From contig LBYG01000008.1 of assembly GCA_000996085.1 (NCBI GenBank), positions 1 through 49,050 on the forward strand: a DNA stretch of 49,050 bases, read 5' to 3'. Positions 1 through 49,050 of this stretch are shown in pieces. The notes beneath the pieces were generated by a model, which worked only from the letters and a program-made list of their open reading frames with translations, searched no databases and was not told the origin of the DNA. This DNA is from Parcubacteria group bacterium GW2011_GWB1_40_14. GTDB lineage: Bacteria > Patescibacteriota > Minisyncoccia > Terrybacterales > GWB1-40-14. A program made the position numbers and the translations under genes. How positions within the stretch are numbered: the stretch's first letter is position 1; each line of letters opens with the position of its first letter.

Positions 1-281
1 CGTATCTTATCCGGACTGCCTGAATTTGAAACAACTACAACCGGGATCTTTGCCCCCTCTTCTGTAGTCCTCACTTTCCTTAAAAAATCCAGCCCCTGCA
101 TGCCGGGAAGCATTAAGTCCAGCCAAATAAGCGACGGCTGGGTGGTTTTCATTATTTCTTCCGCCTCTTCAGCCGAACCCGCGCATGAGGTAGTAAAACC
201 ATCATGGGTTAACTTTATACGCACGGCTTCCATTAAGCTCTTTTCGTCTTCTACTATTAATATAGGCTTCTGGGGCTCCAT
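1..281 (-). CDS. Response regulator receiver protein (3' end truncated by window edge)
   Basis: Manual translation MEPQKPILIVEDEKSLMEAVRIKL...PSLIWLDLMLPGMQGLDFLRKVR...IPVVVVSNSG has REC motifs. TATAAT lies 7 nt before the ATG. Confidence 0.9.
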   Translation of the reverse strand, partial: MEPQKPILIVEDEKSLMEAVRIKLTHDGFTTSCAGSAEEAEEIMKTTQPSLIWLDLMLPGMQGLDFLRKVRTTEEGAKIPVVVVSNSGSPDKI

Positions 282-466
282 AATTTAAATTATACTCTGT
301 ATTTATATTTTAAGTAAGCCCAGAAATACAACTTCCAGTTTAATAATATTTATAAGCTATAAATAACAAGTTTTTCATGAAAATCATCAAAAACGTTAAT
401 TGTTTTTCAATAAAAACGGTGACAAACGCTCCGCGTTTGTCGCTGGAAGTTGATATACTGGGTAAG

Positions 467-581
467 CCGGGTAGTGATCCCGCCCCTTAGATATATCTGC
501 GAGAATCATTATCTGGTTAAGTTATAAAGTTAAAATAAATATTATTTTCCTGCTTTTAACAGGAGCGGGACTACTACCCGG
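467..581. mobile_element. MITE-like element, diverged and inverted member of the CCAGGTAGTAG...TCACTACCTGG family
   Basis: Arms ccgggtagtga (467) and ctactacccgg (571-581) match the reverse complement of the elements at 7864, 31283 and 42341. Confidence 0.6.
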
Positions 582-610
582 TAAATTGTTTAAAACCATC
601 TTTGGGCCTG

Positions 611-662
611 CCCAGCACCAGAACAATCCTTCGACTATACTCAGGATAAAGTACGGTACTGG
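611..662. repeat. Palindromic element cccagcaccagaacaagtacggtactgg interrupted by a 24-nt REP-like unit (627-650)
   Basis: An uninterrupted copy is at 16362-16390. The insert tccttcgactatactcaggataaa belongs to the ttcgac..ctcagg family. Confidence 0.8.
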
Positions 663-714
663 ACTGCGCCCCGTTTTGTAGTAAACAACAATTTCTAAAA
701 TCAATTTATCAAAA

Positions 715-2907
715 TTATGACAATTGTTTAAAGCCATCTTTGGGTCTGCTGCCTTCAAGCGGTATGGTGAATGAAAAAGTTGTTCCTTTATCCTTTTCAG
801 AAACAAACCAGATGGTTCCACCCGAGAGCTCAATTGCCGACTTAGCAATAAAAAGCCCGAGCCCTGTTCCGTCTTGAATAATAGCCTGAGCATTACTTGC
901 CCGGAAAAATTTCTGGAAGATCCTGCTTTGTTCGTCTTTGGGAATGCCGTAGCCGTGATCGACAACGCTTATTTTTACAAATTCTTTATCTTTTTCCATT
1001 GTTATTGCAATATTGCCGTCGCGAAAACTATAGCGTATAGCATTTTGAATAAGATTTTCCAAAACAAACCTGATCAATCTTGGATCAAGCTTTATTAGGG
1101 GAAAATTGTCCTTGACGTCAAAACTTATATTTAAATTCTTCTGTTCCATATCCAATTTGGCTTCTTCTATAATAACCCCGACCAATTTTATTAAGTCCGT
1201 AATCTCCGGGACAACTGCCAACGTTTCCTGTTCTATACGCGAAACATTCAAAAGCATATTTACTGTATTTATAACCCGCTCTACCGAAGATAAAATATCG
1301 TCCACGAAAGCCTGCTGAGATTTATTTAATTCACCCACATCGCCGCGCGACATCATTTCAGAAAACCATTTAATAGTAGAAAGCGGCGTCCGCAGTTGAT
1401 GTGAAGCGATAGATACAAATTCTGATTTTATCCTATCCGCTTTAAACTCTCGGGTTTCATCGCTAACCACAATAACTGCGCCATAAATATTACCGTTGGC
1501 GTGCAAAAGCGGCGAAGCTGTTATTTCAACAGCTATACGCGCGTCGTTTTTGTCGAGCAAGAAAAACCCATCAACGAAAGAAAGATTAACTGATTTCTTT
1601 AGGATAAAAACCTTGGATAAAACCTCTCCATATATATCAAATGCCAGGCGCGATTTATCTACAAGATGAAGCCCTTCTTTTAAAGACTTACCTAAAACTT
1701 CTTCCACTGAATAACCAGTTAACTTAGTCATTGCGGCATTCCACAAATTGATCCTTCCATCTTTATCTACAGATAAAATACCTTCACCCGCAGACTCAAC
1801 CAATTCTGTGCCGTGTCTTGTTGCTTCGGCTTCGGCTCTGGAAACAGCTTCCACCTCCTGAAGTTTCTTTATTTCGGTCAGATCCTGGAGCGTTACCACG
1901 TTCCCTTTTATTCCTGTTGAGATGTCTGCAATGCGCTGCAATAACACGCGCACAGAAATTTTTTCTTTTTTCTGATTTGAAAAAATACTTTCCGAGTTAA
2001 AAAATTTAGAAAAAGCGCCTGCGGGTAATTCAGGTAAAAAATCTCTTATTTGTTTTGATAAAATCGCATTCTCTTCCGCCTTTGCCATTTTTTGCGCGGC
2101 CATATTCGCATAAACAATACGACCGTCCGTATTTGTTATAAAAACAGAATCAGCCAAAGTTCCCAAAACAAATGGCGCGGCTACTTCTATCCCAATACCC
2201 AAAAAGCCAAACCTAACTATAGCTACAGCAATAAATAAAGTATTCAAAGTTGTTGCCAAAGCTCCAAACTCAATAACCGAACTATGAAATATCGGCAAAA
2301 TACCGTCAGTATACAAACCTATGGTCACGGGCAACATAGCACCTATAAATAATGTTATGGCCTGTTTCCTTTTTGAAATTTCTTTTGTTGTTAACGCTGT
2401 CTTAAAATAAACGAAAGCCACCAGACCCATCTCAATAAACAACAGAGCCGTTAAAAAAATAAAAAGCTCTCCTGCCCTGCCCGTAAACCCCCAGGAATAC
2501 TGATGAGCTCCGCTATATATAAGATTGGAATTCCATATGAGTAAAAAAGCAAAAAAAGAAAAAAGACCAAAAACGCCCAATATTGTTTTTCTGGTAATAG
2601 AATTAACTCCGACAAAATAAAGACCGAACGCGCACTGCAAAAGCGGAGCCAAAATATATCCGATACTTGATACGCGTTCCCAAACAAGCGCCTGCATAGC
2701 TGTTTGGCTGGTGCGCTCCATAAAGTCCGCGCTCCCCCACAAAGCTATGCTGAAAGCAGCCATTGCATAAATGCGGTTAATGGTGCTTGCGGAATTTCGG
2801 TTTAAAGCAACAACGCCAAGAAAAAAGTTAAGCAAGCCCGCAAGCAAAGAAATGTAGGGGCCTTGAAGCAATTCTGTGGGCGAAACCAATAATGAACTAA
2901 AATCCAT
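715..2907 (-). CDS. Sensor histidine kinase (N-terminal 7TM, two PAS, HisKA, HATPase)
   Basis: About 7 TM segments, PAS motifs, H-box SHQLRTPL, N-box NLIQNAIRY, G-boxes DHGYGI and GTGLGL. Confidence 0.95.
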   Translation of the reverse strand: MDFSSLLVSPTELLQGPYISLLAGLLNFFLGVVALNRNSASTINRIYAMAAFSIALWGSADFMERTSQTAMQALVWERVSSIGYILAPLLQCAFGLYFVGVNSITRKTILGVFGLFSFFAFLLIWNSNLIYSGAHQYSWGFTGRAGELFIFLTALLFIEMGLVAFVYFKTALTTKEISKRKQAITLFIGAMLPVTIGLYTDGILPIFHSSVIEFGALATTLNTLFIAVAIVRFGFLGIGIEVAAPFVLGTLADSVFITNTDGRIVYANMAAQKMAKAEENAILSKQIRDFLPELPAGAFSKFFNSESIFSNQKKEKISVRVLLQRIADISTGIKGNVVTLQDLTEIKKLQEVEAVSRAEAEATRHGTELVESAGEGILSVDKDGRINLWNAAMTKLTGYSVEEVLGKSLKEGLHLVDKSRLAFDIYGEVLSKVFILKKSVNLSFVDGFFLLDKNDARIAVEITASPLLHANGNIYGAVIVVSDETREFKADRIKSEFVSIASHQLRTPLSTIKWFSEMMSRGDVGELNKSQQAFVDDILSSVERVINTVNMLLNVSRIEQETLAVVPEITDLIKLVGVIIEEAKLDMEQKNLNISFDVKDNFPLIKLDPRLIRFVLENLIQNAIRYSFRDGNIAITMEKDKEFVKISVVDHGYGIPKDEQSRIFQKFFRASNAQAIIQDGTGLGLFIAKSAIELSGGTIWFVSEKDKGTTFSFTIPLEGSRPKDGFKQLS

Positions 2908-3261
2908 CCCGTTAGAAGTCTGTATTATGTGTTATTTGATTAAATAACTTAAATTTCTACAGACTTATATTTAATGTCCCGTTAGTGCGCGCATAAAAAT
3001 TTCGTTTAAATTTTTATGCCGAAGACTTCTAACGGGATCCATACCAGGTAGTAGAACCAGGCAGTAGAACAAGTTCACTACCTGGCTTCGATTCGACTTT
3101 TTCGAATCAAGCTAGCGTAGCGAGCGGAATCCCATATTAAACCATCAGATTTTAGTACGGGATTGTATTTCTGGGCATACCCAGTAGAGCTACCTCGACA
3201 GTGAACTTTGCTTAGCAAAATTGACAAACGGCTTTGCAGTCGAGGTGATTCTACTGGACAT
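2908..3261. mobile_element. Stack of at least four nested or tandem miniature inverted-repeat elements at the kinase start codon
   Basis: IR pairs cccgttagaagtc/gacttctaacggg (2908-3036), accaggtagtag/tcactacctgg (3043-3085), tcccatattaaa/tttagtacggga (about 3130-3162) and ccagtaga/tctactgg (3180-3257). CAT recurs at 2905, 3040, 3176 and 3259. Confidence 0.75.
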
Positions 3262-3346
3262 GATATATTTATTATAGCTTTTTTGCGGCTAAGCTGGTAG
3301 CGCCAATAAATTATTTTAACTGATTATAGATAAAAACTATATAAAA

Positions 3347-3378
3347 ACCCCGTCAATCTTTTTTAGATTGACGGGGTA
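3347..3378. terminator. Intrinsic terminator hairpin
   Basis: accccgtcaatct/agattgacggggt stem with an A-tract on the left (U-tract on the minus strand). Confidence 0.6.
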
Positions 3379-3514
3379 ATCCCATTAAAAGTTTACAATA
3401 TTTATTCTAAATTACCTTAAAAACACGGTATTCTAGATAGAAAAAAGCCAGAAAGGATAGCTATCCTTTCTGGCTAGAAAATTTGCCCGTAAACTTCTAA
3501 CGGGACAGGATTGT

Positions 3515-3889
3515 TTAGTGCGGGCTGATCTTTCGAAGATCACCACCATGCGTGCCGTAGACCTTGGTCTTGACGACCTTGATCCAGTGATTGCCTGGGC
3601 GGCACATGGCCGACTTGCGATCCTTGCTCACCTTGACGCTGCCGGCGAAGTCCACGTTGGCGTAGAAGTCGTGCGGACGACAGATCGCCATAGGAGCAAC
3701 GTAGGTGCGCGAAGAAGGATCTTCTTCCTCTTCGGCGTCTTTCCCGATCATAACGGCCGTAAGTCCGGCCATATCGGAAAGGAGCTTTTCGGTGATCTCC
3801 ACAACAGAGTCATCAAGAACCAGCTCCGACACCGCGGCGAGATCTTCCGACGACTCGTTGGCCGATGCGGGCTGGATGCTTTCTGCCAT
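3515..3889 (-). CDS. Hypothetical protein, acidic N-terminus, C-terminal CRPH/CRPGNH possible metal site
   Basis: SD GAGAGG, promoter TTGACA-17-TAGACT, GC-rich codon pattern, downstream hairpin 3447-3476. Confidence 0.75.
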   Translation of the reverse strand: MAESIQPASANESSEDLAAVSELVLDDSVVEITEKLLSDMAGLTAVMIGKDAEEEEDPSSRTYVAPMAICRPHDFYANVDFAGSVKVSKDRKSAMCRPGNHWIKVVKTKVYGTHGGDLRKISPH

Positions 3890-3967
3890 TTCTAGAAAAC
3901 CTCTCTATGTTTTCAAAGTACAAACGTACTTTGTATAAAAATAGTCTATCATATAAAAGGAAATATG

Positions 3968-4102
3968 TCAACCCCGCACTTATTTTACGGTATAAGTTAA
4001 TAGTTTTGGAGTGTCGCAACACTCCAAAACTTCTACAACAGCAGTAAGCATTTCAGTTTAAACTTGTTTCTATAATTCTCTGTAAAATAGGTGCGGGGTC
4101 AA
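3968..4102. mobile_element. 127-bp MITE (CCCCGCAC...GTGCGGGG) with TCAA target duplication, copy 1
   Basis: Terminal IRs, internal hairpin gttttggagtg...cactccaaaac, TCAA on both sides, near-identical inverted copy at 6214-6348. Confidence 0.85.
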
Positions 4103-4194
4103 CCCCCCCTATTTACTGTGGAAATTAATCGTTGACCATACGAAAACCGCGTGATAAATGAAAGTTAATCAGATACTTTACACTTTGGTGCAAA

Positions 4195-4473
4195 ATGAAA
4201 CCGGGTATAAGCACCATTCAAACGCCTTATATATTAGTACAAGATGAGAACGATCCAAGAAACGGCCAAATCGCCATAGTTTTGGGAATCAAAACAATTA
4301 CACCTACTGACGGCAAGGGCTATCAATGCCTTTTAATAAAATTTTCCGATTGGGAACATCAATATGTTCCGCTATCAGAAATAATCGGTGTAGCAGAAAA
4401 CCCAAAGTATCATCTGCTCTCTCCGGAAGAAATTTACGAATTTAAAACAAAACCGCCCAGCCCTAAAAATTAG
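4195..4473 (+). CDS. Hypothetical protein
   Basis: 92-aa ORF behind a TTGACC...GATAAA/TAAAT promoter-like region. The stop codon lies inside a palindromic repeat arm. Confidence 0.6.
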   Translation: MKPGISTIQTPYILVQDENDPRNGQIAIVLGIKTITPTDGKGYQCLLIKFSDWEHQYVPLSEIIGVAENPKYHLLSPEEIYEFKTKPPSPKN

Positions 4474-4493
4474 AGCCGGACGGTTTTTACTTG

Positions 4494-4526
4494 CCCAGCT
4501 CTAATCCCTAGTGGATTAGGGTTGGG
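4494..4526. repeat. cccagctctaat...attagggctggg palindrome family; further copies near 4456, 6831, 10839, 13047, 15738, 19179, 20717, 23938, 24664
   Basis: Recurrent imperfect inverted repeat with a conserved mismatch. This copy is flanked by TTG and abuts TTGACA at 4527. Confidence 0.85.
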
Positions 4527-4597
4527 TTGACAAAATGATATATTTATGATACGATATTAATTACAACGTACTTTTACCGCATTCGGGAGGATACCTA

Positions 4598-4714
4598 ATG
4601 TTTGGTTCAACGCGTCGCAACGGCATGATCCGAAGGGTCATCCGCCTCAACGGCAAACTCTTCGGCTTCAAGCCTCGTCTCATCCCTGTTCCAATCCCGG
4701 TCACAAACCGCTAA
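4598..4714 (+). CDS. Small basic 38-aa peptide MFGSTRRNGMIRRVIRLNGKLFGFKPRLIPVPIPVTNR
   Basis: Own promoter TTGACA-17-TACGAT (4527-4555), SD GGGAGG, terminator 4721-4770. Too short for the ORF track. Confidence 0.7.
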   Translation: MFGSTRRNGMIRRVIRLNGKLFGFKPRLIPVPIPVTNR

Positions 4715-4839
4715 ACAAATGGCTCCGATAATTCGCCTCCGTCAGTTGACGGATGGCGAATCGGAGCCTTTAACTTTTTATGAACAGGATTGTGTTATTA
4801 TAAGCATTATTGTAATATATGACTTGTTAAATAAGCTTT

Positions 4840-4913
4840 GGGCGCGTAGCTCAGTTGGCTAGAGCACTTCACTGATAATGAAGAGGTCCTTGGTTCGAGT
4901 CCAAGCGCGCCCA
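4840..4913 (+). tRNA. tRNA-Ile(GAT)
   Basis: Acceptor stem gggcgcg/cgcgccc, anticodon arm cttca-ctGATaa-tgaag, T-arm ggttcgagtcc. CCA not encoded. Confidence 0.95.
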
Positions 4914-4936
4914 CCCTTCGACAAGCTCAGGGTAAA
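4914..4936. repeat. REP-like 23-24-nt unit (c/t)ccttcgacnnnctcagg(g/a)taaa; copies at 627, 18740, 18826, 18967, 24143, 33128-33215, 33536, 40270, 41338, 46360
   Basis: Recurrent motif seen in both orientations. Confidence 0.85.
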
Positions 4937-4973
4937 CCGATCTAAATGCCCCGCAAAGCGGGGCACTTGAATA

Positions 4974-6204
4974 ATGATCTTCAAAAAAGCTTCTGAAAAA
5001 ATTAATACATTCATACCCAAAGAAGCATTGTTGCTTTCCGGACTTATTTTTTTAAGTTATGTTCTTGGTCTTGTGCGCGACAGAATATTTGCGCGTACTT
5101 TCGGTTTAAGTTCCGCGCTTGATGCGTACAACGCGGCATTTATTTTACCCGAACTGTTCATTGATGTTCTAATAAGCGGGGCTTTGGGCGCCGCGTTCAT
5201 TCCGCTCTTTGTAGAAATTTACAAAAAAGATAAAGCGCGCAGCGAAGAATTTGCAAACACCACCATAACCTCTGCTGTGCTTGTAATGATAATAGGCGCC
5301 GCAGTATTAATATTGTTCGCGCCCAAAACCGTTTCTTTAATAGTTCCCGGATTTAACGCTGAAAACCAGTTGCTCTATTCAAATCTGCTCAGAATAATGG
5401 CGCTATCCCCTATAATTTTCGCGTTATCTATATCTTTGGGAGAAATTCTGGTGGCAAAAAGACAATTTTTATTCTATGGCCTGGCGCCGATACTTTATAA
5501 CTTCGGGATAATTTTGGGCACAATAATATTAAGCCCAAAGATAGGAATTTTTGGCGCGGCCATAGGCAGTATTTTGGGAGCATTGCTTTATCTTGCCATA
5601 CGGCTATTGGGAATATTTAGATCCGATTTCTCACTTAAGCCGGCATTTAATATAAAAATGCCGGAATTCCGCAAACTTTTGGTTCTTATGTTGCCCAAAA
5701 TGTTTGGCCATCCGATAGAGCCTCTTACGTTTTTGTTCTTTACCGCAGCAGCCAGTAGAATAGGCAGCGGGGACATAAGCGCGATAAGTTTCGGCCGCAA
5801 TTTCCAAAGCGTCCCCGTGGCGCTAATTGGCATAGCTTTTTCTATAGTTGTTTTTCCTCGAAAGGTTTTTTGGAGGAGGAGAATTTACCCAAGAAGCCAT
5901 ACAAAGAACTTCGCTGATACTTGGATTCTTTTCTATTTCGATACCGCTTGAAAGCTTATCGCATCTTTTAAGCCGTGCTTTTTTTGCCACCAAAAACACT
6001 TTCATCCCGGTTTGTGCCGCTTTTGCGGGATTGCTTACTATAGTAATAACAACAAATTATCTCTCGCCTACTTTGGGCATAATTGCTTTGCCGATAGCTT
6101 TTGCCGCAGGAACCGCAACAAAAATATTATTGCTTGGCGCAATATTGCCTCTACGCGTACGTTTTATACGTAAAAACTCTTTACTTGACGTAGCATCGAT
6201 ATAA
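4974..6204 (+). pseudogene. murJ: Lipid II flippase MurJ/MviN, split by a frameshifting internal deletion near 5858 (real or assembly error)
   Basis: LGLVRDRIFARTFG, DAYNAAFILPE, GALGAAFIPLF in one frame; LLSRAFFATKNTFIP in a second frame. About 405 aa in total, short for MurJ. Confidence 0.8.
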
Positions 6205-6213
6205 AAAGATGGG

Positions 6214-6348
6214 TTGACCCCGCACCTATTTTACAGAGAATTACAGAAATAAGTTTAAACTGAAATGTTTACTGCTGTTGTAGAAGTTTTGGAGTGTCGT
6301 GACACTCCAAAACTATTAACTTATACCGTAAAATAAGTGCGGGGTTGA
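6214..6348. mobile_element. 127-bp MITE with TTGA duplication, copy 2 (inverted)
   Basis: Reverse complement of copy 1 with a few substitutions. The right TTGA is the -35 of TTGATA-17-TATAAA. Confidence 0.85.
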
Positions 6349-6405
6349 TATTTTTTTATAATAAAGCTATAAAACACTGTTGTTTGAAATACAAAAAGGA
6401 GAAAG

Positions 6406-6813
6406 ATGCGTCCGGTTATCTTTACGAATTCGGATATTAAAGGCGCCACTGTGCGCTCACGAGTTAGCAGAGAAACATATGTATTCGATCCTTCAAAACC
6501 GGCTGATTTCCGCAGAACAGAAGTTTCCCGGGGCCGCTATGGCGTACTCAATGGCAATATAATTGTCTTGCTAAAAGACAACGAAAGCGAAGAGCCTTAT
6601 AGAAAGCTTGCTTCAGAAAGCCACGCTCTGCGCGATCTGCTTACAAGTTCCGAAGCTTTAAAATCTCTTAATATTCCTCCATTCCAACGCAACCAAGGAA
6701 ACGCAAAACTTTTTCATGGCTCTCGCATGTTGCTCGGGATCAACTGGGAGTTCTGGGACGAATCCCGCGAATGCGCTCATTTAATATCTTGGCTTGAATT
6801 GATTACAAGCTAA
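6406..6813 (+). CDS. Hypothetical protein
   Basis: SD AAGGAG, promoter upstream, bidirectional terminator 6824-6869. Confidence 0.7.
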   Translation: MRPVIFTNSDIKGATVRSRVSRETYVFDPSKPADFRRTEVSRGRYGVLNGNIIVLLKDNESEEPYRKLASESHALRDLLTSSEALKSLNIPPFQRNQGNAKLFHGSRMLLGINWEFWDESRECAHLISWLELITS

Positions 6814-6883
6814 ATAAAAAAACAAACCCGCCCAGCTCTAATTACAAAAATTAGGGTCTGGACGGGTTTTATTATTAATATTT

Positions 6884-7777
6884 TTAAGTATTTACGTTTC
6901 CTCCTGATGCGCCCGGCCTATTTGCCGCAACTTCCCTAACTTTTGCTTTCCCTTCCTCACCTTGAGGCTCAGAAAGTTCTTCCAAAACGTGAATAGAACT
7001 AACAAGACTCTTTGCTAAGGCAGTAACGCCGGCGACAACTTCGCCTATCTCGTCAGTGCCGTCATAAATAGGAACATCATAATCCCCCTTCATAATTTTC
7101 CTGATACTGACGATAATTTTATGCAAACGCCTGATAATAACTCTGTACAAAATAAATAGATTAATCGCGTAAAAGATCAGGAAACCTACTATGAACAAAA
7201 TCGCCATGCGCACACTAAAATCTGCCAAAATTTCGTTCACCGAGTCAAGCTTCCAATAGCTGGCTACCACACCGACAACCTCTTTATCCCAGGCAAATTT
7301 AATCGGCACATAAATTTCTGCAAGCTCCTTAAAACCTTTTTCACTTACCTCGTGCTCTTGTTTAAGTTTAGTAAAATCAACGACAACCGCGTCTTTCAAA
7401 GCTTTTTGGTATTCCTCATTATTTTCGTATTTATTACCTATTATGCTTGGGTCATCGGAATAAATTATACGTCCGTTCTTATCCCAAACCTTGATACGAA
7501 CCAAACTATTTTTTGGGATAGCGGCCAGAAAATCTTCAAATTTTTCCTGTGACGCGTCGGAAAGTACGAAATCTTCAGCCGTAAAAAAACTTTGCGCGTA
7601 ATAATTGATAAACGAAACAACGCTGTTTTTGGTATGAACTATAAAAACCTCACGCGTATAATGCTTAACAAATATAAAAACCAAAGCCCCGAAAACTGTG
7701 AACATCAGAATAGTCGGGATAAAAAGTTTTATATATATTGAGTTAAACCTAAGCAGGTGGGATTTCAAATCGCTCAT
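6884..7777 (-). CDS. Membrane sensor protein: TM, Cache-like extracellular domain, TM, HAMP; no output domain
   Basis: RIKVWDKNGRIIYSDD and EIYVPI Cache-like motifs; HAMP-like GDYDVPI..DEIGEV. Confidence 0.8.
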   Translation of the reverse strand: MSDLKSHLLRFNSIYIKLFIPTILMFTVFGALVFIFVKHYTREVFIVHTKNSVVSFINYYAQSFFTAEDFVLSDASQEKFEDFLAAIPKNSLVRIKVWDKNGRIIYSDDPSIIGNKYENNEEYQKALKDAVVVDFTKLKQEHEVSEKGFKELAEIYVPIKFAWDKEVVGVVASYWKLDSVNEILADFSVRMAILFIVGFLIFYAINLFILYRVIIRRLHKIIVSIRKIMKGDYDVPIYDGTDEIGEVVAGVTALAKSLVSSIHVLEELSEPQGEEGKAKVREVAANRPGASGGNVNT

Positions 7778-7860
7778 AGACTACATTATACCAAAAATAT
7801 AGGCAGCAAACCAACCTGGGCAGATTTACTGCGCCGGAAAATTGTTGATAAGCTTAAATT

Positions 7861-7896
7861 CATACCAGGTAGTAGAACAAGTTCACTACCTGGCAT
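7861..7896. mobile_element. Short 30-bp ACCAGGTAGTAG...TCACTACCTGG element with CAT duplication
   Basis: cat-[accaggtagtagaacaagttcactacctgg]-cat. Confidence 0.75.
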
Positions 7897-7901
7897 AAAA
7901 A

Positions 7902-9185
7902 TTAATATCTGCGTCGTTTTTTCTGATGCCCGCTGGCTCCGCGAGGATAGAATGAACGGTGAGAATTATTTGTCCGCCCGCGACTAGCGCCCGCATAGCT
8001 TCTATTGGCAGGATATCCGTTTTGAACGCTATGGCTTAAAACCCTTTCCGGCGGCAACTCCGGAAGTTCCGATATTTGCAAGTTTTTTCTGATAAGACGC
8101 TCTATGTTGCGTATCTCCCGTTGTTCTTCGGGCAAAACAAAAGAAATGGCATGACCCGCTGCTCCGGCTCTGGCTGTGCGCCCGATGCGATGAACATAGT
8201 CTTCGGATTGCATAGGAAGGTCATAATTTAACACCAGCTCTATTCCTATAACATCAAGGCCTCGCGCGGCAATATCTGTGGCAATAAGTACGCGATATTT
8301 TCCGGATTTAAAACCATCCAAAGCATCTCTGCGCTGGTTTAGGGTTCGGTTTGAATGCAATTCGGCTGCGTCATAGCCCATCGCGCGAACAACGCGGGTT
8401 ATACGTTTTGCGGTATGTTTTGTTTTTGTAAAAACAAGAGTTGAACCTTTATATTCACCGAGAAGTTTTTCAAGAAGCCTGGTCTTTGCGTCTTTTCTCA
8501 CTATAAAAATCTCCTGCGTTACTAGATCTGAAGTTGTGCCCGATGGCGCGATCTCAATACGTATCGGCAATTTCATATTTGAAGAAGCAATGGTCATTAT
8601 ATCCGGCGGCAGGGTCGCAGAAAAAAGCATCGTCTGGCGCTCGCGAGGTACCGCATAAAGTATTTTTTTGATCTGCGGAAGAAAACCCATATCCAACATC
8701 CGGTCGGCTTCATCTAAAACAAGAACATTTACTGTATCCAATTTCACTGCTTTTTGTTCAAGATGGTCAATTAATCTGCCGGGTGTTGCGATAATAATAT
8801 GCGGGTTGCGTGCAAGAGCTTTAAGTTGCGGACCGGGCGAGGTGCCACCTATTAAAACCGCGGTTTTCAAACCAAGAGAGCCTCCTATTTTATGTAACTC
8901 TTCATCAACCTGCATAGCCAATTCACGCGTAGGAAGAACTACTAATCCTCTGCCTTTTTTATGCGCCAACGACTGTATCATCGGTATGCCAAAAGCCAAA
9001 GTTTTACCGGTACCTGTTTGGGCAATGCCTACAACGTCTTTACCCTCAACAGCAATCGGAATAGCCTGACGCTGTATGGGTGTGGGCGTTACAAAACGCA
9101 TCCGTGCTAAAATTTCTAAAATACCCGGAGCTATCCCGAGACCGTGAAAAGAAGATGTATTGGTGGTATTAAACTTAGATTCCAT
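7902..9185 (-). CDS. DEAD-box RNA helicase (RhlE-like)
   Basis: AQTGTGKT, PTRELA, DEADRM, SAT, ARGLD, YVHRIGRTAR. Start placed at MESKF, 6 nt after TACGAT. Confidence 0.95.
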   Translation of the reverse strand: MESKFNTTNTSSFHGLGIAPGILEILARMRFVTPTPIQRQAIPIAVEGKDVVGIAQTGTGKTLAFGIPMIQSLAHKKGRGLVVLPTRELAMQVDEELHKIGGSLGLKTAVLIGGTSPGPQLKALARNPHIIIATPGRLIDHLEQKAVKLDTVNVLVLDEADRMLDMGFLPQIKKILYAVPRERQTMLFSATLPPDIMTIASSNMKLPIRIEIAPSGTTSDLVTQEIFIVRKDAKTRLLEKLLGEYKGSTLVFTKTKHTAKRITRVVRAMGYDAAELHSNRTLNQRRDALDGFKSGKYRVLIATDIAARGLDVIGIELVLNYDLPMQSEDYVHRIGRTARAGAAGHAISFVLPEEQREIRNIERLIRKNLQISELPELPPERVLSHSVQNGYPANRSYAGASRGRTNNSHRSFYPRGASGHQKKRRRY

Positions 9186-9292
9186 GTCCGAATCGTAACA
9201 CCAGTTATCTGACCTCACAAGCTATTCTCTTTTTTATAATATAAAACCTCCTCAATTAATTATCGAGGAGGTATTATTTATTGTCACGGATT

Positions 9293-10594
9293 TTATTGCA
9301 TAGTTTCGGGTGAGAGAGGACGCGGAAGAGGAACTATCTGGTTAGTACGCTGATCTATAATTTCTTTGGCCAAGGGAATAACTACCGTGTCTGTATTTAA
9401 CCCGGCAATCGGATTTGTAACTTTAAAAATTAACGCGCGTACTAACAATTCCTTATTATCTATGCCGTCATAGACCCACATTTTTATATAGCCTTGAGAC
9501 GGCGCGCTAAGCTCAACTTCCACCTCTTTCACATTCTCTTCATATCCATACCAATACTGGTTTGAAGCATAATCAAGTAATTTCTGTAAATTTTGCTCGG
9601 CATCATACGAAGAACTCTCGTAATGCTGAACGTCCAGACCGTTTAAATTACTGACTTTTCTTTCCCGTAAATTTACGCTCACAAAAAGACCGCTTGGCCG
9701 GCCGTCTTCTCCGTAAACAATCTCTCCGTTAATTTTAAGCGGATAAACAACCTGAACTTCCTCGGATATGTATGGCATTATCGGCATAGAACTAGAACTT
9801 GAGGGTTCGTCGCTGTTTACCATGGTTGCAATATTGTCGTATCGAATTATTTGCGGGTCCGCATAATTATTATGCGCAATACCGTAATCATTTAAAAAAC
9901 TCTCGGCAATATTTTTTATCTCTTCATCGCCGGGCACATCGCCGGCAACAAGCGGTTCCTGCGGCGGACATCCGTTCATGCATTGCTTAGCATATGGCCA
10001 AGTTTTCCAATTTTGAGAAAGCGATAACGTTCCTTCAGATGGGCTTACCCATACGGTATATCCGGAATCTCTATTTTCACTGAATGAAAAGGATTCTAAA
10101 CCCACATCACGAAAAGCAGATAAATTTATTGCTCCCGACAAAAATGTGGATAGCGCATTCAATACTTCACTTGTGGCCACGTTACCCTTTATGCGTTTCA
10201 ATACACTAATTTGTGCCGGAATTTCTATGGGTTCGCCCTTATATACGTATTTGTATATTGTAGGTTCGTAACGAAAGCCGTCAGGATACGTCGGACCAAC
10301 AACGCCACCTCCACCATAACCACCAGCGCCCATCCCCAATGGACCGGGAGGAGTTGCAGTAATCGGTGAAGAAGCAAGCCTGTCTTTGGATTCGCCCTGA
10401 GATGTTCCCGAAACCGCAGCAAGTGAGCCAAAAGCTTTTGAGCCGACTGTGCTTATTTCAAATGTAGAAGTTCCTGATGTGCCAATATTTGAACCTCCCG
10501 GAGAAAAAATATTATTCTGTATTAAAAATACTCCGCCTAAAATAACTAAAATTATTAAAACGACTCCCCCGCTCGCTAAAATAAATTTTTTCAT
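9293..10594 (-). CDS. Membrane-anchored surface protein of unknown function
   Basis: N-terminal TM helix, Gly/Ser/Pro-rich linker, long acidic ectodomain. Confidence 0.8.
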   Translation of the reverse strand: MKKFILASGGVVLIILVILGGVFLIQNNIFSPGGSNIGTSGTSTFEISTVGSKAFGSLAAVSGTSQGESKDRLASSPITATPPGPLGMGAGGYGGGGVVGPTYPDGFRYEPTIYKYVYKGEPIEIPAQISVLKRIKGNVATSEVLNALSTFLSGAINLSAFRDVGLESFSFSENRDSGYTVWVSPSEGTLSLSQNWKTWPYAKQCMNGCPPQEPLVAGDVPGDEEIKNIAESFLNDYGIAHNNYADPQIIRYDNIATMVNSDEPSSSSSMPIMPYISEEVQVVYPLKINGEIVYGEDGRPSGLFVSVNLRERKVSNLNGLDVQHYESSSYDAEQNLQKLLDYASNQYWYGYEENVKEVEVELSAPSQGYIKMWVYDGIDNKELLVRALIFKVTNPIAGLNTDTVVIPLAKEIIDQRTNQIVPLPRPLSPETMQ

Positions 10595-10901
10595 AAGCAA
10601 AAAGGATTTGCCGAGTGTATGCCTGAAGATGCTTTTGTTTAAATCGCTTAATCCGCAAGCTTAAATTTAAGCTCCTGGCGGTAACGCGAGTCTAAAAACA
10701 GTTTCAGGGAGGCTTTAACAAATACTCTATTATTTTATCATATATTATAATCAAAATCCGCCGTTTATACCTCTTTTTTATAAATTAACCTTCTATTATA
10801 TACTACGAAACCCGCCCAAAAAGGTAACAAAAATACCGCCCAGCCCTACCCAGCTCTAATTCTTAATTAGGGCTGGGTTAGAGCTGGACGGTTAAATATT
10901 T

Positions 10902-11435
10902 TTATTCCTGTCCTGATCTGACATCAACCTGATACTGCTCACGTAAACTATCTGCCATCTCCTTTGTCCCGCCGATAATTTCAATATCGTAGGGATAAGC
11001 GTACTGCGCACGATACCCTTGTTCATGCTCAATTACATTGCCCCACAAAGAAACCTTACCGATAGCGAAACACTCGCGCGGTTTTTCCTGAGCGCTGCCT
11101 TTTATATGAGAAAAAGTAACCTGCCACTGAACAGGAAACTTTCTCTCGCGCTGCATATATTTGCTCGCGTCTTCTTCGCTCTTAAAGGCGTGAATGCCGC
11201 ATTCGCAATAAAAATACGGGGCTGCATGAGGCACTTCAATAATTTTACTGTCAGAATTGAACCAACAAAGCCTGTCGGCAGCCATGGCAATACGATAGGG
11301 CCATGCTACATACATATAAAGCGGGGAAATTAAAATATATTTTCCATAAACCCAATGCTCATTTTCTATGGCGGTTATAACCCGCCAAACTTTCCAGGCA
11401 TAAATAGGCTCAACAAGGATCTGTTTATCGGACAT
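10902..11435 (-). CDS. CxCGIHA / GxVSLWG-E-GYRAxYAYP family protein, paralog 2 (possible ART-like fold)
   Basis: Motifs PIYAWKVW, HAAPYFYCECGIHAF, GKVSLWGNVIEHEQGYRAQYAYP. SD GGAG precedes MSDKQ. Confidence 0.8.
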   Translation of the reverse strand: MSDKQILVEPIYAWKVWRVITAIENEHWVYGKYILISPLYMYVAWPYRIAMAADRLCWFNSDSKIIEVPHAAPYFYCECGIHAFKSEEDASKYMQRERKFPVQWQVTFSHIKGSAQEKPRECFAIGKVSLWGNVIEHEQGYRAQYAYPYDIEIIGGTKEMADSLREQYQVDVRSGQE

Positions 11436-11508
11436 TAATAAATCTCCGATTTTTAAAAGACGTTGCCATAAGCATATCAAAACCGGAACAAAAACAAAAG
11501 CCCATCAA

Positions 11509-12093
11509 TTAGTGATGAGCTTGTGATAATTCTATTCTTGTATCAACCTGATACTGCTCACGTAACGAATCGGCGATACGACGATCGTCAGCAAGTACTG
11601 TTAGATCATAGGGGTAAGCATATTCGGCGCGATAGCCATCTTCACCTTCAATAATTTCGCCCCATAAAGAAACTTGGCCAAAAACCGTGCAACCCATTAT
11701 GCGATCGGGCAAAATACCTCGCTCGTTAGCACTAACAACAGTCCAAGGCTTAGCTGGATCCATTTTCATCCCAGTAAAATAATTAAATAGCTTTTCTTTT
11801 GTACGCAGGGCATATATACCGCACCTGCAATAAATATCAGGAACTTGATGTTTAAAACCAATCAAATGAACCGATACTTGCCTATTGCTGGATTTCGCCA
11901 GAGATGAGACAAGCGCGAAACAATCAGCTTTCAACGTTATACGCGGTTTCCATTCTGTATGTTTGCTAACAGCTCTTAAACGATAAACAATATCATCGGA
12001 GAATAAGTTAAGTACGGCAACGGCTTGCCACATACGCCAGGCAATTATCGGCTCTTCTGAAACAACGTGCGGCAATACCTTGGATTTGCTCAT
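11509..12093 (-). CDS. CxCGIYA family protein, paralog 1
   Basis: PIIAWRMW, HQVPDIYCRCGIYAL, GQVSLWGEIIEGEDGYRAEYAYP. ATGA overlap with the upstream peptide. Confidence 0.8.
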   Translation of the reverse strand: MSKSKVLPHVVSEEPIIAWRMWQAVAVLNLFSDDIVYRLRAVSKHTEWKPRITLKADCFALVSSLAKSSNRQVSVHLIGFKHQVPDIYCRCGIYALRTKEKLFNYFTGMKMDPAKPWTVVSANERGILPDRIMGCTVFGQVSLWGEIIEGEDGYRAEYAYPYDLTVLADDRRIADSLREQYQVDTRIELSQAHH

Positions 12094-12287
12094 GCTTGCC
12101 CTGAGCCGTTCGGCACTGAGCTCACGGCCGAAGTGCTAGTCGAATGGGCCGGAACTTTCTCAGGCACTTTAGCCGGAGGTGTGGGCTCGCGCACCGGGGC
12201 GGGATCGGGAAACTTGGGTAGAGGGGTCGGAATCGGCACAGATTTAGGGTTAACAGTAATACGTCTTTTGGGCTTACCTATTTCCAT
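12090..12287 (-). CDS. 65-aa Pro-rich peptide (MEIGKPKRRITVNPKSVPIPTP...)
   Basis: SD GGAG 7 nt upstream, 4-nt overlap with the next gene, GC-rich coding island. Confidence 0.75.
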   Translation of the reverse strand: MEIGKPKRRITVNPKSVPIPTPLPKFPDPAPVREPTPPAKVPEKVPAHSTSTSAVSSVPNGSGQA

Positions 12288-12392
12288 CTTATTGCTCCAT
12301 ATATTTTCAATTTTCTGCTTATGTTTTTTATAAACCAAATTGCTCAAAAAAACAATAGAAAAAACGACTTACTTAAAGTAAGTCGTTACCTT

Positions 12393-12767
12393 TTAACTAA
12401 AACTTTCGTTGAGAAGTTCATTTATTACCTTCTTTAATTCTTCGGTTCTGTTTTCTTTTACCAGTTCAAGAGGACTTTTACCAAAAAATACTTCTTTGGG
12501 TTCACGCAACCATTTTCGTATATAACGCTGTTCTACAATTTCAGAAAGTAAACGGCAAACGTCGTAAAGATAATCTATACGTACGCGCGCTTCAACCACC
12601 AAAACGTTATATCTCTCGCAATTGCGAATTGCGCGGACAGACACGCCGGCGGCAGAAGAAATATCGCGATAGCTAAGGAAACATTCCCGACGCAAAGCAG
12701 AAATTTGCTTACGGGCTTCATGCGTTTGCGGCAATTCTATGGACAATTTGCACACCCTCCGCCACAA
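12393..12767 (-). CDS. Xre/MbcA/ParS-type antitoxin (HTH plus toxin-binding domain)
   Basis: HTH LSYRDISSAAGVSVRAIRN; C-terminal WLREPKEVFFGKSPLELV. Confidence 0.75.
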   Translation of the reverse strand: MWRRVCKLSIELPQTHEARKQISALRRECFLSYRDISSAAGVSVRAIRNCERYNVLVVEARVRIDYLYDVCRLLSEIVEQRYIRKWLREPKEVFFGKSPLELVKENRTEELKKVINELLNESFS

Positions 12768-12979
12768 CAGGACTCTCTTTCGAGTTCGGCCTTGTGCTTA
12801 GCTTCATGTCGTACAATATGACCAAAACATACAACAGCATGTCCGCAACTGGCTTCTCTGCACATTTGGGTCATGCCCTCGGTAGGACAACCCAATTCCT
12901 CACATTCGACACATTCGGCAGGCTCAGTGCAGGCACATTCGGCAGGCTCAGTGCAGGCACATTCGGCAGGCTCAGACAT
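12737..12979 (-). CDS. Small Cys/His-rich protein with EPAECACT repeats
   Basis: SD AAGGAG, 14 Cys, 24-nt tandem repeat 12910-12976. Confidence 0.6.
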   Translation of the reverse strand: MSEPAECACTEPAECACTEPAECVECEELGCPTEGMTQMCREASCGHAVVCFGHIVRHEAKHKAELERESCCGGGCANCP

Positions 12980-13102
12980 TTATTTCTCCTTTAAAAGAAC
13001 CTTTTTTATTTATACAGCAACGCCTCTAAATTATCAAATAAAAAACACCCAGCTCTAATTAAGAATTAGGGCTGGGTATTTTTATAAATTTCAATTTAAC
13101 GA

Positions 13103-13656
13103 TTATTTCTTAATTTGTTTCCACAACCACGCGGCAGCAAGAACTCCCACAACGAGCCATACGATCATCATAAGCAACATGGCGAAACTATAGAACCAAG
13201 CACTGCCTGAATTCATATAACCATATCCCATTATATTATTCATATAACAGCACCGGCAGGATAAGCAGCCGAAGTATCGCATCCTGAAAGTCTCTTACCC
13301 ATGGCTATGTGCATCTCCTCGTTTCCTTCTTCGCCGATTACGCTATCCATATTTTCATCCATAAGTTGGTGTGATGAGCCTACCATAAGACTCATGAAAT
13401 AATCGCCCATAACTTCAAAGTCTTCATCGGTAAGCTGTTCGCAAGAAACTTGCTTTGCTTGCAACTTATCCCACACTTCTTTACCTTCTCTCTCTTCTTC
13501 GGCAAGAGCAGCGCTTGTTTCTGCGGCACCGGTCTCCATCATGTGCTGTGCATCATCATTCACCATACCATGCGCATAAACCATCGCGGCAGAAAGCGGC
13601 ATAAAGGTTACGCCCAAAATAAAAGCTAAGTTCAAAATAAATCTATTTTTATTCAT
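13103..13656 (-). pseudogene. Met-rich secreted/membrane protein split at about 13242 (13240-13656 plus 13103-13243)
   Basis: Signal peptide and MGDYFM..H..M..MH.AMGKRLSGC part. The natural C-terminal MGYG...TM...WLWKQIKK continues in another frame. Confidence 0.6.
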
Positions 13657-13763
13657 GTTTATTTATAAATGGTTATTGAATATCTTTAATTAAATTATAC
13701 CACTTTTTCACAAAAAATAACACTGTAAAAATCGTCCACGTTTAAGCAGAAATTCAATAAAAA

Positions 13764-14081
13764 TTATTTTCCCCAACCGCCTACAAAAGGCGCTTCAGGA
13801 CAATGTATGAAACAACGTAAAAATAAACTCGCATCAGTAGGCGTGTTTATAAAGAAAAAATGCAGGATGCGCGCGGCTATTAACCAAAGCAACAAAACAA
13901 TTATAACGGCAACCAAAGATTTACGCTTTATGCCAAACTTAGAATTAAGCTTTCGGATTGCCAAAAAAATAAGAATAATTGCGGGTAACGTTAAATACCA
14001 GAAATAAAGAGTGGCTTTAATGCCAACCTCAAGAGTATTGGGTTTCCAGATGTTTGGTACCTGCGCCAAAAAATATTCCAT
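13764..14081 (-). CDS. Small 2-TM membrane protein
   Basis: Two hydrophobic helices; ATG 7 nt after TAAAAT. Confidence 0.65.
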   Translation of the reverse strand: MEYFLAQVPNIWKPNTLEVGIKATLYFWYLTLPAIILIFLAIRKLNSKFGIKRKSLVAVIIVLLLWLIAARILHFFFINTPTDASLFLRCFIHCPEAPFVGGWGK

Positions 14082-14301
14082 TAACTATATTTTAACATAT
14101 TTGATCATTTGCAACGACCAAATATACCATCTGGCTATGCGCGCTATATCTGCCGCCTATTATTTTATCTGCCTTAGGGTTATTTCTTGTTGCCATACTG
14201 TACGCATTATTTTATGCATTTCTTAGTGTCTTGATCTGGATAAAACGCAATAAAAAATATAAAAATTCAAATTAAAAAGCGCTATTGTTTAGCGCTTATT
14301 T

Positions 14302-14673
14302 TTATAAATAGGCTCCGTCAGCATAGGCAGAAGCGGCTTCATAAACCAGAGATGAATTATCTTCTCGTAAAAGTTCAAGAGGCGTTCTGCCTTTAAGATA
14401 TCTCAACTTAGCATGAAACCATTCGTTGATTCCCTGGTGGCTTAAAGATTGATGCAATTGCACCATTATTATGTCGCGTATTCTGATAAGTCTTTCTCTT
14501 ATTGTGCCGGTCAAAAGCGTACCAAGCGTGCGAAACTCTTTATGCTCATAAACTGAAACGCTTATCATTTCAGCAACTTCTTTTTCTGTAAATTTATAGT
14601 CCTCTATAAAAGAATCTATAATACTTAAAGCCGTTCTGGGACTTTCTAATTTGCAACAACTGTCAGACGCCAT
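14302..14673 (-). CDS. Xre/MbcA/ParS-type antitoxin
   Basis: HTH-like FTEKEVAEMISVS; C-terminal WFHAKLRYLKGRTPLELL...AASAYADGAYL; SD GGAGG. Confidence 0.75.
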   Translation of the reverse strand: MASDSCCKLESPRTALSIIDSFIEDYKFTEKEVAEMISVSVYEHKEFRTLGTLLTGTIRERLIRIRDIIMVQLHQSLSHQGINEWFHAKLRYLKGRTPLELLREDNSSLVYEAASAYADGAYL

Positions 14674-14726
14674 TTAACATGCCTCCTTTTCAAAGAACCT
14701 GAAAATGCCTGACGCAGAGCTTAGTT

Positions 14727-15236
14727 TCATATTCTTACTTTAAACATTGCTTTTGAAAAATCACTGTCGTTTTTGGCCTGCTTTATGTAATCGATAGGAG
14801 CCACATCATAGAGATAATCGTTCGGTGCTTTAAGCCATCTGATAATATCTCTCCGCTTAAAAGAAAGGCTGTTTGGAATGGGCTTGCTGAGATAAAAAAC
14901 AACCTCTTCAAGCATTTTTAGGCGTTTAAGATATGAATATGCTGAATCATAATCGGATTCTTTGCCGACAAAACCTTGGACGGTTTTAATACCGAACCCA
15001 TATTCGGGAAGTCTGGCTTTAAGGAAATCCTCGATCGCTTCTGCTACATATACCTTAAACGAATGGTACAAAGCAGATCTTTCAAAACTCTCTCCACCCG
15101 GAGTAGCTATAATTCCGCCCGTAACCTGCTCAAAAACACAATCACAATGTTCACAGCCGTAAAGCGAACCGCGTCCGCCGCAGCTGCCGCCTTCAAGAAA
15201 AACAACTGCGCCGCCGCACAGACTGCACTTTTCCAT
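14727..15236 (-). CDS. Zn-ribbon protein fused to an MbcA/ParS-like C-terminal domain
   Basis: CSLC...CEHC at the N-terminus; WLKAPNDYLYDVAPIDYI at the C-terminus; SD GGAG. Confidence 0.65.
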   Translation of the reverse strand: MEKCSLCGGAVVFLEGGSCGGRGSLYGCEHCDCVFEQVTGGIIATPGGESFERSALYHSFKVYVAEAIEDFLKARLPEYGFGIKTVQGFVGKESDYDSAYSYLKRLKMLEEVVFYLSKPIPNSLSFKRRDIIRWLKAPNDYLYDVAPIDYIKQAKNDSDFSKAMFKVRI

Positions 15237-15388
15237 TTTTATCTCTCCTTCAATACTGCTCAGGACAAGCTTTTTCAAATAACTTATTTTCTTATACCAG
15301 TCCTGTGGATAAAATCAATCTATAAATAAAAACAACAAAAAAACTTCTATGTAGAGAAGTTTTTTATTAAATCCAATGTTCGAAATTT

Positions 15389-15697
15389 TTAACCAAGACC
15401 CTGTAAAGCGCCAAACGCTGAAATGAGCAGTATAACGCCGCCAATAAGACCCAGAACATCCGCTATCATATATAAAGTTAACGCGGTTAAGAATAACGGA
15501 ATAATCGTTTTACTAAAAGTTTTAGGATTTCCTTTTTTATTTACACGGCGTAAATGGATCACAAAACCCAATACCGGCAACAATAAAAGTGGACGGAAAA
15601 TTAAAGGCATCCCGGCTAAAACAAACAAAATTGCTGCAAGATGGTACTGATTATCCCAAAGCCAAAAAACCGGTTTAAGAGAAAAAATTATATCCAT
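15389..15697 (-). CDS. Small membrane protein
   Basis: 102-aa hydrophobic ORF. Confidence 0.6.
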   Translation of the reverse strand: MDIIFSLKPVFWLWDNQYHLAAILFVLAGMPLIFRPLLLLPVLGFVIHLRRVNKKGNPKTFSKTIIPLFLTALTLYMIADVLGLIGGVILLISAFGALQGLG

Positions 15698-15832
15698 ATA
15701 ATATAAGCTAACTTCATTTTACCACGAAAAAACAACACCCAGCTCTAATTTTAAAAATTAGGCTGGGCAAGGCCATCCGCCAACTGGCGGAGTTTTTACG
15801 CTTCTGATGCTCATAAATCCGCCATTGATAAT

Positions 15833-16285
15833 TTATTTCACCCACCACATTTTTCCCATATCAATAATGTGGCTGATTTCTATCGCCTGCAAAAACGTCA
15901 ATATAACATAGACGGTGAAACTAAACACTAAAAATATTTTTTTCCTTTCTGTGAAAAAATGACTGCCAATCCTCTCTTTAAGTAAAAGAACTAAAAATAA
16001 AAACACAAGAACTGGCAAAATAAGAACAGTGGAATTAAAAGATGTTATTAAGACTTGATTGTTATACCAAACTGCAAAATTCTCATCTCTTTGAGAAATC
16101 CAACCAGAAGGCGCTTGATAATATCCGTGTTCGTCACATGGGGTATATAAATTAACCTCATGCGTTTTTAAATTTATTATTTTTACCGGATAACAAGGCC
16201 CGGCAGCAGCTATAGACGGCACAAAAACAAATATTGCAGAAATAAGAACAAAGATTTTGTATGACAAAAGTTTTTTTATCTCCAT
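15833..16285 (-). CDS. Membrane protein with signal peptide and a Cys pair
   Basis: Signal ending AAA-G, CxxV...PC ectodomain, two TM helices. Confidence 0.65.
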   Translation of the reverse strand: MEIKKLLSYKIFVLISAIFVFVPSIAAAGPCYPVKIINLKTHEVNLYTPCDEHGYYQAPSGWISQRDENFAVWYNNQVLITSFNSTVLILPVLVFLFLVLLLKERIGSHFFTERKKIFLVFSFTVYVILTFLQAIEISHIIDMGKMWWVK

Positions 16286-16414
16286 AACAATTATATTCTA
16301 TCACCTACTCCGCTCGTATAAAAATAAATTGTTCCTGCAAGCATCGCGTCTGTCTAAGCGACCCAGCACCAGAACAAGTACGGTACTGGGCAGGCGCCGC
16401 GGAAGAAATTTTAT

Positions 16415-16580
16415 CAGCGCATTTATTTGAGCTTCATTCGAGAAGACATAAGTTGGCCGTTGAGCAAAGTGCCGTGAGGCACTGTTTGAGCGAACGAAGA
16501 GAGCGAGTTTGCCGGAAGGCGCTTTGCGAAAAGCTAGCCAACAATTGTCCTCGCAGACAGAAGCGAAGATAATTGCGCTG
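16415..16580. repeat. Structured intergenic element with terminal IR and a tgtttgagcg..agcgagtt core
   Basis: cagcgcatttat/ataattgcgctg ends; inner stems gttggc/gccaac and agtgcc/ggcact. Confidence 0.5.
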
Positions 16581-16944
16581 AAATAAAAATGTGGTCGCGT
16601 GGCAAATGCGACTGATTGCAAAAAGCAAAAATAACCCCTCCGCCAGTTGGCGGAAGGGGTTATTTCCATAATTTTGAGCAAAACTCTCTCTCGCTATTCC
16701 CGTGAACGAATCATGGGATGCTTAGGAAGACGCCTAAGCTCGCCAGACCTTACCTAGGTCTACGGTACCGACATTTAAAGTTATCGGTAAAAACTTTATC
16801 TAATATTTAAAAAAAATATCAATCGACACCTCTAGAGATTCTTCGATTAGTGTTCGGCCTTGCGGATTTTACTCCATGGGGATGAACGGTTTTAATCGTT
16901 GATAACTCACCCGATGTATCTCGGGGTTGTATAAATACTCCCTA

Positions 16945-18476
<1,532 letters not shown>

Positions 18477-19013
18477 ATGATAAATGTGATTCCGACGCAA
18501 AGGTCGGGCGTGCGAACAGAATTTAAGAAAACAAAATCATTTTTTAGAGTCTCATGCAAACCTGGTGCTTGCATAAGACGCTAATCCCAAGTTATTTACA
18601 CGGGAATAGCGAGAAAGAATTAATTATGCTCAAAATAAAACGATGTAATTTATTGGATAAATAAATTATTACTTGCGTTAATGTCCTAACAATGACATTA
18701 ACTGCAGTGTTAAAATTTCAATGTTCTTTCTTTTAACAACCCTTCGACTTCGCTCAGGGTTATTTTTCGCAACTTATAATAAAACTTATTACTGAAGCGA
18801 AAAACAAGACGTGGTTTTGAAAAATCCTTCGATAAATTCAGGATAAATAAAACCGGGAAGACGTCTCTCGCTGTCATGACAGCCGCCTTCCCGGTCTTAC
18901 GACACTAGGAATTGGTTTATTAGACGTCTTGTTATTATTGCTACATATTTTTTAACGCATCGTCCATCCTTCGATAAACTCAGGATAAAAAACTCATTCT
19001 CCGATGCGTTAGA

Positions 19014-19043
19014 AGTATATACCCTGGCAACAAAGGGTGTCAA
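19014..19043 (-). promoter_or_regulatory. Probable 16S rRNA promoter TTGACA-18-TATACT; boxA-like GAACATTGAAA at 18716-18726
   Basis: Near-consensus sigma70 elements upstream of the rRNA leader. Confidence 0.6.
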
Positions 19044-19177
19044 CCCCTACACCATTTTTGCGTCAATAATATCGTAGATACCAATATTTAACCTTTAAAC
19101 GATAATGCAAAAGTTTTGGAGCGTTGTAACGCTCCAAAACCACTAGCTCATTCTGCAAAAACTGGTGTGGGGGTCAA
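19040..19177. mobile_element. MITE with TCAA duplication, copy 3 (CCCCTACACC...GGTGTGGGGG subtype)
   Basis: Same internal gttttggag/ctccaaaac hairpin; close copy at 21510. Confidence 0.85.
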
Positions 19178-19296
19178 GCCCAGCTCTAATTAAGAATTAG
19201 GGCTGGGCAAGTCCACCCTAATACACTTGACGAAAACAATAATTAATGTAATTATAATAATAACTTTTCTTCGAAAACCTTGTGCGTGAGGCAGCG

Positions 19297-19992
19297 ATGA
19301 ATATTCGAGCTGTAATACACGACTTTGATGGGGTCTTAAACGACTCCTTCCATGAAGGTTTGCGCAGAATACGAAACATATGCGCAACCTTTGAAGTTAA
19401 CTTTACTCCTGTTCAGCGCAAAAAGCTGACACAACTTTGGGGCATACCCGGAGAAAAATTGCTGCAGCGGGGACTTGATGTTTCCCCTGCCATGGCCAGA
19501 CGACTATATGCGGCATGGGAACGGCTTGATATTGCCGACCCTATACCTCTCGTTCCCGGAACAAAAGAACATTTGTTCTGGCTTCGGAGAAATGGTTTCT
19601 GCGGTGGGCTTCTCACATCACGAAACCGCCCGAACATTGAATCCATTTTTGAAGAAATGGATCTGATGCGCGAATTCACGGTCATATCTACAAAACAAGA
19701 AAGCCCTTACAGCAAACCCGACCCGAGAGTTTTTGACTATATCCTTGGAGAATTCAAAAGTCTCTGCGGGATAACCAAAGAAGAATGTATCTTTGTCGGT
19801 GACACGCCGGCGGACATGAAGGCCGGACACGAGGTCGGCATCGAAACCATTCTTGTGCAAACGGGTCCGTATCTGCTCAGGCACGCTGCAGAACTGCCCA
19901 TTCCACTTGAAAATGTCTTGAATTCAATTGACGACTTGCCTCTTTGGATAGAAGAACATCACAATGGCGAGATAAAACATCCGTACATTTAA
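19297..19992 (+). CDS. HAD-superfamily hydrolase (phosphoglycolate phosphatase-like)
   Basis: DFDGVL, LTSR, KPDP, FVGDTPADM. Confidence 0.9.
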   Translation: MNIRAVIHDFDGVLNDSFHEGLRRIRNICATFEVNFTPVQRKKLTQLWGIPGEKLLQRGLDVSPAMARRLYAAWERLDIADPIPLVPGTKEHLFWLRRNGFCGGLLTSRNRPNIESIFEEMDLMREFTVISTKQESPYSKPDPRVFDYILGEFKSLCGITKEECIFVGDTPADMKAGHEVGIETILVQTGPYLLRHAAELPIPLENVLNSIDDLPLWIEEHHNGEIKHPYI

Positions 19993-20028
19993 AATAAAAA
20001 ACCGCGATTTTAAAATCGCGGTATTATT

Positions 20029-20652
20029 TTATTTAACGACAGCACCTGTTTCATCAATAGATTTATTTTCGTGTACGACAGACAGAGCTTGATAGTACCA
20101 AAACCAAGCGTCTTTGTGCCCTCCTGTAAGAGAAAGTAGATGCGCAAATTCATGCGCAAGAAGATCTTCCAATCCTTTATCAGAACTCTTCATCATGTGG
20201 ACTCCCACAAGTATGCACGAATTGTCCCAAGCCATACCATCAAAAAGCTGATGAAAATCGGCCCAACTTATGCGCAAAGGAAGTATTTCTTCATCAAGCC
20301 AACCGTATTTGCGAGCGTAAGCTATATAGGCGCAGAGAGTATTTTCCACAAGCAATGCTCGCTTATTCCAGGCTTGATTGCCTGTATCAAAAATAACAAC
20401 TTCAGTATGGTCTGAGATTTGAGCTTCGGCTATAAAATAAAAACGTTCTAAAGTTTTGCGATGTACCAAAAGACCAGAAAATTTTCTGAATAACTTCAAA
20501 AAAATTCCCGTAAGAAAAATATCAGCAATTAATATAACCGCCAAAACATTAATAACCGTTTTAAGGTCTATATTAAATATTGGTAATGAAAACCCAAGCA
20601 CGGCGACCAGATAGCCATCTTGCAACATCTCATTTGCCCGCTTAGCTTTCAA
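20029..20652 (-). CDS. Membrane-anchored HExxH (SprT/YgjP-like) metalloprotein; start uncertain
   Basis: LLAHEFAHLL...GGHKDAWFWYY; N-terminal TMs. Confidence 0.65.
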   Translation of the reverse strand: MKAKRANEMLQDGYLVAVLGFSLPIFNIDLKTVINVLAVILIADIFLTGIFLKLFRKFSGLLVHRKTLERFYFIAEAQISDHTEVVIFDTGNQAWNKRALLVENTLCAYIAYARKYGWLDEEILPLRISWADFHQLFDGMAWDNSCILVGVHMMKSSDKGLEDLLAHEFAHLLSLTGGHKDAWFWYYQALSVVHENKSIDETGAVVK

Positions 20653-20842
20653 AAAGCTTTAGCTCTATCGTATACCATTTGATAAACATTTGTAAAATTT
20701 AACCAAAGAAAAACCGCCCAGCTCTACCCCACCCTAATTTCTATCGAAGTCTGTTAAATTTAAAAGCGTATTGTTTTACCAATACGCTTATTTTATCTGA
20801 TAAATTATTAAAATTAGAGCTGGGTAGGGCTGAACGGTCTAT

Positions 20843-21448
20843 TTATTTGGGAAAATCTATCGGGCTATTGAGAAGAATATCTTTGCAAGCCGCATAGTAA
20901 AATTTAAATTCCTCACCATGCACATCACTTTTAATATCGCATACCAGAAGATGCGCGCATTCATGAGACACCAAGTCATCGATTTCTTGTCGCGTATCTC
21001 CCATTACGTTAATCGCAAAAACTATACTTGATCTATCTTCTTTGGAATGCTTTTCTCCATCTTCGCGCATAGCAATGCCGCCGTACCACTTCATAGGATA
21101 AGTGCCAACACGCACCGGAAGACAGGAAACATTACATATCAAACAAAAATGAGCAGTAGACATTATCTGTTCGACGCGTCTAACTATATATTCGGCACGG
21201 CCATTCCAAAAAAAATTGTTTGGTTGATAAGCAATAACTTCGGTGTCTTTTGGAATATCCATATTCATAAGCGTGTTTAGGGCAAAATCCTCAACCGCAA
21301 TAAATTCATCTTCCCTTTCTTTTCTTATTTTCTTAAAACCTTGAGACCGCAAAGAAAATGTAAGATTCTTTTTCAAAGAATATCCCAGAGCGCCCAATAA
21401 TAAACAGATCAAAAGAATATTTATCAGAACTGTCCGATACTCGTCCAA
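20843..21448 (-). CDS. Membrane-anchored HExxH (SprT/YgjP-like) metalloprotein, paralog
   Basis: LVSHECAHLL...VHGEEFKFYY; N-terminal TM. Confidence 0.65.
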   Translation of the reverse strand: MDEYRTVLINILLICLLLGALGYSLKKNLTFSLRSQGFKKIRKEREDEFIAVEDFALNTLMNMDIPKDTEVIAYQPNNFFWNGRAEYIVRRVEQIMSTAHFCLICNVSCLPVRVGTYPMKWYGGIAMREDGEKHSKEDRSSIVFAINVMGDTRQEIDDLVSHECAHLLVCDIKSDVHGEEFKFYYAACKDILLNSPIDFPK

Positions 21449-21509
21449 TGGACCGTTCCTTTTTTAAGAACTGCTTGTTGTTGGTATAATATAACGAAAT
21501 TAATTAAAT

Positions 21510-21651
21510 TCAACCCCCACACCATTTTTGCGACAAGAATATTCGTAGATACCAATCTTTTAACCTTTAAACAATAATGCAAAAGTTTTGAAGTGTTACA
21601 ACACTCCAAAACCAATAGCTCGCTCTGCAAAAACTGGTGTGGGGGGGTCAA
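21510..21651. mobile_element. MITE with TCAA duplication, copy 4
   Basis: Close to copy 3; TCAA at both ends. Confidence 0.85.
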
Positions 21652-21692
21652 ATCTCGTAAAAATAAAACCGCCCTTTTGAAAAGACGGTTAT

Positions 21693-22352
21693 TTAAATTA
21701 AAATGCCTTCCTGATAAAGCGCGGCTATAAGTAACCCTTTGTCAGAATTTAATTCGAACATTTTTTCTTTTACTTCTTGCGCTGTTAAAGCGCGGGTTTC
21801 GCCAAACTTATCGTTCACGCGATGAAGTGCGTCATAAACATCGGCTAAAGCTACAACACGCGCGCAATCCAAGATAAGCAACTTGGTGCTTTCAGAATAC
21901 TTGTGAAGTTTTGATGGAAGACGTTTGGGATACCCGTTGTTCTGAAAACGGTGATGCTGAACTATAACATCTGCCGTGAAATCAAACTTGCCGCGCAACA
22001 TCCGCCATGACGCATTAACATGTTTGCGCAATTCATGCATATCTTCCGGTGTCCAACCCGAAATCTTACCCAGGCTCAAAGGCGAGACTTCACATTTACC
22101 GATATCGTGCAATGCTCCCGCAATAAATAACGGTTTCTGCGGCATATAAATAAATTTACCGATATCTGCTGCCAAAATAGCTACACGCAAGCAATGTTCG
22201 TAATGCAATTCAGTTATTTCGTTCTTTTCTTTTAATCTCTTAAGTAAATCTTGAATGCTTTTTGAGTCTTCTTCTGTAACACCCAATGCTATAGACCGTA
22301 TGTTAAAGTCTGTTTCAAGTCTGAACAATTTATAGTCTTTGAAAGTAGACAT
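21693..22352 (-). CDS. HD-GYP-like phosphohydrolase
   Basis: HCLRVA, LHDIGK, KHV, QHHRFQNNGYP, ADVYDAL. Confidence 0.85.
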   Translation of the reverse strand: MSTFKDYKLFRLETDFNIRSIALGVTEEDSKSIQDLLKRLKEKNEITELHYEHCLRVAILAADIGKFIYMPQKPLFIAGALHDIGKCEVSPLSLGKISGWTPEDMHELRKHVNASWRMLRGKFDFTADVIVQHHRFQNNGYPKRLPSKLHKYSESTKLLILDCARVVALADVYDALHRVNDKFGETRALTAQEVKEKMFELNSDKGLLIAALYQEGILI

Positions 22353-22585
22353 ATTGCTGCTCCGCATCAGTTTTAAAAGAACACCTACTTCATACCGCAA
22401 CAAAAAGAAAAATTCAACCAATTAAAAATCCGCCTAAATACTTAGCAGATAAAAATTATTTAGCTCTGTTAGAAAAAATATACTTGAGAACAACGTAGGA
22501 GCCGACAAGAATAACCGTATACCTTTTTAATGGTTCTATTTAAAAACTATCGTGGCTTATATATAAATATCAATGCGTTATTTTC

Positions 22586-23131
22586 TTACAATCGCAGTCC
22601 CAAATGCATGAAGCCCAGCATGAGCGCAGAAATAGTTTGAGCATCTCTTATTTTTTTATCCCGTATCATTTGCGCGATTGTTTTGAGATTGAATGCACGA
22701 ACGGCAACTATAGCCTCATCCGGCAAACCTGCTTGCTTCACTTTCTTCAATTTACGCGCAATATAAACATGTTCTACGCCATTTGAAATACCGCCTAACA
22801 TTTGAAAACTGCCCAACTTATTCCATTGCGCCGCTTCATATCCGGTTTCTTCCCATAATTCTCTTTTTGCCGCAGGAAGAAGCGCTTTGCCGTCAGAACT
22901 GCCTCCAGGCAATTCCCAGGAATATTTCCTTACCGGATAGCGATATTGCCGTATTAACATTATTTCTTTTTTATCAGTTACGGGCAGAACAATTACCGCC
23001 GGCATTACAGATACAAAATTATATATTCCCTTGGCACCGTCGGGCCGGATAACGCGGTCTTCGATTATATTAAAACGCGAATGAATATAGGTTTTGCGCG
23101 TAGATATTTTTTTCCAATTATATTTTGACAT
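22586..23131 (-). CDS. NUDIX hydrolase (ADP-ribose pyrophosphatase-like)
   Basis: RQYRYP, WELPGG...AAKRELWEETGY. Confidence 0.9.
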   Translation of the reverse strand: MSKYNWKKISTRKTYIHSRFNIIEDRVIRPDGAKGIYNFVSVMPAVIVLPVTDKKEIMLIRQYRYPVRKYSWELPGGSSDGKALLPAAKRELWEETGYEAAQWNKLGSFQMLGGISNGVEHVYIARKLKKVKQAGLPDEAIVAVRAFNLKTIAQMIRDKKIRDAQTISALMLGFMHLGLRL

Positions 23132-23163
23132 ACTTATTTTTTATATCTATTACAACTATATTT

Positions 23164-23850
23164 TTAATGCTTTTCCCGCCACGCCTTTATACTTGCGTGG
23201 TTACCGCCCAGCAAAACTCCTGGGACGATCCATTTAATCTTTTTATTTTTAGGATTAGGGTAAAAAATTTCGGGGCGAGTATATTGCGGATACTCCCCTT
23301 CTTTATCTTTCAGTGAAAACGATTCTTCCTTCAACGAATCTTTATTGCCCAATATTCCGGAGACCATTCTTGAAACAGAATCTATAATCGTTAAAGCCGG
23401 CAATTCCCCTCCTGATAAAACGTAAGGACCGACAGAAACTTCTTCGTCAGCAATATATTTAGCAACACGTTCATCCACGCCTTCGTAACGTCCGCATATT
23501 AAAATTAAATTCTCGTATTTTGATAAACGCTTGGCGTCTTGCTGGGTAAATTGTTTCCCTTTGGCGGAAAATAATATTATTCGTGTTTTGGAATTTGGAT
23601 TTTGTACTTTGAATTTCCGCGCGGTGACCGAGTTCACTGCGCGGTATATAGGCTCAATTTTCAACAACATGCCTGCCCCGCCGCCGTAAGGCTTTTCATC
23701 CACTGTGTGATGCCTATCCTTTGTAAATTTCCGGATATCAACGGTTTTAACCGAAATTTTCTTATTTTTTATAGCACGCGCCATAATAGACTCGCCCAAA
23801 TAAGGCGAGAACATATCCGGAAAAATTGTTAGAATAGTAAAACGCAACAT
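23164..23850 (-). CDS. trmD: tRNA (guanine37-N1)-methyltransferase
   Basis: PYGGGAGM, CGRYEGVDER, YVLSGGE, YPQYTRP. Confidence 0.97.
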   Translation of the reverse strand: MLRFTILTIFPDMFSPYLGESIMARAIKNKKISVKTVDIRKFTKDRHHTVDEKPYGGGAGMLLKIEPIYRAVNSVTARKFKVQNPNSKTRIILFSAKGKQFTQQDAKRLSKYENLILICGRYEGVDERVAKYIADEEVSVGPYVLSGGELPALTIIDSVSRMVSGILGNKDSLKEESFSLKDKEGEYPQYTRPEIFYPNPKNKKIKWIVPGVLLGGNHASIKAWREKH

Positions 23851-23881
23851 ATAATTTATATTATATCATTAAAGAATTATT

Positions 23882-24067
23882 TTAGGACTTATGCGCTTGG
23901 CTTTTTAAGCGGTTTTTGAGGTTGTTTTGGCATGGTTCCAGCTCTAATTTAATAAATTAGGGCTGGACAAAATAGCCGACCTGCTCCGACAGAACGTCGG
24001 AGAACCTCGGAGCGCTTCGCTGGAAGCGCGAGAATGAGCGAAAAAAGAGCAAGCGCATAGGTCCTAA
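23882..24067. mobile_element. Multi-stem structured element, copy A (copy B at 34861-35000)
   Basis: Terminal IR ttaggacttatgcgcttg/caagcgcataggtcctaa; junction motifs shared with copy B. Confidence 0.7.
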
Positions 24068-24179
24068 TAACATAAAAGCCCCAAATTATCCGTAAGGATA
24101 AGAGGGGCTTTTAAAAAATCTATTAAAATCTTACAGTTTCAACCCTTCGATAAACTCAGGGTTGCTGTAAAGCTAAACT

Positions 24180-24515
24180 TTACAGCTTTAGTTCGTCGAC
24201 TACACTCTCAACATCTTGAGAGGATGCCGCACGCATTCGATCGGGGCGAGGGCCTCGTCCACCTTCCGGCTCGTCGATCTTGAGATTTACACGAGCGTTG
24301 TTGCGCATGCCTACAATACGAAGCAATGTGCGGATGGATTTGGCAGTGCCACCGTTGCGGCCAATGATCTGACCCATATCTTCTGGGTTCACTTTGAGAG
24401 TAAGTAATACTCCCATTTCATCAACCTTGCGATCTACACTGACGTCGTCAGCGTGATCTACGATCGAACGCACTACGTAATCGAGAAACTGCTGATCATG
24501 GTGTTTTTCGGCCAT
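24180..24515 (-). CDS. khpA: KH-domain RNA-binding protein
   Basis: DMGQIIGRNGGTAKSIRTLL; located between rpsP and trmD. Confidence 0.92.
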   Translation of the reverse strand: MAEKHHDQQFLDYVVRSIVDHADDVSVDRKVDEMGVLLTLKVNPEDMGQIIGRNGGTAKSIRTLLRIVGMRNNARVNLKIDEPEGGRGPRPDRMRAASSQDVESVVDELKL

Positions 24516-24756
24516 ATCTTTGCAATCTGATTAACAGTAAAAAATAATTTTCATTGAAATGACTGTCGACCAATTTCCTCCTTCGCACAAGGCTTGGGAT
24601 TACACTGCAGCCATTCATCCAAATTTCTATGCAGTATTATATCAAATATTTAAAATAAGTCAACCCAGCTCTAATTTTATACCTAGAAAATACAACCTTA
24701 CCCAGATTATGTTTTCGATTTAGAAATCTTATCTAAATAACAAATTCTTTACAAAA

Positions 24757-25212
24757 TTAGGGTTGAGCTTCTTCTTTAACTTCTTCTGCGGATGGTTCAG
24801 CTTTTATTTCTTCAACTTCAACAGGAACTTCTTCACTTACAACTTCTTCTGCTTGCGTCTCCTCTGCAACTTCAACTTTAGGGGTTTCAACAACTACTTC
24901 TTGCGCTACCGGCGCCGCAGCTTCAACAACCGCTTCTTTAACCGGTACGGCATGCTTATGATTTTGTATTTTCTTGCCTTCAATTACTTTTGAAGAGATC
25001 AATAAATTATGAACGGTTGGAGTAGGTTTTGCGCCCTGAGATATCCAGTAAAGAACTCTTTCATTATCAAAAGCCACGTTGCCACGCTTAACATCATAGG
25101 TACCTACCTTCTCCATATATTTTCCGCGAGGCGGGCCTTTCTTCTCGGTCACAACAACACGAAACGATGGATCGTTCCTGCGGCCGACTCTTTGTAGTCT
25201 TACAATCAACAT
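24757..25212 (-). CDS. rpsP: 30S ribosomal protein S16 with acidic C-terminal extension
   Basis: RLQRVGRRNDPSFRVVV, YWISQGAKPTPTV. Confidence 0.97.
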   Translation of the reverse strand: MLIVRLQRVGRRNDPSFRVVVTEKKGPPRGKYMEKVGTYDVKRGNVAFDNERVLYWISQGAKPTPTVHNLLISSKVIEGKKIQNHKHAVPVKEAVVEAAAPVAQEVVVETPKVEVAEETQAEEVVSEEVPVEVEEIKAEPSAEEVKEEAQP

Positions 25213-25254
25213 AAAATATAACGAATTTTAGTTTAACGTTATGAATTAAGGGTG

Positions 25255-25390
25255 TCAACCCCGCACTATTTTTACGGAACTTATATATAGCAAGGCTTCA
25301 ATCAAAAACGGTTGCGCCACTGCAAAAGTTTTGGAGTATTGCTACGCTCCAAAACTGTTAATTCGTTTAGTAAAAATAGTGCGGGGTCAA
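25255..25390. mobile_element. MITE with TCAA duplication, copy 5, on the rpsP -35
   Basis: ccccgcacta/tagtgcgggg IRs; the left TCAA is part of TTGACA-17-TAAACT. Confidence 0.85.
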
Positions 25391-25444
25391 CCCAAAAAAA
25401 TAAAAAGCTCTTCGTTTGAGAAGAGCTTTTAAAAAACAGTTGAA

Positions 25445-27358
25445 TTAGGCGTTTTGCAGTTTTGGCTTGCCGTGGGAATTCTCCTTTGGGGGCAGATCAG
25501 CAAAGATCTTTTCGAATTCTTCACGATAAACAGTCTCTTGGACAAGAAGTTTCTGAACAAGCGTTTCCAGTCTGTCTTTATACTGCGTGAGAGTTTCTCT
25601 GGCTCGTTCTCTGCCGCGATCAAGAATTTTCTTGATCTCTTCATCGATCAGTTTTGCAACCTCTTCTGAATAATTGCGCTGTTCACTAATATCACGGCCA
25701 AGGAAAATCATGGAATCGCGCTTACCAAAAGTTCGCGTGCCCAAACTTTCACTCATGCCGTACTGCATAACCATGTTTCGCGCAATTTCAGTTGCTTTTT
25801 CTATATCGTTTGAAGCGCCGGTTGTAACGTCACCGAAAATCATTCGCTCAGCTACATTACCGCCAAGCAATCCGGCGATTTGATCCTCAAACTCGGCTTG
25901 AGATCTGAGATAACGATCTTCCGTTGGAAGAGCCATAGTATAACCCAGGGTCATACCGCGGCTAATGATAGTAACTTTAGCTACCGGATCACATTTTGGA
26001 AGTATGCGCTGCACGATAGCGTGTCCGCTTTCGTGATAGGCAATAATGAGCTTCTCTGGCTCGGAAATGATCCGGCTTTTACGCTCAGGACCGGCAACCG
26101 CGCGTTCTATAGCTTCCAGAAACTCGCTCATACCGATGAGTTTAAGGTTTCTGCGGGCAGAAAGAATCGCGGCCTCATTCACTACGCCTGCAATGTCAGC
26201 ACCCGAGAAGCCGGGACACTGTCTTGCTAATTCTTCAAGATCAACTTCTTTGCTGATCAACTTGCCTCGTGCATGAACTTGGAAAATTGCAAGCCGACCT
26301 TTAAGGTCTGGCTTGTCTACGATGACCTGACGGTCAAATCTTCCGGGTCGAAGTAATGCGGGATCCAAAATATCAGGCCGGTTCGTTGCAGCCAACACGA
26401 TTATATTCGTGCTCTGCTCAAACCCGTCCATTTCAACAAGGATCTGGTTTAAGGTTTGTTCGCGTTCGTCGTGACTGCCGCCAAGACCGGATCCGCGTTG
26501 ACGTCCAACCGCATCGATCTCATCTACGAAAACAATTGCCGGACTATTTTTCCTGGCCTGCTCGAAAAGATCGCGCACGCGAGCGGCACCAACACCAACA
26601 AACATTTCAACAAATTCGGAACCCGAAATGCTGAAAAAAGAAGCACCGGCTTCTCCGGCAACCGCTCTTGCGATCAGAGTTTTTCCGCATCCCGGAGGGC
26701 CTACCAACAGAGCGCCTCTGGGCATCTTTGCGCCCAGGGTATTGAATTTCTCAGGATACTTAAGAAATTCCACTATCTCCTGAAGTTCTTGTTTTGCTTC
26801 CTCAACTCCGGCTACATCAGAAAACCTGACAGTACTTTTGCCATGAGTGTGGCGCGCACGCGAGCGGCCAAAATTCATCGCGTTATTATTCTGCTGCTGA
26901 TTTTTTTTCATAATGTACCAAAAAATTCCCAAGATAACCAAAATAGGAATGCCTACTGATATAAGCATTTGTATTAGTCCGTCGTCTGAAGGTGGTAGAC
27001 CGGAAATCGTAGGACCTTGACCTTCGTTCTGACACTTGGCTCCGGATTCAGCACAGACAGAAGTTATATCGGCTCGGATATCGGTGGTCAAAGCTCCCGG
27101 CACAGCAGACGTAACTGACGTGCCGGAACTAATATCTAAAGCCTTTTCCCCGTCTTCGGTGATTTTCAGCAAAAGTTTTCCGCTTTGCTCCTGCTCTACT
27201 TCAGTAACATACCCATCTTTTACTAAAGTCAAAAAAGAATTTTCAGCGTTATCGTAAGGGACAATTATTTCACCTTTTGAAAAAAAGCTTCCAAAAAGCA
27301 TCATTCCAAATACAATGACAAGCATTATCATAAGCATTCTTTTGGTATTGGGATTCAT
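25445..27358 (-). CDS. ftsH: ATP-dependent zinc metalloprotease FtsH
   Basis: Two TMs, [39 protein letters not shown]. Confidence 0.97.
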
Positions 27359-27540
27359 GGACGCCTCGCCTTTTTATTTCAACGTGCTCAAAGTTTGGGG
27401 TTAATATAACATAAGATAAAGAAAAGGCAATATGTCTTACGGTGTTTTTTCAAATTAAAATCCCGATTTTTTGAATCGGGATTTATTTTAATTAAAATTA
27501 AAAACCCAAACCGGTTAGTTTGGGTTTATTTACTAATTAT

Positions 27541-28449
27541 TTATGGCTTATCTTTTTCTAGATCCTCAAGCAATGTGGTCGGATCCACGATTATGCCTTC
27601 ACCGCTTGGCATGATGGCGATCTTAATGTTGTCTGCCAGCTTCTGCAAAGCCTGAAACTGAATCAACATCGGCGTCAACGATTTAGCTAGGGCCTCGTTG
27701 GCCAAAGCCTGACCTTGGGCTTCGATGCTCAAAGCGTCAGCCTTACCCCTGGCAACTTCCCTGGCCTGCTCGGCTTCGTGTCTCCTCTGCATAATGCGCT
27801 GCTCCTCACGCAAAGTATTTTGCGTAGCGATCTGCGCTTCCTCAATGGCTTTATCAAAGTCTGCGCTAAATGTTATATCGTCAATAAGCACATCAACGAG
27901 CGTAATTGAATACTGATCCAATTCTTTCCTGAGTTTACTGGCCACGTCCTTACCAAGCTTTTCGCGTTCTGGCTGAACATCCAACGCTTCATACTTAACT
28001 ACTTCGTCCTTCAGGATATTTTTTACGCGAGGAACGATGATCACTTCATAATAATTAGGACCTACATTCCGGTACAGCGTCTGGACGTTCTCCGGCGCAA
28101 CCTGGAAGTTAACGCTGACGTTAGTGAGAAATATTTTCTGGTTTTCCTTACTGTCTGAATCAAGCGATTCAAATGAACCATTCTGAATCTGAATGTTGGC
28201 TAGCTGCATATCTTGCCACGGAGCAATGACCTGCAAACCCTCACCGAATTGACCGGTAATTGCGCCGAAATTGTAGACAACTCCCACCCACCCTGAATCA
28301 ATTGTCTTAACCGAACTGAACAGCGTAATGACAAGAGCGCCTGACGCAAGACCAATTAAAACTATTTTTTTATATTGCAGGTCTTTCACAAAAAAAATGA
28401 CTCCGATGCCTCCCAAAACCACAGCAATAATTATCATGATCCAAAACAT
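27541..28449 (-). CDS. SPFH/prohibitin family protein
   Basis: N-terminal TMs, GWVGVVYNFG...EGLQVIAPW, DKAIEEAQIA coiled coil. Confidence 0.9.
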   Translation of the reverse strand: MFWIMIIIAVVLGGIGVIFFVKDLQYKKIVLIGLASGALVITLFSSVKTIDSGWVGVVYNFGAITGQFGEGLQVIAPWQDMQLANIQIQNGSFESLDSDSKENQKIFLTNVSVNFQVAPENVQTLYRNVGPNYYEVIIVPRVKNILKDEVVKYEALDVQPEREKLGKDVASKLRKELDQYSITLVDVLIDDITFSADFDKAIEEAQIATQNTLREEQRIMQRRHEAEQAREVARGKADALSIEAQGQALANEALAKSLTPMLIQFQALQKLADNIKIAIMPSGEGIIVDPTTLLEDLEKDKP

Positions 28450-28687
28450 TTCATGCTCCTTTCTATTAGTGCTGACCTTTAACGCGCACAAACACTTGTT
28501 AACGCGCCGATTAGCGTGATTACAAAGAACCGAACGATTTAAATTATGTTTAACAAATACCTAATTTTTTGTCAACCCAGTTAAAAACCTATCAATAAGC
28601 TTTTGGTTAGGCTTTAATATAAAACATTTCAGACGATTTGGAAATAAAAAAGAAATCCTCCGAGTTAATCGGAGGATAAATTTATAT

Positions 28688-30763
28688 TTACGTAGGCAAT
28701 GCGGAAGTTTCTTCCTTGTCATCATCAACAGTTTCAGATTTCTGAAATAATCTGGCTTCAGTGTTCTTAACTGCTTCGGTGCCTGCAAAATTCTTGATGA
28801 ACTCTTTGATAAGTGCTTCACCTTCAAGTGTTTCAGCCCTTATAACTTCTGCAACAAGCCCCTCAAAACCAACCATATTGTCTTCAATGGCATGGCGTGC
28901 CGTATCTTTAGCCTGGTTGATAATGATAGCGATATTGTTATCTATCTTATCCTGCGTTTCCTGACTGAAACTACGAATAAGGTTATTCTCTTCAATATCG
29001 TATGTTCTAGTGGGCAAGTCATCACCCATGGCAAAATCGGTAACCATGCGCCGGGCCAAACGAGTAGCTTGTTTTAAATCGCTGCTTGGGCCAGTAGTAA
29101 TATCGCCTTTGAGAAGAATATCTTCAGCCACAAAACCGCCGTAATCGCTTGCAAGTTCAACCAAGAGATCGCTTTTGCTTTGCAGTAAAATATCACGGTC
29201 TGGCGTATACCAGGTCAAGCCTAAGGCGCGACCACGAGCCACAATGCTTATTTTATCGGGTATAGCATAACCCCTACTTGCAAAGAAACGCGCCACCGCA
29301 TGGCCACATTCATGCCAAGCGATCAATTTCTTCTCTGATTCCGTAAGAAGACGGGTCTTCTTTTCCGGACCGGCAACAATTCTATCTATGGCATCATCGA
29401 TATCTTTTGACAATATTTCATTGCCGTTCCTACGTGAAGCAAGTATGGCTGCCTCGTTCAAAACGTTTGCCAAATCAGCGCCAGAGAACCCCGGCGTTCT
29501 TTTGGCGATATCATATAGCTTAACCGCTTTGGCCAATTTCTTTCCCTTAGCGTGCACCTTAAGAATAGCTACACGACCCTTACGATCAGGAATGTCTACC
29601 ATAACTTGGCGGTCAAAACGACCTGGACGCAAAAGGCTTGGATCAAGAACATCTGGCCGGTTTGTGGCGCCTATGATCATTACACCATTTCTAATGTCAA
29701 ACCCATCCATTTCATGAAGAAGGGCGTTAAGTGTCTGAGCATACTCATCGCCGCCACCACCCATGGTTTGACTGCCGCGTTTTCGTCCAACCGCATCGAT
29801 CTCATCTATGAACACCACGCAAGGCGAATTGGCCCGCGCTGTTTCAAAAAGTTTCCTGATACGCGATGAACCAACGCCCACAAACATCTCAACAAAATCA
29901 GAACCGTTCGCTGAAAAGAACGGAACCCTAGCTGTACCCGCAACGGCTCTAGCAAGAAGGGTCTTGCCAGTACCGGGAGGACCGATAAGCAAGACACCTC
30001 TTGGCATACGCGCGCCAAGAGAAGTAAACTTCTCAGGATTTTTTAGGAAGTCCACGACTTCTTCAAGTTCAATCTTAGCCTCGTCCACTCCGGCAACATC
30101 TTTAAAGGTCACCTGTTCGATGCTAACACGCGAAGCGCCTGGGTTATCTGAAGATGACTGATGACCAGTCTGATTCTTATTTTTATCTTCGAATTTACGC
30201 CCATTGTTCGTGGGTGGATTGCTTCTAAGACGCCCAACAAACCGTAATATTAAAAAAATCCCACCTAAAAGCAACCCAAACATTAGAAAGCTAGATATTG
30301 GATTTCCGGGCTGCGGAGGCGGCGGAACTTTTTCCTCCTCTTTAATAATCTCGTACTCAAAGCGATTGGCGTCCGTAATAACTATTCCTTCTAGCGGCAA
30401 CAGATCAACCTTCAAATCCGTATTATTTGGTATATAAACAGATTCCTGAATATCATTTTTCAGTGTAACGATAAGCGTGACACCCCTTGCCACAACCTTC
30501 TTCACTTCACCATTTCTTATCTGATCATAAAGTTTTGTGAGAGGTTCCGTGCGAGGCGGACAATTTCGGCCACTGCATGGCACCGGAGTTGCGTATGAAT
30601 CAAACGTAGGTTGCGCGGTTGGATATGATTCTGTCTTTGGAGTGAGTTGATAAGAAGAACTTATTCCAACGGTTAAAACACGTAATACAAAAAAAGAAAA
30701 AATAACAGAAAAGGTTATGAGCAATATGATCACTAAGTCTTTAGGAATATTCGGGTGTTTCAC
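28688..30763 (-). CDS. ftsH: Second FtsH paralog
   Basis: [32 protein letters not shown]; divergent N-terminus. Confidence 0.93.
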
Positions 30764-30833
30764 GCGTCATCCCTCATTCTATATTGTAAAGATGCTTATT
30801 TTACAAAAAGCATACCATCATCTAATAAAAAAT

Positions 30834-30878
30834 CAACCCCGTTAGAAATCCGCCCTGTCGCAAACTCTAACGGGGCAA
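30834..30878. mobile_element. cccgttaga/tctaacggg element on the ftsH-2 -35 (CAA duplication); family also at 2908 and 33607
   Basis: caa-[ccccgttaga...tctaacgggg]-caa; minus strand reads TTGATT...TGGTATGCT. Confidence 0.7.
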
Positions 30879-30922
30879 GGCCCTTTACTCATTATCAAAA
30901 AATCCCAATGATATACAAAATT

Positions 30923-31282
30923 TTATTCGAAAGGATTGGTTTCTATCTCAGGCTTAAACATGTTTACAAACTCCATCTTATATTCTTCTCCGAAACACGC
31001 TTGCATAGCTCCCGCTACATTAAAATGTGCGTCAAATGGTTTAGTGTCTTGAGGGGGATGTATTTCAAGCCTGCTTCCCCTATTATCTATAATAAAACCT
31101 TCCCCTAGCATGGCTTTTAGTTTTTCAACAAATTGTTGTGGGATAAAATTCCCTGAAGAGCCGTATCCTTCAAAATTAACAGTATATTCATGTTCGTGTC
31201 CCGGTCCTGCCCAGGCAACCCAGGATTTTGGTTTGGCCTGTTCTCTTCCCTCAAGATTTTTTGATAATTCAGGATTTTCCAT
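30923..31282 (-). CDS. Hypothetical protein
   Basis: 119-aa ORF; its start codon is duplicated by the adjacent MITE. Confidence 0.7.
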   Translation of the reverse strand: MENPELSKNLEGREQAKPKSWVAWAGPGHEHEYTVNFEGYGSSGNFIPQQFVEKLKAMLGEGFIIDNRGSRLEIHPPQDTKPFDAHFNVAGAMQACFGEEYKMEFVNMFKPEIETNPFE

Positions 31283-31420
31283 ACCAGGTAGTAGAAATTA
31301 GACTAATTTATCTATAAAATAGCGAATTTCTAATTAAAATTAATTATTAAAAATTTTATTAACTTAACCAGGTATTTTTGTTCCGCAAAGCGGAACGGTC
31401 TAATTTTCACTACCTGGCAT
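31280..31420. mobile_element. 135-bp MITE ACCAGGTAGTAG...TCACTACCTGG with CAT duplication
   Basis: Close copy at 42338-42477; CAT on both sides. Confidence 0.85.
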
Positions 31421-31422
31421 AA

Positions 31423-32109
31423 TTATTGCCACGCTTTTTCTTCTAATGCCCTCTGTGCGGCATTCCGCTGCGCTTCCTGTTTACTGGCGCCTTCGCCTTC
31501 GGCAATCAAATCTTCTCCCAAATAAACACCTATACGAAAATGCTTATCATGGTCAGGACCCCATTGCGCAAGAACTTCATAGCTTGGTGTAACTCCTTCT
31601 TTATCCTGAGCGATCTCCTGAAACAAACTTTTAGAATCCTGAAATAATTTGTCCTCTATTATTATAGGAAGCTTGGGAAGAATAAACTGAGAAATAAATT
31701 TTCTTGCGCTTTCAATACCTTGATCCAAATAAATTGCCCCGATTATTGCCTCAAGAGCATTGGCCAGTATAACTTGCCTGGCTCTGCCGGTATCCTTGGT
31801 CTCACCTCGCGACAATAATAAATGTTCGTTAACATCAATTTCTGTGGCAATTCTGCTTAACATCTGACTATTGACCAGACTTGCGCGCCACGCGGTAAGA
31901 TCTCCTTCAGGATTTTTAAAATTGTTAAATAAATACTCGGTCACTACTATTTCTAAAACAGCGTCTCCCAAAAATTCGAGACGCTCATTGTGTCCCAGCT
32001 TCCGATCAGTATGCTCATTGCTGTATGAACGATGGGTTAGAGCTTCAAGAAGAAAATCTTTATTTATAAAAGTTATACCTATCTTTTTCTCTAAAGATGA
32101 CAGATCCAT
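31423..32109 (-). CDS. rnc: Ribonuclease III
   Basis: ALTHRS, NERLEFLGDAVL, C-terminal dsRBD. Confidence 0.97.
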   Translation of the reverse strand: MDLSSLEKKIGITFINKDFLLEALTHRSYSNEHTDRKLGHNERLEFLGDAVLEIVVTEYLFNNFKNPEGDLTAWRASLVNSQMLSRIATEIDVNEHLLLSRGETKDTGRARQVILANALEAIIGAIYLDQGIESARKFISQFILPKLPIIIEDKLFQDSKSLFQEIAQDKEGVTPSYEVLAQWGPDHDKHFRIGVYLGEDLIAEGEGASKQEAQRNAAQRALEEKAWQ

Positions 32110-32231
32110 TAAAAAATAAAAAATCAAAAAGCAAAATGAAAAATGACAAATCAAAATCTAAAAATAAATGGTTTTGGTTATTTTTAAATTTTAATATGTG
32201 ATTTTAATATTTGATATTTAATTTTTGATAT
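32110..32231. repeat. Degenerate heptamer-repeat hairpin; family also at 18262-18385, 23588-23617, 38331-38437, 41020-41136
   Basis: About 7-nt periodic aaaatca-like units followed by complementary tttgata-like units. Confidence 0.7.
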
Positions 32232-33109
32232 TAAGATAATATTTCTCTCGTCTTCTCAAGTATACCGTCAAGATCATGATAATAATCTCCCGGAGCGGGA
32301 TCTTTAATAGAAACCCATCGCGTTTCAACTATCTTACTGTTTTCTGAGGGTTCTATTTTATCGGTTTTAGTTTCAACGATAAAATAAGTTATTTTCCTCT
32401 TGCTTTTTCCTTTAGAGGTGCTTTTTGAAACGTATTCAATGTCGCCTACGGCTTCGCCCACGGTTATATCAGTTATACCTATTTCTTTTTTAAGTTCTCT
32501 TTTTAATGCGGTAGCAGAATTTTTGTCCTTCAGAGTTAAATGACCTTTGGGAAAAACCCAAAAACCATATTTATCTTTAAGCCACAAAACTTTTATATCT
32601 TTATCATTATGATTTATTACTGCGGCGCCAACCAACAATTCTTCCGGCAGATCTTCATCAGGTTTCGTCTTGATGTGATCCTTCATTGGCTCGCCTATCT
32701 CGCGATAAATTGTTCCCAAAACGCCGTTAATAAATTTACCCGAGGTTTCTCCTCCAAAAGATTTGGCCAATTCTATGCTTTCATTTATTGCGACTTTTGG
32801 CGGAACAGCATTTCGATCTCCGAACAAAAGCTCGTAAATCCCTACGCGAAGAACGTTCCGGTCTACCATGGCTATCTGTTCAAGCGGCCACTCCGGAGCC
32901 GCTTTTTCGATTATGGTATCTATTTCTTTCTTCTTATCCAAAACTCCGTTAACAAGCATTTTTACAAATCCCTCTTCTTCAAGTCCCGGACCAAACTCTG
33001 TGATCACGTACTCAACAGCTGCATCAATTTTTTCATTATTACAGCCGTTAAAATCCCACTTATAGAGGGCTTGCATCGCTAAAGATCGCGCTAGATGACG
33101 ATTGGCCAT
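32231..33109 (-). CDS. nusB: Transcription antitermination factor NusB fused to a C-terminal NUDIX-like domain
   Basis: RHLARSLAMQALY, VDRNVLR, AINESIELAKSFG, FINGVLG; then WVFPKGH...LKRELKKEIG. Confidence 0.93.
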   Translation of the reverse strand: MANRHLARSLAMQALYKWDFNGCNNEKIDAAVEYVITEFGPGLEEEGFVKMLVNGVLDKKKEIDTIIEKAAPEWPLEQIAMVDRNVLRVGIYELLFGDRNAVPPKVAINESIELAKSFGGETSGKFINGVLGTIYREIGEPMKDHIKTKPDEDLPEELLVGAAVINHNDKDIKVLWLKDKYGFWVFPKGHLTLKDKNSATALKRELKKEIGITDITVGEAVGDIEYVSKSTSKGKSKRKITYFIVETKTDKIEPSENSKIVETRWVSIKDPAPGDYYHDLDGILEKTREILS

Positions 33110-33219
33110 GCCGTTGTTGCTCCTGACCCATTCGACAAGCTCAGGGTCATCCTTACGGATGAGCTCTCAAAGAAGAGCGACCTGTGGTGAGCCCGTCGAA
33201 CCAAGTCGAAGGATTTCAT
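33107..33219. mobile_element. Composite REP insert at the nusB start codon (sister at rpmF start, 33487-33560)
   Basis: Both read cat-gcc(g/a)ttgttgc...aagtcgaaggattt-cat. Confidence 0.7.
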
Positions 33220-33234
33220 TATCAAAAATAAAAA

Positions 33235-33489
33235 TTAGGCACCGGTCTTACCCATAGCCTGAGCTACTTTAGCTTCCCTATCCTGACGTTTTTTATCTCT
33301 TTTAGTTTTTTTAGCTAAAGGATTAAAAACTTCTCGAGAGCCGTAAAAGCCGCAACTCATACAAACTCTGTGAGGTAATATCATTTTACCACAATGAGAA
33401 CATTGGACTAAATTTGACGGAGTTAAGGCGTGATGGCTTCGACGTCGATTTCGCCTACCGCTTGTGTGTCTTTGTTTTGGTACTGGCAT
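33235..33489 (-). CDS. rpmF: 50S ribosomal protein L32 (Zn-ribbon type, C-terminal extension)
   Basis: MPVPKQRHTSGRRNRRRSH, CSHC...HRVCMSCGFY. Confidence 0.95.
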   Translation of the reverse strand: MPVPKQRHTSGRRNRRRSHHALTPSNLVQCSHCGKMILPHRVCMSCGFYGSREVFNPLAKKTKRDKKRQDREAKVAQAMGKTGA

Positions 33490-33740
33490 GCCATTGTTGC
33501 CTGCGAACATCGCGAGCGACTGCAACAATGTGCATCCTGAGCGAAGTCGAAGGATTTCATTATTATTTAACTTTACTACATTAACCAATTTAACTGATTT
33601 TTGCAATCCCGTTAGAAGTAGCCTCGCCAAGGTTCTTTAAGAACTCGGACCCGTTGGGTACAAGCGAGACTTCTACCGGGATGCAACTATTTAATTATTA
33701 AATAAAAAAGTCCTTTATTTAAGGACTTTTAAAAATTTGG

Positions 33741-34121
33741 TTAGCGGGCAGTTAGTCTCCTAAAGGTTTGCAGTATATAAAGCGTCTGATCAGCGTCCTG
33801 TGGCCAGGAAACGTCTGTTTTCGGCAACGCGGGTGGTGTTTCTTCGGCAACCGATACACGCACGGCATTAATAAGCTCATCCAAATACTTGTTCTTGTCG
33901 GCATAAATTACATCCGTCCAACTATCTTTAGATATGATAAGAGAAGGAGTTTCACTGATTTCTATATAAATGAATAATTCGCCCACGGGTGTAGCTAGAC
34001 GGGTAACATAAAACTGAGGAGAAGAATTAAGAGCGCACCAATGCAAAAATCCTCGTTGAGTAAAAAGGGCCAAATTATCGATCACCAGTCTTTTGCTGTC
34101 GTGGCAAACACGGTGTCCCAT
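33741..34121 (-). CDS. Hypothetical protein
   Basis: SD TAAGGAGG, upstream TTGACT promoter, terminator 33706-33732. Confidence 0.7.
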   Translation of the reverse strand: MGHRVCHDSKRLVIDNLALFTQRGFLHWCALNSSPQFYVTRLATPVGELFIYIEISETPSLIISKDSWTDVIYADKNKYLDELINAVRVSVAEETPPALPKTDVSWPQDADQTLYILQTFRRLTAR

Positions 34122-34229
34122 ATCTTCCTCCTTACTGCTTTAAAAGAACTTTTATTAATATACTATTCTGTACACAATATGCTTTCTAAAGTCAACGTGA
34201 TTTTTAAAATTAAAGTTACAGTTATTAAA

Positions 34230-34829
34230 TTATTTAATAAAACTTTTGCGGTGAATTCTTAATAAACCAAATTTTTTAATCGCAGAATAATGAGCCCGCG
34301 TTCCGTATCCTTTATGCCTGTCAAAACCATATTTTGGCCACATTAAAGAATATTTAACCATCAAACGATCTCGGGTCACTTTAGCCATTATTGAGGCCGC
34401 AGATATTATAGGTATCTTCTCATCTCCCTTTATCACTGTTTTTTGATTAAAATTATCCGGTGCGTATAAAGAGCCGTCCAAATATATCATTTCAAATTTA
34501 ATTTGAACGTGTTTTTTATATTTATTCGTTAATCTTTTTATAGCTAAGGCCACAGCTAACCTTGCGGCCACAGCAATACCTCTTTTATCTATAATTTTTT
34601 GATCAACTGAAGCGGTTGCCCACGTAAATGATCCATTTTTTGCAAGGGTTAAATACCATTGTTCGCGTTGTTTCGCGGAAAGACGTTTAGAGTCACGAAT
34701 CCCTTTAAGCAGAGTTTTTTGATGGCCATAAATATTTGCGGGCATGCCAAAAGCAGCAACAGTAATAGGGCCGGCAAGAGGCCCTCTTCCAACCTCGTCA
34801 ATTCCAACGACAAACGACTTGGATTTCAT
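34230..34829 (-). CDS. rnhB: Ribonuclease HII
   Basis: GIDEVGRGPLAGP, DSK, KGD, AASIMAKVTRD, HKGYGT, HRKSF. Confidence 0.97.
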   Translation of the reverse strand: MKSKSFVVGIDEVGRGPLAGPITVAAFGMPANIYGHQKTLLKGIRDSKRLSAKQREQWYLTLAKNGSFTWATASVDQKIIDKRGIAVAARLAVALAIKRLTNKYKKHVQIKFEMIYLDGSLYAPDNFNQKTVIKGDEKIPIISAASIMAKVTRDRLMVKYSLMWPKYGFDRHKGYGTRAHYSAIKKFGLLRIHRKSFIK

Positions 34830-34860
34830 AAATTTATATTACCACACGCGTAAAAAATCA

Positions 34861-35000
34861 CGCGTTTGTATTTGTGAGCGGATTTTGAGACCGTTTTGGC
34901 ATGGTCTCAGCTCAATATTATGTAAGAGCTGAGCAAAACGGTCGAAACCTCGCAGGCCGTCGCTGGACGGCCGAGAATGAGTGAACAAATTACAAACGCG
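34861..35000. mobile_element. Multi-stem structured element, copy B
   Basis: Same junction motifs as 23882-24067, with compensatory stem changes. Confidence 0.7.
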
Positions 35001-35073
35001 AATTTCTGAACGCTTATCCACCGTTGCTCGCATAAATGCAAAAAGGTATCATGACAATAAGATACGAAAAAAT

Positions 35074-38000
35074 ATGCCTCAAAATAATTTTGTACATCTT
35101 CATACTCATTCTCATTATTCCCTACTGGATGGCTTGGCAAAAATAGATGCTTTGATAAAACGGGCAAAAGAATTAGGAATGAGCGCGCTCGCAATAACGG
35201 ATCATGGCGTTCTATATGGCGCCATTGAATTTTATAAAAAAGCCCGACAAGCCGGAATAAAACCTATAATCGGTGTAGAAATGTATGTTGCAGCACGAAC
35301 GATACAGGATCGCGATCCGAAGATAGACGCAAAAAGATACCACATAATTTTATTGGCAAAAAACGATGTCGGCTATAAAAATCTGATGCGCCTGGTAAGC
35401 AAAGCGCATATCGATGGATTTTATTACAAACCCAGAGTTGATAAAAATATTTTACGTGAGTTCAGTGAAGGCTTGATCGCTCTTTCGGGTTGTTTGGGTG
35501 GAGAAATACCGCGAGCTATACAGGCCGGAAATTTAAAACAGGCTGAAAATCTGATCGTTGAATACAAAGAAATTTTCGGAGAAGGAAATTTTTTTCTGGA
35601 ACTGGGCGCCCATCCAAATATTGAAGAACAACTGAAATTGAACAACGCCTTAAAAGAATTGGCCAGAAAATTTAATGTACCGGTCGTGGGCACACAAGAC
35701 ATACATTACATCAACAAAGACGATAAAGAAGCTCATGAAGTTTTGCTTTCTGTCCAAACCGCATCGCGTTTTGATGATGAAGGCCGCCTCTCTATGCAAC
35801 AGGACGATTTTTCGATGAAATCTCCCGATGAGATGATAGAATTTTTCAAAGATACGCCCGAGGCAATTGAAAATACTTTGAAGATCGCCGATATGGTAAA
35901 TCTTGAAATTCCGCTTTACAAGATACAATTGCCTGAATTTCCTTTACCGGAAAATATTGATGCAAATAATTTTTTAAGAAATCTTTGTTATGAAGGTTTA
36001 ACCAAAAGATACGAAATTAAAGTCAGTTCAACGGGAGCTTTAACTGCTGACACGGAAAAAATAACCCAACTGCCCGCTTCCTTAGAGGAGCTTAAAAAAC
36101 GTCTGGAATACGAATTGTCGGTTATTGAAAAAACAGGATTTGCCTCATATTTTTTGATAGTCCAGGATATAGTTAACTGGGCCAAGAGCCAGAATATAGT
36201 AGTGGGACCGGGCAGAGGAAGTGCGGCCGGCTCTTTGGTGTCTTTCTTATTGAACATAACCAATATCGACCCCTTAAAATTCGGCTTAATGTTTGAACGT
36301 TTTCTTAATCCCGACCGTATTTCAATGCCGGATATCGATCTTGATTTTGCCGATACTCGTAGAGATGAAGTGCTTGTTTATACCGCAGAAAGATATGGAC
36401 GCGACAAAGTAGCACAAATAATAACTTTTGGAACGATGGCTGCCCGAGGCGTTATTCGTGATGCCGGAAGATCTTTAGGATATCCATATGCAACCTGCGA
36501 CCGTCTGGCAAAAATGATACCTTTTGGTATGAGCCTTGAAGAAGCTTTAGCCAACTCCAAAGAACTTTCAGAAGACTACGAAAGCAATTCCGATACCCAA
36601 AGATTACTTGATTCAGCAAAAAAATTGGAAGGTGTTGCGCGTCACGCCTCAACGCATGCCTGCGGTGTGGTTATAACTCCTGACCCTCTTCCAAACCATA
36701 TCCCCCTCCAACGCTCATCCCAAGACGACGGCTCAATAATCACACAATACGAAATGCATGCGATTGAAGACTTGGGCCTTTTGAAAATGGATTTTCTTGG
36801 GCTCAGCAATCTATCCATCATTGAAGATACCGTAAACAGAATAAAAAACGCCCGAGGCGAAACTATAGACATAGAAAATTTACCGTTGGACGATCCTAAA
36901 GTTTTTGAACTGCTCGCCCGCGGAGACACTACGGGAGTTTTCCAATTGGAATCAGGCGGCATGAAAAGATACCTCAAAGAACTTAAGCCATCTATATTTG
37001 AAGATATTATCGCCATGGTTTCACTTTACCGTCCCGGTCCGATGGAACTTATACCAGAATATATCGCCCGCAAACACGGCCGAAAGCCCGTCACTTACAT
37101 GCACGAAAAACTCGTGCCCATTCTTGAAAAAACATACGGTGTTGCGATATATCAGGAACAGGTAATGGAAATTGCTCGTTCTTTGGCAGGATTCACCTTA
37201 TCTGAAGCCGACACCCTAAGAAAAGCTGTAGGCAAAAAAATTAAAAGTCTTCTTGATGAACAAAGAGAAAAACTTATCAACGGCATGTTGCGCCAGGGCC
37301 TTCCCGGTCATACCGCTCAGGCAATTTGGGAATGGATAGAACCCTTTGCCCGATATGGGTTTAATCGCTCGCATGCTACGGGTTATGCGCAAATTGCGTA
37401 TCAAACAGCTTACCTCAAAGCATATTTCCCGCACGAATTCATGGCCGCGCTTTTTACGGCAGAAGAAAAAAATATGGAAAGAATAGCGGTGCTCGTTGGA
37501 GAATGCCGCCTGAAAGGAATAAAAATACTTCCTCCAAATATAAATATAAGCGGCACAACTTTCACGGTGGAGTATGGAGACTTAGACGGTTCAATTCTGG
37601 CGTTAGCCATACGCTTTGGCTTGAGCGCGATAAAAAATGTAGGCGAAAATGTTGTTGAATATATTATCCAAGAGAGAGATAAAAGCAGACCGTTCACGTC
37701 TATAGAAAATTTTACAGAAAGATTATCCTCCCGTTATCTCAATAAAAAATCTTTGGAAAGCATGATACGCTCAGGCGCCTTAGACAATCTGGACGAACGC
37801 GCAAAATTACTGGCAAATACTGAAGAGATCCTGGCGTGGTCTCACAATATAGAAACCAACAAAAAATTTGGACAGGAATCTCTTTTTGCCGGAACTTCTT
37901 TACTGCCGGCACTTAAACTTAAAGATTCTGCTCCCGCAACAAAGGATATTCGCCTGCGTTGGGAAAAAGAATTATTAGGGCTTTGGATCTCCGACCATCC

Positions 38001-38334
38001 TCTAAGCGACTACAGCAAAGCGTTGGCAAAAATATCTTTACCAATAAAAAATATCGCCTCTTTTGGTACGGGCAAACGCATAAAAGTAGGCGGAATAATA
38101 AGTAAAATACAAAAAATTGTCACGAAAAAGGGCGACCCTATGATATTTGTAAATTTGGAAGATGAAACGCATAATATAGAAGTAGTTGTTTTTCCAAGCA
38201 CTCTTGAGCAATATGGCGTTGTCTTTCACGAAAATGCTATAGTAGCTATTGAGGGAAAACTTAATGAACGGGATGGAGAATTGAAGCTTATATGTGATAG
38301 AGCGGAAGAATTGCTGCCAGAGAACACGACCTAA
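35074..38334 (+). CDS. dnaE: DNA polymerase III alpha subunit
   Basis: PHP HLHTHSHYSLLDG, GPGRGSAAGS, PDIDLDF, C-terminal OB fold. Confidence 0.98.
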   Translation: MPQNNFVHLHTHSHYSLLDGLAKIDALIKRAKELGMSALAITDHGVLYGAIEFYKKARQAGIKPIIGVEMYVAARTIQDRDPKIDAKRYHIILLAKNDVGYKNLMRLVSKAHIDGFYYKPRVDKNILREFSEGLIALSGCLGGEIPRAIQAGNLKQAENLIVEYKEIFGEGNFFLELGAHPNIEEQLKLNNALKELARKFNVPVVGTQDIHYINKDDKEAHEVLLSVQTASRFDDEGRLSMQQDDFSMKSPDEMIEFFKDTPEAIENTLKIADMVNLEIPLYKIQLPEFPLPENIDANNFLRNLCYEGLTKRYEIKVSSTGALTADTEKITQLPASLEELKKRLEYELSVIEKTGFASYFLIVQDIVNWAKSQNIVVGPGRGSAAGSLVSFLLNITNIDPLKFGLMFERFLNPDRISMPDIDLDFADTRRDEVLVYTAERYGRDKVAQIITFGTMAARGVIRDAGRSLGYPYATCDRLAKMIPFGMSLEEALANSKELSEDYESNSDTQRLLDSAKKLEGVARHASTHACGVVITPDPLPNHIPLQRSSQDDGSIITQYEMHAIEDLGLLKMDFLGLSNLSIIEDTVNRIKNARGETIDIENLPLDDPKVFELLARGDTTGVFQLESGGMKRYLKELKPSIFEDIIAMVSLYRPGPMELIPEYIARKHGRKPVTYMHEKLVPILEKTYGVAIYQEQVMEIARSLAGFTLSEADTLRKAVGKKIKSLLDEQREKLINGMLRQGLPGHTAQAIWEWIEPFARYGFNRSHATGYAQIAYQTAYLKAYFPHEFMAALFTAEEKNMERIAVLVGECRLKGIKILPPNINISGTTFTVEYGDLDGSILALAIRFGLSAIKNVGENVVEYIIQERDKSRPFTSIENFTERLSSRYLNKKSLESMIRSGALDNLDERAKLLANTEEILAWSHNIETNKKFGQESLFAGTSLLPALKLKDSAPATKDIRLRWEKELLGLWISDHPLSDYSKALAKISLPIKNIASFGTGKRIKVGGIISKIQKIVTKKGDPMIFVNLEDETHNIEVVVFPSTLEQYGVVFHENAIVAIEGKLNERDGELKLICDRAEELLPENTT

Positions 38335-38465
38335 GAAACAATCACCAAGATACAAAAGACAGACAAGCTCCAATAATCAATTTTCAAAATTTCAAACCCG
38401 CTTTGGTTATTGTGTCTTGTTTCTTGTATCTTAAATTTATAATCTAATCTCAATATAAATAACGT

Positions 38466-40226
38466 ATGCCCCGAGCTAAAAAAACAGAAAAGCATAACGA
38501 TATTGATATAATGCGCCATTCAACAGCGCATATTTTGGCTCACGCGGCTAAAAATATATGGCCGGGTACAAAATTGGGCATCGGACCGGTCATTGAAAAC
38601 GGCTTTTATTACGATATTGAAACCAAGTCCCCGGTCACCGATAATAATCTCCCCAAACTTGAGGAAGAAATGCGGCGTATAATCAAACAAAACCTTTCGT
38701 TCAAAAAATCCTGGATGACAACCAAAGAAGCAATAAAATTTTTCCAGAAAAAAAATGAAACTTATAAAGTGGACCTAATAAAAGATCTGGCAAAGCAAAA
38801 AGAAAAGAAGGTCAGTCTTTATTCGACCGGCAAAGATTTTGTTGATCTATGCACGGGCCCACACGTTGAGAACACAAAAAATGTCCCAATTGATGGATTT
38901 TCTTTAACACAAGTTACCCGTGCTTACTGGAGAGGCGACGAAAAAAATGCTCAACTGACAAGAATTTACGGTTTAGCATTTAAAACAAGGAAAGAACTGC
39001 AAGCCCATCTGGAATTAATGAAAGAAATGGAAAAAAGAGATCACAGAAAAATAGGAACGGCTTTGGATCTTTTTTCTTTCCACGATGTTGCTCCCGGAGC
39101 GGCATTTTGGCATCCCAGGGGCATGATCGTAGTTAAGGAACTTGAGAAATACTGGCGGGCGATACATGATAATGCGGGCTACCAGGAAATATCTACACCT
39201 ATCATGGTAAAAACAAAAGTTTTTGAAAAGTCAGGGCACTGGAAATACTACAAGGAAAACATATTCTACTTTGATGTAGAAAATGAAGTTTTTGCCTTAA
39301 AACCAATGAACTGCCCGGAATCAACTTATGTATATAACTCAAATATCCGCTCGTTCCGGGACCTTCCTTTACGGCTTTCAGAAATAGGTCGCCTACATCG
39401 AAACGAATTGTCCGGAACATTGGGCGGTCTTTTCCGCGTAAGACAGCTCACTATGGATGACGACCACACCTTTCTTCGCGAAGACCAGGTACAGGAAGAA
39501 ATTGAAAAAATAATCGCTCTAGTTGAAAAATTCTATTCGCTGTTTAATCTTACTCCTCGATTCTTTTTATCCACAAAACCAGATAAGGCACAAGGTACGC
39601 CCAAACAATGGAAAAACGCTGAACTTGCCCTAGCCGCAGCATTAAAATCTCAAAAACGTCACTTTGAAATCAAAGCCAAAGACGGCGCTTTCTACGGGCC
39701 CAAGATAGATATCCATATTTCGGATGCATTAGGACGGGATTGGCAGCTTGCAACCATACAACTTGACCTCGTGATGCTCCCGGAACAATTTGACCTTCAC
39801 TATATAGATGCAAAAGGAAAAAAAGTGCGCCCGATGGTGATACACCGGGCTATATTTGGTTCATTTGAAAGATTTATCGGCGTATTACTTGAACATACCG
39901 CCGGAAATCTTCCGGTCTGGTTGTCTCCAAATCAGGTACGCATACTTCCTGTAGCTGAGAGACATGCATCATACGGCTCAAGCATAATCAAAATGCTCCG
40001 GGAAAAAGGTTTAAGGGCTGATATGGCCGAACCCAACCAGACTCTCGGCAAAAATATACGCGAAGCGGAAATTACTAAAACTCCTTTCTTGCTAATAATT
40101 GGAGACCGTGAAGTAACCAGTAAAATGGTAAGCGTGCGAGAACGCGGCAAAGGAGACAAGGGCGCAATGACACCGGAAGAATTCATAGAAATGATAAAAA
40201 ACGCGATACCGCAAGAGCTTCGCTAG
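38466..40226 (+). CDS. thrS: Threonine-tRNA ligase
   Basis: RHSTAH, DLCTGPH, RDHRKIG, KPMNCP, GAFYGPKID, HRAIFGSFERF. Confidence 0.98.
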   Translation: MPRAKKTEKHNDIDIMRHSTAHILAHAAKNIWPGTKLGIGPVIENGFYYDIETKSPVTDNNLPKLEEEMRRIIKQNLSFKKSWMTTKEAIKFFQKKNETYKVDLIKDLAKQKEKKVSLYSTGKDFVDLCTGPHVENTKNVPIDGFSLTQVTRAYWRGDEKNAQLTRIYGLAFKTRKELQAHLELMKEMEKRDHRKIGTALDLFSFHDVAPGAAFWHPRGMIVVKELEKYWRAIHDNAGYQEISTPIMVKTKVFEKSGHWKYYKENIFYFDVENEVFALKPMNCPESTYVYNSNIRSFRDLPLRLSEIGRLHRNELSGTLGGLFRVRQLTMDDDHTFLREDQVQEEIEKIIALVEKFYSLFNLTPRFFLSTKPDKAQGTPKQWKNAELALAAALKSQKRHFEIKAKDGAFYGPKIDIHISDALGRDWQLATIQLDLVMLPEQFDLHYIDAKGKKVRPMVIHRAIFGSFERFIGVLLEHTAGNLPVWLSPNQVRILPVAERHASYGSSIIKMLREKGLRADMAEPNQTLGKNIREAEITKTPFLLIIGDREVTSKMVSVRERGKGDKGAMTPEEFIEMIKNAIPQELR

Positions 40227-40318
40227 CGTATAGCGGTTAGCGTACAGCGTTTAGACTAAAAAACTCCGTCCTGAGCGAAGTCAAAGGGCGGAGTTTTTGT
40301 TCACAAATTATCTATAAT

Positions 40319-40843
40319 TTATCCAAGCAAATTACCTAAAATTTCTTTTACCCTTCCCTTATTCGCTTTAGCTTGCCGCTCTTCTGTTTCTCTTCTCTGT
40401 TGTTCTTCAACTTCTGTTCTTGCTTTATTTAAAAGATAATCGCCCTGCAACTCCGCGGCTGGTAAGTATTTTTCAAAAAGTTTTTCGGCATCTTTTCCTT
40501 CAACAGAAAGATCATCAACCGTACCTTCAAACCATACAGAATAATTCTTACCGCCACTATGCATCTCTCTTATCGCAATACGATGCCCGTCTATTGTTCC
40601 TTCAATAACATTTCTTTCATGACCACTAGTATGTGTAGTAAGTCTCACGTCAACGTTAGCTAAAGATTCTTGCGTCAGACCTTTTTTCTCTGCCCTCTTT
40701 AAAGCTTGTTCTCTATATTGTGCCGCCAACTTCTGTTCAGGAGTTTCTGGTTCCTGTGGTGGTTGCTGTTCAGATGTTTGTAATTGTTCAGGCTTTAAAC
40801 CCATCTCTTCAGGCGATGGACCGCCTTTTTCTGGATTTGGCAT
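40319..40843 (-). CDS. Hypothetical protein with low-complexity P/E/Q N-terminus
   Basis: 174-aa ORF; promoter TTGACC...TATGCT at about 40981-41008. Confidence 0.75.
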   Translation of the reverse strand: MPNPEKGGPSPEEMGLKPEQLQTSEQQPPQEPETPEQKLAAQYREQALKRAEKKGLTQESLANVDVRLTTHTSGHERNVIEGTIDGHRIAIREMHSGGKNYSVWFEGTVDDLSVEGKDAEKLFEKYLPAAELQGDYLLNKARTEVEEQQRRETEERQAKANKGRVKEILGNLLG

Positions 40844-41169
40844 AAATTTATAATTTAATTCTTTAAAAAAGTTGGCGTAAGACTGTGAGCGTCATTAAGG
40901 CTTTGAACCTCTTGCCGGAACGGCTTTCGGTGTGGAGAGATCCCTTGCAGACGCGAACGGTCTTGCGCCAACTTATCTTAAGCATACCGCCCCTCCCTAA
41001 AAGGTCAATCCACTTATAAATCCAAACGCTAAATCTCAAATATCAAATAAAATCTAAATATCAAAATTCCAAAATGCGTTTAATATTCTAGACTTTTAAA
41101 CTTGATTTGATCTTTGGATTTTGTTATTTGGATTTAAGTAGCGTTAAATGCTGCTATAATATCAAAATT

Positions 41170-42204
41170 ATGGACAAATCTGTCGACACGCGAAAATCGA
41201 AAATAATTGTAATTGTAGGCCCTACCGCTTCCGGCAAAACTGCTCTTGCAATCCGTCTCGCTAAAAAATTCAAAGGCGAGATTATTTCTGCAGATTCAAG
41301 ACAAGTTTATCGCGGTATGGATATTGGAACAGACAAACCCTTCGACTCCTTCGATTTCGCTCAGGACAGGCCGGCTCAGGGTAAACCCAAAAAAATAGGA
41401 AATGCCATCATAATTCGTGGAATATCCCACCACTTAATTGATGTTGTAGAGCCAAATGATAGTTTCACTTTAGGACACTGGCTTGAACTTGCCAAAAAAG
41501 CAATTACAGAAATTGAACAGAGAAATCACATACCAATAATTGCCGGCGGAACGGGACTTTATATATCGGCGTTGCTTTATGGATTTGAAATTCCTGTCGT
41601 TCCGCCAAATCCGAAACTTCGCAAAAAACTTGAAGCAGAAATAAAAAAATACGGCACCAAACGCCTGGCCAAAAAAATACTCCAAAAAGACCCCCAAGCC
41701 GCAGTTTTCCTGGATACAAAAAACCCGCGCAGGCTGATACGCGCCTGGGAAGTAATGGAGGCTACAGGCAAAAAATTTTCTCAAATCAGAAAAAGATCCG
41801 CGCAACCAAAATACAACACGCTTATTGTGGGTCTTACTTTACCCAAAAATGATATTGAACGAAAAATAGCTCTGCGACTTAAAAAGCAGTTTAAAAAAGG
41901 ATTAAAAAAGGAGGTACTTACTTTGTCAAAAAAATATGGTTGGAACGTGTCTTCAATGAACACTTTGGGTTATTCTCAATGGAAAAACCATTCGCATAAC
42001 AACTCATTAAATGATAAAAACGTTTTCGGGACAATTCTTAAAGACACAATACGATATAGCAAACGGCAGATAACTTGGTTCAAGAAAATGAACGATATTA
42101 TATGGCTAGATGCTAAAAACAAAAAACCCCGCACCCGAGTAAACTCGGTGCGGGGCAGACGCCTGGAAAACCAGGCCGCCAAATATATTCGTAAATTTTT
42201 ATAA
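41170..42204 (+). CDS. miaA: tRNA dimethylallyltransferase with two in-frame palindromic inserts
   Basis: GPTASGKT, ISADSRQVYRGMDIGTDK, HHLID, GGTGLY, YSKRQITWF. Confidence 0.97.
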   Translation: MDKSVDTRKSKIIVIVGPTASGKTALAIRLAKKFKGEIISADSRQVYRGMDIGTDKPFDSFDFAQDRPAQGKPKKIGNAIIIRGISHHLIDVVEPNDSFTLGHWLELAKKAITEIEQRNHIPIIAGGTGLYISALLYGFEIPVVPPNPKLRKKLEAEIKKYGTKRLAKKILQKDPQAAVFLDTKNPRRLIRAWEVMEATGKKFSQIRKRSAQPKYNTLIVGLTLPKNDIERKIALRLKKQFKKGLKKEVLTLSKKYGWNVSSMNTLGYSQWKNHSHNNSLNDKNVFGTILKDTIRYSKRQITWFKKMNDIIWLDAKNKKPRTRVNSVRGRRLENQAAKYIRKFL

Positions 42205-42244
42205 CGAAAAACTCTAAATAACAGATTATTTAGAAATTTATTTT

Positions 42245-42340
42245 TTATTCGTTCTTTTTGCCTCCCCCGCCTGTAAATAAATCAATAAGCATTATGAAAG
42301 GCATAAAGATGATCATGATAATGTCTTCTATAATTTTCAT
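42245..42340 (-). CDS. 31-aa hydrophobic small protein MKIIEDIIMIIFMPFIMLIDLFTGGGGKKNE
   Basis: Promoter TTGACA...TGGTATAAT at about 42490-42513; MITE inserted at its ATG. Confidence 0.5.
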   Translation of the reverse strand: MKIIEDIIMIIFMPFIMLIDLFTGGGGKKNE

Positions 42341-42477
42341 ACCAGGTAGTAGAAATTAGACTATTCTATAAATAAATTAGCTGATTTCTAGTTAAAATTG
42401 ATTATTAAAATTTTATTAACTTAACCAGGTATTTTTGTTCCGCTTTGCGGAACGGTCTAATTTTCACTACCTAGCAT
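42338..42477. mobile_element. 134-bp MITE with CAT duplication
   Basis: Close copy of 31280-31420. Confidence 0.85.
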
Positions 42478-42528
42478 AACATAGTCATTATACCATTTTA
42501 AAAAATACTGTCAACTCTATTATCCTCC

Positions 42529-44013
42529 TTACCCGGTCTTCTTATCAAGTAACTCTTTTACAATTTTGGGGTTGGCTTTGCCGCGAGTTACTGCCATAAC
42601 TTTACCGATCAAAAATTGAGTCGCGTTAGGTTTGCCGCTTTTAATATCCTCTACAACTTTGGGGTTTTCTATCAGTATTTGATCTATAATTGTACCGATC
42701 TCTCCTTCATCACTAGTTTGTCCTATATTCTTCTCCTTTATTATTTCGTGGGGGTCCGCACCTGTGCCGAACATTTCGGAAAGAACATCTTTTGCCGCAC
42801 GCGAAGAAAGCTTATCCTGAGCTATAAGCTTAATTAATTCAGCAAAGTCCTCTTGTTTTATAAGTAAATCCCCAATTGAAGATGATTTAGCGACTATAAT
42901 ACCTCGCAGATCACTAAGCATGTAGTTCGTAGTAAGCTTAATTAAGCGCGACGCATCAAATTCTTTATCATCTGCTTCGTACCAGGCCCTAAGTTCGCTT
43001 ATGACCTGCTCAAAATAGTCACCCATCTCTCTGTCTATTACAAAAACTTCTGCGTCTTGCGGCGACAGATCATACTCTGAGATTAACCTGTTCCTGCGTT
43101 TAGCCGGCAATTCAGGCAACATAGCCCGCACGGTATCAAAATACTCTGCAGAAAAACGCATAGGCGGCAAATCGGGTTCGGGAAAATATCTATAATCATG
43201 TGCTTCTTCTTTTTCTCTTTGCGAAAAAGTTACCTGCTTCATGTCGTGCCAGCCGCGTGTCTCCTGAATTACTTTACCGCCGTCATCCAAAACTGCAGCC
43301 TGTCTCTCTATCTCGTAAGCAACAGCTTTTTCAACAGAACGAAGTGAATTTAAATTTTTTACTTCAACTTTTGTGCCGAATTTTTCGGTTCCGACTTTAC
43401 GCAACGATAAATTAACTTCAACGCGCATCTGTCCTTTTTCCATGTTCGCATCCGAAGCTCCTAAATATTTAAGTATCAATTGCAACTCTTCGGCAAAAGC
43501 ACGGGCTTCTTTAGCTGAACGGATATCGGGCTTAGTAACCAATTCCATCAACGGAACCCCGGCGCGATTAAAATCCACATAACTTTCTTTTGCCGCATCC
43601 GGATGCAATAATCTTCCGGTATCTTCTTCAAGATGTATCCGTTCTATTCTTATCTGCTTTTTTTCCTTAGTATCTTCGGGAATAATTTCCAAATGTCCCT
43701 CTCCGCATAGAGGAAGATCGTATTGGGATATCTGATAGCCTTTGGGCAAATCGGGATAAAAATAATTCTTACGGTCAAATTTAGAAAACTCGGTCAGTGT
43801 ACATTTCAGAGCCGCGCCCACGGACTGTACCAACTCCACTGCCTTCTTGTTTATAACCGGAAGGGTTCCGGGGTGCGCTAAACACACCGGACAAACATTT
43901 ACATTAGGATGTTTTTCGTCGGGGTCATTACGGGAAGCGCAAAACATTTTGGTATCTGTTTTGAGCTCCGAATGTATTTCCAGGCCTATAACGGCTTCGT
44001 AAGTGGTATTCAT
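42529..44013 (-). CDS. gatB: Asp/Glu-tRNA amidotransferase subunit B
   Basis: IGLEIH, FDRKNYFYPDLPKGYQISQ, HLEEDTG, DYRYFPEPDL. Confidence 0.98.
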   Translation of the reverse strand: MNTTYEAVIGLEIHSELKTDTKMFCASRNDPDEKHPNVNVCPVCLAHPGTLPVINKKAVELVQSVGAALKCTLTEFSKFDRKNYFYPDLPKGYQISQYDLPLCGEGHLEIIPEDTKEKKQIRIERIHLEEDTGRLLHPDAAKESYVDFNRAGVPLMELVTKPDIRSAKEARAFAEELQLILKYLGASDANMEKGQMRVEVNLSLRKVGTEKFGTKVEVKNLNSLRSVEKAVAYEIERQAAVLDDGGKVIQETRGWHDMKQVTFSQREKEEAHDYRYFPEPDLPPMRFSAEYFDTVRAMLPELPAKRRNRLISEYDLSPQDAEVFVIDREMGDYFEQVISELRAWYEADDKEFDASRLIKLTTNYMLSDLRGIIVAKSSSIGDLLIKQEDFAELIKLIAQDKLSSRAAKDVLSEMFGTGADPHEIIKEKNIGQTSDEGEIGTIIDQILIENPKVVEDIKSGKPNATQFLIGKVMAVTRGKANPKIVKELLDKKTG

Positions 44014-44086
44014 GATTACTCTCTATTATGTAAAAAACGGCCTGCAATTGCAAACCGTTTTTTCGTTAATGATCCAAAAACTTTCT

Positions 44087-44446
44087 TTAACAAGACGTTG
44101 CGGTAAACCCTCCGCTGCTTACAATGTTTACAACTACCAAAACCAATCCTTTAGCAAGCAAAGCCACAATAATACCTATTATGCCGTAAAGTATATATTG
44201 TCTAGCCTGCTTTGTCTTATCTTCACTGCCTCCTCCGGTCAAAAACAAAAACGCTGCATACAATAATATTATGACGGCAAGAATCATTATGACTGTGAAC
44301 AATAAATTAGTGGCCGTACAAATCAAATTGAAAAAATCATCAAGATCAGTAGCTATAGCAGGCGGAGATTGAACCGTAACAGCTAAAACGGTCGAAACTG
44401 GAGCAAAAGTCAAACCCAACGGTATAAAACGTAAAAATTTATTCAT
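44087..44446 (-). CDS. TrbC/VirB2-like pilin (CPR type)
   Basis: Signal ending VLA, two TMs, LTGGGSEDKTKQARQYILYGIIG. Confidence 0.8.
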   Translation of the reverse strand: MNKFLRFIPLGLTFAPVSTVLAVTVQSPPAIATDLDDFFNLICTATNLLFTVIMILAVIILLYAAFLFLTGGGSEDKTKQARQYILYGIIGIIVALLAKGLVLVVVNIVSSGGFTATSC

Positions 44447-44542
44447 ATAATGCTTATTTCTTAAGCCCTCACCCCCTTTCTAATATATTTTTATATTATC
44501 ATACAAAAAACGGTTTGCCTAATACAAACCGTTTTATTTTAG

Positions 44543-45076
44543 TTAGGGTCTTAATGGAAATATTTTTTCCGCATCATCAAATAATTTAAGAATATCAAGT
44601 TCGTTGCACCATATTGGTTCTAGCCCCGGATTCTCTAACCACTCTTCTTCTGATACCTCGCCTTCTTGATATCTTGCTGTAAACCAAACATGTTCTTCCA
44701 ATTCTGCGCGGGTAAACCAGGCAATGTCTTGTGCTTTTTCCTTATTTCTATCTATTTTGCCCAAATATACAGATGCATATATCCGCCAGACGTGATAATT
44801 ATCGTTCACACGACCGCAAAATCGGACCGTTCTTTCCTGATGTATCATATATAATTGAATTGCTCTTAAGCCGGTCTTCTCTTTTAATTCTCTGCGCGCA
44901 GCCGACTTAAATTCTTTTTCTGTCGGATTCAATTTGACTAGATCAGCATGACCCGAGGGAAGCGTCCATTCATAAGGAGGCTTTGTGCTCTTAATGAGCA
45001 GGATCTGAGAACGCAACGCTTCTTCTCTGGTAACAATTATTCCAACACTGGTATGATCACAGACCGTTTTTGACAT
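44543..45076 (-). CDS. NUDIX hydrolase, atypical box
   Basis: CDHTSVG, LPSGH...AARRELKEKTGL. Confidence 0.8.
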   Translation of the reverse strand: MSKTVCDHTSVGIIVTREEALRSQILLIKSTKPPYEWTLPSGHADLVKLNPTEKEFKSAARRELKEKTGLRAIQLYMIHQERTVRFCGRVNDNYHVWRIYASVYLGKIDRNKEKAQDIAWFTRAELEEHVWFTARYQEGEVSEEEWLENPGLEPIWCNELDILKLFDDAEKIFPLRP

Positions 45077-45077
45077 A

Positions 45078-45731
45078 TCAAAGCTCGCGCAAAAATCTCT
45101 GATGTTTAATAGCAATTATCAATTCAAGATATTGAATGATCTGACCAAAGACTTCTTCAGGAGATTTGTTACCGTCAACAATACGCACACCCGAAGTACT
45201 GAACATATTTGCCAAAACAAAATAATTAGATCTAACCTTTCGTAAGATATCCTGTTTCTCAAAAAGATGCCGCTCTATAGGCAAACGGCTTATTGCGATC
45301 TCAACCGGAAGATCAAGAATAATTGTTAAATCGGGGAACAAGAAACCGTCTTGCTTATCCAAAAATGTTTTTATTGGAACCTTTGAGGTTGCGGCGCCAT
45401 AGGCCACAGTAGAAAAAGCGTATCTTTCTGTAACTTCTGCTATGCCCGCCGCAAGATTGGGTTCAATTTCCTGTTCTAGATGTTCTCTGCGGTTATCTAT
45501 AAAAAGATACTGGATCTCTTCAGGGGATCTTTCTTCAGCCTTTCTATAAACAATTCTGTCCAGTCGTTCGTAGGTTTGACTACCTAATCCATTCCAGGGT
45601 TCTTGCGTTTTTATAACAGTAAAACCACGTTCTTTTAACCATAAACATATATTTATCGCTTGTGTTTCTTTTCCTGCGCCATCCATACCCTCTAAAGCAA
45701 TAAAAAGTCCTGTATAGGGATTGGGCTGCAT
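45078..45731 (-). CDS. tmk: Thymidylate kinase paralog 2
   Basis: FIALEGMDGAGK, TQEP, ERYAFSTVAYG, PDLTIILD. Confidence 0.9.
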   Translation of the reverse strand: MQPNPYTGLFIALEGMDGAGKETQAINICLWLKERGFTVIKTQEPWNGLGSQTYERLDRIVYRKAEERSPEEIQYLFIDNRREHLEQEIEPNLAAGIAEVTERYAFSTVAYGAATSKVPIKTFLDKQDGFLFPDLTIILDLPVEIAISRLPIERHLFEKQDILRKVRSNYFVLANMFSTSGVRIVDGNKSPEEVFGQIIQYLELIIAIKHQRFLREL

Positions 45732-45861
45732 TAAGATTCTCCTATTCTTTTTTCAAATTGCTATAAAGCTTTAACCTAAAAGTATCACCAAAATTATTTC
45801 CGGTCAATTAAAAACCATCCTTACGGATGGTCATAAAACTATTTACTTGTTTATTTATCGA

Positions 45862-46407
45862 TCAAGAATTCTGGCTGATCTTCTCATACAACAAGAAAGA
45901 AAAAGGCCATGAAGCTTCCGGGCTAATTGGAAAATCCATACGGCTTACTTCCTGCCATTTAGTGATATCAAATTCCGGAAAAAAAGTATCACCTGCAAAT
46001 ACATTATCAATTACGGTCAGATATAACCTATCGGCAAATCGAAGCGCTTGTTTAAAAATGCTTTCTCCGCCGATAATAAATATTTCTTCTTCGTTTTTTG
46101 AGATATCAATTGCGCTTTCCAAAGAACCTACTACGGTACAGCCCAAAGCGCTGTAAGATTCGCTTGTGGTTACAATAATATTCACTCGTCCAGGCAACGC
46201 TTTTCCAATAGATTCATAAGTCTTGCGCCCCATAATAACAGCGTGTCCTAAGGTAAGCGATTTAAAGCGCGCAAGATCCTGTGGCAATTTCCACGGCAAA
46301 CTATTATTCTTTCCTATAACCCTATTTTTATCCATCGCGGCTATAAGTGAAATAATGATTCGACGTTGCTCACCATAAATCATTCGACTTTGCTCATGAT
46401 AAATCAT
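45862..46407 (-). CDS. folA: Dihydrofolate reductase with a REP-derived 16-aa N-terminal extension
   Basis: [38 protein letters not shown]. Confidence 0.96.
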
Positions 46408-47246
46408 ATGGCTATCGGCGCTTTAATGCTCGGGTGAGGATCATAACCTACAAGCTTAAAATCTTCGTATTTAAAGTCAAAAATAGATCTAATTGCAGGA
46501 TTCAATTCCATAAGAGGTAATGGTCGCGGCTCTCTTGAAAGTTGCAGATCAACCTGATTCGTATGGTTAAGATATATATGAACATCGCCAAATGTATGAA
46601 CAAATTCACCCGGCTTAAGATCAGTTACTTGAGCTATCATCATCATTAAAAGAGCGTAACTTGCGATATTAAATGGAACGCCCAAAAATACATCCGCACT
46701 CCGCTGGTACAACTGACAACTAAGTTTACCGTTCACTACGTAAAACTGAAATAAAGTATGGCACGGCGGAAGCGCAACTTGATCCGCTTCCTTTGGATTC
46801 CAGCCGGTTAAAATCAACCTACGGCTATTTGGGTGTTGCTTGATTGCATTTATCAACCAGCTAATCTGATCAAAACCGTCCTTGGCATAAGTGCCGTCAG
46901 GCAAAAGTGTAGCGCCAAAATTACGCCATTGATGACCGTATACCGGACCCAAATCTCCTTCGGAACGACCAAATTTAGCACACGCTTCTTGAGTCGCCCA
47001 TTCGTTCCAAATACTAACGCCCCGCTCCTTTAACCATTGGTTATCTGTTTTCCCTTCCAAAAACCAAAGCAATTCGTAAATGATAGATTTAAGGTGCATT
47101 TTCTTTGTGGTCAGAAGAGGAAATCCTTCGGAAAGATCAAAACGCAATTGACGTCCAAATACGCTTTTGGTGCCGGTACCGGTGCGATCGTCTTTAATAA
47201 CACCGTTATCTTTTATATCTTGAAGCAAATTAAGATACTGTTTCAT
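46404..47246 (-). CDS. thyA: Thymidylate synthase
   Basis: [38 protein letters not shown]. Confidence 0.98.
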
Positions 47247-47898
47247 ACCCAAAGGCCTCCTTTTTCTCTTTTATTATTTTTTCAATTTGCGGTTTTAGTG
47301 ACGCAAAAACCTCTTCAGGGCTTTTGGCGCCATCAATTATTACTGTTTTAACATTATCAAACATTATTGCAAGAGAAAGATAACTTTGCCTGACTTTTTC
47401 TAAAATAACGCTCTCCTCAAAAACATCTGCTTTCTTATCCAAACGTCTTACTGCTTCTTCTGCAGATATGTCTATTATTAAAGTGAGGTCGGGAAAAATA
47501 AAATTAGGAATAAGTTCATGCGCTTTCCATAATTCTTCAAAATTTCCGCCTCCGGTTGCGGGTCCATATGCCAAAGTAGATAAAAAATATCTTTCACATA
47601 TAACAACATTCTCAGAACCATTTTTCAAATAAGGAATTATCTCGTGTTCAAGATGTCTTGCGCGGTTATCTATAAAAAGTTTTTGTATCTTCGCATAATC
47701 GGCTGATTCCTCGCGTTTAATAATCTTCTTCAAGAGATCGTCATCGGCATTCATTTCACCCCACCATGGTTCTTGTGTAAAATACGCCTTAAAACCCAGC
47801 CCATTAACATAGGATTGTATAAATTCTCCTTGGGTATGTTTACCTGAGCGGTCTATTCCTTCTAAAGCGATAAAAATTCCCAGATAAGAATTAATCAT
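47230..47898 (-). CDS. tmk: Thymidylate kinase paralog 1
   Basis: [35 protein letters not shown]. Confidence 0.9.
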
Positions 47899-47984
47899 AT
47901 ATTTCATCATATAACAAAATAGCCCCGAAGTCCGTCTCCGTCGGCTGACGGATAGTGAATTCGGGGCTGTATTTATACAAAATC

Positions 47985-48407
47985 CTATTCAACAGTAATA
48001 CCCATGCTTCTTGCTGTTCCTTCTATTATTTTAGAGGCGGCGTCGACATTATTGGTATTGAGATCGGGCATCTTATCTTCGGCTATTTTTCTTATCTGTG
48101 CCTTGCTAACTTTACCAACTTTATTCTTATTGGGTACGCCGGAACCCTTATCAACTCCGGCCGCTTTACGCAAAAGATCCGAAGCCGGAGGGGTCTTTAA
48201 TTTCATTTCAAAGGTTCTATCTTCGAAAACAGTTACTTCAACGGGTATTATTGAGCCCATTTTATCCCTTGTCCCTTCGTTGAATTTAGATACAAAATCT
48301 TGGATATTTAATCCGTGAGGACCCAAAGCGGTACCAACTGGAGGCGCTGGAGTAGCCTGCCCTGCGGGTATTTGCAATTTAATAATTATCTTAATTGGTT
48401 TAGCCAT
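47985..48407 (-). CDS. rplK: 50S ribosomal protein L11
   Basis: [25 protein letters not shown]. Confidence 0.98.
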
Positions 48408-48479
48408 AGTAAAAACTAAAAATTAAAAGCGAAAAAGTAAAAAGATTAGTTGGTCGCCCACAACGACCTTTATTATTAA

Positions 48480-49025
48480 CTATATTCTCTTAATCTGCAA
48501 GTAGTCTAATTCGACCGGCGTCTCTCTGCCGAACATTGAAACTAACACCTTAACCTTACCTCGAGCTTCATCTACTTCATCCACCTTACCGTCAAAATCT
48601 TTAAATGGACCGTCATTTATACGTACCGCATCACCAATATTAACATCAACTTTATATTTTGGTTCTTCAACGCCCATTCTTTTCATCAAAGCATCAACTT
48701 CTTCCTGAGAAAGCGGGGTCGGAGTGGTGCCTGAGCCGACAAAACCCGTAACACGTGGCGTGTTACGTGCAACGTACCAAGAATCGTCTGTCACTATCAT
48801 TTCTACAAGCACGTAGCCGGGATAAATTCTTTCTTCAACCATCTTACGTTTACTGTTTTTTATTTGGATCCTTTTCTCCTTTGGAACTATAACTTGAAAA
48901 ATTTTATCTTCCATGCCCAAAGATTCGATACGTTGCTTTAAATTTCGTGCAACAGCATCTTCATAGCCGGAATAAGTATGCAACGCATACCAATGTTTCT
49001 CTTGTGTTATTGTTTGTTTGGGCAT
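48480..49025 (-). CDS. nusG: Transcription termination/antitermination factor NusG
   Basis: WYALHTYSGYE, YPGYVLVEM, KOW GDAVRINDGPF, FGRETPVEL. Confidence 0.98.
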   Translation of the reverse strand: MPKQTITQEKHWYALHTYSGYEDAVARNLKQRIESLGMEDKIFQVIVPKEKRIQIKNSKRKMVEERIYPGYVLVEMIVTDDSWYVARNTPRVTGFVGSGTTPTPLSQEEVDALMKRMGVEEPKYKVDVNIGDAVRINDGPFKDFDGKVDEVDEARGKVKVLVSMFGRETPVELDYLQIKRI

Positions 49026-49050
49026 GACAAAACTAAAATTAAAACTAAAA

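Follow-up and report, generated by a model that had tools for sequence, protein, structure and literature searches.

Introduction

Correia elements of Neisseria are bacterial MITEs that are co-transcribed with neighbouring genes and duplicate a TA target, without being tied to start codons; we know of no nuclease gene from which they derive. The IS200/IS605 and REP/RAYT elements employ an HUH tyrosine transposase and have neither target duplication nor terminal inverted repeats. For the Ssn system, arranged as NTS-ssnA-NTS, passages of the original report note an insertion-sequence-like layout (Chenal et al. 2025; PMC11893778). In the rRNA genes of CPR bacteria, certain insertions that belong neither to the group I nor to the group II introns code for GIY-YIG proteins, and ORF-less insertions of less than 200 bp also occur, according to passages of PMC11270868.

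The elements considered here lie in a stretch of 49,050 nucleotides (the window) from Parcubacteria group bacterium GW2011_GWB1_40_14 (G000), a CPR-type groundwater organism with a genome of 0.94 Mb that is 92.8% complete; a genome of the same genus (G001) was used for orthologue comparison. With Correia elements they share a size of about 100–150 bp, terminal inverted repeats, target duplication, a high copy number, a gene-adjacent position and a long hairpin in the transcript, but their target contains the ATG itself and their full-length form encodes a GIY-YIG nuclease. Like IS200/IS605 and REP/RAYT sequences they are very small, with hairpin-forming ends, a tetranucleotide target, a fixed orientation and gene-less derivatives. 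The CPR rRNA insertions (PMC11270868) come from the same bacterial group and likewise exist in GIY-YIG-coding and short ORF-less forms; they are located inside rRNA genes, however, and the passages describing them mention neither ends nor duplication nor a link to start codons. Literature searches yielded no published description of elements of the kind reported below. We consider it probable that three of the families, A, C and D, are MITEs of a minimal element that carries a single GIY-YIG nuclease gene and lands on start codons.

Element families and features of the window

The main family, A, has ends CCAGGTAGT...ACTACCTGG, a length of about 135 bp and 57 copies with both ends in G000, 53 of which measure 120–150 bp. 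Across these 53 copies, the 20-bp terminal inverted repeats are 93% paired; the ends are 90% alike, versus only 60% for the interiors. Reading from the outer ATG meets a stop after 6–53 codons, i.e. the copies are non-coding. Family A thus consists of MITEs: its members are short, multi-copy and non-coding, have terminal inverted repeats and a target duplication, differ in presence between genomes and have a longer coding relative. The termini CC(C/A)G...C(G/T)GG, which the original prediction had ascribed to most of the elements, are common to A, C and D. Neither family B nor the folA sequence belongs to this group.

Table 1 Positions of elements and related features in the window, with the flanking CAT pairs in the last column
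Feature	Coordinates	Strand	Description	Flanking CATs
Family A MITE	31280..31421	-	Element 31284-31417, 134 bp; CATA at 31280-31283 and 31418-31421	31280-31282/31418-31420
Family A MITE	42338..42478	-	Element 42342-42474, 133 bp; CATA at 42338-42341 and 42475-42478	42338-42340/42475-42477
Short family A hairpin form	7861..7897	-	29 bp, 7865-7893; CATA both sides	7861-7863/7894-7896
Family C MITE	2902..3042	.	2908-3036, 129 bp, ends CCCGTTAGAAGT...ACTTCTAACGGG; ATCCAT both sides	
Family A variant, stack layer 2	3040..3179	-	3044-3175; CATA at 3040-3043 and 3176-3179	
Family D MITE, stack layer 3	3176..3262	-	3180-3258, ends CCCAGTAG...CTACTGGA; flanks CATA and CATG	3176-3178/3259-3261
Family-B-type leader unit	33107..33219	-	33110-33216, extra internal repeats	33107-33109/33217-33219
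Family B 67-nt leader unit	33487..33560	-	33490-33556, one T at 33557	33487-33489/33558-33560
Short family-C-type element	33608..33680	.	73 bp, upstream of rpmF leader	
folA start	46360..46407	-	Two in-frame tandem 24-nt units, each starting ATGATTTAT	

The CAT pairs on which the original prediction was built are present at every site it listed (Table 1), and the inner CAT opens a minus-strand ORF in each case. At 31284 this ORF, 30923-31282, has 119 aa and its start codon lies within the inner CATA, and the outer CATA follows the stop codon of rnc at a distance of 2 nt; the copy has a predicted RNA fold of -47.8 kcal/mol (z -6.6) and is present in related strains (4 runs), and close strains showed no empty site. 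The inner ATG of the element at 42338 opens a 31-aa ORF (CAT at 42340) that is conserved in G001. A TATAAT box is located 9 nt upstream of the outer ATG both here (TGgTATAAT; ATG at 42475) and at the family D element (3259), in agreement with the prediction. The 730-aa histidine kinase gene, with the left CAT of the family C element (2905-2907) as its start codon, is preceded by a stack of three elements belonging to family C, a family A variant and family D. The variant has a differing internal sequence and a decayed outer end, and occurs in three copies in the genome.

The two leader units end exactly at start codons, that of nusB-NUDIX (292 aa, CAT at 33109) and that of rpmF, encoding L32 (84 aa, CAT at 33489). 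Both starts are backed by Pfam, since residues 7-136 of NusB match profile positions 3-133 and residues 3-56 of L32 match positions 2-55. Genome-wide, the outer CAT is found in only 4 of the 17 family B copies. Two of the predicted cases are not elements at a credible start. The hairpin at 7861 directly follows the stop of a DEAD-box helicase gene; the promoter and ATG of gene 6884-7777 come about 80 nt further downstream, and the 25-aa ORF at 7863 is no credible gene. The folA sequence is an in-frame 24-nt tandem duplication instead of an inverted-repeat element, its first ATG overlapping the thyA stop codon (ATGA) and the DHFR domain starting from residue 19. The elements also have a direct bearing on annotation, as they give rise to upstream ATGs and to spurious N-terminal extensions.

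Target duplication and mobility

The repeat flanking families A and D is 4 nt long (CATA on the plus strand, TATG on the gene strand) and thus extends beyond the 3-nt CAT first noted. In family A it reads TATG in 43 of the 57 copies; the other 14 have different duplications and none of them is at a start. In eight copies another tetranucleotide stands on both sides (CACA, CAAG, TATT, CTTA, CGTG, CGGA, CATT, CATG), which establishes a real 4-bp duplication. Relative to TATG, every G000 copy has the same orientation, the sole exception being one G001 copy on the near-palindromic CATG. Family C duplicates 5–6 nt, for example ATGAAT or ATCCAT, with at least 5 of 6 flanking bases matching in 21 of 32 copies versus a background of 5%. 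The rule that all targets are CA(A/T) turned out too loose, both in view of family C and because CAA- or CAC-flanked copies are not at TTG or GTG starts.

Comparison with G001 confirmed the expectation of empty orthologous loci. Of 37 orthologues in this genome, 23 carry an ATG at the projected codon, and in 20 of these 23 the upstream element is absent; conversely, G001 has copies of its own where mreB, mreC, obg and adk-like genes begin, and the G000 orthologues of these genes are without them. True target duplication and empty orthologous sites in the same genus together show that the elements are mobile.

An explanation that would give the copies a function in the host is that they are now structured leaders, each under selection at its locus and regulating the downstream gene. 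The contrast between conserved ends and variable interiors can be read in this way, although conserved ends are equally expected of elements that need mobility, and the strong predicted fold, the retention of the 31284 copy by related strains in four runs and the loss of the outer ATG in just 2 of about 40 start-codon copies also fit. We nevertheless regard this as improbable, since the two species of the genus have the elements at different genes, which share no function, and since non-standard pairs in the stems are without strand bias (12 G-T versus 9 A-C), which constraint at the RNA level would cause.

Position at start codons

The suggestion that the elements are enriched at starts over other ATGs was borne out genome-wide. 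With a blind rule, 34 of the 43 TATG-flanked family A copies are at the first ATG of a called gene, the expectation from 493 first-ATG and 1168 intergenic TATG sites being 30% (p = 3e-11); after inspection the number is 38–39. Among the nine others are L36, PGK and two ORFs that are also conserved in G001. The null model was built on a home-made gene caller and its start fraction depends on the AT context required, ranging from 30 to 51%: it is 46% for an upstream AT content of at least 0.8 (p = 1e-5 for 34 of 43), 40–51% over the AT-rich requirements, and at 51% the 34 to 39 of 43 are still in excess (p = 1.4e-4 or lower). The downstream ORFs contain Pfam domains in 31 of 40 cases, and in several (L36, MraZ, SerRS, trigger factor, PGK, GreA, L29) the match runs from profile position 1–2. 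Their frequency on genuine start codons is thus much higher than non-genic TATG sites predict. No extra sequence motif was found that separates occupied starts from other TATG starts, and active recognition of start codons therefore does not follow.

It is conceivable, but unlikely, that the elements are conventional MITEs mobilised by a DDE-type transposase that has been lost or is missing from the assembly and that recognises no more than TATG; the start position would then be passive and the GIY-YIG gene a mere passenger. The reasoning is that T precedes the first ATG (position -1) in 53% of the G000 genes, that intragenic insertions are lethal and that the rest of the intergenic DNA in a compact genome is mostly functional; the high start fraction already expected among non-genic TATG sites and the lack of a further motif agree with this, and co-variation of the two ends is also expected if one protein binds both. 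The excess over the 51% null speaks against it, however, as does the fact that off-target copies in intergenic DNA (14) outnumber TATG copies there (at most 6), which a simple tetranucleotide rule does not predict.

The original prediction proposed targeting of start codons or transcription start sites. In the second case the enzyme would attack transcription start sites or the melted promoter of leaderless genes, with its exposed single-stranded TATG. A leaderless signature exists in the genome, with a TANNNT peak at -12 (90 genes) and TGn at -15 (31 genes), and a leaderless-type box precedes 12 of the 34 occupied starts; furthermore, Ssn-type GIY-YIG nucleases act solely on single-stranded DNA, according to passages of PMC11893778. 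Such boxes are not enriched, however, when compared with 115 of 458 other TATG starts (p = 0.22), and copies occur at internal operon genes. The copy at 31284, behind rnc, is inside an operon with no transcription start site involved, and the reconstructed sites of the copies at C9:24328 and C2:25958 are also just behind stop codons. This mode of targeting thus appears very improbable, slightly more so than a role as host leaders.

A GIY-YIG nuclease gene between the ends

The only nuclease-bearing copy in G000 is located outside the window (C38:5221-5526, 306 bp), with family A ends and TATG flanks. It contains an 86-aa ORF matching PF01541 GIY-YIG over residues 3-72 (E 4.6e-16, 59.3 bits versus a cut-off of 22.6), one of 12 matches to the profile in this genome, and lacks the small conserved hairpin of the family A MITEs. 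The protein consists of one domain and has the UPF0213 proteins 1zg2 and 1ywl as best solved relatives. In passages of PMC11893778, SsnA, of the Ssn family (cd10448), is likewise a single-domain GIY-YIG protein, of about 90–100 residues, its gene is also flanked on both sides by an inverted-repeat sequence, and many gene-less copies of this sequence occur, mostly outside genes. The flanks described there are two self-contained hairpins; here one flank base-pairs with the other, as terminal inverted repeats do. Target duplication, a fixed TATG target and a start-codon position are not described for Ssn (the term 'start codon' occurs 0 times in PMC11893778).

Homologues of the nuclease are present in 107 of 151 genomes of the class. 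A-type ends surround the gene in other genera at L086, L087, L088, L090 and L091, and C-type ends at L096, L109, L110, L112 and L114 as well as on C22 and C24 of G001. The loci examined in the class are the 30 best-scoring of more than 300 matches and are mutually related. In 16 loci an ATG directly adjoins the outer end; the nuclease frame is open from this ATG in 11 of them (p = 0.004 versus 1/3), four of which offer no other ATG, and in the other five the two are out of frame. The G000 copy has 29 nt in place of 30, which breaks the reading frame that begins at the outer ATG. The C-type copies end ...CTAACGGGATGA, so that the nuclease stop codon overlaps the ATG of the next gene. Several genera have the gene enclosed by the same ends, and two end types enclose it; together with its frame relation to the flanking ATG, this argues against a passenger. 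Instead of the single mobilising enzyme hinted at originally, the candidate is a nuclease family with several end types.

The suggested search for DDE, HUH/RAYT or GIY-YIG genes gave only the last of these. Membership of IS200/IS605 or REP/RAYT was rejected, as the flanks co-vary on both sides and Y1_Tnp (PF01797, HUH) was not found in the 92.8% complete G000. Likewise, PF01609, PF00665, PF13358, PF00872 and PF01548 gave 0 matches in this incomplete genome, where membership of IS4/IS5, IS3, IS630, IS256 or IS110 thus found no basis. The absence of all six families weighs against a DDE transposase, although such a gene could sit in unassembled repeats. No longer element enclosed by an end pair was found within 6 kb.

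Our preferred reading, with the GIY-YIG nuclease as the candidate mobilising enzyme, would involve a parent element of two inverted ends of about 20 bp around one gene of 83–88 codons, without a promoter of its own. Insertion duplicates a short ATG-containing target (TATG, 4 bp, with fixed orientation in A and D; 5–6 bp in C) and leaves one ATG on either side. On a start in gene direction, the outer ATG would retain the host promoter and initiation context; in many full-length copies it opens the nuclease frame through the inverted end, and the inner ATG would leave the host gene intact. With a nuclease stop 5–33 nt upstream of the inner ATG or overlapping it as ATGA, the element would borrow the host start site and then give it back. 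MITEs with the same ends and target would be moved in trans, and translation from the outer AUG possibly unfolds the terminal stem in which the inner AUG is concealed, permitting host expression. The nuclease itself would make the transposition cuts. Against this explanation count the ratio of one nuclease-bearing copy per 57 MITEs in G000, the broken frame of that copy and its lack of the MITE hairpin, and the five out-of-frame loci of the class; to our knowledge, moreover, no GIY-YIG enzyme joins DNA strands.

Implications

The elements may well, though we put this forward more tentatively than their derivation from a nuclease-bearing parent, represent an undescribed superfamily of minimal autonomous transposons, in which a GIY-YIG protein of about 85 residues is the only protein and the duplicated ATG serves as initiation codon of the nuclease and, in C-type copies, as part of the ATGA that is also its stop, the host start being restored. 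If this is true, it would be a mobile element living inside the translation start site. If the nuclease is the mobilising enzyme, the elements would be the most compact type of self-contained DNA transposon to date, at about 300 bp, and the first bacterial transposon built on a GIY-YIG nuclease, with the unusual choice of the ATG of essential genes (L36, gyrB, serS, pgk, ftsA, trigger factor) as a target that the host survives. A Shine-Dalgarno site is present in only about a fifth of the genes and about a tenth look leaderless, and the elements offer a test system for translation initiation in ultra-small CPR bacteria, for the tolerance of a gene to a 135-nt hairpin on its own start codon, and for the role of the many small GIY-YIG genes in CPR genomes.

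Repeat families at the CAT-flanked sites

A CAT triplet was found on each side of the inserted block at every site listed in the original prediction, and the blocks at these sites belong to four different families, here called A to D, of which A, C and D are MITEs. The start of folA, which had been counted as a further element, is an in-frame tandem pair of 24-nt units that belongs to none of these families; the first of its ATGs shares bases with the stop codon of thyA, and the unit resembles a short GAGCGAAGTCGAAGG repeat that is spread across the whole genome. In an Rfam search of the window no repeat family matched a known RNA family at the gathering score, the only matches being 16S rRNA and one tRNA.

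Repeats and other features of the window
Feature	Position	Description
Family A	31284-31417; 42342-42474; 3044-3175 (variant)	ends CCAGGTAGTAGAAATT.GAC...GTC.AATTTTCACTACCTGG
Family A, hairpin form	7865-7893	29 bp
Within a family-A copy	31378-31407 (+)	small hairpin, then TCTAATTTTC; terminator-like score; antisense to host gene
Family B (rpmF)	33490-33556	67-nt unit without terminal inverted repeats
Family B, longer relative (nusB)	33110-33216	
Family C	2908-3036	ends CCCGTTAGAAGT...ACTTCTAACGGG
Family D	3180-3258	ends CCCAGTAG...CTACTGG
folA start	46360-46407	first eight codons duplicated in frame; each 24-nt unit opens with ATGATTTAT
Repeat family of ~140 bp	3966-4105; 6212-6351; 25253-25393	ends CCCCGCAC...GTGCGGGG
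Tandem repeat	12910-12981	three 24-nt units (CACATTCGGCAGGCTCAGTGCAGG) at 5' end of ORF 12737-12979
RNase III gene	31423-32154	
nusB fused to NUDIX domain	32231-33109	
FtsH-type protease genes (two)	25445-27358; 28688-30763	
Thymidylate kinase genes (two)	45078-45731; 47230-47910	

Family D has four copies in the genome, with flanks TAAG/TAAG, CATA/CATA, CATA/CATG and CAAG/CACG. Family C is represented by 32-35 copies of ~125 bp, and at least five of six flanking bases match in 21 of 32 copies, against a background of 5% (examples are ATCCAT, ATTCAT, ATGAAT, ATATGT, GTTGAC and GTCAAC). In either orientation, 14 of 35 family-C copies lie directly next to the start of an ORF with 80 codons or more, and the remaining copies include -35-box-like sites. 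A 354-bp 'family C' pair on contig C4 (C4:3320) was discarded as a false pair that encloses the start of an ordinary gene. The repeat family of ~140 bp, the ends of which surround a hairpin AGTTTTGGAG...CTCCAAAAC and two copies of which are flanked on both sides by GTCAAC, is probably one of the '-35 families' of the original prediction.

Family B is unlike the other three. Its 67-nt unit consists of AATCCTTCGACTTCGCTCAGGATGCAC, a hairpin with a stem that varies by paired changes, and GGC; inverted ends were not found, and a TAAnGT-like box adjoins the upstream edge. The outer CAT occurs in just 4 of 17 copies. The unit ends exactly at the ATG in 12 of 12 real genes (the rpmF copy of the window and 11 other loci). 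The downstream genes include dnaK, rpmF and ribosomal protein genes, among them what we take, by eye, to be those of L20 and L28. Family B may represent either a conserved leader or a promoter-leader cassette that is mobile.

Target duplication and orientation of family A

A census of the whole genome, requiring both ends to be paired and a length of at least 60 bp, gave 57 copies of family A, of which 53 are 120-150 bp long. Taken in the sense of the neighbouring gene, most have the arrangement TATG/element/TATG. In eight copies the flanks are different but still identical on the left and right (CACA, CAAG, TATT, CTTA, CGTG, CGGA, CATT and CATG, written on the + orientation of the element), and the 4 bp therefore represent a true target duplication instead of element sequence; in eleven further copies the flanks mismatch by one or two letters or are shifted by one base. 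Since the GTAGTAGAA end always adjoins the gene-side TATG, all copies of the genome have one fixed orientation on this asymmetric target. The single reversed copy was found in G001, a genome of the same genus, and lies on CATG, which is identical on both strands.

A complete insertion sequence bounded by family-A ends was looked for and rejected: no pair of ends within 6 kb in this genome encloses anything longer than a 306-bp copy. On contig C24, the outer half of a family-A copy (~95 nt) is present twice in identical form, at C24:21175 and C24:21848, 673 bp apart and with different sequence after each; a rearrangement or duplication at the element may have produced this pattern. No empty site was recovered from close strains for the copy at 31284: four DNA runs carry the element and none bridges an empty site, and many 'joints' at this position in close-strain contigs are other copies of the repeat. 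In related strains, four runs have a 30-nt insertion behind window position 30865, between an ftsH-like gene and a 119-aa ORF.

Excess of family-A copies at start codons

Every family-A copy and one flank repeat were deleted by script before gene calling, which was done with a simple home-made codon-usage caller (950 genes, 82% coding). The genome contains 493 TATG sites at the first ATG of a called gene, 1168 intergenic sites and 5756 sites within genes; in base composition the intergenic class is close to average, and small genes that the caller missed, RNA genes and other repeats must be among its members. Of the 57 reconstructed family-A sites 43 are TATG, and these are distributed over first ATGs (34), intergenic positions (6) and gene interiors (3). 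The enrichment at starts that the original prediction had anticipated is thus present, with 34/43 against 30% expected outside genes (p = 3e-11). When an A+T-rich stretch is required in the upstream 10 nt, the fraction of starts to be expected is higher, 40-51%, and the excess stays significant (p = 2e-7 and 1.4e-4, respectively). The excess may arise from a choice of start codons at insertion or from later filtering.

Of the nine TATG copies outside first ATGs, inspection placed four or five at a true start: rpmJ (37 aa, Pfam L36 over residues 1-37), an ORF truncated by a contig end (G001 orthologue 83% identical), pgk (residue 6 is position 1 of the Pfam profile), a 68-aa ORF conserved in G001 and, probably, the 31-aa ORF at 42340 of the window. 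None of the 14 copies with non-TATG duplications is at a start, and their ORFs are short; use of the CAA/CAC-flanked copies as TTG/GTG starts was rejected because the ORFs have only 2-11 codons.

Comparison with all 827 kb of G001, in which rnc has 73% DNA identity to the window, gave a match for 37 of the 45 ORFs whose first codon is the inner, gene-side ATG of a family-A copy. In 23 of these matches residue 1 projects onto an ATG codon, and the N-termini of the other 14 are off by a few codons. Orthologous empty loci do exist: 20 of the 23 ATG-matching starts have no element in the 60 nt upstream, two bear a family-B-like leader instead, and one, in front of a DksA-like gene, bears a family-A copy. 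The internal identity of this shared insertion, 0.61, equals background (0.56-0.60) and fits an old insertion as well as two independent ones. G001 has about ten family-A copies of its own, seven of which open ORFs of 120-351 codons, including mreB-, mreC-, obg- and adk-like genes; upstream of the orthologues of these seven ORFs in our genome no family-A end was found.

Pfam domains were detected in 31 of 40 ORFs behind family-A copies, including L36, S6, L29, GyrB, SerRS, PGK, iPGM, IMPDH, FtsA, PilM, trigger factor, GreA, MraZ, RecJ, Clp ATPase and signal peptidase. Several of the alignments begin at profile position 1 or 2, and the elements are therefore located on real starts of housekeeping genes.

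Transcription starts and leaderless genes

Contig C8, which forms the window, is part of a genome of 944,541 bp (38 contigs, ~40% G+C). This genome belongs to a class with genome sizes of 0.5-1.2 Mb, and the DNA runs that contain it are labelled as groundwater and soil metagenomes. The gene starts of the genome show the signature of leaderless mRNAs, with a maximum of TANNNT at -12 (90 genes, background ~30) and of TGnTANNNT at -15 (31 genes). In 53% of called genes the base before the first ATG is T. Tetramers resembling the Shine-Dalgarno sequence are most frequent at -14 to -10, and CCTCC is present at the 16S 3' end. A leaderless-type -10 box is found in ~1/10 of the genes and a Shine-Dalgarno-like motif in only ~1/5. 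Targeting of transcription starts, which had also been proposed, was not borne out, since a leaderless-type box precedes 12/34 occupied starts and 115/458 other TATG starts (p = 0.22). Some family-A copies are at operon-internal genes. The common factor of the occupied sites is the start codon and not the transcription start.

A GIY-YIG nuclease gene within the elements

Of the DDE, HUH and GIY-YIG types named as possible mobilising enzymes, only the last gave a candidate. DDE_Tnp_1, rve, Y1_Tnp, DDE_3, Transposase_mut and DEDD_Tnp_IS110 gave 0 matches in the genome (92.8% complete), and GIY-YIG gave 12, eleven of them small genes and the twelfth within an open frame of 436 codons that is presumably uvrC. 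The 306-bp family-A copy (C38:5221-5526), with TATG on both sides, occupies the start of an ORF of 117 codons with a TATATT box upstream, and encodes, in the direction of the host gene, an 86-residue protein that matches PF01541 GIY-YIG (E 4.6e-16); among solved structures the best relatives are 1zg2 and 1ywl, both UPF0213 proteins. Other small GIY-YIG genes (C21:6270, C35:12416 and C24:15381-15614) are flanked by other direct or hairpin repeats, and some adjoin tRNA-like sequence, which suggests several nuclease-repeat pairs within one 0.94-Mb genome.

Homologues of the nuclease (E <= 1e-8) occur in 107 of 151 sampled genomes of the class, often several in each. Among the best-scoring 30 of >300 class matches and two loci in G001, A-type ends surround the nuclease gene at L085-L088, L090 and L091, C-type ends (CCCGTTAGAG/A...) at L096, L109, L110, L112, L114, G001 C22 and G001 C24, and other CC(C/G)G... 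ends at L098-L101, L103 and L107. In 11 of the best-scoring 30 loci a long ORF on the same strand begins at most 33 nt from the nuclease stop. An ATG adjoins the outer end in 16 loci, and in 11 of these the open nuclease frame extends back to it, against 1/3 expected (p = 0.004), with readings such as ATG CCA GGT AGT GAA..., ATG CCC AGT AAT... and ATG AAT CCC GTT AGA...; four of the 11 have no other ATG before the conserved core. The C-type copies end in ...CTAACGGGATGA, so that the TGA stop of the nuclease overlaps the ATG of the next gene, which in G001 C22 begins MKALITAGGRGTRLRPLT. In the 306-bp copy the outer ATG is out of frame (29 nt, not 30) and an internal ATG is present.

Conservation of the ends and predicted fold

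The family-A ends (2 x 22 nt) are 90% alike, whereas the interiors have a mean identity of 60% and a maximum of 86%, reached by the two copies of the window. Beside the outer end, a small G+C-rich hairpin is maintained through two-sided changes (GTTCGC...GCGAAC, GTTCCGC...GCGGAAC, GCTCACC...GGTGAGC). The ends co-vary at position 3 (A-T in 39 copies, G-C in 9), position 17 (C-G 38, A-T 6, T-A 5) and position 20 (C-G 45, T-A 6), and their pairing, 93.4%, was reached in 0/2000 partner shuffles (<=91.1%). This was rejected as proof of a hairpin, since the co-variation is as compatible with one protein recognising the two ends as with a folded single strand. By our count, non-standard pairs comprise 12 G-T and 9 A-C, with no strand bias, and a constraint confined to one strand is therefore not indicated.

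In the predicted fold of a window copy (-47.8 kcal/mol, z = -6.6) the terminal stem takes in both UAUG, by which the inner AUG would be hidden in unprocessed RNA. A ribosome starting at the outer, promoter-side AUG would melt the 5' arm and expose the inner one, and RNase III could also cut the stem of the element; the RNase III gene itself adjoins a family-A copy of the window. An internal outward promoter was rejected, the single weak match being on the wrong strand.

Relation to described systems and implications

The closest described system, going by excerpts of PMC11893778, is the Ssn family. Its members are small single-strand nucleases of the GIY-YIG type, and each gene has its own hairpin repeats on either side, a layout that the authors liken to an insertion sequence. 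The Ssn description in those excerpts includes neither a target duplication nor TATG or start codons. GIY-YIG genes have also been reported, in excerpts of PMC11270868, within non-intron insertions of CPR rRNA genes. A full-text literature search found no account of bacterial elements that combine a GIY-YIG gene with terminal inverted repeats and target duplications, and nothing on MITEs in CPR bacteria or on start-codon insertion.

The start-codon observation is real and statistically solid, and the elements are mobile, with the GIY-YIG nuclease as the candidate mobilising enzyme. A functional reason for the link with start codons is plausible. In the in-frame copies the duplicated target would supply the nuclease with its start codon and, in the C-type elements, with its stop codon as well; the host gene behind these copies retains its own ATG.

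Follow-up and report, generated by a model that had tools for sequence, protein, structure and literature searches.

Within the 49,050-nt stretch of DNA analysed here (the window), which comes from a tiny groundwater bacterium of the Parcubacteria, an initial annotation had pointed to a boxA-like motif in the leaders of accessory genes that start with an SD sequence, had set these against near-leaderless core genes, and had proposed a broad Nus-dependent mRNA regulon. Is this motif a real signal, does it correspond to boxA, and what would read it?

The nine sites that had been listed as strong are all present, at the positions given and on the coding strand of the downstream gene. Of the 13 sites listed in total, six fit the strict pattern (3910, 12990, 14687, 22371, 34139 and 27377), the site at 28520 has the 7-nt core alone, and the remaining six (6379, 15272, 21461, 11451, 12304 and 45750), in which C4 or T7 is changed, are indistinguishable from chance. 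The strict sites lie on the minus strand: GTACTTTGAAA at 3911..3921, 7 nt upstream of the SD that serves a hypothetical gene (3515-3889); GTTCTTTTAAA at 12990..13000, adjoining the SD of a small ORF (12737-12979), at 22372..22382 in the leader of an HD-domain gene (21693-22352), 6 nt after the predicted -10 TATGAA, and at 34139..34149 ahead of a hypothetical gene (33741-34121), 7 nt from both the preceding TATATT and the following SD; GTTCTTTGAAA at 14688..14698, 1 nt before the AGGAGG of another hypothetical gene (14302-14673); and the variant GCACGTTGAAA at 27377..27387 in the FtsH leader (25445-27358). The leader of the SPFH/Band-7 gene (27541-28449; sites within 28477..28530, minus strand) combines the core-only GTTCTTTGTAAT (28519-28530) with GCGCGTTAAAG (28477-28487). 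Outside the strict pattern fall GTTGTTTGAAAT (6379..6390, plus strand, C4 to G), GTTATTTGAAAA (15272..15283, minus strand, C4 to A) and GTTCTTAAAAAA (21460..21471, minus strand, T7 to A). The motif genes have no common function. Some of them share an extended GGGGTTGACA promoter.

Strand and position bias over an AT-rich background had been named initially as what would separate signal from chance, and both are found. In the 212 SD-led 70-nt upstream regions of this genome and its congener (G001), the coding strand has 23 copies of GTTCTTT and the antisense strand one, while dinucleotide shuffles average 1.38 with a maximum of 6, and 0 of 200 reach the observed count. The degenerate form G..C.TT.AA is found 34 times in sense and 3 times in antisense in the SD-led upstream regions of the same two genomes (shuffle mean 6.3, maximum 13; 34 reached in 0 of 200). 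Counted over the 120 nt upstream of all 863 gene calls of this genome with repeats masked, GTTCTTT is enriched in sense (25 versus 7.9 expected) and stays at expectation in antisense (8 versus 8.2); the corresponding figures for G001 are 17 versus 5.3 and 9 versus 5.8. The strict motif, present at 23 sites per 0.94 Mb in this genome, has 23 hits in 127 SD-led genes as compared with 8 in 432 genes outside that class, for which the antisense count is 6, gene starts and SD classes being those of a crude custom gene caller that is biased toward SD-preceded starts. The gene-call-free composite GTTCTTT-N3-30-GGAG-N4-10-ATG gives 21 matches in this genome (G000) versus 0-7 in scrambled or reverse-complement controls, and 13 versus 0-4 in G001. 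The end of the motif lies a median of 7 nt before the SD (0-10 nt at 27 of 34 sites) and the motif 19-49 nt from the start codon. With promoters predicted from sequence, every site follows the best-scoring -10; among the 21 well-scored predicted promoters G1 is most commonly 6-7 nt from the -10, so that the motif often begins at the predicted +1, and the gap spans 6 to more than 20 nt overall. These counts confirm that the boxA-like signal in SD-led leaders is real, and stronger than could be seen when it was first described.

Next we compared the motif with boxA. Positions G1, C4, T6 and T7 are required, non-consensus bases occurring there at the background rate; variation is seen at positions 2, 3 and 5, and the tail is A-rich. 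Among the 34 strict sites, GTTCTTT is found 13 times and GATCTTT 3 times, and two sites read GTTCTTTAAAA, a perfect match to GYTCTTTAANA. This is the published boxA consensus, with C4 and T6 given as critical in the excerpted part of PMC5725501. Excerpts of two reports give UGCUCUUUAACA as the E. coli rrn boxA (PMC13753749; PMC3177189) and AUGAUCUUUGAAA, elsewhere GAUCUUUGAAA, as that of B. subtilis, which binds BsNusB by NMR (PMC13753749). The excerpted contacts between NusB-NusE and RNA span 8 nt, with G2, C5 and U6 intolerant of transversion and U8 held in a NusB-NusE pocket (PMC3177189). In that numbering our G1, C4 and T7 are G2, C5 and U8, while the base is free at the counterpart of E. 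coli U6, a position whose transversion abolishes binding (T>C>G here, and A or G in the organism's own rRNA leaders).

The rRNA leaders supply the closest comparison. The copy reported earlier in the 16S rRNA leader is there: GAACATTGAAA at 18716..18726 on the minus strand, 250 nt upstream of the 16S gene, is this genome's equivalent of the rrn boxA. Unlinked in this genome, the 16S and 23S genes each have their own leader; that of the 23S gene (contig C14) carries GAACGTTGAAA immediately before the processing-stem strand, and the 23S leader of G001 carries GAACATTGAAAA. Both of the genome's own copies thus sit in the usual place of boxA, ahead of the processing stem. The distance from rRNA-leader copies to the rRNA genes is 70-290 nt, and the promoters are far away. 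Among 24 class relatives, 15 carry the pattern in their 16S leaders (17 sense versus 5 antisense). Since its fixed and free positions are the same as those of the rRNA-leader element, the mRNA motif is boxA-like in a precise sense, a reading that the sequence comparison supports. The preferred bases differ: rRNA copies of the genus read GAAC[A/G]UUGAAA and mRNA copies mostly GUUCUUU, which diverge at positions 2, 3 and 5, and TTGAAAAttt, the half best conserved in rRNA leaders, corresponds to the less constrained half of the mRNA motif.

A candidate reader of the motif is encoded in the window: a NusB fused to a Nudix domain (32231..33109, minus strand; TIGR01951 at 130.9 bits versus a cut-off of 88.35), in which NusB covers residues 4-137 and the Nudix domain approximately residues 160-277. 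It keeps the U8-stacking phenylalanine, F126 (F122 in Aquifex), and the D/E-R-N of helix 5. NusG is found at 48480..49025 on the minus strand, and S10 (NusE), NusA and a SuhB homologue are encoded in this genome as well. Whether the genome also encodes rho had been left as a point to check. The Rho_RNA_bind domain was found in 0 of the 41 class genomes searched (this genome and 40 relatives), and TIGR00767 (Rho), with a cut-off of 509 bits, reaches only 46. Because no Rho was found in the 41 class genomes, classical anti-Rho antitermination is an unlikely role for the motif. The proposed Nus regulon is thus supported in part. Upstream of the suhB-like gene, nusA and rpsJ the motif is absent, so the autoregulation typical of known cases is missing.

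The accessory character of these genes holds up: fewer SD-led genes than other genes have orthologues, motif genes fewest of all, and 4 of 23 motif genes find a reciprocal best hit in G001. In 10 orthologous leader pairs that have otherwise diverged, the motif is strict in 2 and partial in about 4 more. The composite GTTCTTT...GGAG...ATG is in excess in many genomes of the class, and over all 41 it has 265 matches versus 46 in a backwards-read control (summed from the per-genome table), many of them reading GTTCTTTAACA. G021, which belongs to another family, shows no mRNA enrichment in its 111 SD-led genes (2 sense, 2 antisense, shuffles 3.6), and it possesses the NusB-Nudix fusion and a boxA-like rRNA element.

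The near-leaderless core genes that formed the other half of the original contrast fall into two groups, one leaderless-looking and one of about 36 genes abutted by an inverted repeat. To the first belong rnhB (34829..34845, minus strand: TAATAT, 6 nt, ATG, without SD), trmD (start 23850), miaA (41170, plus strand), the HAMP gene (7777), thrS (38466, plus strand) and tmk1, in all of which TAnnnT precedes the ATG by 5-9 nt with no SD. The spacer of TANNNT peaks at 6-7 nt (58 and 42 versus about 28 elsewhere), and 133 genes are classed as leaderless-type by our own gene calls. The contrast thus stands for rnhB, trmD, miaA, tmk1, thrS and the HAMP gene; the helicase start is ambiguous, and the REC gene that had been listed alongside them found no match, as no Response_reg domain was detected in the 54 ORFs scanned. 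In the second group the ATG adjoins the arm of an inverted-repeat element and not a -10; TACTAC had there been read as a -10 initially. In one copy (31283..31417, minus strand) the 3' arm ends 1 nt ahead of the start codon (ATG) of gene 30923-31282; another long copy occupies about 42341-42475, with short hairpin forms near 7863-7895 and 3042-3075. The element has about 45 or more copies with complementary arms, folds at -47.2 kcal/mol (z = -7.4) and has no Rfam match. Its arm abuts the ATG of about 36 genes in G000 versus 2 in G001, an arrangement common to 0 of 27 orthologues. Multicopy, non-coding, bounded by terminal inverted repeats and differing in presence between close relatives, the element is mobile and MITE-like.

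Of the alternatives to a boxA reading, the one that survives best, though we hold it to be rather unlikely, is a translation-initiation element independent of Nus: a pyrimidine-then-A-rich enhancer or standby site for the 30S subunit, S1 or another RNA-binding protein, which leadered mRNAs might need as extra help in a genome where most genes are leaderless. The tight spacing to the SD beside the looser spacing to the -10, the restriction to SD-led genes, the functional diversity of the motif genes and the presence of a multi-domain S1 protein (C9, approximately 14.4-15.7 kb) would all fit such an element. It does not account for the pattern in untranslated rRNA leaders, at the usual place of boxA; generic AU-rich S1 sites would be unlikely to require G1 and C4 so strictly, and the SD-led genes of G021 are unenriched. 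A function as DNA is improbable, whether the motif were a promoter-proximal or start-site element or, overlapping +1, an operator bound by a global transcription factor. The 6-7 nt mode from the -10 to G1 and the TTC-N3-GAA inside GTTCTTTGAA, a small inverted repeat, agree with it, but the gap to the -10 ranges too widely, the asymmetry of 34 versus 3 is unexpected for a palindromic operator, the variation at positions 2 and 3 disrupts the inverted repeat, T6 and T7 being invariant, and the rRNA-leader copies are distant from promoters. Slightly less probable still is shared ancestry, in which accessory genes would have spread with one promoter-leader cassette and the motif would be inherited rather than selected. 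The motif genes are indeed mostly lineage-specific and cluster on contigs C8 and C14, and some have the extended promoter in common; however, the site flanks are dissimilar outside the 11-nt motif, the sites persist after masking of 14-mers occurring at least 4 times, and rRNA leaders and many families of the class show the pattern too. Finally, chance in AT-rich intergenic DNA, with which the window-wide count of GTTCTTTGAAAA agrees (at most 2 mismatches, both strands: 23 versus 15.0 ± 3.7, reached by 4 of 100 shuffles and thus not significant), is refuted at the level tested by the 0 of 200 shuffles, the internal antisense control (1 or 3 matches), the replication in G001 and G021 as the pipeline's negative control.

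How does the motif compare with known boxA systems? Lambda nut sites and phage early leaders borrow the host boxA, and they resemble the present sites in placing boxA on non-ribosomal, often horizontally moving genes; judged from the site sequences read, they differ in that neither a boxB-like hairpin nor an N-type protein was noticed here and in that our sites precede single small genes and not long operons. Leaderless mRNAs are known in Actinobacteria and Deinococcus-Thermus, and the predicted starts of many core genes here, which lack an SD and have a -10 box 5-9 nt ahead of the ATG, are similar; unlike in those groups, and in this genome only, about 36 such genes carry a mobile inverted-repeat element in place of their upstream region. 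In excerpted descriptions of the rrn boxA of E. coli and B. subtilis the same pattern is seen, which the organism's own 16S and 23S leaders share, although here the rRNA and mRNA versions diverge and the 16S gene is unlinked to the 23S gene. As far as the excerpt of PMC5725501 goes, mRNA boxA elements number 0-7 per genome in gamma-proteobacteria, are often autoregulatory (suhB, rpsJ, ribH-nusB) and act by a mechanism that ends in Rho-dependent termination. By the same excerpt, our sites are alike in having a GYTCTTT-type core on the mRNA strand, near the SD and less than 50 nt from the start codon, and accessory genes, for example one for a ParE-like toxin, are among the known targets too; our sites are unlike in numbering 23, with none upstream of Nus genes, in leaving positions 2, 3 and 5 free, and in occurring where Rho was not found, here or in 40 relatives.

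We put at roughly 0.5 the probability that a-G-[U/A/C]-[U/A]-C-[U/C/G]-U-U-[G/A/U]-A-A-A is a boxA-type single-stranded RNA signal through which NusB/S10 would tether the leader and control access to the SD. Several observations speak against the boxA reading: the commonest mRNA core, GTTCTTT (13 of 34), differs from the GAAC[A/G]TT of the genus rRNA at positions 2, 3 and 5; the U6 equivalent is free; G021 is without mRNA enrichment; conservation among orthologues is partial; and 23 sites are far above the gamma-proteobacterial range, with Nus genes lacking the motif. Under the boxA reading, the motif, at or near the 5' end of short SD-led leaders of mRNAs mostly for accessory proteins, would be bound by NusB(-Nudix) and S10 immediately on leaving RNA polymerase. 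NusB/S10 together with NusG, NusA and the SuhB homologue may then form a Nus-modified elongation complex with the leader tethered to the polymerase. Given the median distance of 7 nt from the motif to the SD downstream, and with Rho not found, the most probable effect would be control of ribosome access to the SD and not protection from Rho, by analogy with E. coli suhB, whose BoxA is 6 nt from the SD and represses translation according to the excerpt of PMC5725501. If this is true, the expression of leadered accessory genes would be tied to the free pool of NusB/S10. An rRNA-type Nus signal on many SD-led mRNAs hints at a use of Nus factors far wider than is known.

All nine strong boxA-like sites that the initial annotation had recognised in leaders of Shine-Dalgarno (SD)-led genes of the window (contig C8, 49,050 bp, with the majority of genes on the minus strand) are present where it placed them, on the coding strand and between a sigma-70-like promoter and the SD, promoters here and below being predicted. 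Counting the 12-mer across the whole window (both strands, up to two mismatches) gave 23 occurrences against 15.0 ± 3.7 in shuffled sequence. Since this excess is not significant (4 of 100 shuffles reach 23), we turned to strand- and position-aware tests on the whole assembly (944,541 bp, 38 contigs, ~40% GC, completeness rating 92.8%). Our own gene caller, which adds a bonus for SD-preceded starts to a hexamer coding score, called 863 genes, which take up 80% of the assembly; the caller is crude, and its starts are uncertain. Dispersed repeats topped the unmasked k-mer ranking, and a CRISPR array was rejected as the source of the repeated k-mers because the copies are dispersed. Because a repeat mask built on 11-mers hid 40% of the sequence, 14-mers with at least four occurrences were masked instead.

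Within 120 nt upstream of genes in the masked genome, the core GTTCTTT occurs 25 times in sense (7.9 expected) and 8 times in antisense (8.2 expected), ranking among the top upstream 7-mers below SD, -35 and leftover repeat words. The 27 sites of the genome lie mostly 19–59 nt from the start, 5' of the SD and 3' of a -10-like hexamer. The bias for sense strand and leader position over shuffles, which had been proposed as a check on the motif, is therefore borne out. In G001, the sole other genome of the genus (746 kb, ~90%, analysed), we counted 17 sense sites against 5.3 expected and 9 antisense against 5.8. When the 70-nt upstream regions of SD-led genes are pooled (127 from this genome, 85 from G001), GTTCTTT is found 23 times in sense and once in antisense, while dinucleotide shuffles of the same 212 regions yield a mean of 1.38 and a maximum of 6. 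The third genome to receive the full analysis, the complete 651,549-bp outgroup G021 from another family, has 111 SD-led regions without enrichment (2 sense, 2 antisense, 3.6 in shuffles), which shows that the pipeline does not create the signal by itself and that not every member of the class has the feature.

A composite that can be used without gene calls, GTTCTTT-N3-30-GGAG-N4-10-ATG, gave 21 matches against 0–7 in controls for this genome, 13 against 0–4 for G001 and 3 against 0–1 for G021. A degenerate version was noisier and pointed in the same direction (51 versus 16–35, 33 versus 13–31 and 23 versus 16–36, respectively). Across 41 genomes of the class, which are small, the composite matches sum to 265 versus 46 in a backwards-read control, an excess that is overstated because this control loses the real SD-ATG signal. 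Matches are numerous in G037, G034, G019, G014, G011 and G012 and sparse in G020, G024, G006, G008 and G015; many of those listed across the class read GTTCTTTAACA. A further composite match in the window, at 30100, falls within the coding sequence of FtsH and was put down to chance. In G001 the palindrome GTTCTTTTTGCTCTAGCAAAAAGAAC, present three times inside a repeated intergenic block (C25:4783-7604 and C23:4130-5317), also includes the 7-mer, although its hairpin surroundings set it apart from the leader sites. We regard the motif as a selected, strand-specific RNA element with a probability of roughly 0.9.

What, then, might read it? The rRNA genes offer a comparison. The 16S gene (window 16946-18476, minus strand) stands alone and has its own terminator; the 23S gene (C14:38274-42085, minus strand) is unlinked to it and followed by 5S, and promoter, leader and processing stem are separate for the two. 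Since its match extends over 3,811 bp for a 2,925-position model, the 23S gene holds an insertion of ~0.9 kb. The 16S leader carries AAAGAAAGAACATTGAAATTTT 250 nt upstream of the gene, and the 23S leader carries CGAAAAGAACGTTGAAAATTC immediately 5' of the strand pairing with the 23S trailer; the 23S leader of G001 has GAACATTGAAAATC. A candidate farther upstream in the 23S leader, GTTCTTTGAGGGG, was rejected as rRNA boxA because it is not kept in G001, which has TTTCTTCAAGGGG there, while GAAC[A/G]TTGAAA is conserved. From the rRNA leaders of relatives we derived the pattern G..C.TT.AA, which is found in sense within 400 nt in 15 of 24 usable 16S leaders of the class (17 sense and 5 antisense matches overall), including the forms GTTCTTTGAAAA, GCTCTTTGAAAA, GTACTTTGAAAA, GTTCCTTGAAAA, GAACCTTGAAAA and GAACGTTGAAAA.

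Applied to the mRNA leaders, this pattern has 34 sense and 3 antisense matches in the 212 SD-led regions (shuffle mean 6.3, maximum 13). Substituting other bases at G1, C4, T6 or T7 returns the counts to background, so that these four positions are required. The others vary with preferences (T>A>C at 2, T or A at 3, T>C>G at 5, G>A>T at 8), positions 9–11 are A-rich and the base 5' of G1 is usually A; mRNA forms include GUUCUUUGAAAA and GCACGUUGAAA. Judging from the 16S-leader variants, the rRNA element of the class is free and fixed at the same positions as the mRNA motif. The published boxA sequences fit the motif as well: the consensus is given as GYTCTTTAANA with C4 and T6 critical (PMC5725501), and the E. 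coli and B. subtilis forms as UGCUCUUUAACA and AUGAUCUUUGAAA, the latter binding BsNusB by NMR (PMC13753749). In the Aquifex NusB-NusE-BoxA structure, 8 nt are contacted, G2, C5 and U6 do not tolerate transversion, and U8 sits in a NusB-NusE pocket (PMC3177189). G1, C4 and T7 of the motif correspond to G2, C5 and U8 there; however, the motif's free position 5 corresponds to U6, which is a real discrepancy with that account (PMC3177189).

The motif is carried by 23 of the 127 SD-led genes of this genome and 11 of the 85 of G001. Among 432 genes that lack an SD and have long upstream regions, it occurs 8 times in sense and 6 times in antisense (Fisher p = 4.5e-10). Strict sites in the window are at 3911, 12990, 14688, 22372, 27377, 28477 and 34139. 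Six of the 13 strong and weaker sites originally listed fit the strict pattern; the one at 28520 has the core only, and those at 6379, 15272, 21461, 11451, 12304 and 45750 have a required position changed. G1 lies 19–49 nt from the start codon (median 29), and the spacer separating the end of the motif from the SD measures -1 to 28 nt with a median of 7, being 0–10 nt in 27 of 34 sites. In 21 well-scored predicted promoters, the distance between the -10 and G1 has its mode at 6–7 nt and a tail beyond 20. These gaps place the motif at the 5' beginning of short leaders, near the SD. Several promoters, those of 16S rRNA and S16 included, have in common a longer upstream box, (A)AAATRGTGYGGGGTTGAC (window 19030-19060, 3950-3990, 21520-21545 and 25255-25290 on the minus strand, 6320-6350 on the plus strand), and upstream regions contain GGGTTGA 13 times where 2.4 would be expected.

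The best-supported identity for the motif is a boxA read by NusB/S10, to which we give about even odds. Its main rival is a translation element independent of Nus factors; closeness to the SD sits comfortably with it, the matching rRNA-leader element does not, and we consider it unlikely. A fourU-like thermometer, with GUUCUUU pairing with the SD, was set aside: site 14687, examined by hand, shows weak pairing, and many sites adjoin the SD. GAAA as an extended SD pairing with the 16S tail was dismissed, being possible solely for the few sites adjoining the SD.

The components that a boxA complex would use are encoded. An in-frame fusion joins NusB to a Nudix domain (window 32231-33109, minus strand); the NusB part passes TIGR01951 (130.9 versus 88.35 bits) and keeps the U8-stacking Phe and the D/E-R-N of the RNA-binding helix, and the Nudix part gives weak, unspecific matches to Ndx1, RppH and MutT models. 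NusG is encoded in the window, NusA on C16, S10 on C10 (30595-30879) and a SuhB-family protein on C6. The upstream regions of the suhB-like gene, nusA and rpsJ lack the motif, and hence give no sign of autoregulation. NusB was found in 40 of the 41 class genomes. The fusion matches at full length in 13 of 41, the others having a stand-alone NusB of ~145–157 aa, and a tie between fusion and mRNA motif was rejected for want of correlation across the class: composite matches are many in G037, G034, G019 and G011, which have stand-alone NusB, and few in fusion-bearing G021. The search for rho that had been suggested did not find it in this genome: Rho_RNA_bind is matched in none of the 41 class genomes searched, which include a complete single contig, and the rho equivalog model reaches 46 bits against a cut-off of 509.

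The initial annotation had set the SD-led accessory genes against near-leaderless core genes. The first half of this contrast holds: SD-led genes have an orthologue in G001 in 43 of 127 cases versus 426 of 716 (p = 1e-7). Reciprocal best hits in G001 exist for 4 of 23 motif genes, 39 of the 104 SD-led genes lacking the motif and 479 of all 863 genes. For this shortage among motif genes, Fisher p is 2e-4 when they are compared with all remaining genes and 0.09 when they are compared with the remaining SD-led genes. In ten orthologous leader pairs the motif is strictly kept in 2 and partly in ~4 (e.g. GAACATTGAAA versus GAACTTTGACA, or GATCCTT versus GCTCTTT). Pfam revealed no common function among the motif genes. 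The matches are to HD, SPFH, FtsH, DUF444, redoxin, M50 and IrrE/M78, and outside the window 11 of 17 have no match at E <= 0.01. MurJ is split into overlapping ORFs (window 4974-5951 and 5848-6204, plus strand; Pfam positions 1–260 and 305–409), which may reflect a frameshift, a pseudogene or an assembly error.

The second half needs qualification. The genes rnhB, trmD, miaA, thrS, the HAMP gene and others do have TAnnnT 5–9 nt before the ATG and no SD (the spacer peaks at 6–7 nt), but ~36 starts in the genome, many in core genes including L36, GreA and SerRS, are instead adjoined by a ~135-nt inverted-repeat element. It comprises CCAGGTAGTGAAAATTCGAC, an inner hairpin, an AT-rich stretch and the 3' arm GTCGAATTTCTACTACCTGGT, which stands directly before the ATG, ending 1 nt from it; the TACTAC formerly read as a -10 is part of this element. 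Its fold has -47.2 kcal/mol (z = -7.4), and no Rfam family matched. At least 45 copies exist genome-wide, those in the window lying at 31283-31417 and ~42341-42475 (minus strand); ATGs after the short hairpin forms near 7863-7895 and 3042-3075 are not gene starts. G001 has 2 adjoined genes versus 36 here, and in none of the 27 adjoined genes with G001 orthologues is the element present there, the upstream regions looking leaderless. A second dispersed family (CCCGTTAG, ~117 nt, then CTAACGGG), often paired and on many contigs, occurs in the window at 2908-3029, 2978, 3497, 30838-30867 and 33608.

As to effect, the 7-nt gap to the SD, the precedent of E. coli suhB, where a BoxA 6 nt from the SD represses translation, and the failure to find Rho make modulation of ribosome access the likeliest. 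A more ambitious reading, which we consider improbable as a whole, would join three roles. In these Rho-less, mostly leaderless Parcubacteria, NusB/S10, instead of serving rRNA alone, would globally regulate all leadered, SD-dependent and mainly accessory mRNAs; boxA at the mRNA 5' end, with the SD ~7 nt away, would control the entry of ribosomes, depending on the NusB/S10 left free by ribosome synthesis; and in fusion lineages the Nudix hydrolase would act on the neighbouring 5'-triphosphate end and set mRNA lifetime.

Outside rRNA operons, boxA is described for a handful of genes per genome, acting by translation repression and then Rho termination (PMC5725501); here, in contrast, about one-sixth of the SD-led genes in a 0.94-Mb genome carry the boxA-type motif, many families of the class have it too, and it exists in organisms whose genomes yielded no Rho. 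In a limited literature search we found no work joining boxA or antitermination with the Candidate Phyla Radiation (CPR), and no mention of Patescibacteria in that on leaderless and SD starts. For annotation, the rule that emerges is one of three start architectures: a start may be leaderless, may follow a leader that has an SD and in many cases a boxA, or may have been rebuilt by a mobile element. If NusB/S10 bind the motif sites, the Nus factors of CPR bacteria would control a large mRNA regulon, and the role of Nus complexes without Rho would become directly testable.

Follow-up and report, generated by a model that had tools for sequence, protein, structure and literature searches.

Small inverted-repeat elements at the upstream edge of predicted -35 boxes in the very small genome of a groundwater bacterium

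In the window analysed here (49,050 nucleotides of contig LBYG01000008.1 of Parcubacteria group bacterium GW2011_GWB1_40_14), five copies of a short repeat (family A, copies c1–c5) each end at a TTGA that also opens a -35-like hexamer (Table 1), which raises the question of whether such elements are inserted at promoters or survive there. The genome, from a groundwater bacterium, is very small (0.94 Mb in 38 contigs, 92.8% complete), and its promoters and -10 boxes are predicted from sequence. Comparisons were made with L050 (~78% identity), with G001 and G011, with G012 (same class, different family), and with L048 and L049, two metagenome contigs that are nearly identical.

Table 1. Elements and adjoining promoter-like sites in the window (positions in window coordinates).
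Feature	Position	Strand	Details
Promoter-like site of c1	3943..3971	-	TTGACA (3971-3966), 17-nt spacer, TAGACT (3948-3943)
MITE copy c1 (family A, CCCCGCAC-end subfamily)	3968..4102	-	TCAA 3968-3971, element 3972-4098, TCAA 4099-4102
Putative ~19-nt remnant like a family-A end, adjoining the distal duplication of c1	4103..4125	.	From reading the letters
Family-C small palindrome and -35-like hexamer	4494..4532	+	Palindrome 4494-4526, TTGACA (4527-4532), 17-nt spacer, TACGAT
MITE copy c2 (family A)	6214..6348	+	TTGA 6214-6217, element 6218-6344, TTGA 6345-6348
Promoter-like site of c2	6345..6373	+	TTGATA (6345-6350), 17-nt spacer, TATAAA (6368-6373); ORF start 6406
Predicted promoter of c3, upstream of 16S rRNA	19014..19043	-	TTGACA (19043-19038), 18-nt spacer, TATACT (19019-19014); kept in L050
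MITE copy c3 (family A, subfamily with CCCnCACACC ends)	19040..19177	+	TCAA 19040-19043, element 19044-19173, TCAA 19174-19177
Family-C palindrome adjoining the distal duplication of c3 (a stack)	19178..19210	.	
Promoter-like site of c4	21486..21513	-	TTGAAT (21513-21508), 16-nt spacer, TATTAT (21491-21486); SprT-like ORF start 21448
MITE copy c4 (family A)	21510..21651	+	TCAA 21510-21513, element 21514-21647, TCAA 21648-21651
Family-C arm with GGG end and -35-like hexamer	24658..24678	-	TTGACT, 16-nt spacer, TATAAT
Predicted promoter of c5 (rpsP)	25230..25258	-	TTGACA (25258-25253), 17-nt spacer, TAAACT (25235-25230)
MITE copy c5 (family A)	25255..25390	+	TCAA 25255-25258, element 25259-25386, TCAA 25387-25390
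B-like mini element (39 nt) and -35-like hexamer	30831..30875	-	Element 30875-30837, TTGATT (30836-31), 16-nt spacer, TATGCT
B-like element with TTGC(A) repeats and -35-like hexamer	33601..33686	-	Element 33681-33607, TTGCAA (33606-33601), 17-nt spacer, TAATGT

Family A is a true MITE, a non-autonomous DNA transposon of 127–135 bp with terminal inverted repeats (TIRs) of ~20 bp, a central hairpin with a 13-bp stem, and no ORF. A whole-genome nhmmer census (38 contigs) recovered 10 full and 4 partial copies, 72–96% identical to one another (c1 and c2, 96% identical, are inverted relative to each other). The 4-bp TTGA/TCAA repeat flanks 10/10 full copies, one of them (contig C16) with a mismatch, and both TIRs show ...GCAAAAATGGTGTGGGG beside TTGA. 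All five of the 127–134-bp copies with TCAA/TTGA flanks listed in the initial annotation are present where it placed them, and the varying orientation relative to the target that it described recurs genome-wide (4:6 among the 10 full copies, relative to the direction of TTGA). The target duplication, which had been proposed from the window, is confirmed as real because the 16S rRNA site of L050 has one TTGA, no element, and the same TTGACA-18-TATACT promoter; the filled and empty alleles differ by exactly the element plus one repeat.

These alleles largely refute the idea that family A is not mobile DNA at all and represents a structural or regulatory palindrome of promoters, one that either originated where it now lies or was passed from promoter to promoter by recombination. 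Such an origin is very improbable, since the 4-bp direct repeats differ in sequence, both orientations occur, the -35 to -10 spacers are unrelated from copy to copy, and start codons and other places harbour copies too. In its favour, the B-type end (that of a sister family) has the same sequence in different families of the class and could mark a host-protein binding site, and a search with 8 Pfam families found no transposase in the assembly itself (92.8% complete). Absent from it are DDE_Tnp_1, Y1_Tnp, the Cas12f1-like/TnpB zinc ribbon (PF07282), rve, DDE_3, DDE_5, and Mutator; among relatives, the occurrence of DDE_Tnp_1 (3/61 genomes) and rve (17/61) does not match the element-rich genomes.

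The five -35/-10 pairs read exactly as first annotated, and the core promoter is spared as had been proposed, the DNA just upstream of the -35 box being replaced by the element. At c1, the distance from the T of TTGA to the start of the ORF (3889-3515) is 82 nt. The 5' end of 16S rRNA (Rfam) is 567 nt downstream of c3, and c5 lies 46 nt upstream of the gene for S16 (rpsP; Pfam), where both hexamers are kept in L050 and G001. All 14 family-A copies face a gene or RNA (16S rRNA, rpsP, and RNase P RNA included), with the gene start 28–95 nt downstream in 11/14 by our own crude gene calls. For the copy on contig C7, the transcription start predicted from the -10 box and the 5' end of RNase P RNA (Rfam) agree to within 1 nt. 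Together with the conserved hexamers, these positions suggest that the promoters are genuine.

Association with promoters far exceeds background, both across this genome and in others of the class. A TTGAC[AT] hexamer with a -10 box at 16–18 nt matching at least 4 of 6 positions (a lenient criterion) is found at 10/14 family-A copies vs. 6.6% of the 1567 intergenic TTGA sites of the genome, as delimited by our crude ORF model (binomial p 1.2e-9), and the association claimed for the window thus holds in the genome-wide census. TTGAC stands at the junction in 12/14 copies vs. 18% of background sites, and within TTGAC[AT] sites the same -10 criterion is satisfied by 10/10 copies vs. 103/170 in the background (p 0.008). 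The two copies without TTGAC, c2 and c4, have -10 boxes matching at 5/6 positions and a gene 61–65 nt away (background 19/1285). An element-type GGG end (GGA for two family-A copies) precedes 22/113 promoter-like vs. 0/67 non-promoter-like TTGAC[AT] sites (Fisher p 1.5e-5), which points to the promoter and not to the bare hexamer.

The phenomenon is real and unusual, and as its cause we give about an even chance to a true preference of the elements for inserting at the upstream edge of -35 boxes, followed by selection. Family A would integrate through a staggered cut of 4 bp, with TTGA duplicated as a result, and integration would be concentrated on the four bases that open a -35 hexamer of the sigma70 type. 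The promoter-side TTGA together with the old flank would rebuild the full -35/-10 core, and the element, whichever way round it lies, would stand where the upstream (UP) region had been. The -35 edges would be hot spots, hit repeatedly by several related families in several species, from which harmful insertions are then removed by selection. The preference would act at the insertion step and may take its cue from sigma/RNAP bound at the promoter, from the geometry of the promoter DNA, or from the G-run/TTGA junction of a resident element. The negative transposase search with 8 Pfam families counts against this reading.

Survival bias, named as the alternative in the initial annotation, is a possible but less probable sole cause. 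Insertion would then be broad, with a weak 4-bp preference (T-K-R-A, mostly TTGA); nearly all insertions would be harmful in a compact genome, and the copies that persist would be those that rebuild the broken signal, whether this is the TTGA of a -35 box or the TG within a start codon. All insertion sites seen in genomes are already past selection, and a single principle would cover family A at -35 boxes and its sister family B, which occupies start codons in 11/14 copies examined, with a duplication that rebuilds the start codon (a placement also seen in G012). The start-codon position of family B is not explained by polymerase targeting and can be explained by selection, which on this evidence is able to place elements with single-base precision; yet an insertion there parts the codon from the DNA that precedes it and can scarcely count as harmless. 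Survival bias also accords with the variable duplications of B-like elements (TTGA, TGGA, TGAA, TAAA, and others), with the lack of orientation bias in family A, which a neutral location ahead of a promoter would lead one to expect, and with the age of the diverged copies, which are fixed in all strains seen (c4, for example, is also present in L048 and L049). At rpsP, an upstream terminator almost touches the -35 box and leaves little neutral DNA, so the same site may be the sole tolerated one in each species.

Against survival bias alone stands a 'safe-zone' test on 58 predicted promoters, in which the ~100-nt upstream zones (crudely delimited) hold 1.29 other TTGA/TCAA each; the expected share of insertions at the -35 box is thus 44%, and 10–12/14 are observed there (p 0.03–0.0015). 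None of the 67 non-promoter intergenic TTGAC[AT] sites is occupied, second elements stack precisely at TTGA, and other repeat families of the genome survive elsewhere, so free intergenic space exists. The alternative is thus weakened by the safe-zone result and by the contrast of 0/67 with 22/113, whereas the start codons of family B keep selection viable. A counter-example to the -35 position occurs on contig C4 (495-564), where a 62-nt element of the CCCCGCAC type, flanked by duplicated TTGA, is placed downstream of a -10 box at a distance of 4 nt.

The other families reported in the window at 4494, 24664, 30837, and 33607 do all adjoin TTG-type -35-like hexamers. Four families with unrelated inverted-repeat sequences share the -35-edge position, and in one B-like copy the duplication is TTGC and the hexamer TTGCAA, which suggests that position and not sequence is what counts. 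The GGGG/TTGA junction is common to other element families, and 5/14 family-A copies adjoin another element end to end at TTGA. Intact C palindromes adjoin c3 and the contig C1 copy, end-like remnants adjoin c1 and the copies on C4 and C7, and a B element adjoins C7b. GGG lies just upstream of the distal TTGA in 6/10 full copies vs. 40/1567 background sites (p 5e-8), so family A may follow the ends of resident elements and not promoters themselves; GGGTTGAC occurs at 33 intergenic sites vs. ~3 expected by chance, as estimated from base composition. Family A would then enter the G-run/TTGA/C junction of resident B, C, and D elements, a mimic of its own end plus duplication, and the promoter association would be inherited from the first colonisers. 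We consider this unlikely, as c4 and the contig C14 copy have no upstream G-run, and as B-like elements on TTGAC promoters in G012 have upstream flanks that are A/T-rich and not G-rich; the -35 association is thus already present in the first colonisers, which only shifts the question back by one step.

Related elements occupy -35 edges in other species of the class as well. GGGGTTGACW outnumbers its reversed control by 11 to 0 in the studied genome, 16 to 0 in G012, and 14 to 0 in G011, and 7/7 sampled TTGA-flanked B-like ends in G012 are TTGAC with a -10 box at the lenient threshold (at least 4/6). Orthologous promoters are also hit repeatedly at one and the same edge, in keeping with hot spots. 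At the SprT promoter, where the studied genome has a family-A copy, a B-like MITE lies at the orthologous site of L050. The rpsP -35 edge carries three different elements in three species: an A1 copy in the studied genome, the remnant of an A2-type end in L050, and, in G001, a B-like MITE with a C palindrome.

Among known systems, the Correia elements of Neisseria duplicate TA, whereas family A duplicates TTGA, the start of the host -35 box, and the two have no sequence similarity. Correia elements supply promoter boxes themselves, whereas the promoter at family A predates the insertion, as seen from the empty allele. A review describes Correia elements (CREE/NEMIS) as MITEs of ~100–155 bp with long inverted repeats, mostly just upstream of genes, with junctions that contribute to sigma70-type promoters (PMC10969869); short length, long inverted repeats, gene-upstream position, and a junction in a sigma70-type promoter are features shared with family A. 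Outward -35 boxes borne by IS form 'hybrid' or 'fusion' promoters, e.g., IS5 at fucAO (PMC11894529), and there too a mobile-element end lies beside a -35/-10 pair and alters what is upstream of the core promoter. In those cases a chance insertion under selection makes or activates the promoter, whereas family A holds one register on intact, pre-existing promoters. IS reported to insert into REP palindromes (PMC1525189) and IS110/IS1111 elements guided by a seeker RNA (PMC11187229) likewise use a narrow, repeated class of intergenic targets. The target of family A differs in being a promoter box and not a palindrome, and the long TIRs and variable 4-bp duplications here would be better suited to a cut-and-paste DDE-type reaction. 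The yeast LTR retroelements Ty3 and Tf1 integrate at promoters through contact with the transcription machinery, using known tethering factors, and spare coding DNA in a compact genome. Promoter-directed, coding-sparing integration would be the likeness on the boldest reading, as an analogy only, since those are eukaryotic retroelements with known tethering factors. Rickettsia palindromic elements lie in frame inside genes; like family B on start codons, these small palindromic elements are tolerated at very constrained spots of a reduced genome, although family B lies at a rebuilt start codon and family A at the -35 box. They are named in the same review (PMC10969869).

A last explanation is co-option. 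Insertions would land widely and soon be deleted unless the element is of use, either as a hairpin that insulates the promoter from the gene before it or by supplying an A-tract ~10–15 bp upstream of the -35 box. The promoter sees the same end sequence in either orientation, the element folds strongly (c3 as RNA, -56.3 kcal/mol, z -7.05), copies are fixed across strains, and the occupied promoters include those of 16S rRNA, rpsP, and RNase P RNA. Nevertheless, co-option is improbable, given that the four families with unrelated inverted repeats hold the same position, that the 16S rRNA promoter of L050 runs without an element, and that a remnant at rpsP in L050 marks elements as decaying in place.

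The assembly to which the window belongs comprises 944,541 bp in 38 contigs (~40% G+C), of which the window is one entire contig (C8), and the near-identical public sequencing runs that contain window sequence derive from groundwater and soil metagenomes, with no RNA run among those listed. Repeat finding and direct reading recovered the five family-A copies of the initial annotation, which lie, as it had reported, between TCAA (c1, c3, c4, and c5) or TTGA (c2) tetranucleotides, each with a perfect hairpin at its centre. A profile built from these copies identified 10 full copies genome-wide (five in C8 and one each in C14, C1, C4, C16, and C7) and four partial copies (two in C12, one of them truncated by the contig end, and one each in C9 and C7). 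Family A, an element of 127-135 bp without coding capacity, thus has 14 copies on 8 contigs; five of the 14 are in the window contig alone, which makes up 5% of the assembly. Terminal inverted repeats of ~20 bp, beginning CCCCGCAC... or CCCnCACACC..., are present in 10/10 full copies, as is a 4-bp direct repeat (with one mismatch in the C16 copy). When the internal sequence is set to one orientation, the flank reads TTGA in four copies and TCAA in six; thus, the tetranucleotide belongs to the duplicated target and lies outside the element itself. The RNA is predicted to fold as a single long hairpin (-56.3 kcal/mol, z -7.05) in which the inverted repeats pair.

By its inverted repeats, target duplication, small size, and dispersed copies, family A is a MITE, for which the autonomous partner alone is missing. 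Elements derived from IS200/IS605 have a Y1 transposase, no terminal inverted repeats, no duplication, and a fixed orientation relative to the target tetranucleotide; this identity is ruled out for family A by its long inverted repeats, the 4:6 orientation, and the lack of Y1_Tnp and of any PF07282 match. REP/BIME sequences are 20-40-nt palindromes without duplication that are accompanied by a RAYT (Y1) gene, an identity ruled out by the ~130 bp size, the duplication, and the absent Y1_Tnp. For an IS4/IS5-type (DDE_Tnp_1) origin the duplications are T-N-N-A-like, but PF01609 is absent from the assembly. BLAST of c3 gave no match among 60 class relatives and, judged by this search, family A is lineage-specific among them.

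The association with promoters was assessed against 1567 intergenic TTGA sites, family A left out, that were defined by crude ORF-based gene calls made for this analysis (936 genes, 83.5% coverage). Among these background sites, 18% continue as TTGAC and 10.8% as TTGAC[AT], 27.8% have a -10-like hexamer (at least 4/6 matches) at 16-18 nt, and 6.6% combine TTGAC[AT] with such a -10. The corresponding counts for family A are 12/14, 10/14, 13/14, and 10/14 (p 1.2e-9 for the combination), and 7/10 for the combination in full copies only (p 5e-7). The observation in the initial annotation that window copies sit on -35 boxes is therefore confirmed, and strengthened by this genome-wide census. The non-TTGAC copies c2 and c4 have a -10 of 5/6 and a gene at 61-65 nt, both of which are found together at 19/1285 background sites. 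All 14 copies face a gene, an RNA, or a stacked element: a gene start lies 28-95 nt from 11/14; the 16S rRNA lies 567 nt from one; one faces the RNase P RNA (Rfam class A, 136 bits), the 5' end of which is 7 nt past the -10, with the predicted transcript start no more than 1 nt from the Rfam 5' end; and one is stacked behind a copy of the sister MITE family B, which itself sits on TTGACA-17-TATAAT.

Because 61% of TTGAC[AT] sites in intergenic DNA have a -10, versus 19% inside genes, this composite behaves, in this genome, like a true promoter signal. The predicted sigma70-type sites beside family A have both hexamers at 16-18-nt spacing, and the hexamers are conserved in relatives. An element-type GGG end precedes intergenic TTGAC[AT] at 22/113 sites with a -10 versus 0/67 without (Fisher p 1.5e-5), a count that takes a GGA end for two family-A copies and that gives p 0.0019 when family A is omitted. 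A search for TTGA on both sides of a 14-nt inverted repeat yielded 19 candidates, 12 of them with CCC...GGG ends; TTGACA comes next in 8/12 of these and in 0/7 of the others. Furthermore, a B-like copy in the window with a TTGC duplication sits on a TTGCAA hexamer; thus, the insertion register tracks the box and not its letters. Two tandem CCCCGCAC-type elements lie near the start of C4; the second, a mini element of 62 nt, has a TTGA duplication but lies 4 nt past a TATAAT box and thereby contradicts the -35 rule. A screen for repeated upstream 24-mers that was blind to family proved too noisy in A/T-rich DNA. An outward promoter within the ends of A or B was rejected, as only poor -10 matches were seen by eye.

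Positions of repeat elements and associated features in the assembly (C8 is the window contig)
Feature	Contig	Positions	Remark
Family A, c1	C8	3968-4102	
Family A, c2	C8	6214-6348	
Family A, c3	C8	19040-19177	promoter side: 16S rRNA
Family A, c4	C8	21510-21651	promoter side: SprT-like ORF
Family A, c5	C8	25255-25390	promoter side: rpsP
Family B	C1	33953-34088	on start codon
Family B	C33	11929-12065	on start codon
Family B	C3	17219-17352	on start codon
Family B	C3	23469-23594	on start codon
Family B	C4	12186-12307	on start codon
Family B	C6	8643-8776	on start codon
Family B	C27	1772-1907	on start codon
Family B	C24	23964-24097	on start codon
Family B	C11	8879-9007	on start codon
Family B	C11	21327-21458	on start codon
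Family B	C16	17816-17941	on start codon
Small palindrome	C8	4494-4526	
Small palindrome	C8	10820-10890	
Small palindrome	C8	13047-13076	
Small palindrome	C8	19178-19210	
Small palindrome	C8	23936-23967	
Small palindrome	C6	16056-16096	clean TTGA duplication
Abundant repeat	C8	31276-31422	
Abundant repeat	C8	42334-42479	
Tandem CCCCGCAC-type elements	C4	330-570	second is the mini element
RNase P RNA	C7	29972-30562	
Tyrosine recombinase	C19	18339-18857	
16S rRNA gene	C8	16946-18476	

Relatives provide both empty and occupied alleles of the window sites. A protein-anchored scan of metagenome contigs recovered two near-identical contigs (L048 and L049), both with c4 and one also with c3, and one relative (L050) with about 78% identity. 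At the 16S site the relative reads ...GGGC TTGACA, an 18-nt spacer, and TATACT; TTGA occurs there once and the element is absent, and the window has the identical promoter behind the element plus a second TTGA; an empty site in a close relative, which the initial annotation had proposed as a check, is thus at hand. The SprT-like gene has the promoter TTGATT-16-TATTAT in the relative versus TTGAAT-16-TATTAT in the window, and a 72-nt B-like element occupies in the relative the same edge as c4 in the window. At rpsP the relative has only an end fragment (~20 nt) of the other A subfamily, adjoining TTGACA. The congeneric genome G001 (genes 64-75% identical, 16S 94%) is too diverged for intergenic alignment and its 16S contig stops before the promoter; its rpsP site is still usable, and here the promoter TTGACA-17-TAAACT has before it an intact B-like MITE, itself flanked by duplicated TTGA, and a small palindrome. 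Thus, one -35 edge bears three different elements in three species. Logan contigs from four runs, compared with window positions 3500-23499, break inside the MITEs, and none of the 15 joints listed, out of 180, skips a MITE, so that populations yielded no empty allele. Family-A insertions appear fixed in the strains sampled.

A genuine insertion preference of family A for -35 edges, leaving aside the cue that would direct it, is in our judgment evenly balanced between true and false. That the placement is explained by survival alone, with insertions elsewhere having been lost, is a weaker though still serious possibility. In 58 predicted promoters the upstream intergenic zone has a mean length of 103 nt and holds 1.29 further TTGA/TCAA sites, so that a transposon requiring TTGA alone, combined with selection, would be expected at the -35 in ~44% of cases; the observed figure is 10-12/14 (p 0.03-0.0015). 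This contrast is suggestive evidence against survival bias but is not decisive, because terminators or divergent promoters may restrict parts of the upstream zones. In addition, other repeat families (one of ~45 copies and dozens of small palindromes) remain elsewhere in intergenic DNA, and the genome therefore tolerates insertions off the -35, which also speaks against survival.

The ends of earlier elements might themselves provide the cue. GGG lies upstream of the distal TTGA in 6/10 full copies versus 40/1567 background sites (p 5e-8), and 5/14 family-A copies are end to end with another element; this counts against a pure promoter reading, and family A may home to junctions of earlier elements. 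We nevertheless regard such end-directed targeting as unlikely: B-like elements in the class relative G012 are on TTGAC promoters despite A/T-rich upstream flanks, so that in at least one family the promoter association is primary. Under insertion preference and survival alike, elements take the place of the UP region at many strong promoters, and expression may be shaped thereby; that elements were co-opted at promoters we consider improbable. The end-directed and co-option readings overlap with those of preference and survival, and the likelihoods attached to them are not meant to total one.

Family B comprises ~23 loci of ~125 bp in the same genome, with ends CCCCGTTAGAA..., and 11/14 copies examined hit a start codon exactly, always in the same orientation. 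Nine of these have TGAA as the duplication, one TATG, and one CATG. The original ATG is kept in the upstream copy of the duplication, and a GTG or ATG arises where the last element base joins the downstream copy, before a long ORF with a plausible N-terminus. In several copies a frame of 41-44 codons opens at the old ATG, crosses the element, and reaches a stop that overlaps the new start or lies within 6 nt of it. The same pattern is present in G012 (A/TGGA and A/TGAA, the slash marking the junction). A Shine-Dalgarno-like motif was found 4-18 nt upstream in 80/630 ORFs of at least 150 aa, for which start-site calls are crude, and the scarcity of such motifs may make start-codon insertion tolerable. 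The 3' end of the 16S rRNA has the usual CCTCC tail. Leaderless promoters were rejected for family B, as the flanks have no consistent -10 at the right distance by eye. Single-base placement and a signal-rebuilding duplication thus occur also where RNA polymerase sets no site. The interpretation in the initial annotation is supported in part: the target duplication, the sparing of the core promoter, and the promoter enrichment are upheld, and promoter- or RNAP-directed insertion is one candidate cause.

Element ends of this type extend through the class. The motif GGGGTTGACW is over-represented against its reversed control in many class relatives (11 versus 0 in the own genome, 16 versus 0 in G012, 14 versus 0 in G011, and 11 versus 0 in G036). 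Among 15 readable sites in G012, 12 are the ends of B-like MITEs, 11 of which have a partner repeat 65-137 nt upstream with TTGA before the partner, and 13/15 have a -10 of at least 4/6. When G012 was searched without regard to the flank, 75 exact B-type ends appeared (0 in the control); the first 30 are flanked by TCAA (7), TTGA (7), TGGA (3), TGAA (3), TCCA (2), TTCA (2), TAAA (2), and others (4), and each of the seven TTGA ends continues as TTGAC and has a -10 that matches at 4/6 positions or more. The B-type 11-mer end is distributed patchily over 38/61 genomes (75 in G012, 32 in G001, 28 in G031, 27 in G004, 25 in G050, and 0 in many), and is letter-identical across families with genes merely ~65-75% identical. 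This identity of sequence suggests horizontal spread or a conserved binding protein. A broader scheme, which we put forward as speculative and rather doubtful, is a MITE superfamily across this class of ultra-small (CPR-like) bacteria that is guided by the transcription machinery or the geometry of promoter DNA: the transposase would cut at the upstream edge of a sigma-bound -35, and sister elements would use the start codon as a second safe harbour, the signal being restored in each case by the 4-bp duplication.

A mobilising enzyme was sought by eight Pfam families in all. The assembly has no matches for PF01609 (DDE_Tnp_1), PF01797, PF07282 (Cas12f1-like/TnpB zinc-ribbon), PF00665, PF13358, PF13546, or PF00872, and encodes one tyrosine recombinase, which is probably a housekeeping enzyme. 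Across the 61 class genomes, DDE_Tnp_1 is present in three, none of them element-rich, and rve in 17, which do not track the element-rich ones. The rve element of G041, a class relative, was rejected as mobiliser, as its ends differ from those of families A and B; the CCCCGCAC mini-hairpins beside it look like terminators. The A-end pattern, searched in the genome collection for an autonomous partner, gave one chance match in a Chloroflexia MAG. The B-end 14-mer matched 79 loci in IMG/VR, a number that a rough estimate puts near chance, and no transposase was among them; three loci have both end types, and mini elements (two) are on just one contig. That contig (L160/L161; 29,962 bp), which is filed as viral and has two B-like mini elements, may come from a CPR phage or be host sequence filed wrongly. 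The absence of a transposase is weak evidence, because MAGs often lose repeated genes and assemblies are incomplete for repeats.

The nearest bacterial analogue of family A, in the parts of the literature consulted, is the Correia element, which is likewise short and promoter-associated; it differs in that it brings its own promoter boxes, whereas the host promoter at family A exists before insertion. The portions of the literature searched, including those of a 2024 prokaryotic MITE review and a 2024 survey, mention no bacterial case of MITE or IS/transposon copies in register on -35 hexamers. If guidance by the transcription machinery or by promoter geometry holds, family A and its sisters would parallel, in bacteria, the promoter targeting of Ty3/Tf1. 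A preference exerted at the insertion step would open a new survival route for mobile DNA in genomes that have hardly any to spare, and would provide a natural promoter marker for uncultured bacteria without transcript data; the promoters flagged here by family A include those of the 16S rRNA, rpsP, and RNase P RNA. Pure survival would instead offer a very clean view of strong selection shaping an insertion landscape with single-base accuracy, at -35 boxes as at start codons. The identical ends across distant families of the class point to a mobilising enzyme or horizontal spread.

Two further repeat families are present in the window. Small palindromes of 29-41 nt (CCCAGCYCTAATT...AATTAGRGCTGGG; family C) have ~50 further loci genome-wide and are also present in G001. 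In most, the palindrome continues into the flanks (CTTG/CAAG, CCG/CGG), as in hairpins of terminators or of the REP type, the likeness to REP being one of form only; ~9 adjoin TTGA, and one has a clean TTGA duplication. The abundant family of ~45 loci genome-wide, with ends like ...CCAGGTAGTAGAAAT / ATTTTCACTACCTGG, is without -35 box association. The 16S gene of the window is solitary, with 23S and 5S absent from the window and ORFs ~265 nt past its 3' end.

Follow-up and report, generated by a model that had tools for sequence, protein, structure and literature searches.

An unnamed two-gene unit of bacteria and phages that encodes a short proline-rich peptide and a protein with a predicted ADP-ribosyltransferase-like fold

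Several small proteins built on the fold of the ADP-ribosyltransferases (ARTs) provide the closest described points of comparison for the gene pair reported here. In the toxin-antitoxin systems MbcT-MbcA, ParT-ParS and RES-Xre, the ART-fold toxin is encoded after its antitoxin, and most type II antitoxins carry a DNA-binding domain. The partner of DarT, the DNA ADP-ribosyltransferase of the DarTG system, is a downstream macrodomain antitoxin, whereas the partner in the module described below is an upstream peptide of 40-65 aa. Tpt1/KptA, an RNA 2'-phosphotransferase, is an ART-fold enzyme that acts through Arg and His residues and has no catalytic Glu. BC2332 (2aua) and CC0527 (2jqn) are small stand-alone ART-like proteins of unknown function, and BC2332 has been matched to the catalytic domain of diphtheria toxin (PMC3024214).

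The peptide and protein genes that we examined make up an unnamed unit of two genes, which turns up repeatedly in phages and in bacteria of soil and groundwater. Pfam, NCBIfam, PHROGs and PADLOC returned nothing meaningful for the peptide or for either protein of the locus: a Tetrabrachion match (E 0.0026) fell far short of its cut-off, and the others were weak chance matches. PHROGs likewise matched none of 57 family members and none of 45 viral proteins of the family. Full-text literature searches found no description of the family. A term search within PMC9503650 found none either, although the supplementary family lists of that paper could name it.

The locus lies on the minus strand of a window of 49,050 nucleotides, the whole stretch of DNA that was analysed, and consists of a Pro-rich peptide gene followed by two paralogs, A and B. 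All of the features that an earlier note had described from this DNA are present. The peptide gene (12090..12287, minus strand), read as an ORF with its translation, encodes 65 aa and has GGAG 8 nt before its ATG; the product reads MEIGKPKRRITVNP and then has a Pro-rich tail. The TGA that ends the gene shares an ATGA with the start codon of paralog A (11509..12093, minus strand, 194 aa), and paralog A is translationally coupled to the peptide gene by this overlap. Paralog B (10902..11435, minus strand) is 177 aa long when read from its ATG and has the same domain as paralog A; its longest ORF opens at a TTG at 11480, and homologs start at MSDKQ or MPDKQ. Paralog B has no peptide gene of its own; at the Y/H position of the CGI(Y/H)A strand it carries H, and position 157 is Q. 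A terminator-like hairpin found in a consensus scan only (11498..11522, minus strand) lies between the two paralogs and overlaps the stop of paralog A. The paralogy that had been read from shared motifs is confirmed by BLASTP, which aligns A and B over 177 columns at 35% identity (E 8e-38), far above chance; the motifs common to both are AW(R/K)xW, HxxPxxxCxCGI(Y/H)A and GxVSLWGxxIExExGYRAxYAYP. The 24-nt identity between 10923-10946 and 11542-11565 is also as reported; it encodes the shared C-terminal LREQYQVD and opens a 36-nt stretch in which the two genes are 86% identical.

The N-terminal motif of the window's peptide reads M-E-I-G-x-P-x-R-R-I-T-V-x-P-x-x-x-P, and the tail that follows is variable and Pro-rich. 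Across phyla, the first ~20 residues follow the consensus M-x-I-G-x-P-x-(R/E)-x-I-x-V-x-P-x-x-x-P-(V/L)-P, and a variable stretch comes after it, rich in Pro/Glu or in Pro/Lys and probably extended. Cross-phylum conservation of such a motif is unusual for an antitoxin. When the window's peptide gene is compared over 47 codons with that of L086, a locus whose counterpart of paralog A is 59-61% identical, 16 codons are identical, 22 differ synonymously and 9 non-synonymously; the peptide is the product of a real coding gene, and the excess of synonymous differences indicates purifying selection. No Pfam, NCBIfam or PHROGs domain was found in it, nor a DNA-binding domain that could serve autoregulation, and the motif was fused to the protein domain in 0 of 156 family proteins. 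Twelve 'longer' matches to the peptide profile were considered as fusions and rejected: they are single-member clusters, and the 7 that were inspected look like frameshifted read-throughs or upstream read-ins.

The family is large. Searches with the protein domain recovered 1642 cluster representatives (50% identity clusters) at E<=1e-3, of which 55 remain at E<=1e-10, and the peptide profile recovered 877 clusters at E<=1e-3 (90% identity clusters). The earlier note had proposed surveying neighbourhoods for upstream peptides, and the survey was positive: in the combined search the motif adjoins the protein gene on the same strand, almost always just upstream, in 89 of 149 loci, drawn from Actinomycetota, Acidobacteriota, the CPR-like lineage of the window and IMG/VR phage contigs. 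Among 82 genome and metagenome loci, 53 have a peptide HMM match immediately before the protein gene, with no off-target match in any six-frame segment of 85 sources, and 36 of 65 viral loci have a match, always on the strand of the protein gene. The junction between the genes is a 4-nt (A/G)TGA overlap in 52 of 88 cases, and in 25 more of the 88 the start codon falls 2-16 nt past the first base of the peptide stop. The peptide went undetected in 60 of the 149 loci, some of which hold divergent peptides visible by eye. We considered whether proteins of these loci have a degenerate groove and rejected the idea, as the groove residues are equally conserved there.

BFVD yielded two structural relatives, an uncultured Caudovirales protein (E 1.4e-9) and a protein of Streptomyces phage BRock (E 3.4e-4); neither P0003 nor P0028 matched any of 50,697 phage records by tblastn. 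Closer to the window, the module was not found in a genome of the same genus, G001, and gave a single weak match among 60 relatives. Resolvases and VapBC-like pairs lie near the module, and on viral contigs its neighbours are DnaB-like, UvrD, DNA polymerase A, QueC, Dam, integrase and other genes. In the window, a 31-nt palindrome at 10848..10878 has further copies at 13047-13077 and 19179-19207, the first two of which flank a block made up of the module, an MbcA-like gene and a Cys-rich ORF. The palindrome gave 6 strand-matches against 0.01 expected by chance and is dispersed in G001. A conserved third gene was also sought and rejected: upstream ORFs such as der and GSDH cluster only within closely related lineages.

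Complex prediction supports binding between the peptide and the protein. With paralog A as partner, the runs scored 0.73, 0.73 and 0.74 and the best control 0.00; of 80 solved complexes 58 score this high, and of 110 mismatched pairs 2 do, counts that are rough because alignments of our own were used. At least 80% of contacts are common to the runs, whose partner pLDDT is 59-64, and peptide residues 9-12 pair with protein residues 143-149 and 9-16. In the predicted pose the peptide motif binds by strand addition, forming an added beta-strand between the N-terminal strand of the protein and the S-L-W-G-x-V-I-E strand, and covers the most conserved surface (Y94, W144, E149-E151, R155, Y160 and Y181).

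An ART-like fold, proposed earlier for both paralogs, recurs in the structure matches of both models, at Z values of 5-6 only, and finds no echo at the level of sequence families. The AF2 models have pLDDT values of 82.6 for paralog A and 87.7 for paralog B (pTM 0.83). Each model was aligned against 48,161 PDB representatives in a structure search independent of Foldseek, and the top 50 rows were judged by title. ART, PARP, DarT, Tpt1 or RES titles account for at least 38 of the 50 rows for paralog A and at least 34 for paralog B, and 4 and 7 rows, respectively, are clearly unrelated. The best match of paralog A is Tpt1 7yw4 (Z 6.2, rmsd 3.5, 103 residues aligned; Z 4.5 with paralog B) and that of paralog B is BC2332 (Z 5.7, rmsd 4.0, 96 aligned), both Z values being below the level that the search tool calls distinctive. 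DarT structures matched A and B at Z 5.4 and 5.0 (8baq, DarT1), 5.2 and 4.9 (7yk3) and 5.0 and 5.3 (7omv, from Thermus), and MbcT and ParT appear among the matches at Z 3.2-3.9. Foldseek against the PDB gave nothing at E<=1e-3 for either model, its top rows being kinesins and tail-tube proteins at E ~0.1-0.3. The family profile had 0 matches at E<=1 among PDB sequences, and neither paralog matched ART families in Pfam at E<=1, in NCBIfam or in PADLOC. The predicted fold resembles that of the ARTs, with a putative Cys/His zinc site inserted into it.

Among 117 family representatives, C58 and C91 are present in all 117, H82 in 98, and position 89 is C in 97 and H in 17 (C or H in 114); in paralog A the putative ligands are C58, H82, C89 and C91. 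Judged from these residues, the zinc binding that the earlier note had suggested is plausible, and the site would probably be structural. The late Glu that it had named as an ART feature fares differently and lacks conservation in the family. Q stands at position 157 in 67 of the 117, E in 33 and S in 9, and the E157 of paralog A is itself replaced by Q in a 93%-identical ortholog; E149 is found in 91 and E151 in 77, each falling to ~45% in a second sample of 145 loci. When residues are mapped to ART sites, which was done by the order of secondary-structure elements and not by coordinates, the first strand carries R20 (R in 111 of 117), position 94 holds an aromatic residue, and in neither the 117 representatives nor the 145 loci is there an H-Y-E or R-S-E triad with a conserved Glu. 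The PARP-like spacing of a second Tyr behind the GI(Y/H)A strand is confined to the close subfamily; a Tyr 11 residues after the Tyr of GI(Y/H)A was therefore rejected as a family-wide sign of H-Y-E, Y105 being present in only 26 of 117. Without a conserved Glu, the protein is unlikely to be an ADP-ribosyltransferase of the classical, Glu-dependent kind, and with no acidic residue conserved, enzymatic activity itself is uncertain.

Our best reading, which we hold tentatively, is that the window carries a duplicated copy of a widespread unnamed two-gene module in a small-genome (CPR-like) groundwater bacterium, and that this mobile-element-borne module is a peptide-gated unit built on an ART-like fold. 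Its first gene encodes the short peptide and its second, translationally coupled, a domain of ~150-190 aa with a predicted ART-like fold and a C...H...(C/H)-x-C site. The peptide would be a dedicated partner, not a substrate, that fills and gates the functional groove of the protein in a form of antitoxin-like control, and mobile elements and phages would carry the module as an accessory unit whose target is probably nucleic-acid related. The genes themselves, how they are conserved, coupled and distributed, are shown by the data; fold and binding mode are predictions, and zinc binding, gating and the kind of target are inferences from them. Several observations run against this reading: the low Z values, the lack of similarity to DarT or Pfam ART profiles, the lack of a conserved acidic residue, the lack of a DNA-binding domain in the peptide, a motif conserved across phyla to a degree unusual for an antitoxin, the fixed position of the pair in Gaiellales, the odd fusions described below and the 60 of 149 loci without a detected peptide. 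If the reading is true, a large two-gene family of ~1600 protein and ~900 peptide clusters has gone unnoticed, and a very short peptide that donates a beta-strand would be a new type of partner controlling ART-fold proteins. The family would also be a source of a possible new activity, either in defence or in the replication modules of phages. Should the protein prove non-catalytic, the 20-residue motif and its groove would still form a compact recognition pair that is easily testable.

A bolder version, which we offer as speculation and think unlikely, would make these proteins a widespread, previously unrecognised class of peptide-gated ART-fold enzymes, stabilised by zinc and lacking a catalytic Glu. 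In anti-phage conflict or while phages replicate, they would modify DNA or RNA with a chemistry like that of DarT or Tpt1. The 20-residue motif would plug the groove as an off/on switch, and the Pro-rich tail would have the role of a sensor or tether.

It is possible, if somewhat unlikely, that the two products form a non-enzymatic heterodimer, in which the ART-like domain is a peptide-binding scaffold or regulator and serves as an accessory factor in DNA replication or transcription. A phage early-to-late regulator and a replisome adaptor are examples of what such a pair could be, and the Pro-rich tail would be a rigid spacer or docking arm. The lack of a conserved acidic residue of catalytic type is in keeping with this, as is the coincidence of the predicted peptide interface with the most conserved surface. 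The company that the genes keep also points this way: the viral copies sit in modules for replication and DNA metabolism, among DnaB-like, UvrD, DNA polymerase A, UDG, PIF1 and IstB genes; L078 has the domain in one protein with DNA polymerase A; and actinobacterial forms are fused to multiple HTH_3/HTH_31 domains, one of them named an XRE-family regulator by its source. DNA polymerase A and HTH arrays are odd fusion partners for a toxin. Gaiellales and Thermoleophilia MAGs hold the pair at a fixed place, after der and before glpF/dak, and because of this position it looks vertically inherited there and not selfish. However, the tight pairing, the patchy distribution linked to mobile elements and the duplication in a genome of 0.94 Mb are more typical of conflict modules, and the stand-alone forms have no DNA-binding domain. 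ART-fold proteins without an enzymatic role are also uncommon.

A version that builds on the earlier note, in which A and B would be active ART toxins that use NAD+, akin to DarT, ParT or MbcT, and would be neutralised by the peptide, by an MbcA-like antitoxin or by both, appears improbable. It accommodates the ART-dominated structure matches, R20 on the first strand, the aromatic residue at position 94 and the E-x-E that both paralogs carry before G-Y-R. It also draws on an adjacent gene (12393..12767, minus strand, 124 aa) for an MbcA/ParS/Xre-type antitoxin-like protein, which matches PF09722 at E 8.6e-4, below cut-off; a profile of 5 copies from the lineage matches residues 22-120 to MbcA Rv1990c (6fkg_C) with E 1.3e-7. 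Two such MbcA-type antitoxin genes are present in the genome and no RES-domain toxin, the best match (E 0.1) lying away from the module. Against this version, E149, E151 and E157 are not conserved, and hhalign of the 65-sequence family alignment with 10 actinobacterial DarT sequences gave a probability of 0.09% over 3 aligned columns. None of 301 genomes of the class gave a match to DarT itself (PF14487), a result that is uninformative, since control genomes were equally free of signal. Among the loci searched, the MbcA-like gene accompanies the module in the window, L084 and L086 and in no other, all three within the window's lineage; it is directly upstream in the first two, and ~1 kb of other genes intervene in L086. 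In the window, a second terminator-like hairpin (12363..12387, minus strand, again from a consensus scan only) parts it from the peptide gene. Its link to the module is lineage-specific and may not be functional.

We think it quite improbable that the peptide is instead a substrate, as in RiPP biosynthesis or protein modification, with its N-terminus acting as a leader and its Pro/Glu tail as the modified core. The peptides do show a conserved leader before a variable core, the strand addition predicted for the leader is how many RiPP enzymes hold theirs, and the Glu and Asp of the tail would be chemically plausible acceptors of ADP-ribose. Opposed to these points, proteases, transporters and other tailoring genes are not conserved in the vicinity, the tails lack the richness in Cys, Ser or Thr that is usual in RiPP cores, and no second conserved surface that could act on a core was found, the conserved residues falling in the leader interface. 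The weakest proposal, that the upstream ORF is a translational leader only, with proline-dependent ribosome pausing, for instance, tuning the coupled gene and no role for a free peptide, would suit the tight stop-start overlap, the Pro-rich tail and a terminator-like hairpin immediately after the peptide gene in L086, but is very hard to credit when it is the N-terminus that is conserved and not the Pro-rich part near the stop, when the predicted complex is confident and specific, and when the amino-acid sequence of the peptide is under purifying selection.

Set beside the known systems, the module compares as follows. A conserved-leader/variable-core peptide beside a protein gene, as a RiPP pair would have, is present, and no known RiPP enzyme family, protease, exporter or transporter is conserved near it in the loci examined. 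No sequence relation to BC2332 or CC0527 was detected, and we know of no peptide partner or Cys/His site for either of them. An MbcA-like gene stands upstream of the module in the window and L084, in the order of MbcT-MbcA, ParT-ParS and RES-Xre, but A and B have no RES-domain signature (no PF08808 match), and the universal partner of the module is the peptide. The module shares with type II toxin-antitoxin systems in general two small co-translated genes, the partner coming first, and a patchy mobile distribution; its peptide differs from most type II antitoxins in having no DNA-binding domain. Tpt1/KptA, the top structure match of paralog A, has neither a zinc-type insert nor a peptide partner, and the module protein has no Pfam match and lacks the N-terminal winged-helix domain. 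By analogy, the conserved R20 and R155 would fit Tpt1-type chemistry. DarT differs from the module protein in that the latter shows no sequence or profile similarity to it, has no conserved catalytic Glu and carries the inserted Cys/His site, while the two are alike in structure match, in size, in their accessory and mobile distribution and in the DNA-related phage neighbourhoods in which they are found.

The module is encoded on the minus strand and comprises three genes: a 65-aa peptide ORF (12090-12287; MEIGKPKRRITVNP followed by a Pro-rich tail) with GGAG 8 nt upstream of its ATG, the gene for paralog A (11509-12093, 194 aa), whose ATG overlaps the peptide TGA as ATGA, and, beyond a terminator-like hairpin, the gene for paralog B (10902-11435, 177 aa when counted from the ATG that homologs also use). 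The gene order and ATGA overlap, proposed earlier from the nucleotide sequence alone, were confirmed from the ORFs. The paralogs are 35% identical (E 8e-38) and both contain the motifs that the earlier note had listed as common to them; the 24-nt identity it reported is also real, and opens a 36-nt stretch, 86% identical between the two genes, that encodes a common C-terminal LREQYQVD. They are the only family copies in this 0.94-Mb, 92.8% complete genome.

Pfam, PHROGs, NCBIfam, and PADLOC gave no match for the peptide, A, or B, and a word-indexed search recovered only 10 close relatives. When 1.84 billion representatives were searched exhaustively with HMMER, 1642 passed E ≤ 1e-3 and 55 passed E ≤ 1e-10, with many longer proteins among the matches; some family proteins carry C-terminal HTH_3/HTH_31 arrays. 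Source labels read "hypothetical protein" throughout, with the single exception of an XRE-family regulator on a fused form. Loci were collected through the patterns G-(Y/W)-R-A-Q-Y-A-Y and V-S-L-W-G, which biases the sample to proteins keeping those motifs, and comprise 80 from genome scans, where soil MAGs of Actinomycetota (Gaiellales, Thermoleophilia) and of Acidobacteriota predominate, and another 65 on IMG/VR viral contigs. The same-genus genome has no family copy, 60 relatives searched yielded only 1 weak match (E 3e-4), and in a DNA search of three relatives the flanking 16S rRNA and helicase genes were present and the module was not found. The literature searched, including the text of a viral NAD+/ADP-ribose survey (PMC9503650), yielded no description of either family.

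The peptide is retained upstream of A and B in a second lineage (L085 and L086) in which paralog A is 59-61% identical. Over 47 peptide codons compared with the window, 16 are identical, and because 22 differences are synonymous and 9 non-synonymous, the peptide is under purifying selection. A strict regular expression located the motif immediately upstream of 25 of 85 family genes, with divergent forms recognised by eye at further loci. An HMM built on alignment columns 1-24 and iterated once matched directly upstream of the protein gene at 53 of 82 loci (50 plus L058, L066, and L074), and six-frame translations of the 85 sources contained no match elsewhere, barring the true peptides of the window and L085. 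Viral contigs gave matches at 36 of 65 loci, all on the strand of the protein gene and mostly upstream of it, a few just downstream. In the combined search, the neighbourhood survey proposed by the earlier note places the peptide beside homologs of the protein at 89 of 149 loci.

Peptide and protein genes share a 4-nt (A/G)TGA overlap in 52 of 88 plus-strand cases, and another 25 have a start codon 2-16 nt past the first base of the stop; of the others, 5 show a longer overlap that is ambiguous, 3 have a peptide located elsewhere, and 3 are separated by a wider gap. L085 and L086 belong to the last class, with a 105-nt gap containing a terminator-like hairpin. In L086 a GC-rich hairpin and T-run (3896-3960), an intrinsic terminator by appearance, stands directly 3' of the peptide gene, whereas the window and its ortholog locus L084 have the ATGA overlap in place of the gap. 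Across 24 aligned peptides G4, P6, P14, and P18 never vary; the tail differs from one peptide to the next and is Pro- and Glu-rich. The peptide profile gathered 877 clusters of 40-110 aa, all lacking a Pfam domain. No natural fusion was seen, the motif occurring in 0 of 156 family proteins; the 12 longer profile matches are all single-member clusters, and the 7 inspected look like frameshifted read-throughs or upstream read-ins. A widespread, translationally coupled peptide and protein pair is firmly established.

AlphaFold2 models were obtained for A (pLDDT 82.6, pTM 0.75, 10 sequences) and B (pLDDT 87.7, pTM 0.83, 57 sequences). Foldseek returned nothing from the PDB for either, and two uncharacterised phage proteins from BFVD. 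When a Foldseek-independent aligner compared both models with 48,161 PDB representatives, ART proteins dominated each match list. The best match of A was Tpt1 (7yw4, Z 6.2, rmsd 3.5, 103 residues aligned), followed by DarT1 (8baq, Z 5.4), M. tuberculosis DarT (7yk3, Z 5.2), Thermus DarT (7omv, Z 5.0), and BC2332 (2aua, Z 5.0), with LT, MbcT, ParT, PARPs, pertussis toxin, pierisin, scabin, and others lower down. B matched BC2332 best (Z 5.7, rmsd 4.0, 96 aligned), then Thermus DarT (Z 5.3) and other DarT entries (Z 4.9-5.0), the remainder resembling the list for A; BC2332 itself was matched to the diphtheria toxin catalytic domain (PMC3024214). By title, at least 38 of 50 rows for A and at least 34 of 50 for B are ART-fold proteins, 8 and 9 are ambiguous, and 4 and 7 unrelated. 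All Z values fall under the level that the aligner regards as distinctive, and it is because of the make-up of two independent match lists, not any single score, that we assign an ART-like fold with moderate confidence; the signal itself is firmly reproducible. The ART-like fold suggested earlier recurs in the structure lists of both paralogs (Z ≤ 6.2) and finds no counterpart in Foldseek against the PDB or at the sequence level, where aligning the family to 10 DarT sequences with hhalign gave a probability of 0.09%.

Conservation was counted over 117 full-domain representatives in paralog A numbering. C58, C91, G92, and G145 are present in all 117, W22, W48, G153, and P161 in 116, P85 in 115, W144 and R155 in 114, Y181 in 112, W19 and Y160 in 107, and H82 in 98; position 20 is R (111) or K (5), position 89 C (97) or H (17), and position 94 Y (62), W (45), or H (10). 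The Cys/His site is firmly established, and C58, H82, C/H89, and C91, judged from conservation, have the signature of a putative four-ligand zinc site. The late Glu expected of an ART was not borne out. No acidic residue is conserved among the 117: 91 have E149, 77 have E151, and residue 157 varies among Q (67), E (33), and S (9). In the set of 145 loci, E149 and E151 are each retained in about 45%, and residue 157 is mostly Q (103), with E at 29 loci; E157 of paralog A is Q in the 93%-identical L084 ortholog. Because no Glu is conserved, these alignments argue against classical ART chemistry.

A single complex prediction combined paralog A (65-row alignment) with peptide residues 1-47 (24-row alignment). 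It scored 0.73, 0.73, and 0.74 against 0.00 for the best of three controls. Among solved complexes 58 of 80 reach that mark, as do 2 of 110 mismatched pairs, counts that apply only roughly since custom alignments were used. The runs share at least 80% of contacts, with a partner pLDDT of 59-64. Peptide residues 9-12 (R-I-T-V) are predicted to pair between protein residues 143-149 and 9-16, with further contacts at 51-53, 87, 94, 96, 105, 150-155, 160, 162, and 181-183. Judged from these contacts, the interface would be the most conserved surface of the protein, and the prediction supports the peptide-protein binding that the earlier note had raised. The peptide is predicted to bind by strand addition over the conserved groove, and we tentatively prefer to read the protein as an effector of ART-like fold that the peptide gates and that mobile elements and phages carry.

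No third gene conserved across loci was found. In Gaiellales-type MAGs the pair follows der (EngA) and precedes a MIP/glpF gene and dak genes; it holds this fixed place between der and MIP/glpF, then dak, at L001-L017 and related Gaiellales and Thermoleophilia loci, where one protein cluster has 531 members. Other loci have the module near small serine recombinases and MazE/PIN pairs. Among 62 ORFs surveyed at 18 of the 65 viral loci, neighbours included an AAA_25/DnaB-like gene, topoisomerase IB, GIY-YIG, UDG, PD-(D/E)XK, HNH, IstB, Dam, PIF1, an integrase, and a resolvase, with UvrD, DNA polymerase A, or QueC (2 loci of 18 sampled) directly downstream. A 731-aa protein at the acidobacterial MAG locus L078 (3977-6172) joins the family domain N-terminally to a family A DNA polymerase domain; the peptide gene directly precedes it, and a resolvase is nearby. 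Fusion to polymerase and HTH domains, together with the fixed Gaiellales position, makes a non-enzymatic accessory or regulatory heterodimer a serious alternative to the peptide-gated effector, if a somewhat unlikely one.

It is improbable that the module is a classical ART toxin paired with an MbcA-like antitoxin. By profile match, the gene at 12393-12767, upstream of the peptide gene, encodes a true MbcA/ParS/Xre-type antitoxin homolog: MbcA Rv1990c was matched at E 1.3e-7 by a profile built from five lineage copies, and all five copies matched PF09722, under its cut-off. The window's own genome contains two MbcA-like genes and no RES-domain toxin, which is suggestive of an ART-like partner. 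The link to the module is nevertheless lineage-specific and unproven, because a terminator-like hairpin stands 3' of the MbcA-like gene, other genes intervene in L086, and at the loci searched in other lineages the module has no MbcA-like gene close by.

No recognisable toxin gene adjoins the second MbcA/ParS-like gene (14302-14673, minus, 123 aa); the ORF directly upstream of it (14727-15278, minus, 183 aa) has zinc-ribbon-like CxxC pairs, and its C-terminal end is likewise similar to the antitoxin C-terminal motif. A Cys-rich 80-aa ORF (12737-12979, minus), the end of which overlaps the start of the first MbcA-like gene, contains three tandem 24-nt repeats (12910-12981) encoding EPAECACT units; its L084 ortholog has four (88 aa), so repeat number varies, and the product may be a metal-binding protein. 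The 31-nt palindrome ACCCAGCTCTAATTnnnAATTAGGGCTGGGT occurs at 10848-10878, 13047-13077, and 19179-19207 (6 strand-matches against 0.01 expected) and is scattered in the same-genus genome, on several contigs; possible identities are a REP-like element and a bidirectional terminator. A complete bacterial 16S rRNA gene (16946-18476, minus, 1261 bits, model positions 1-1533) stands alone about 5 kb upstream of the module, no 23S or 5S rRNA being detected within the window. A MurJ-like ORF (4974-5951, plus, 325 aa) spans only profile positions 1-260 of 451 and is followed by an overlapping ORF (5848-6204); the gene may be split or frameshifted.

That the peptide is a substrate of the protein, as first suggested, is quite improbable, and a pure leader role for the upstream ORF, whose product is under purifying selection, is very improbable. 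Both families are absent from Pfam, NCBIfam, PHROGs, and PADLOC, and the module would be an ART-fold protein with a proteinaceous partner; should the protein prove non-catalytic, it would stand further still from known systems.
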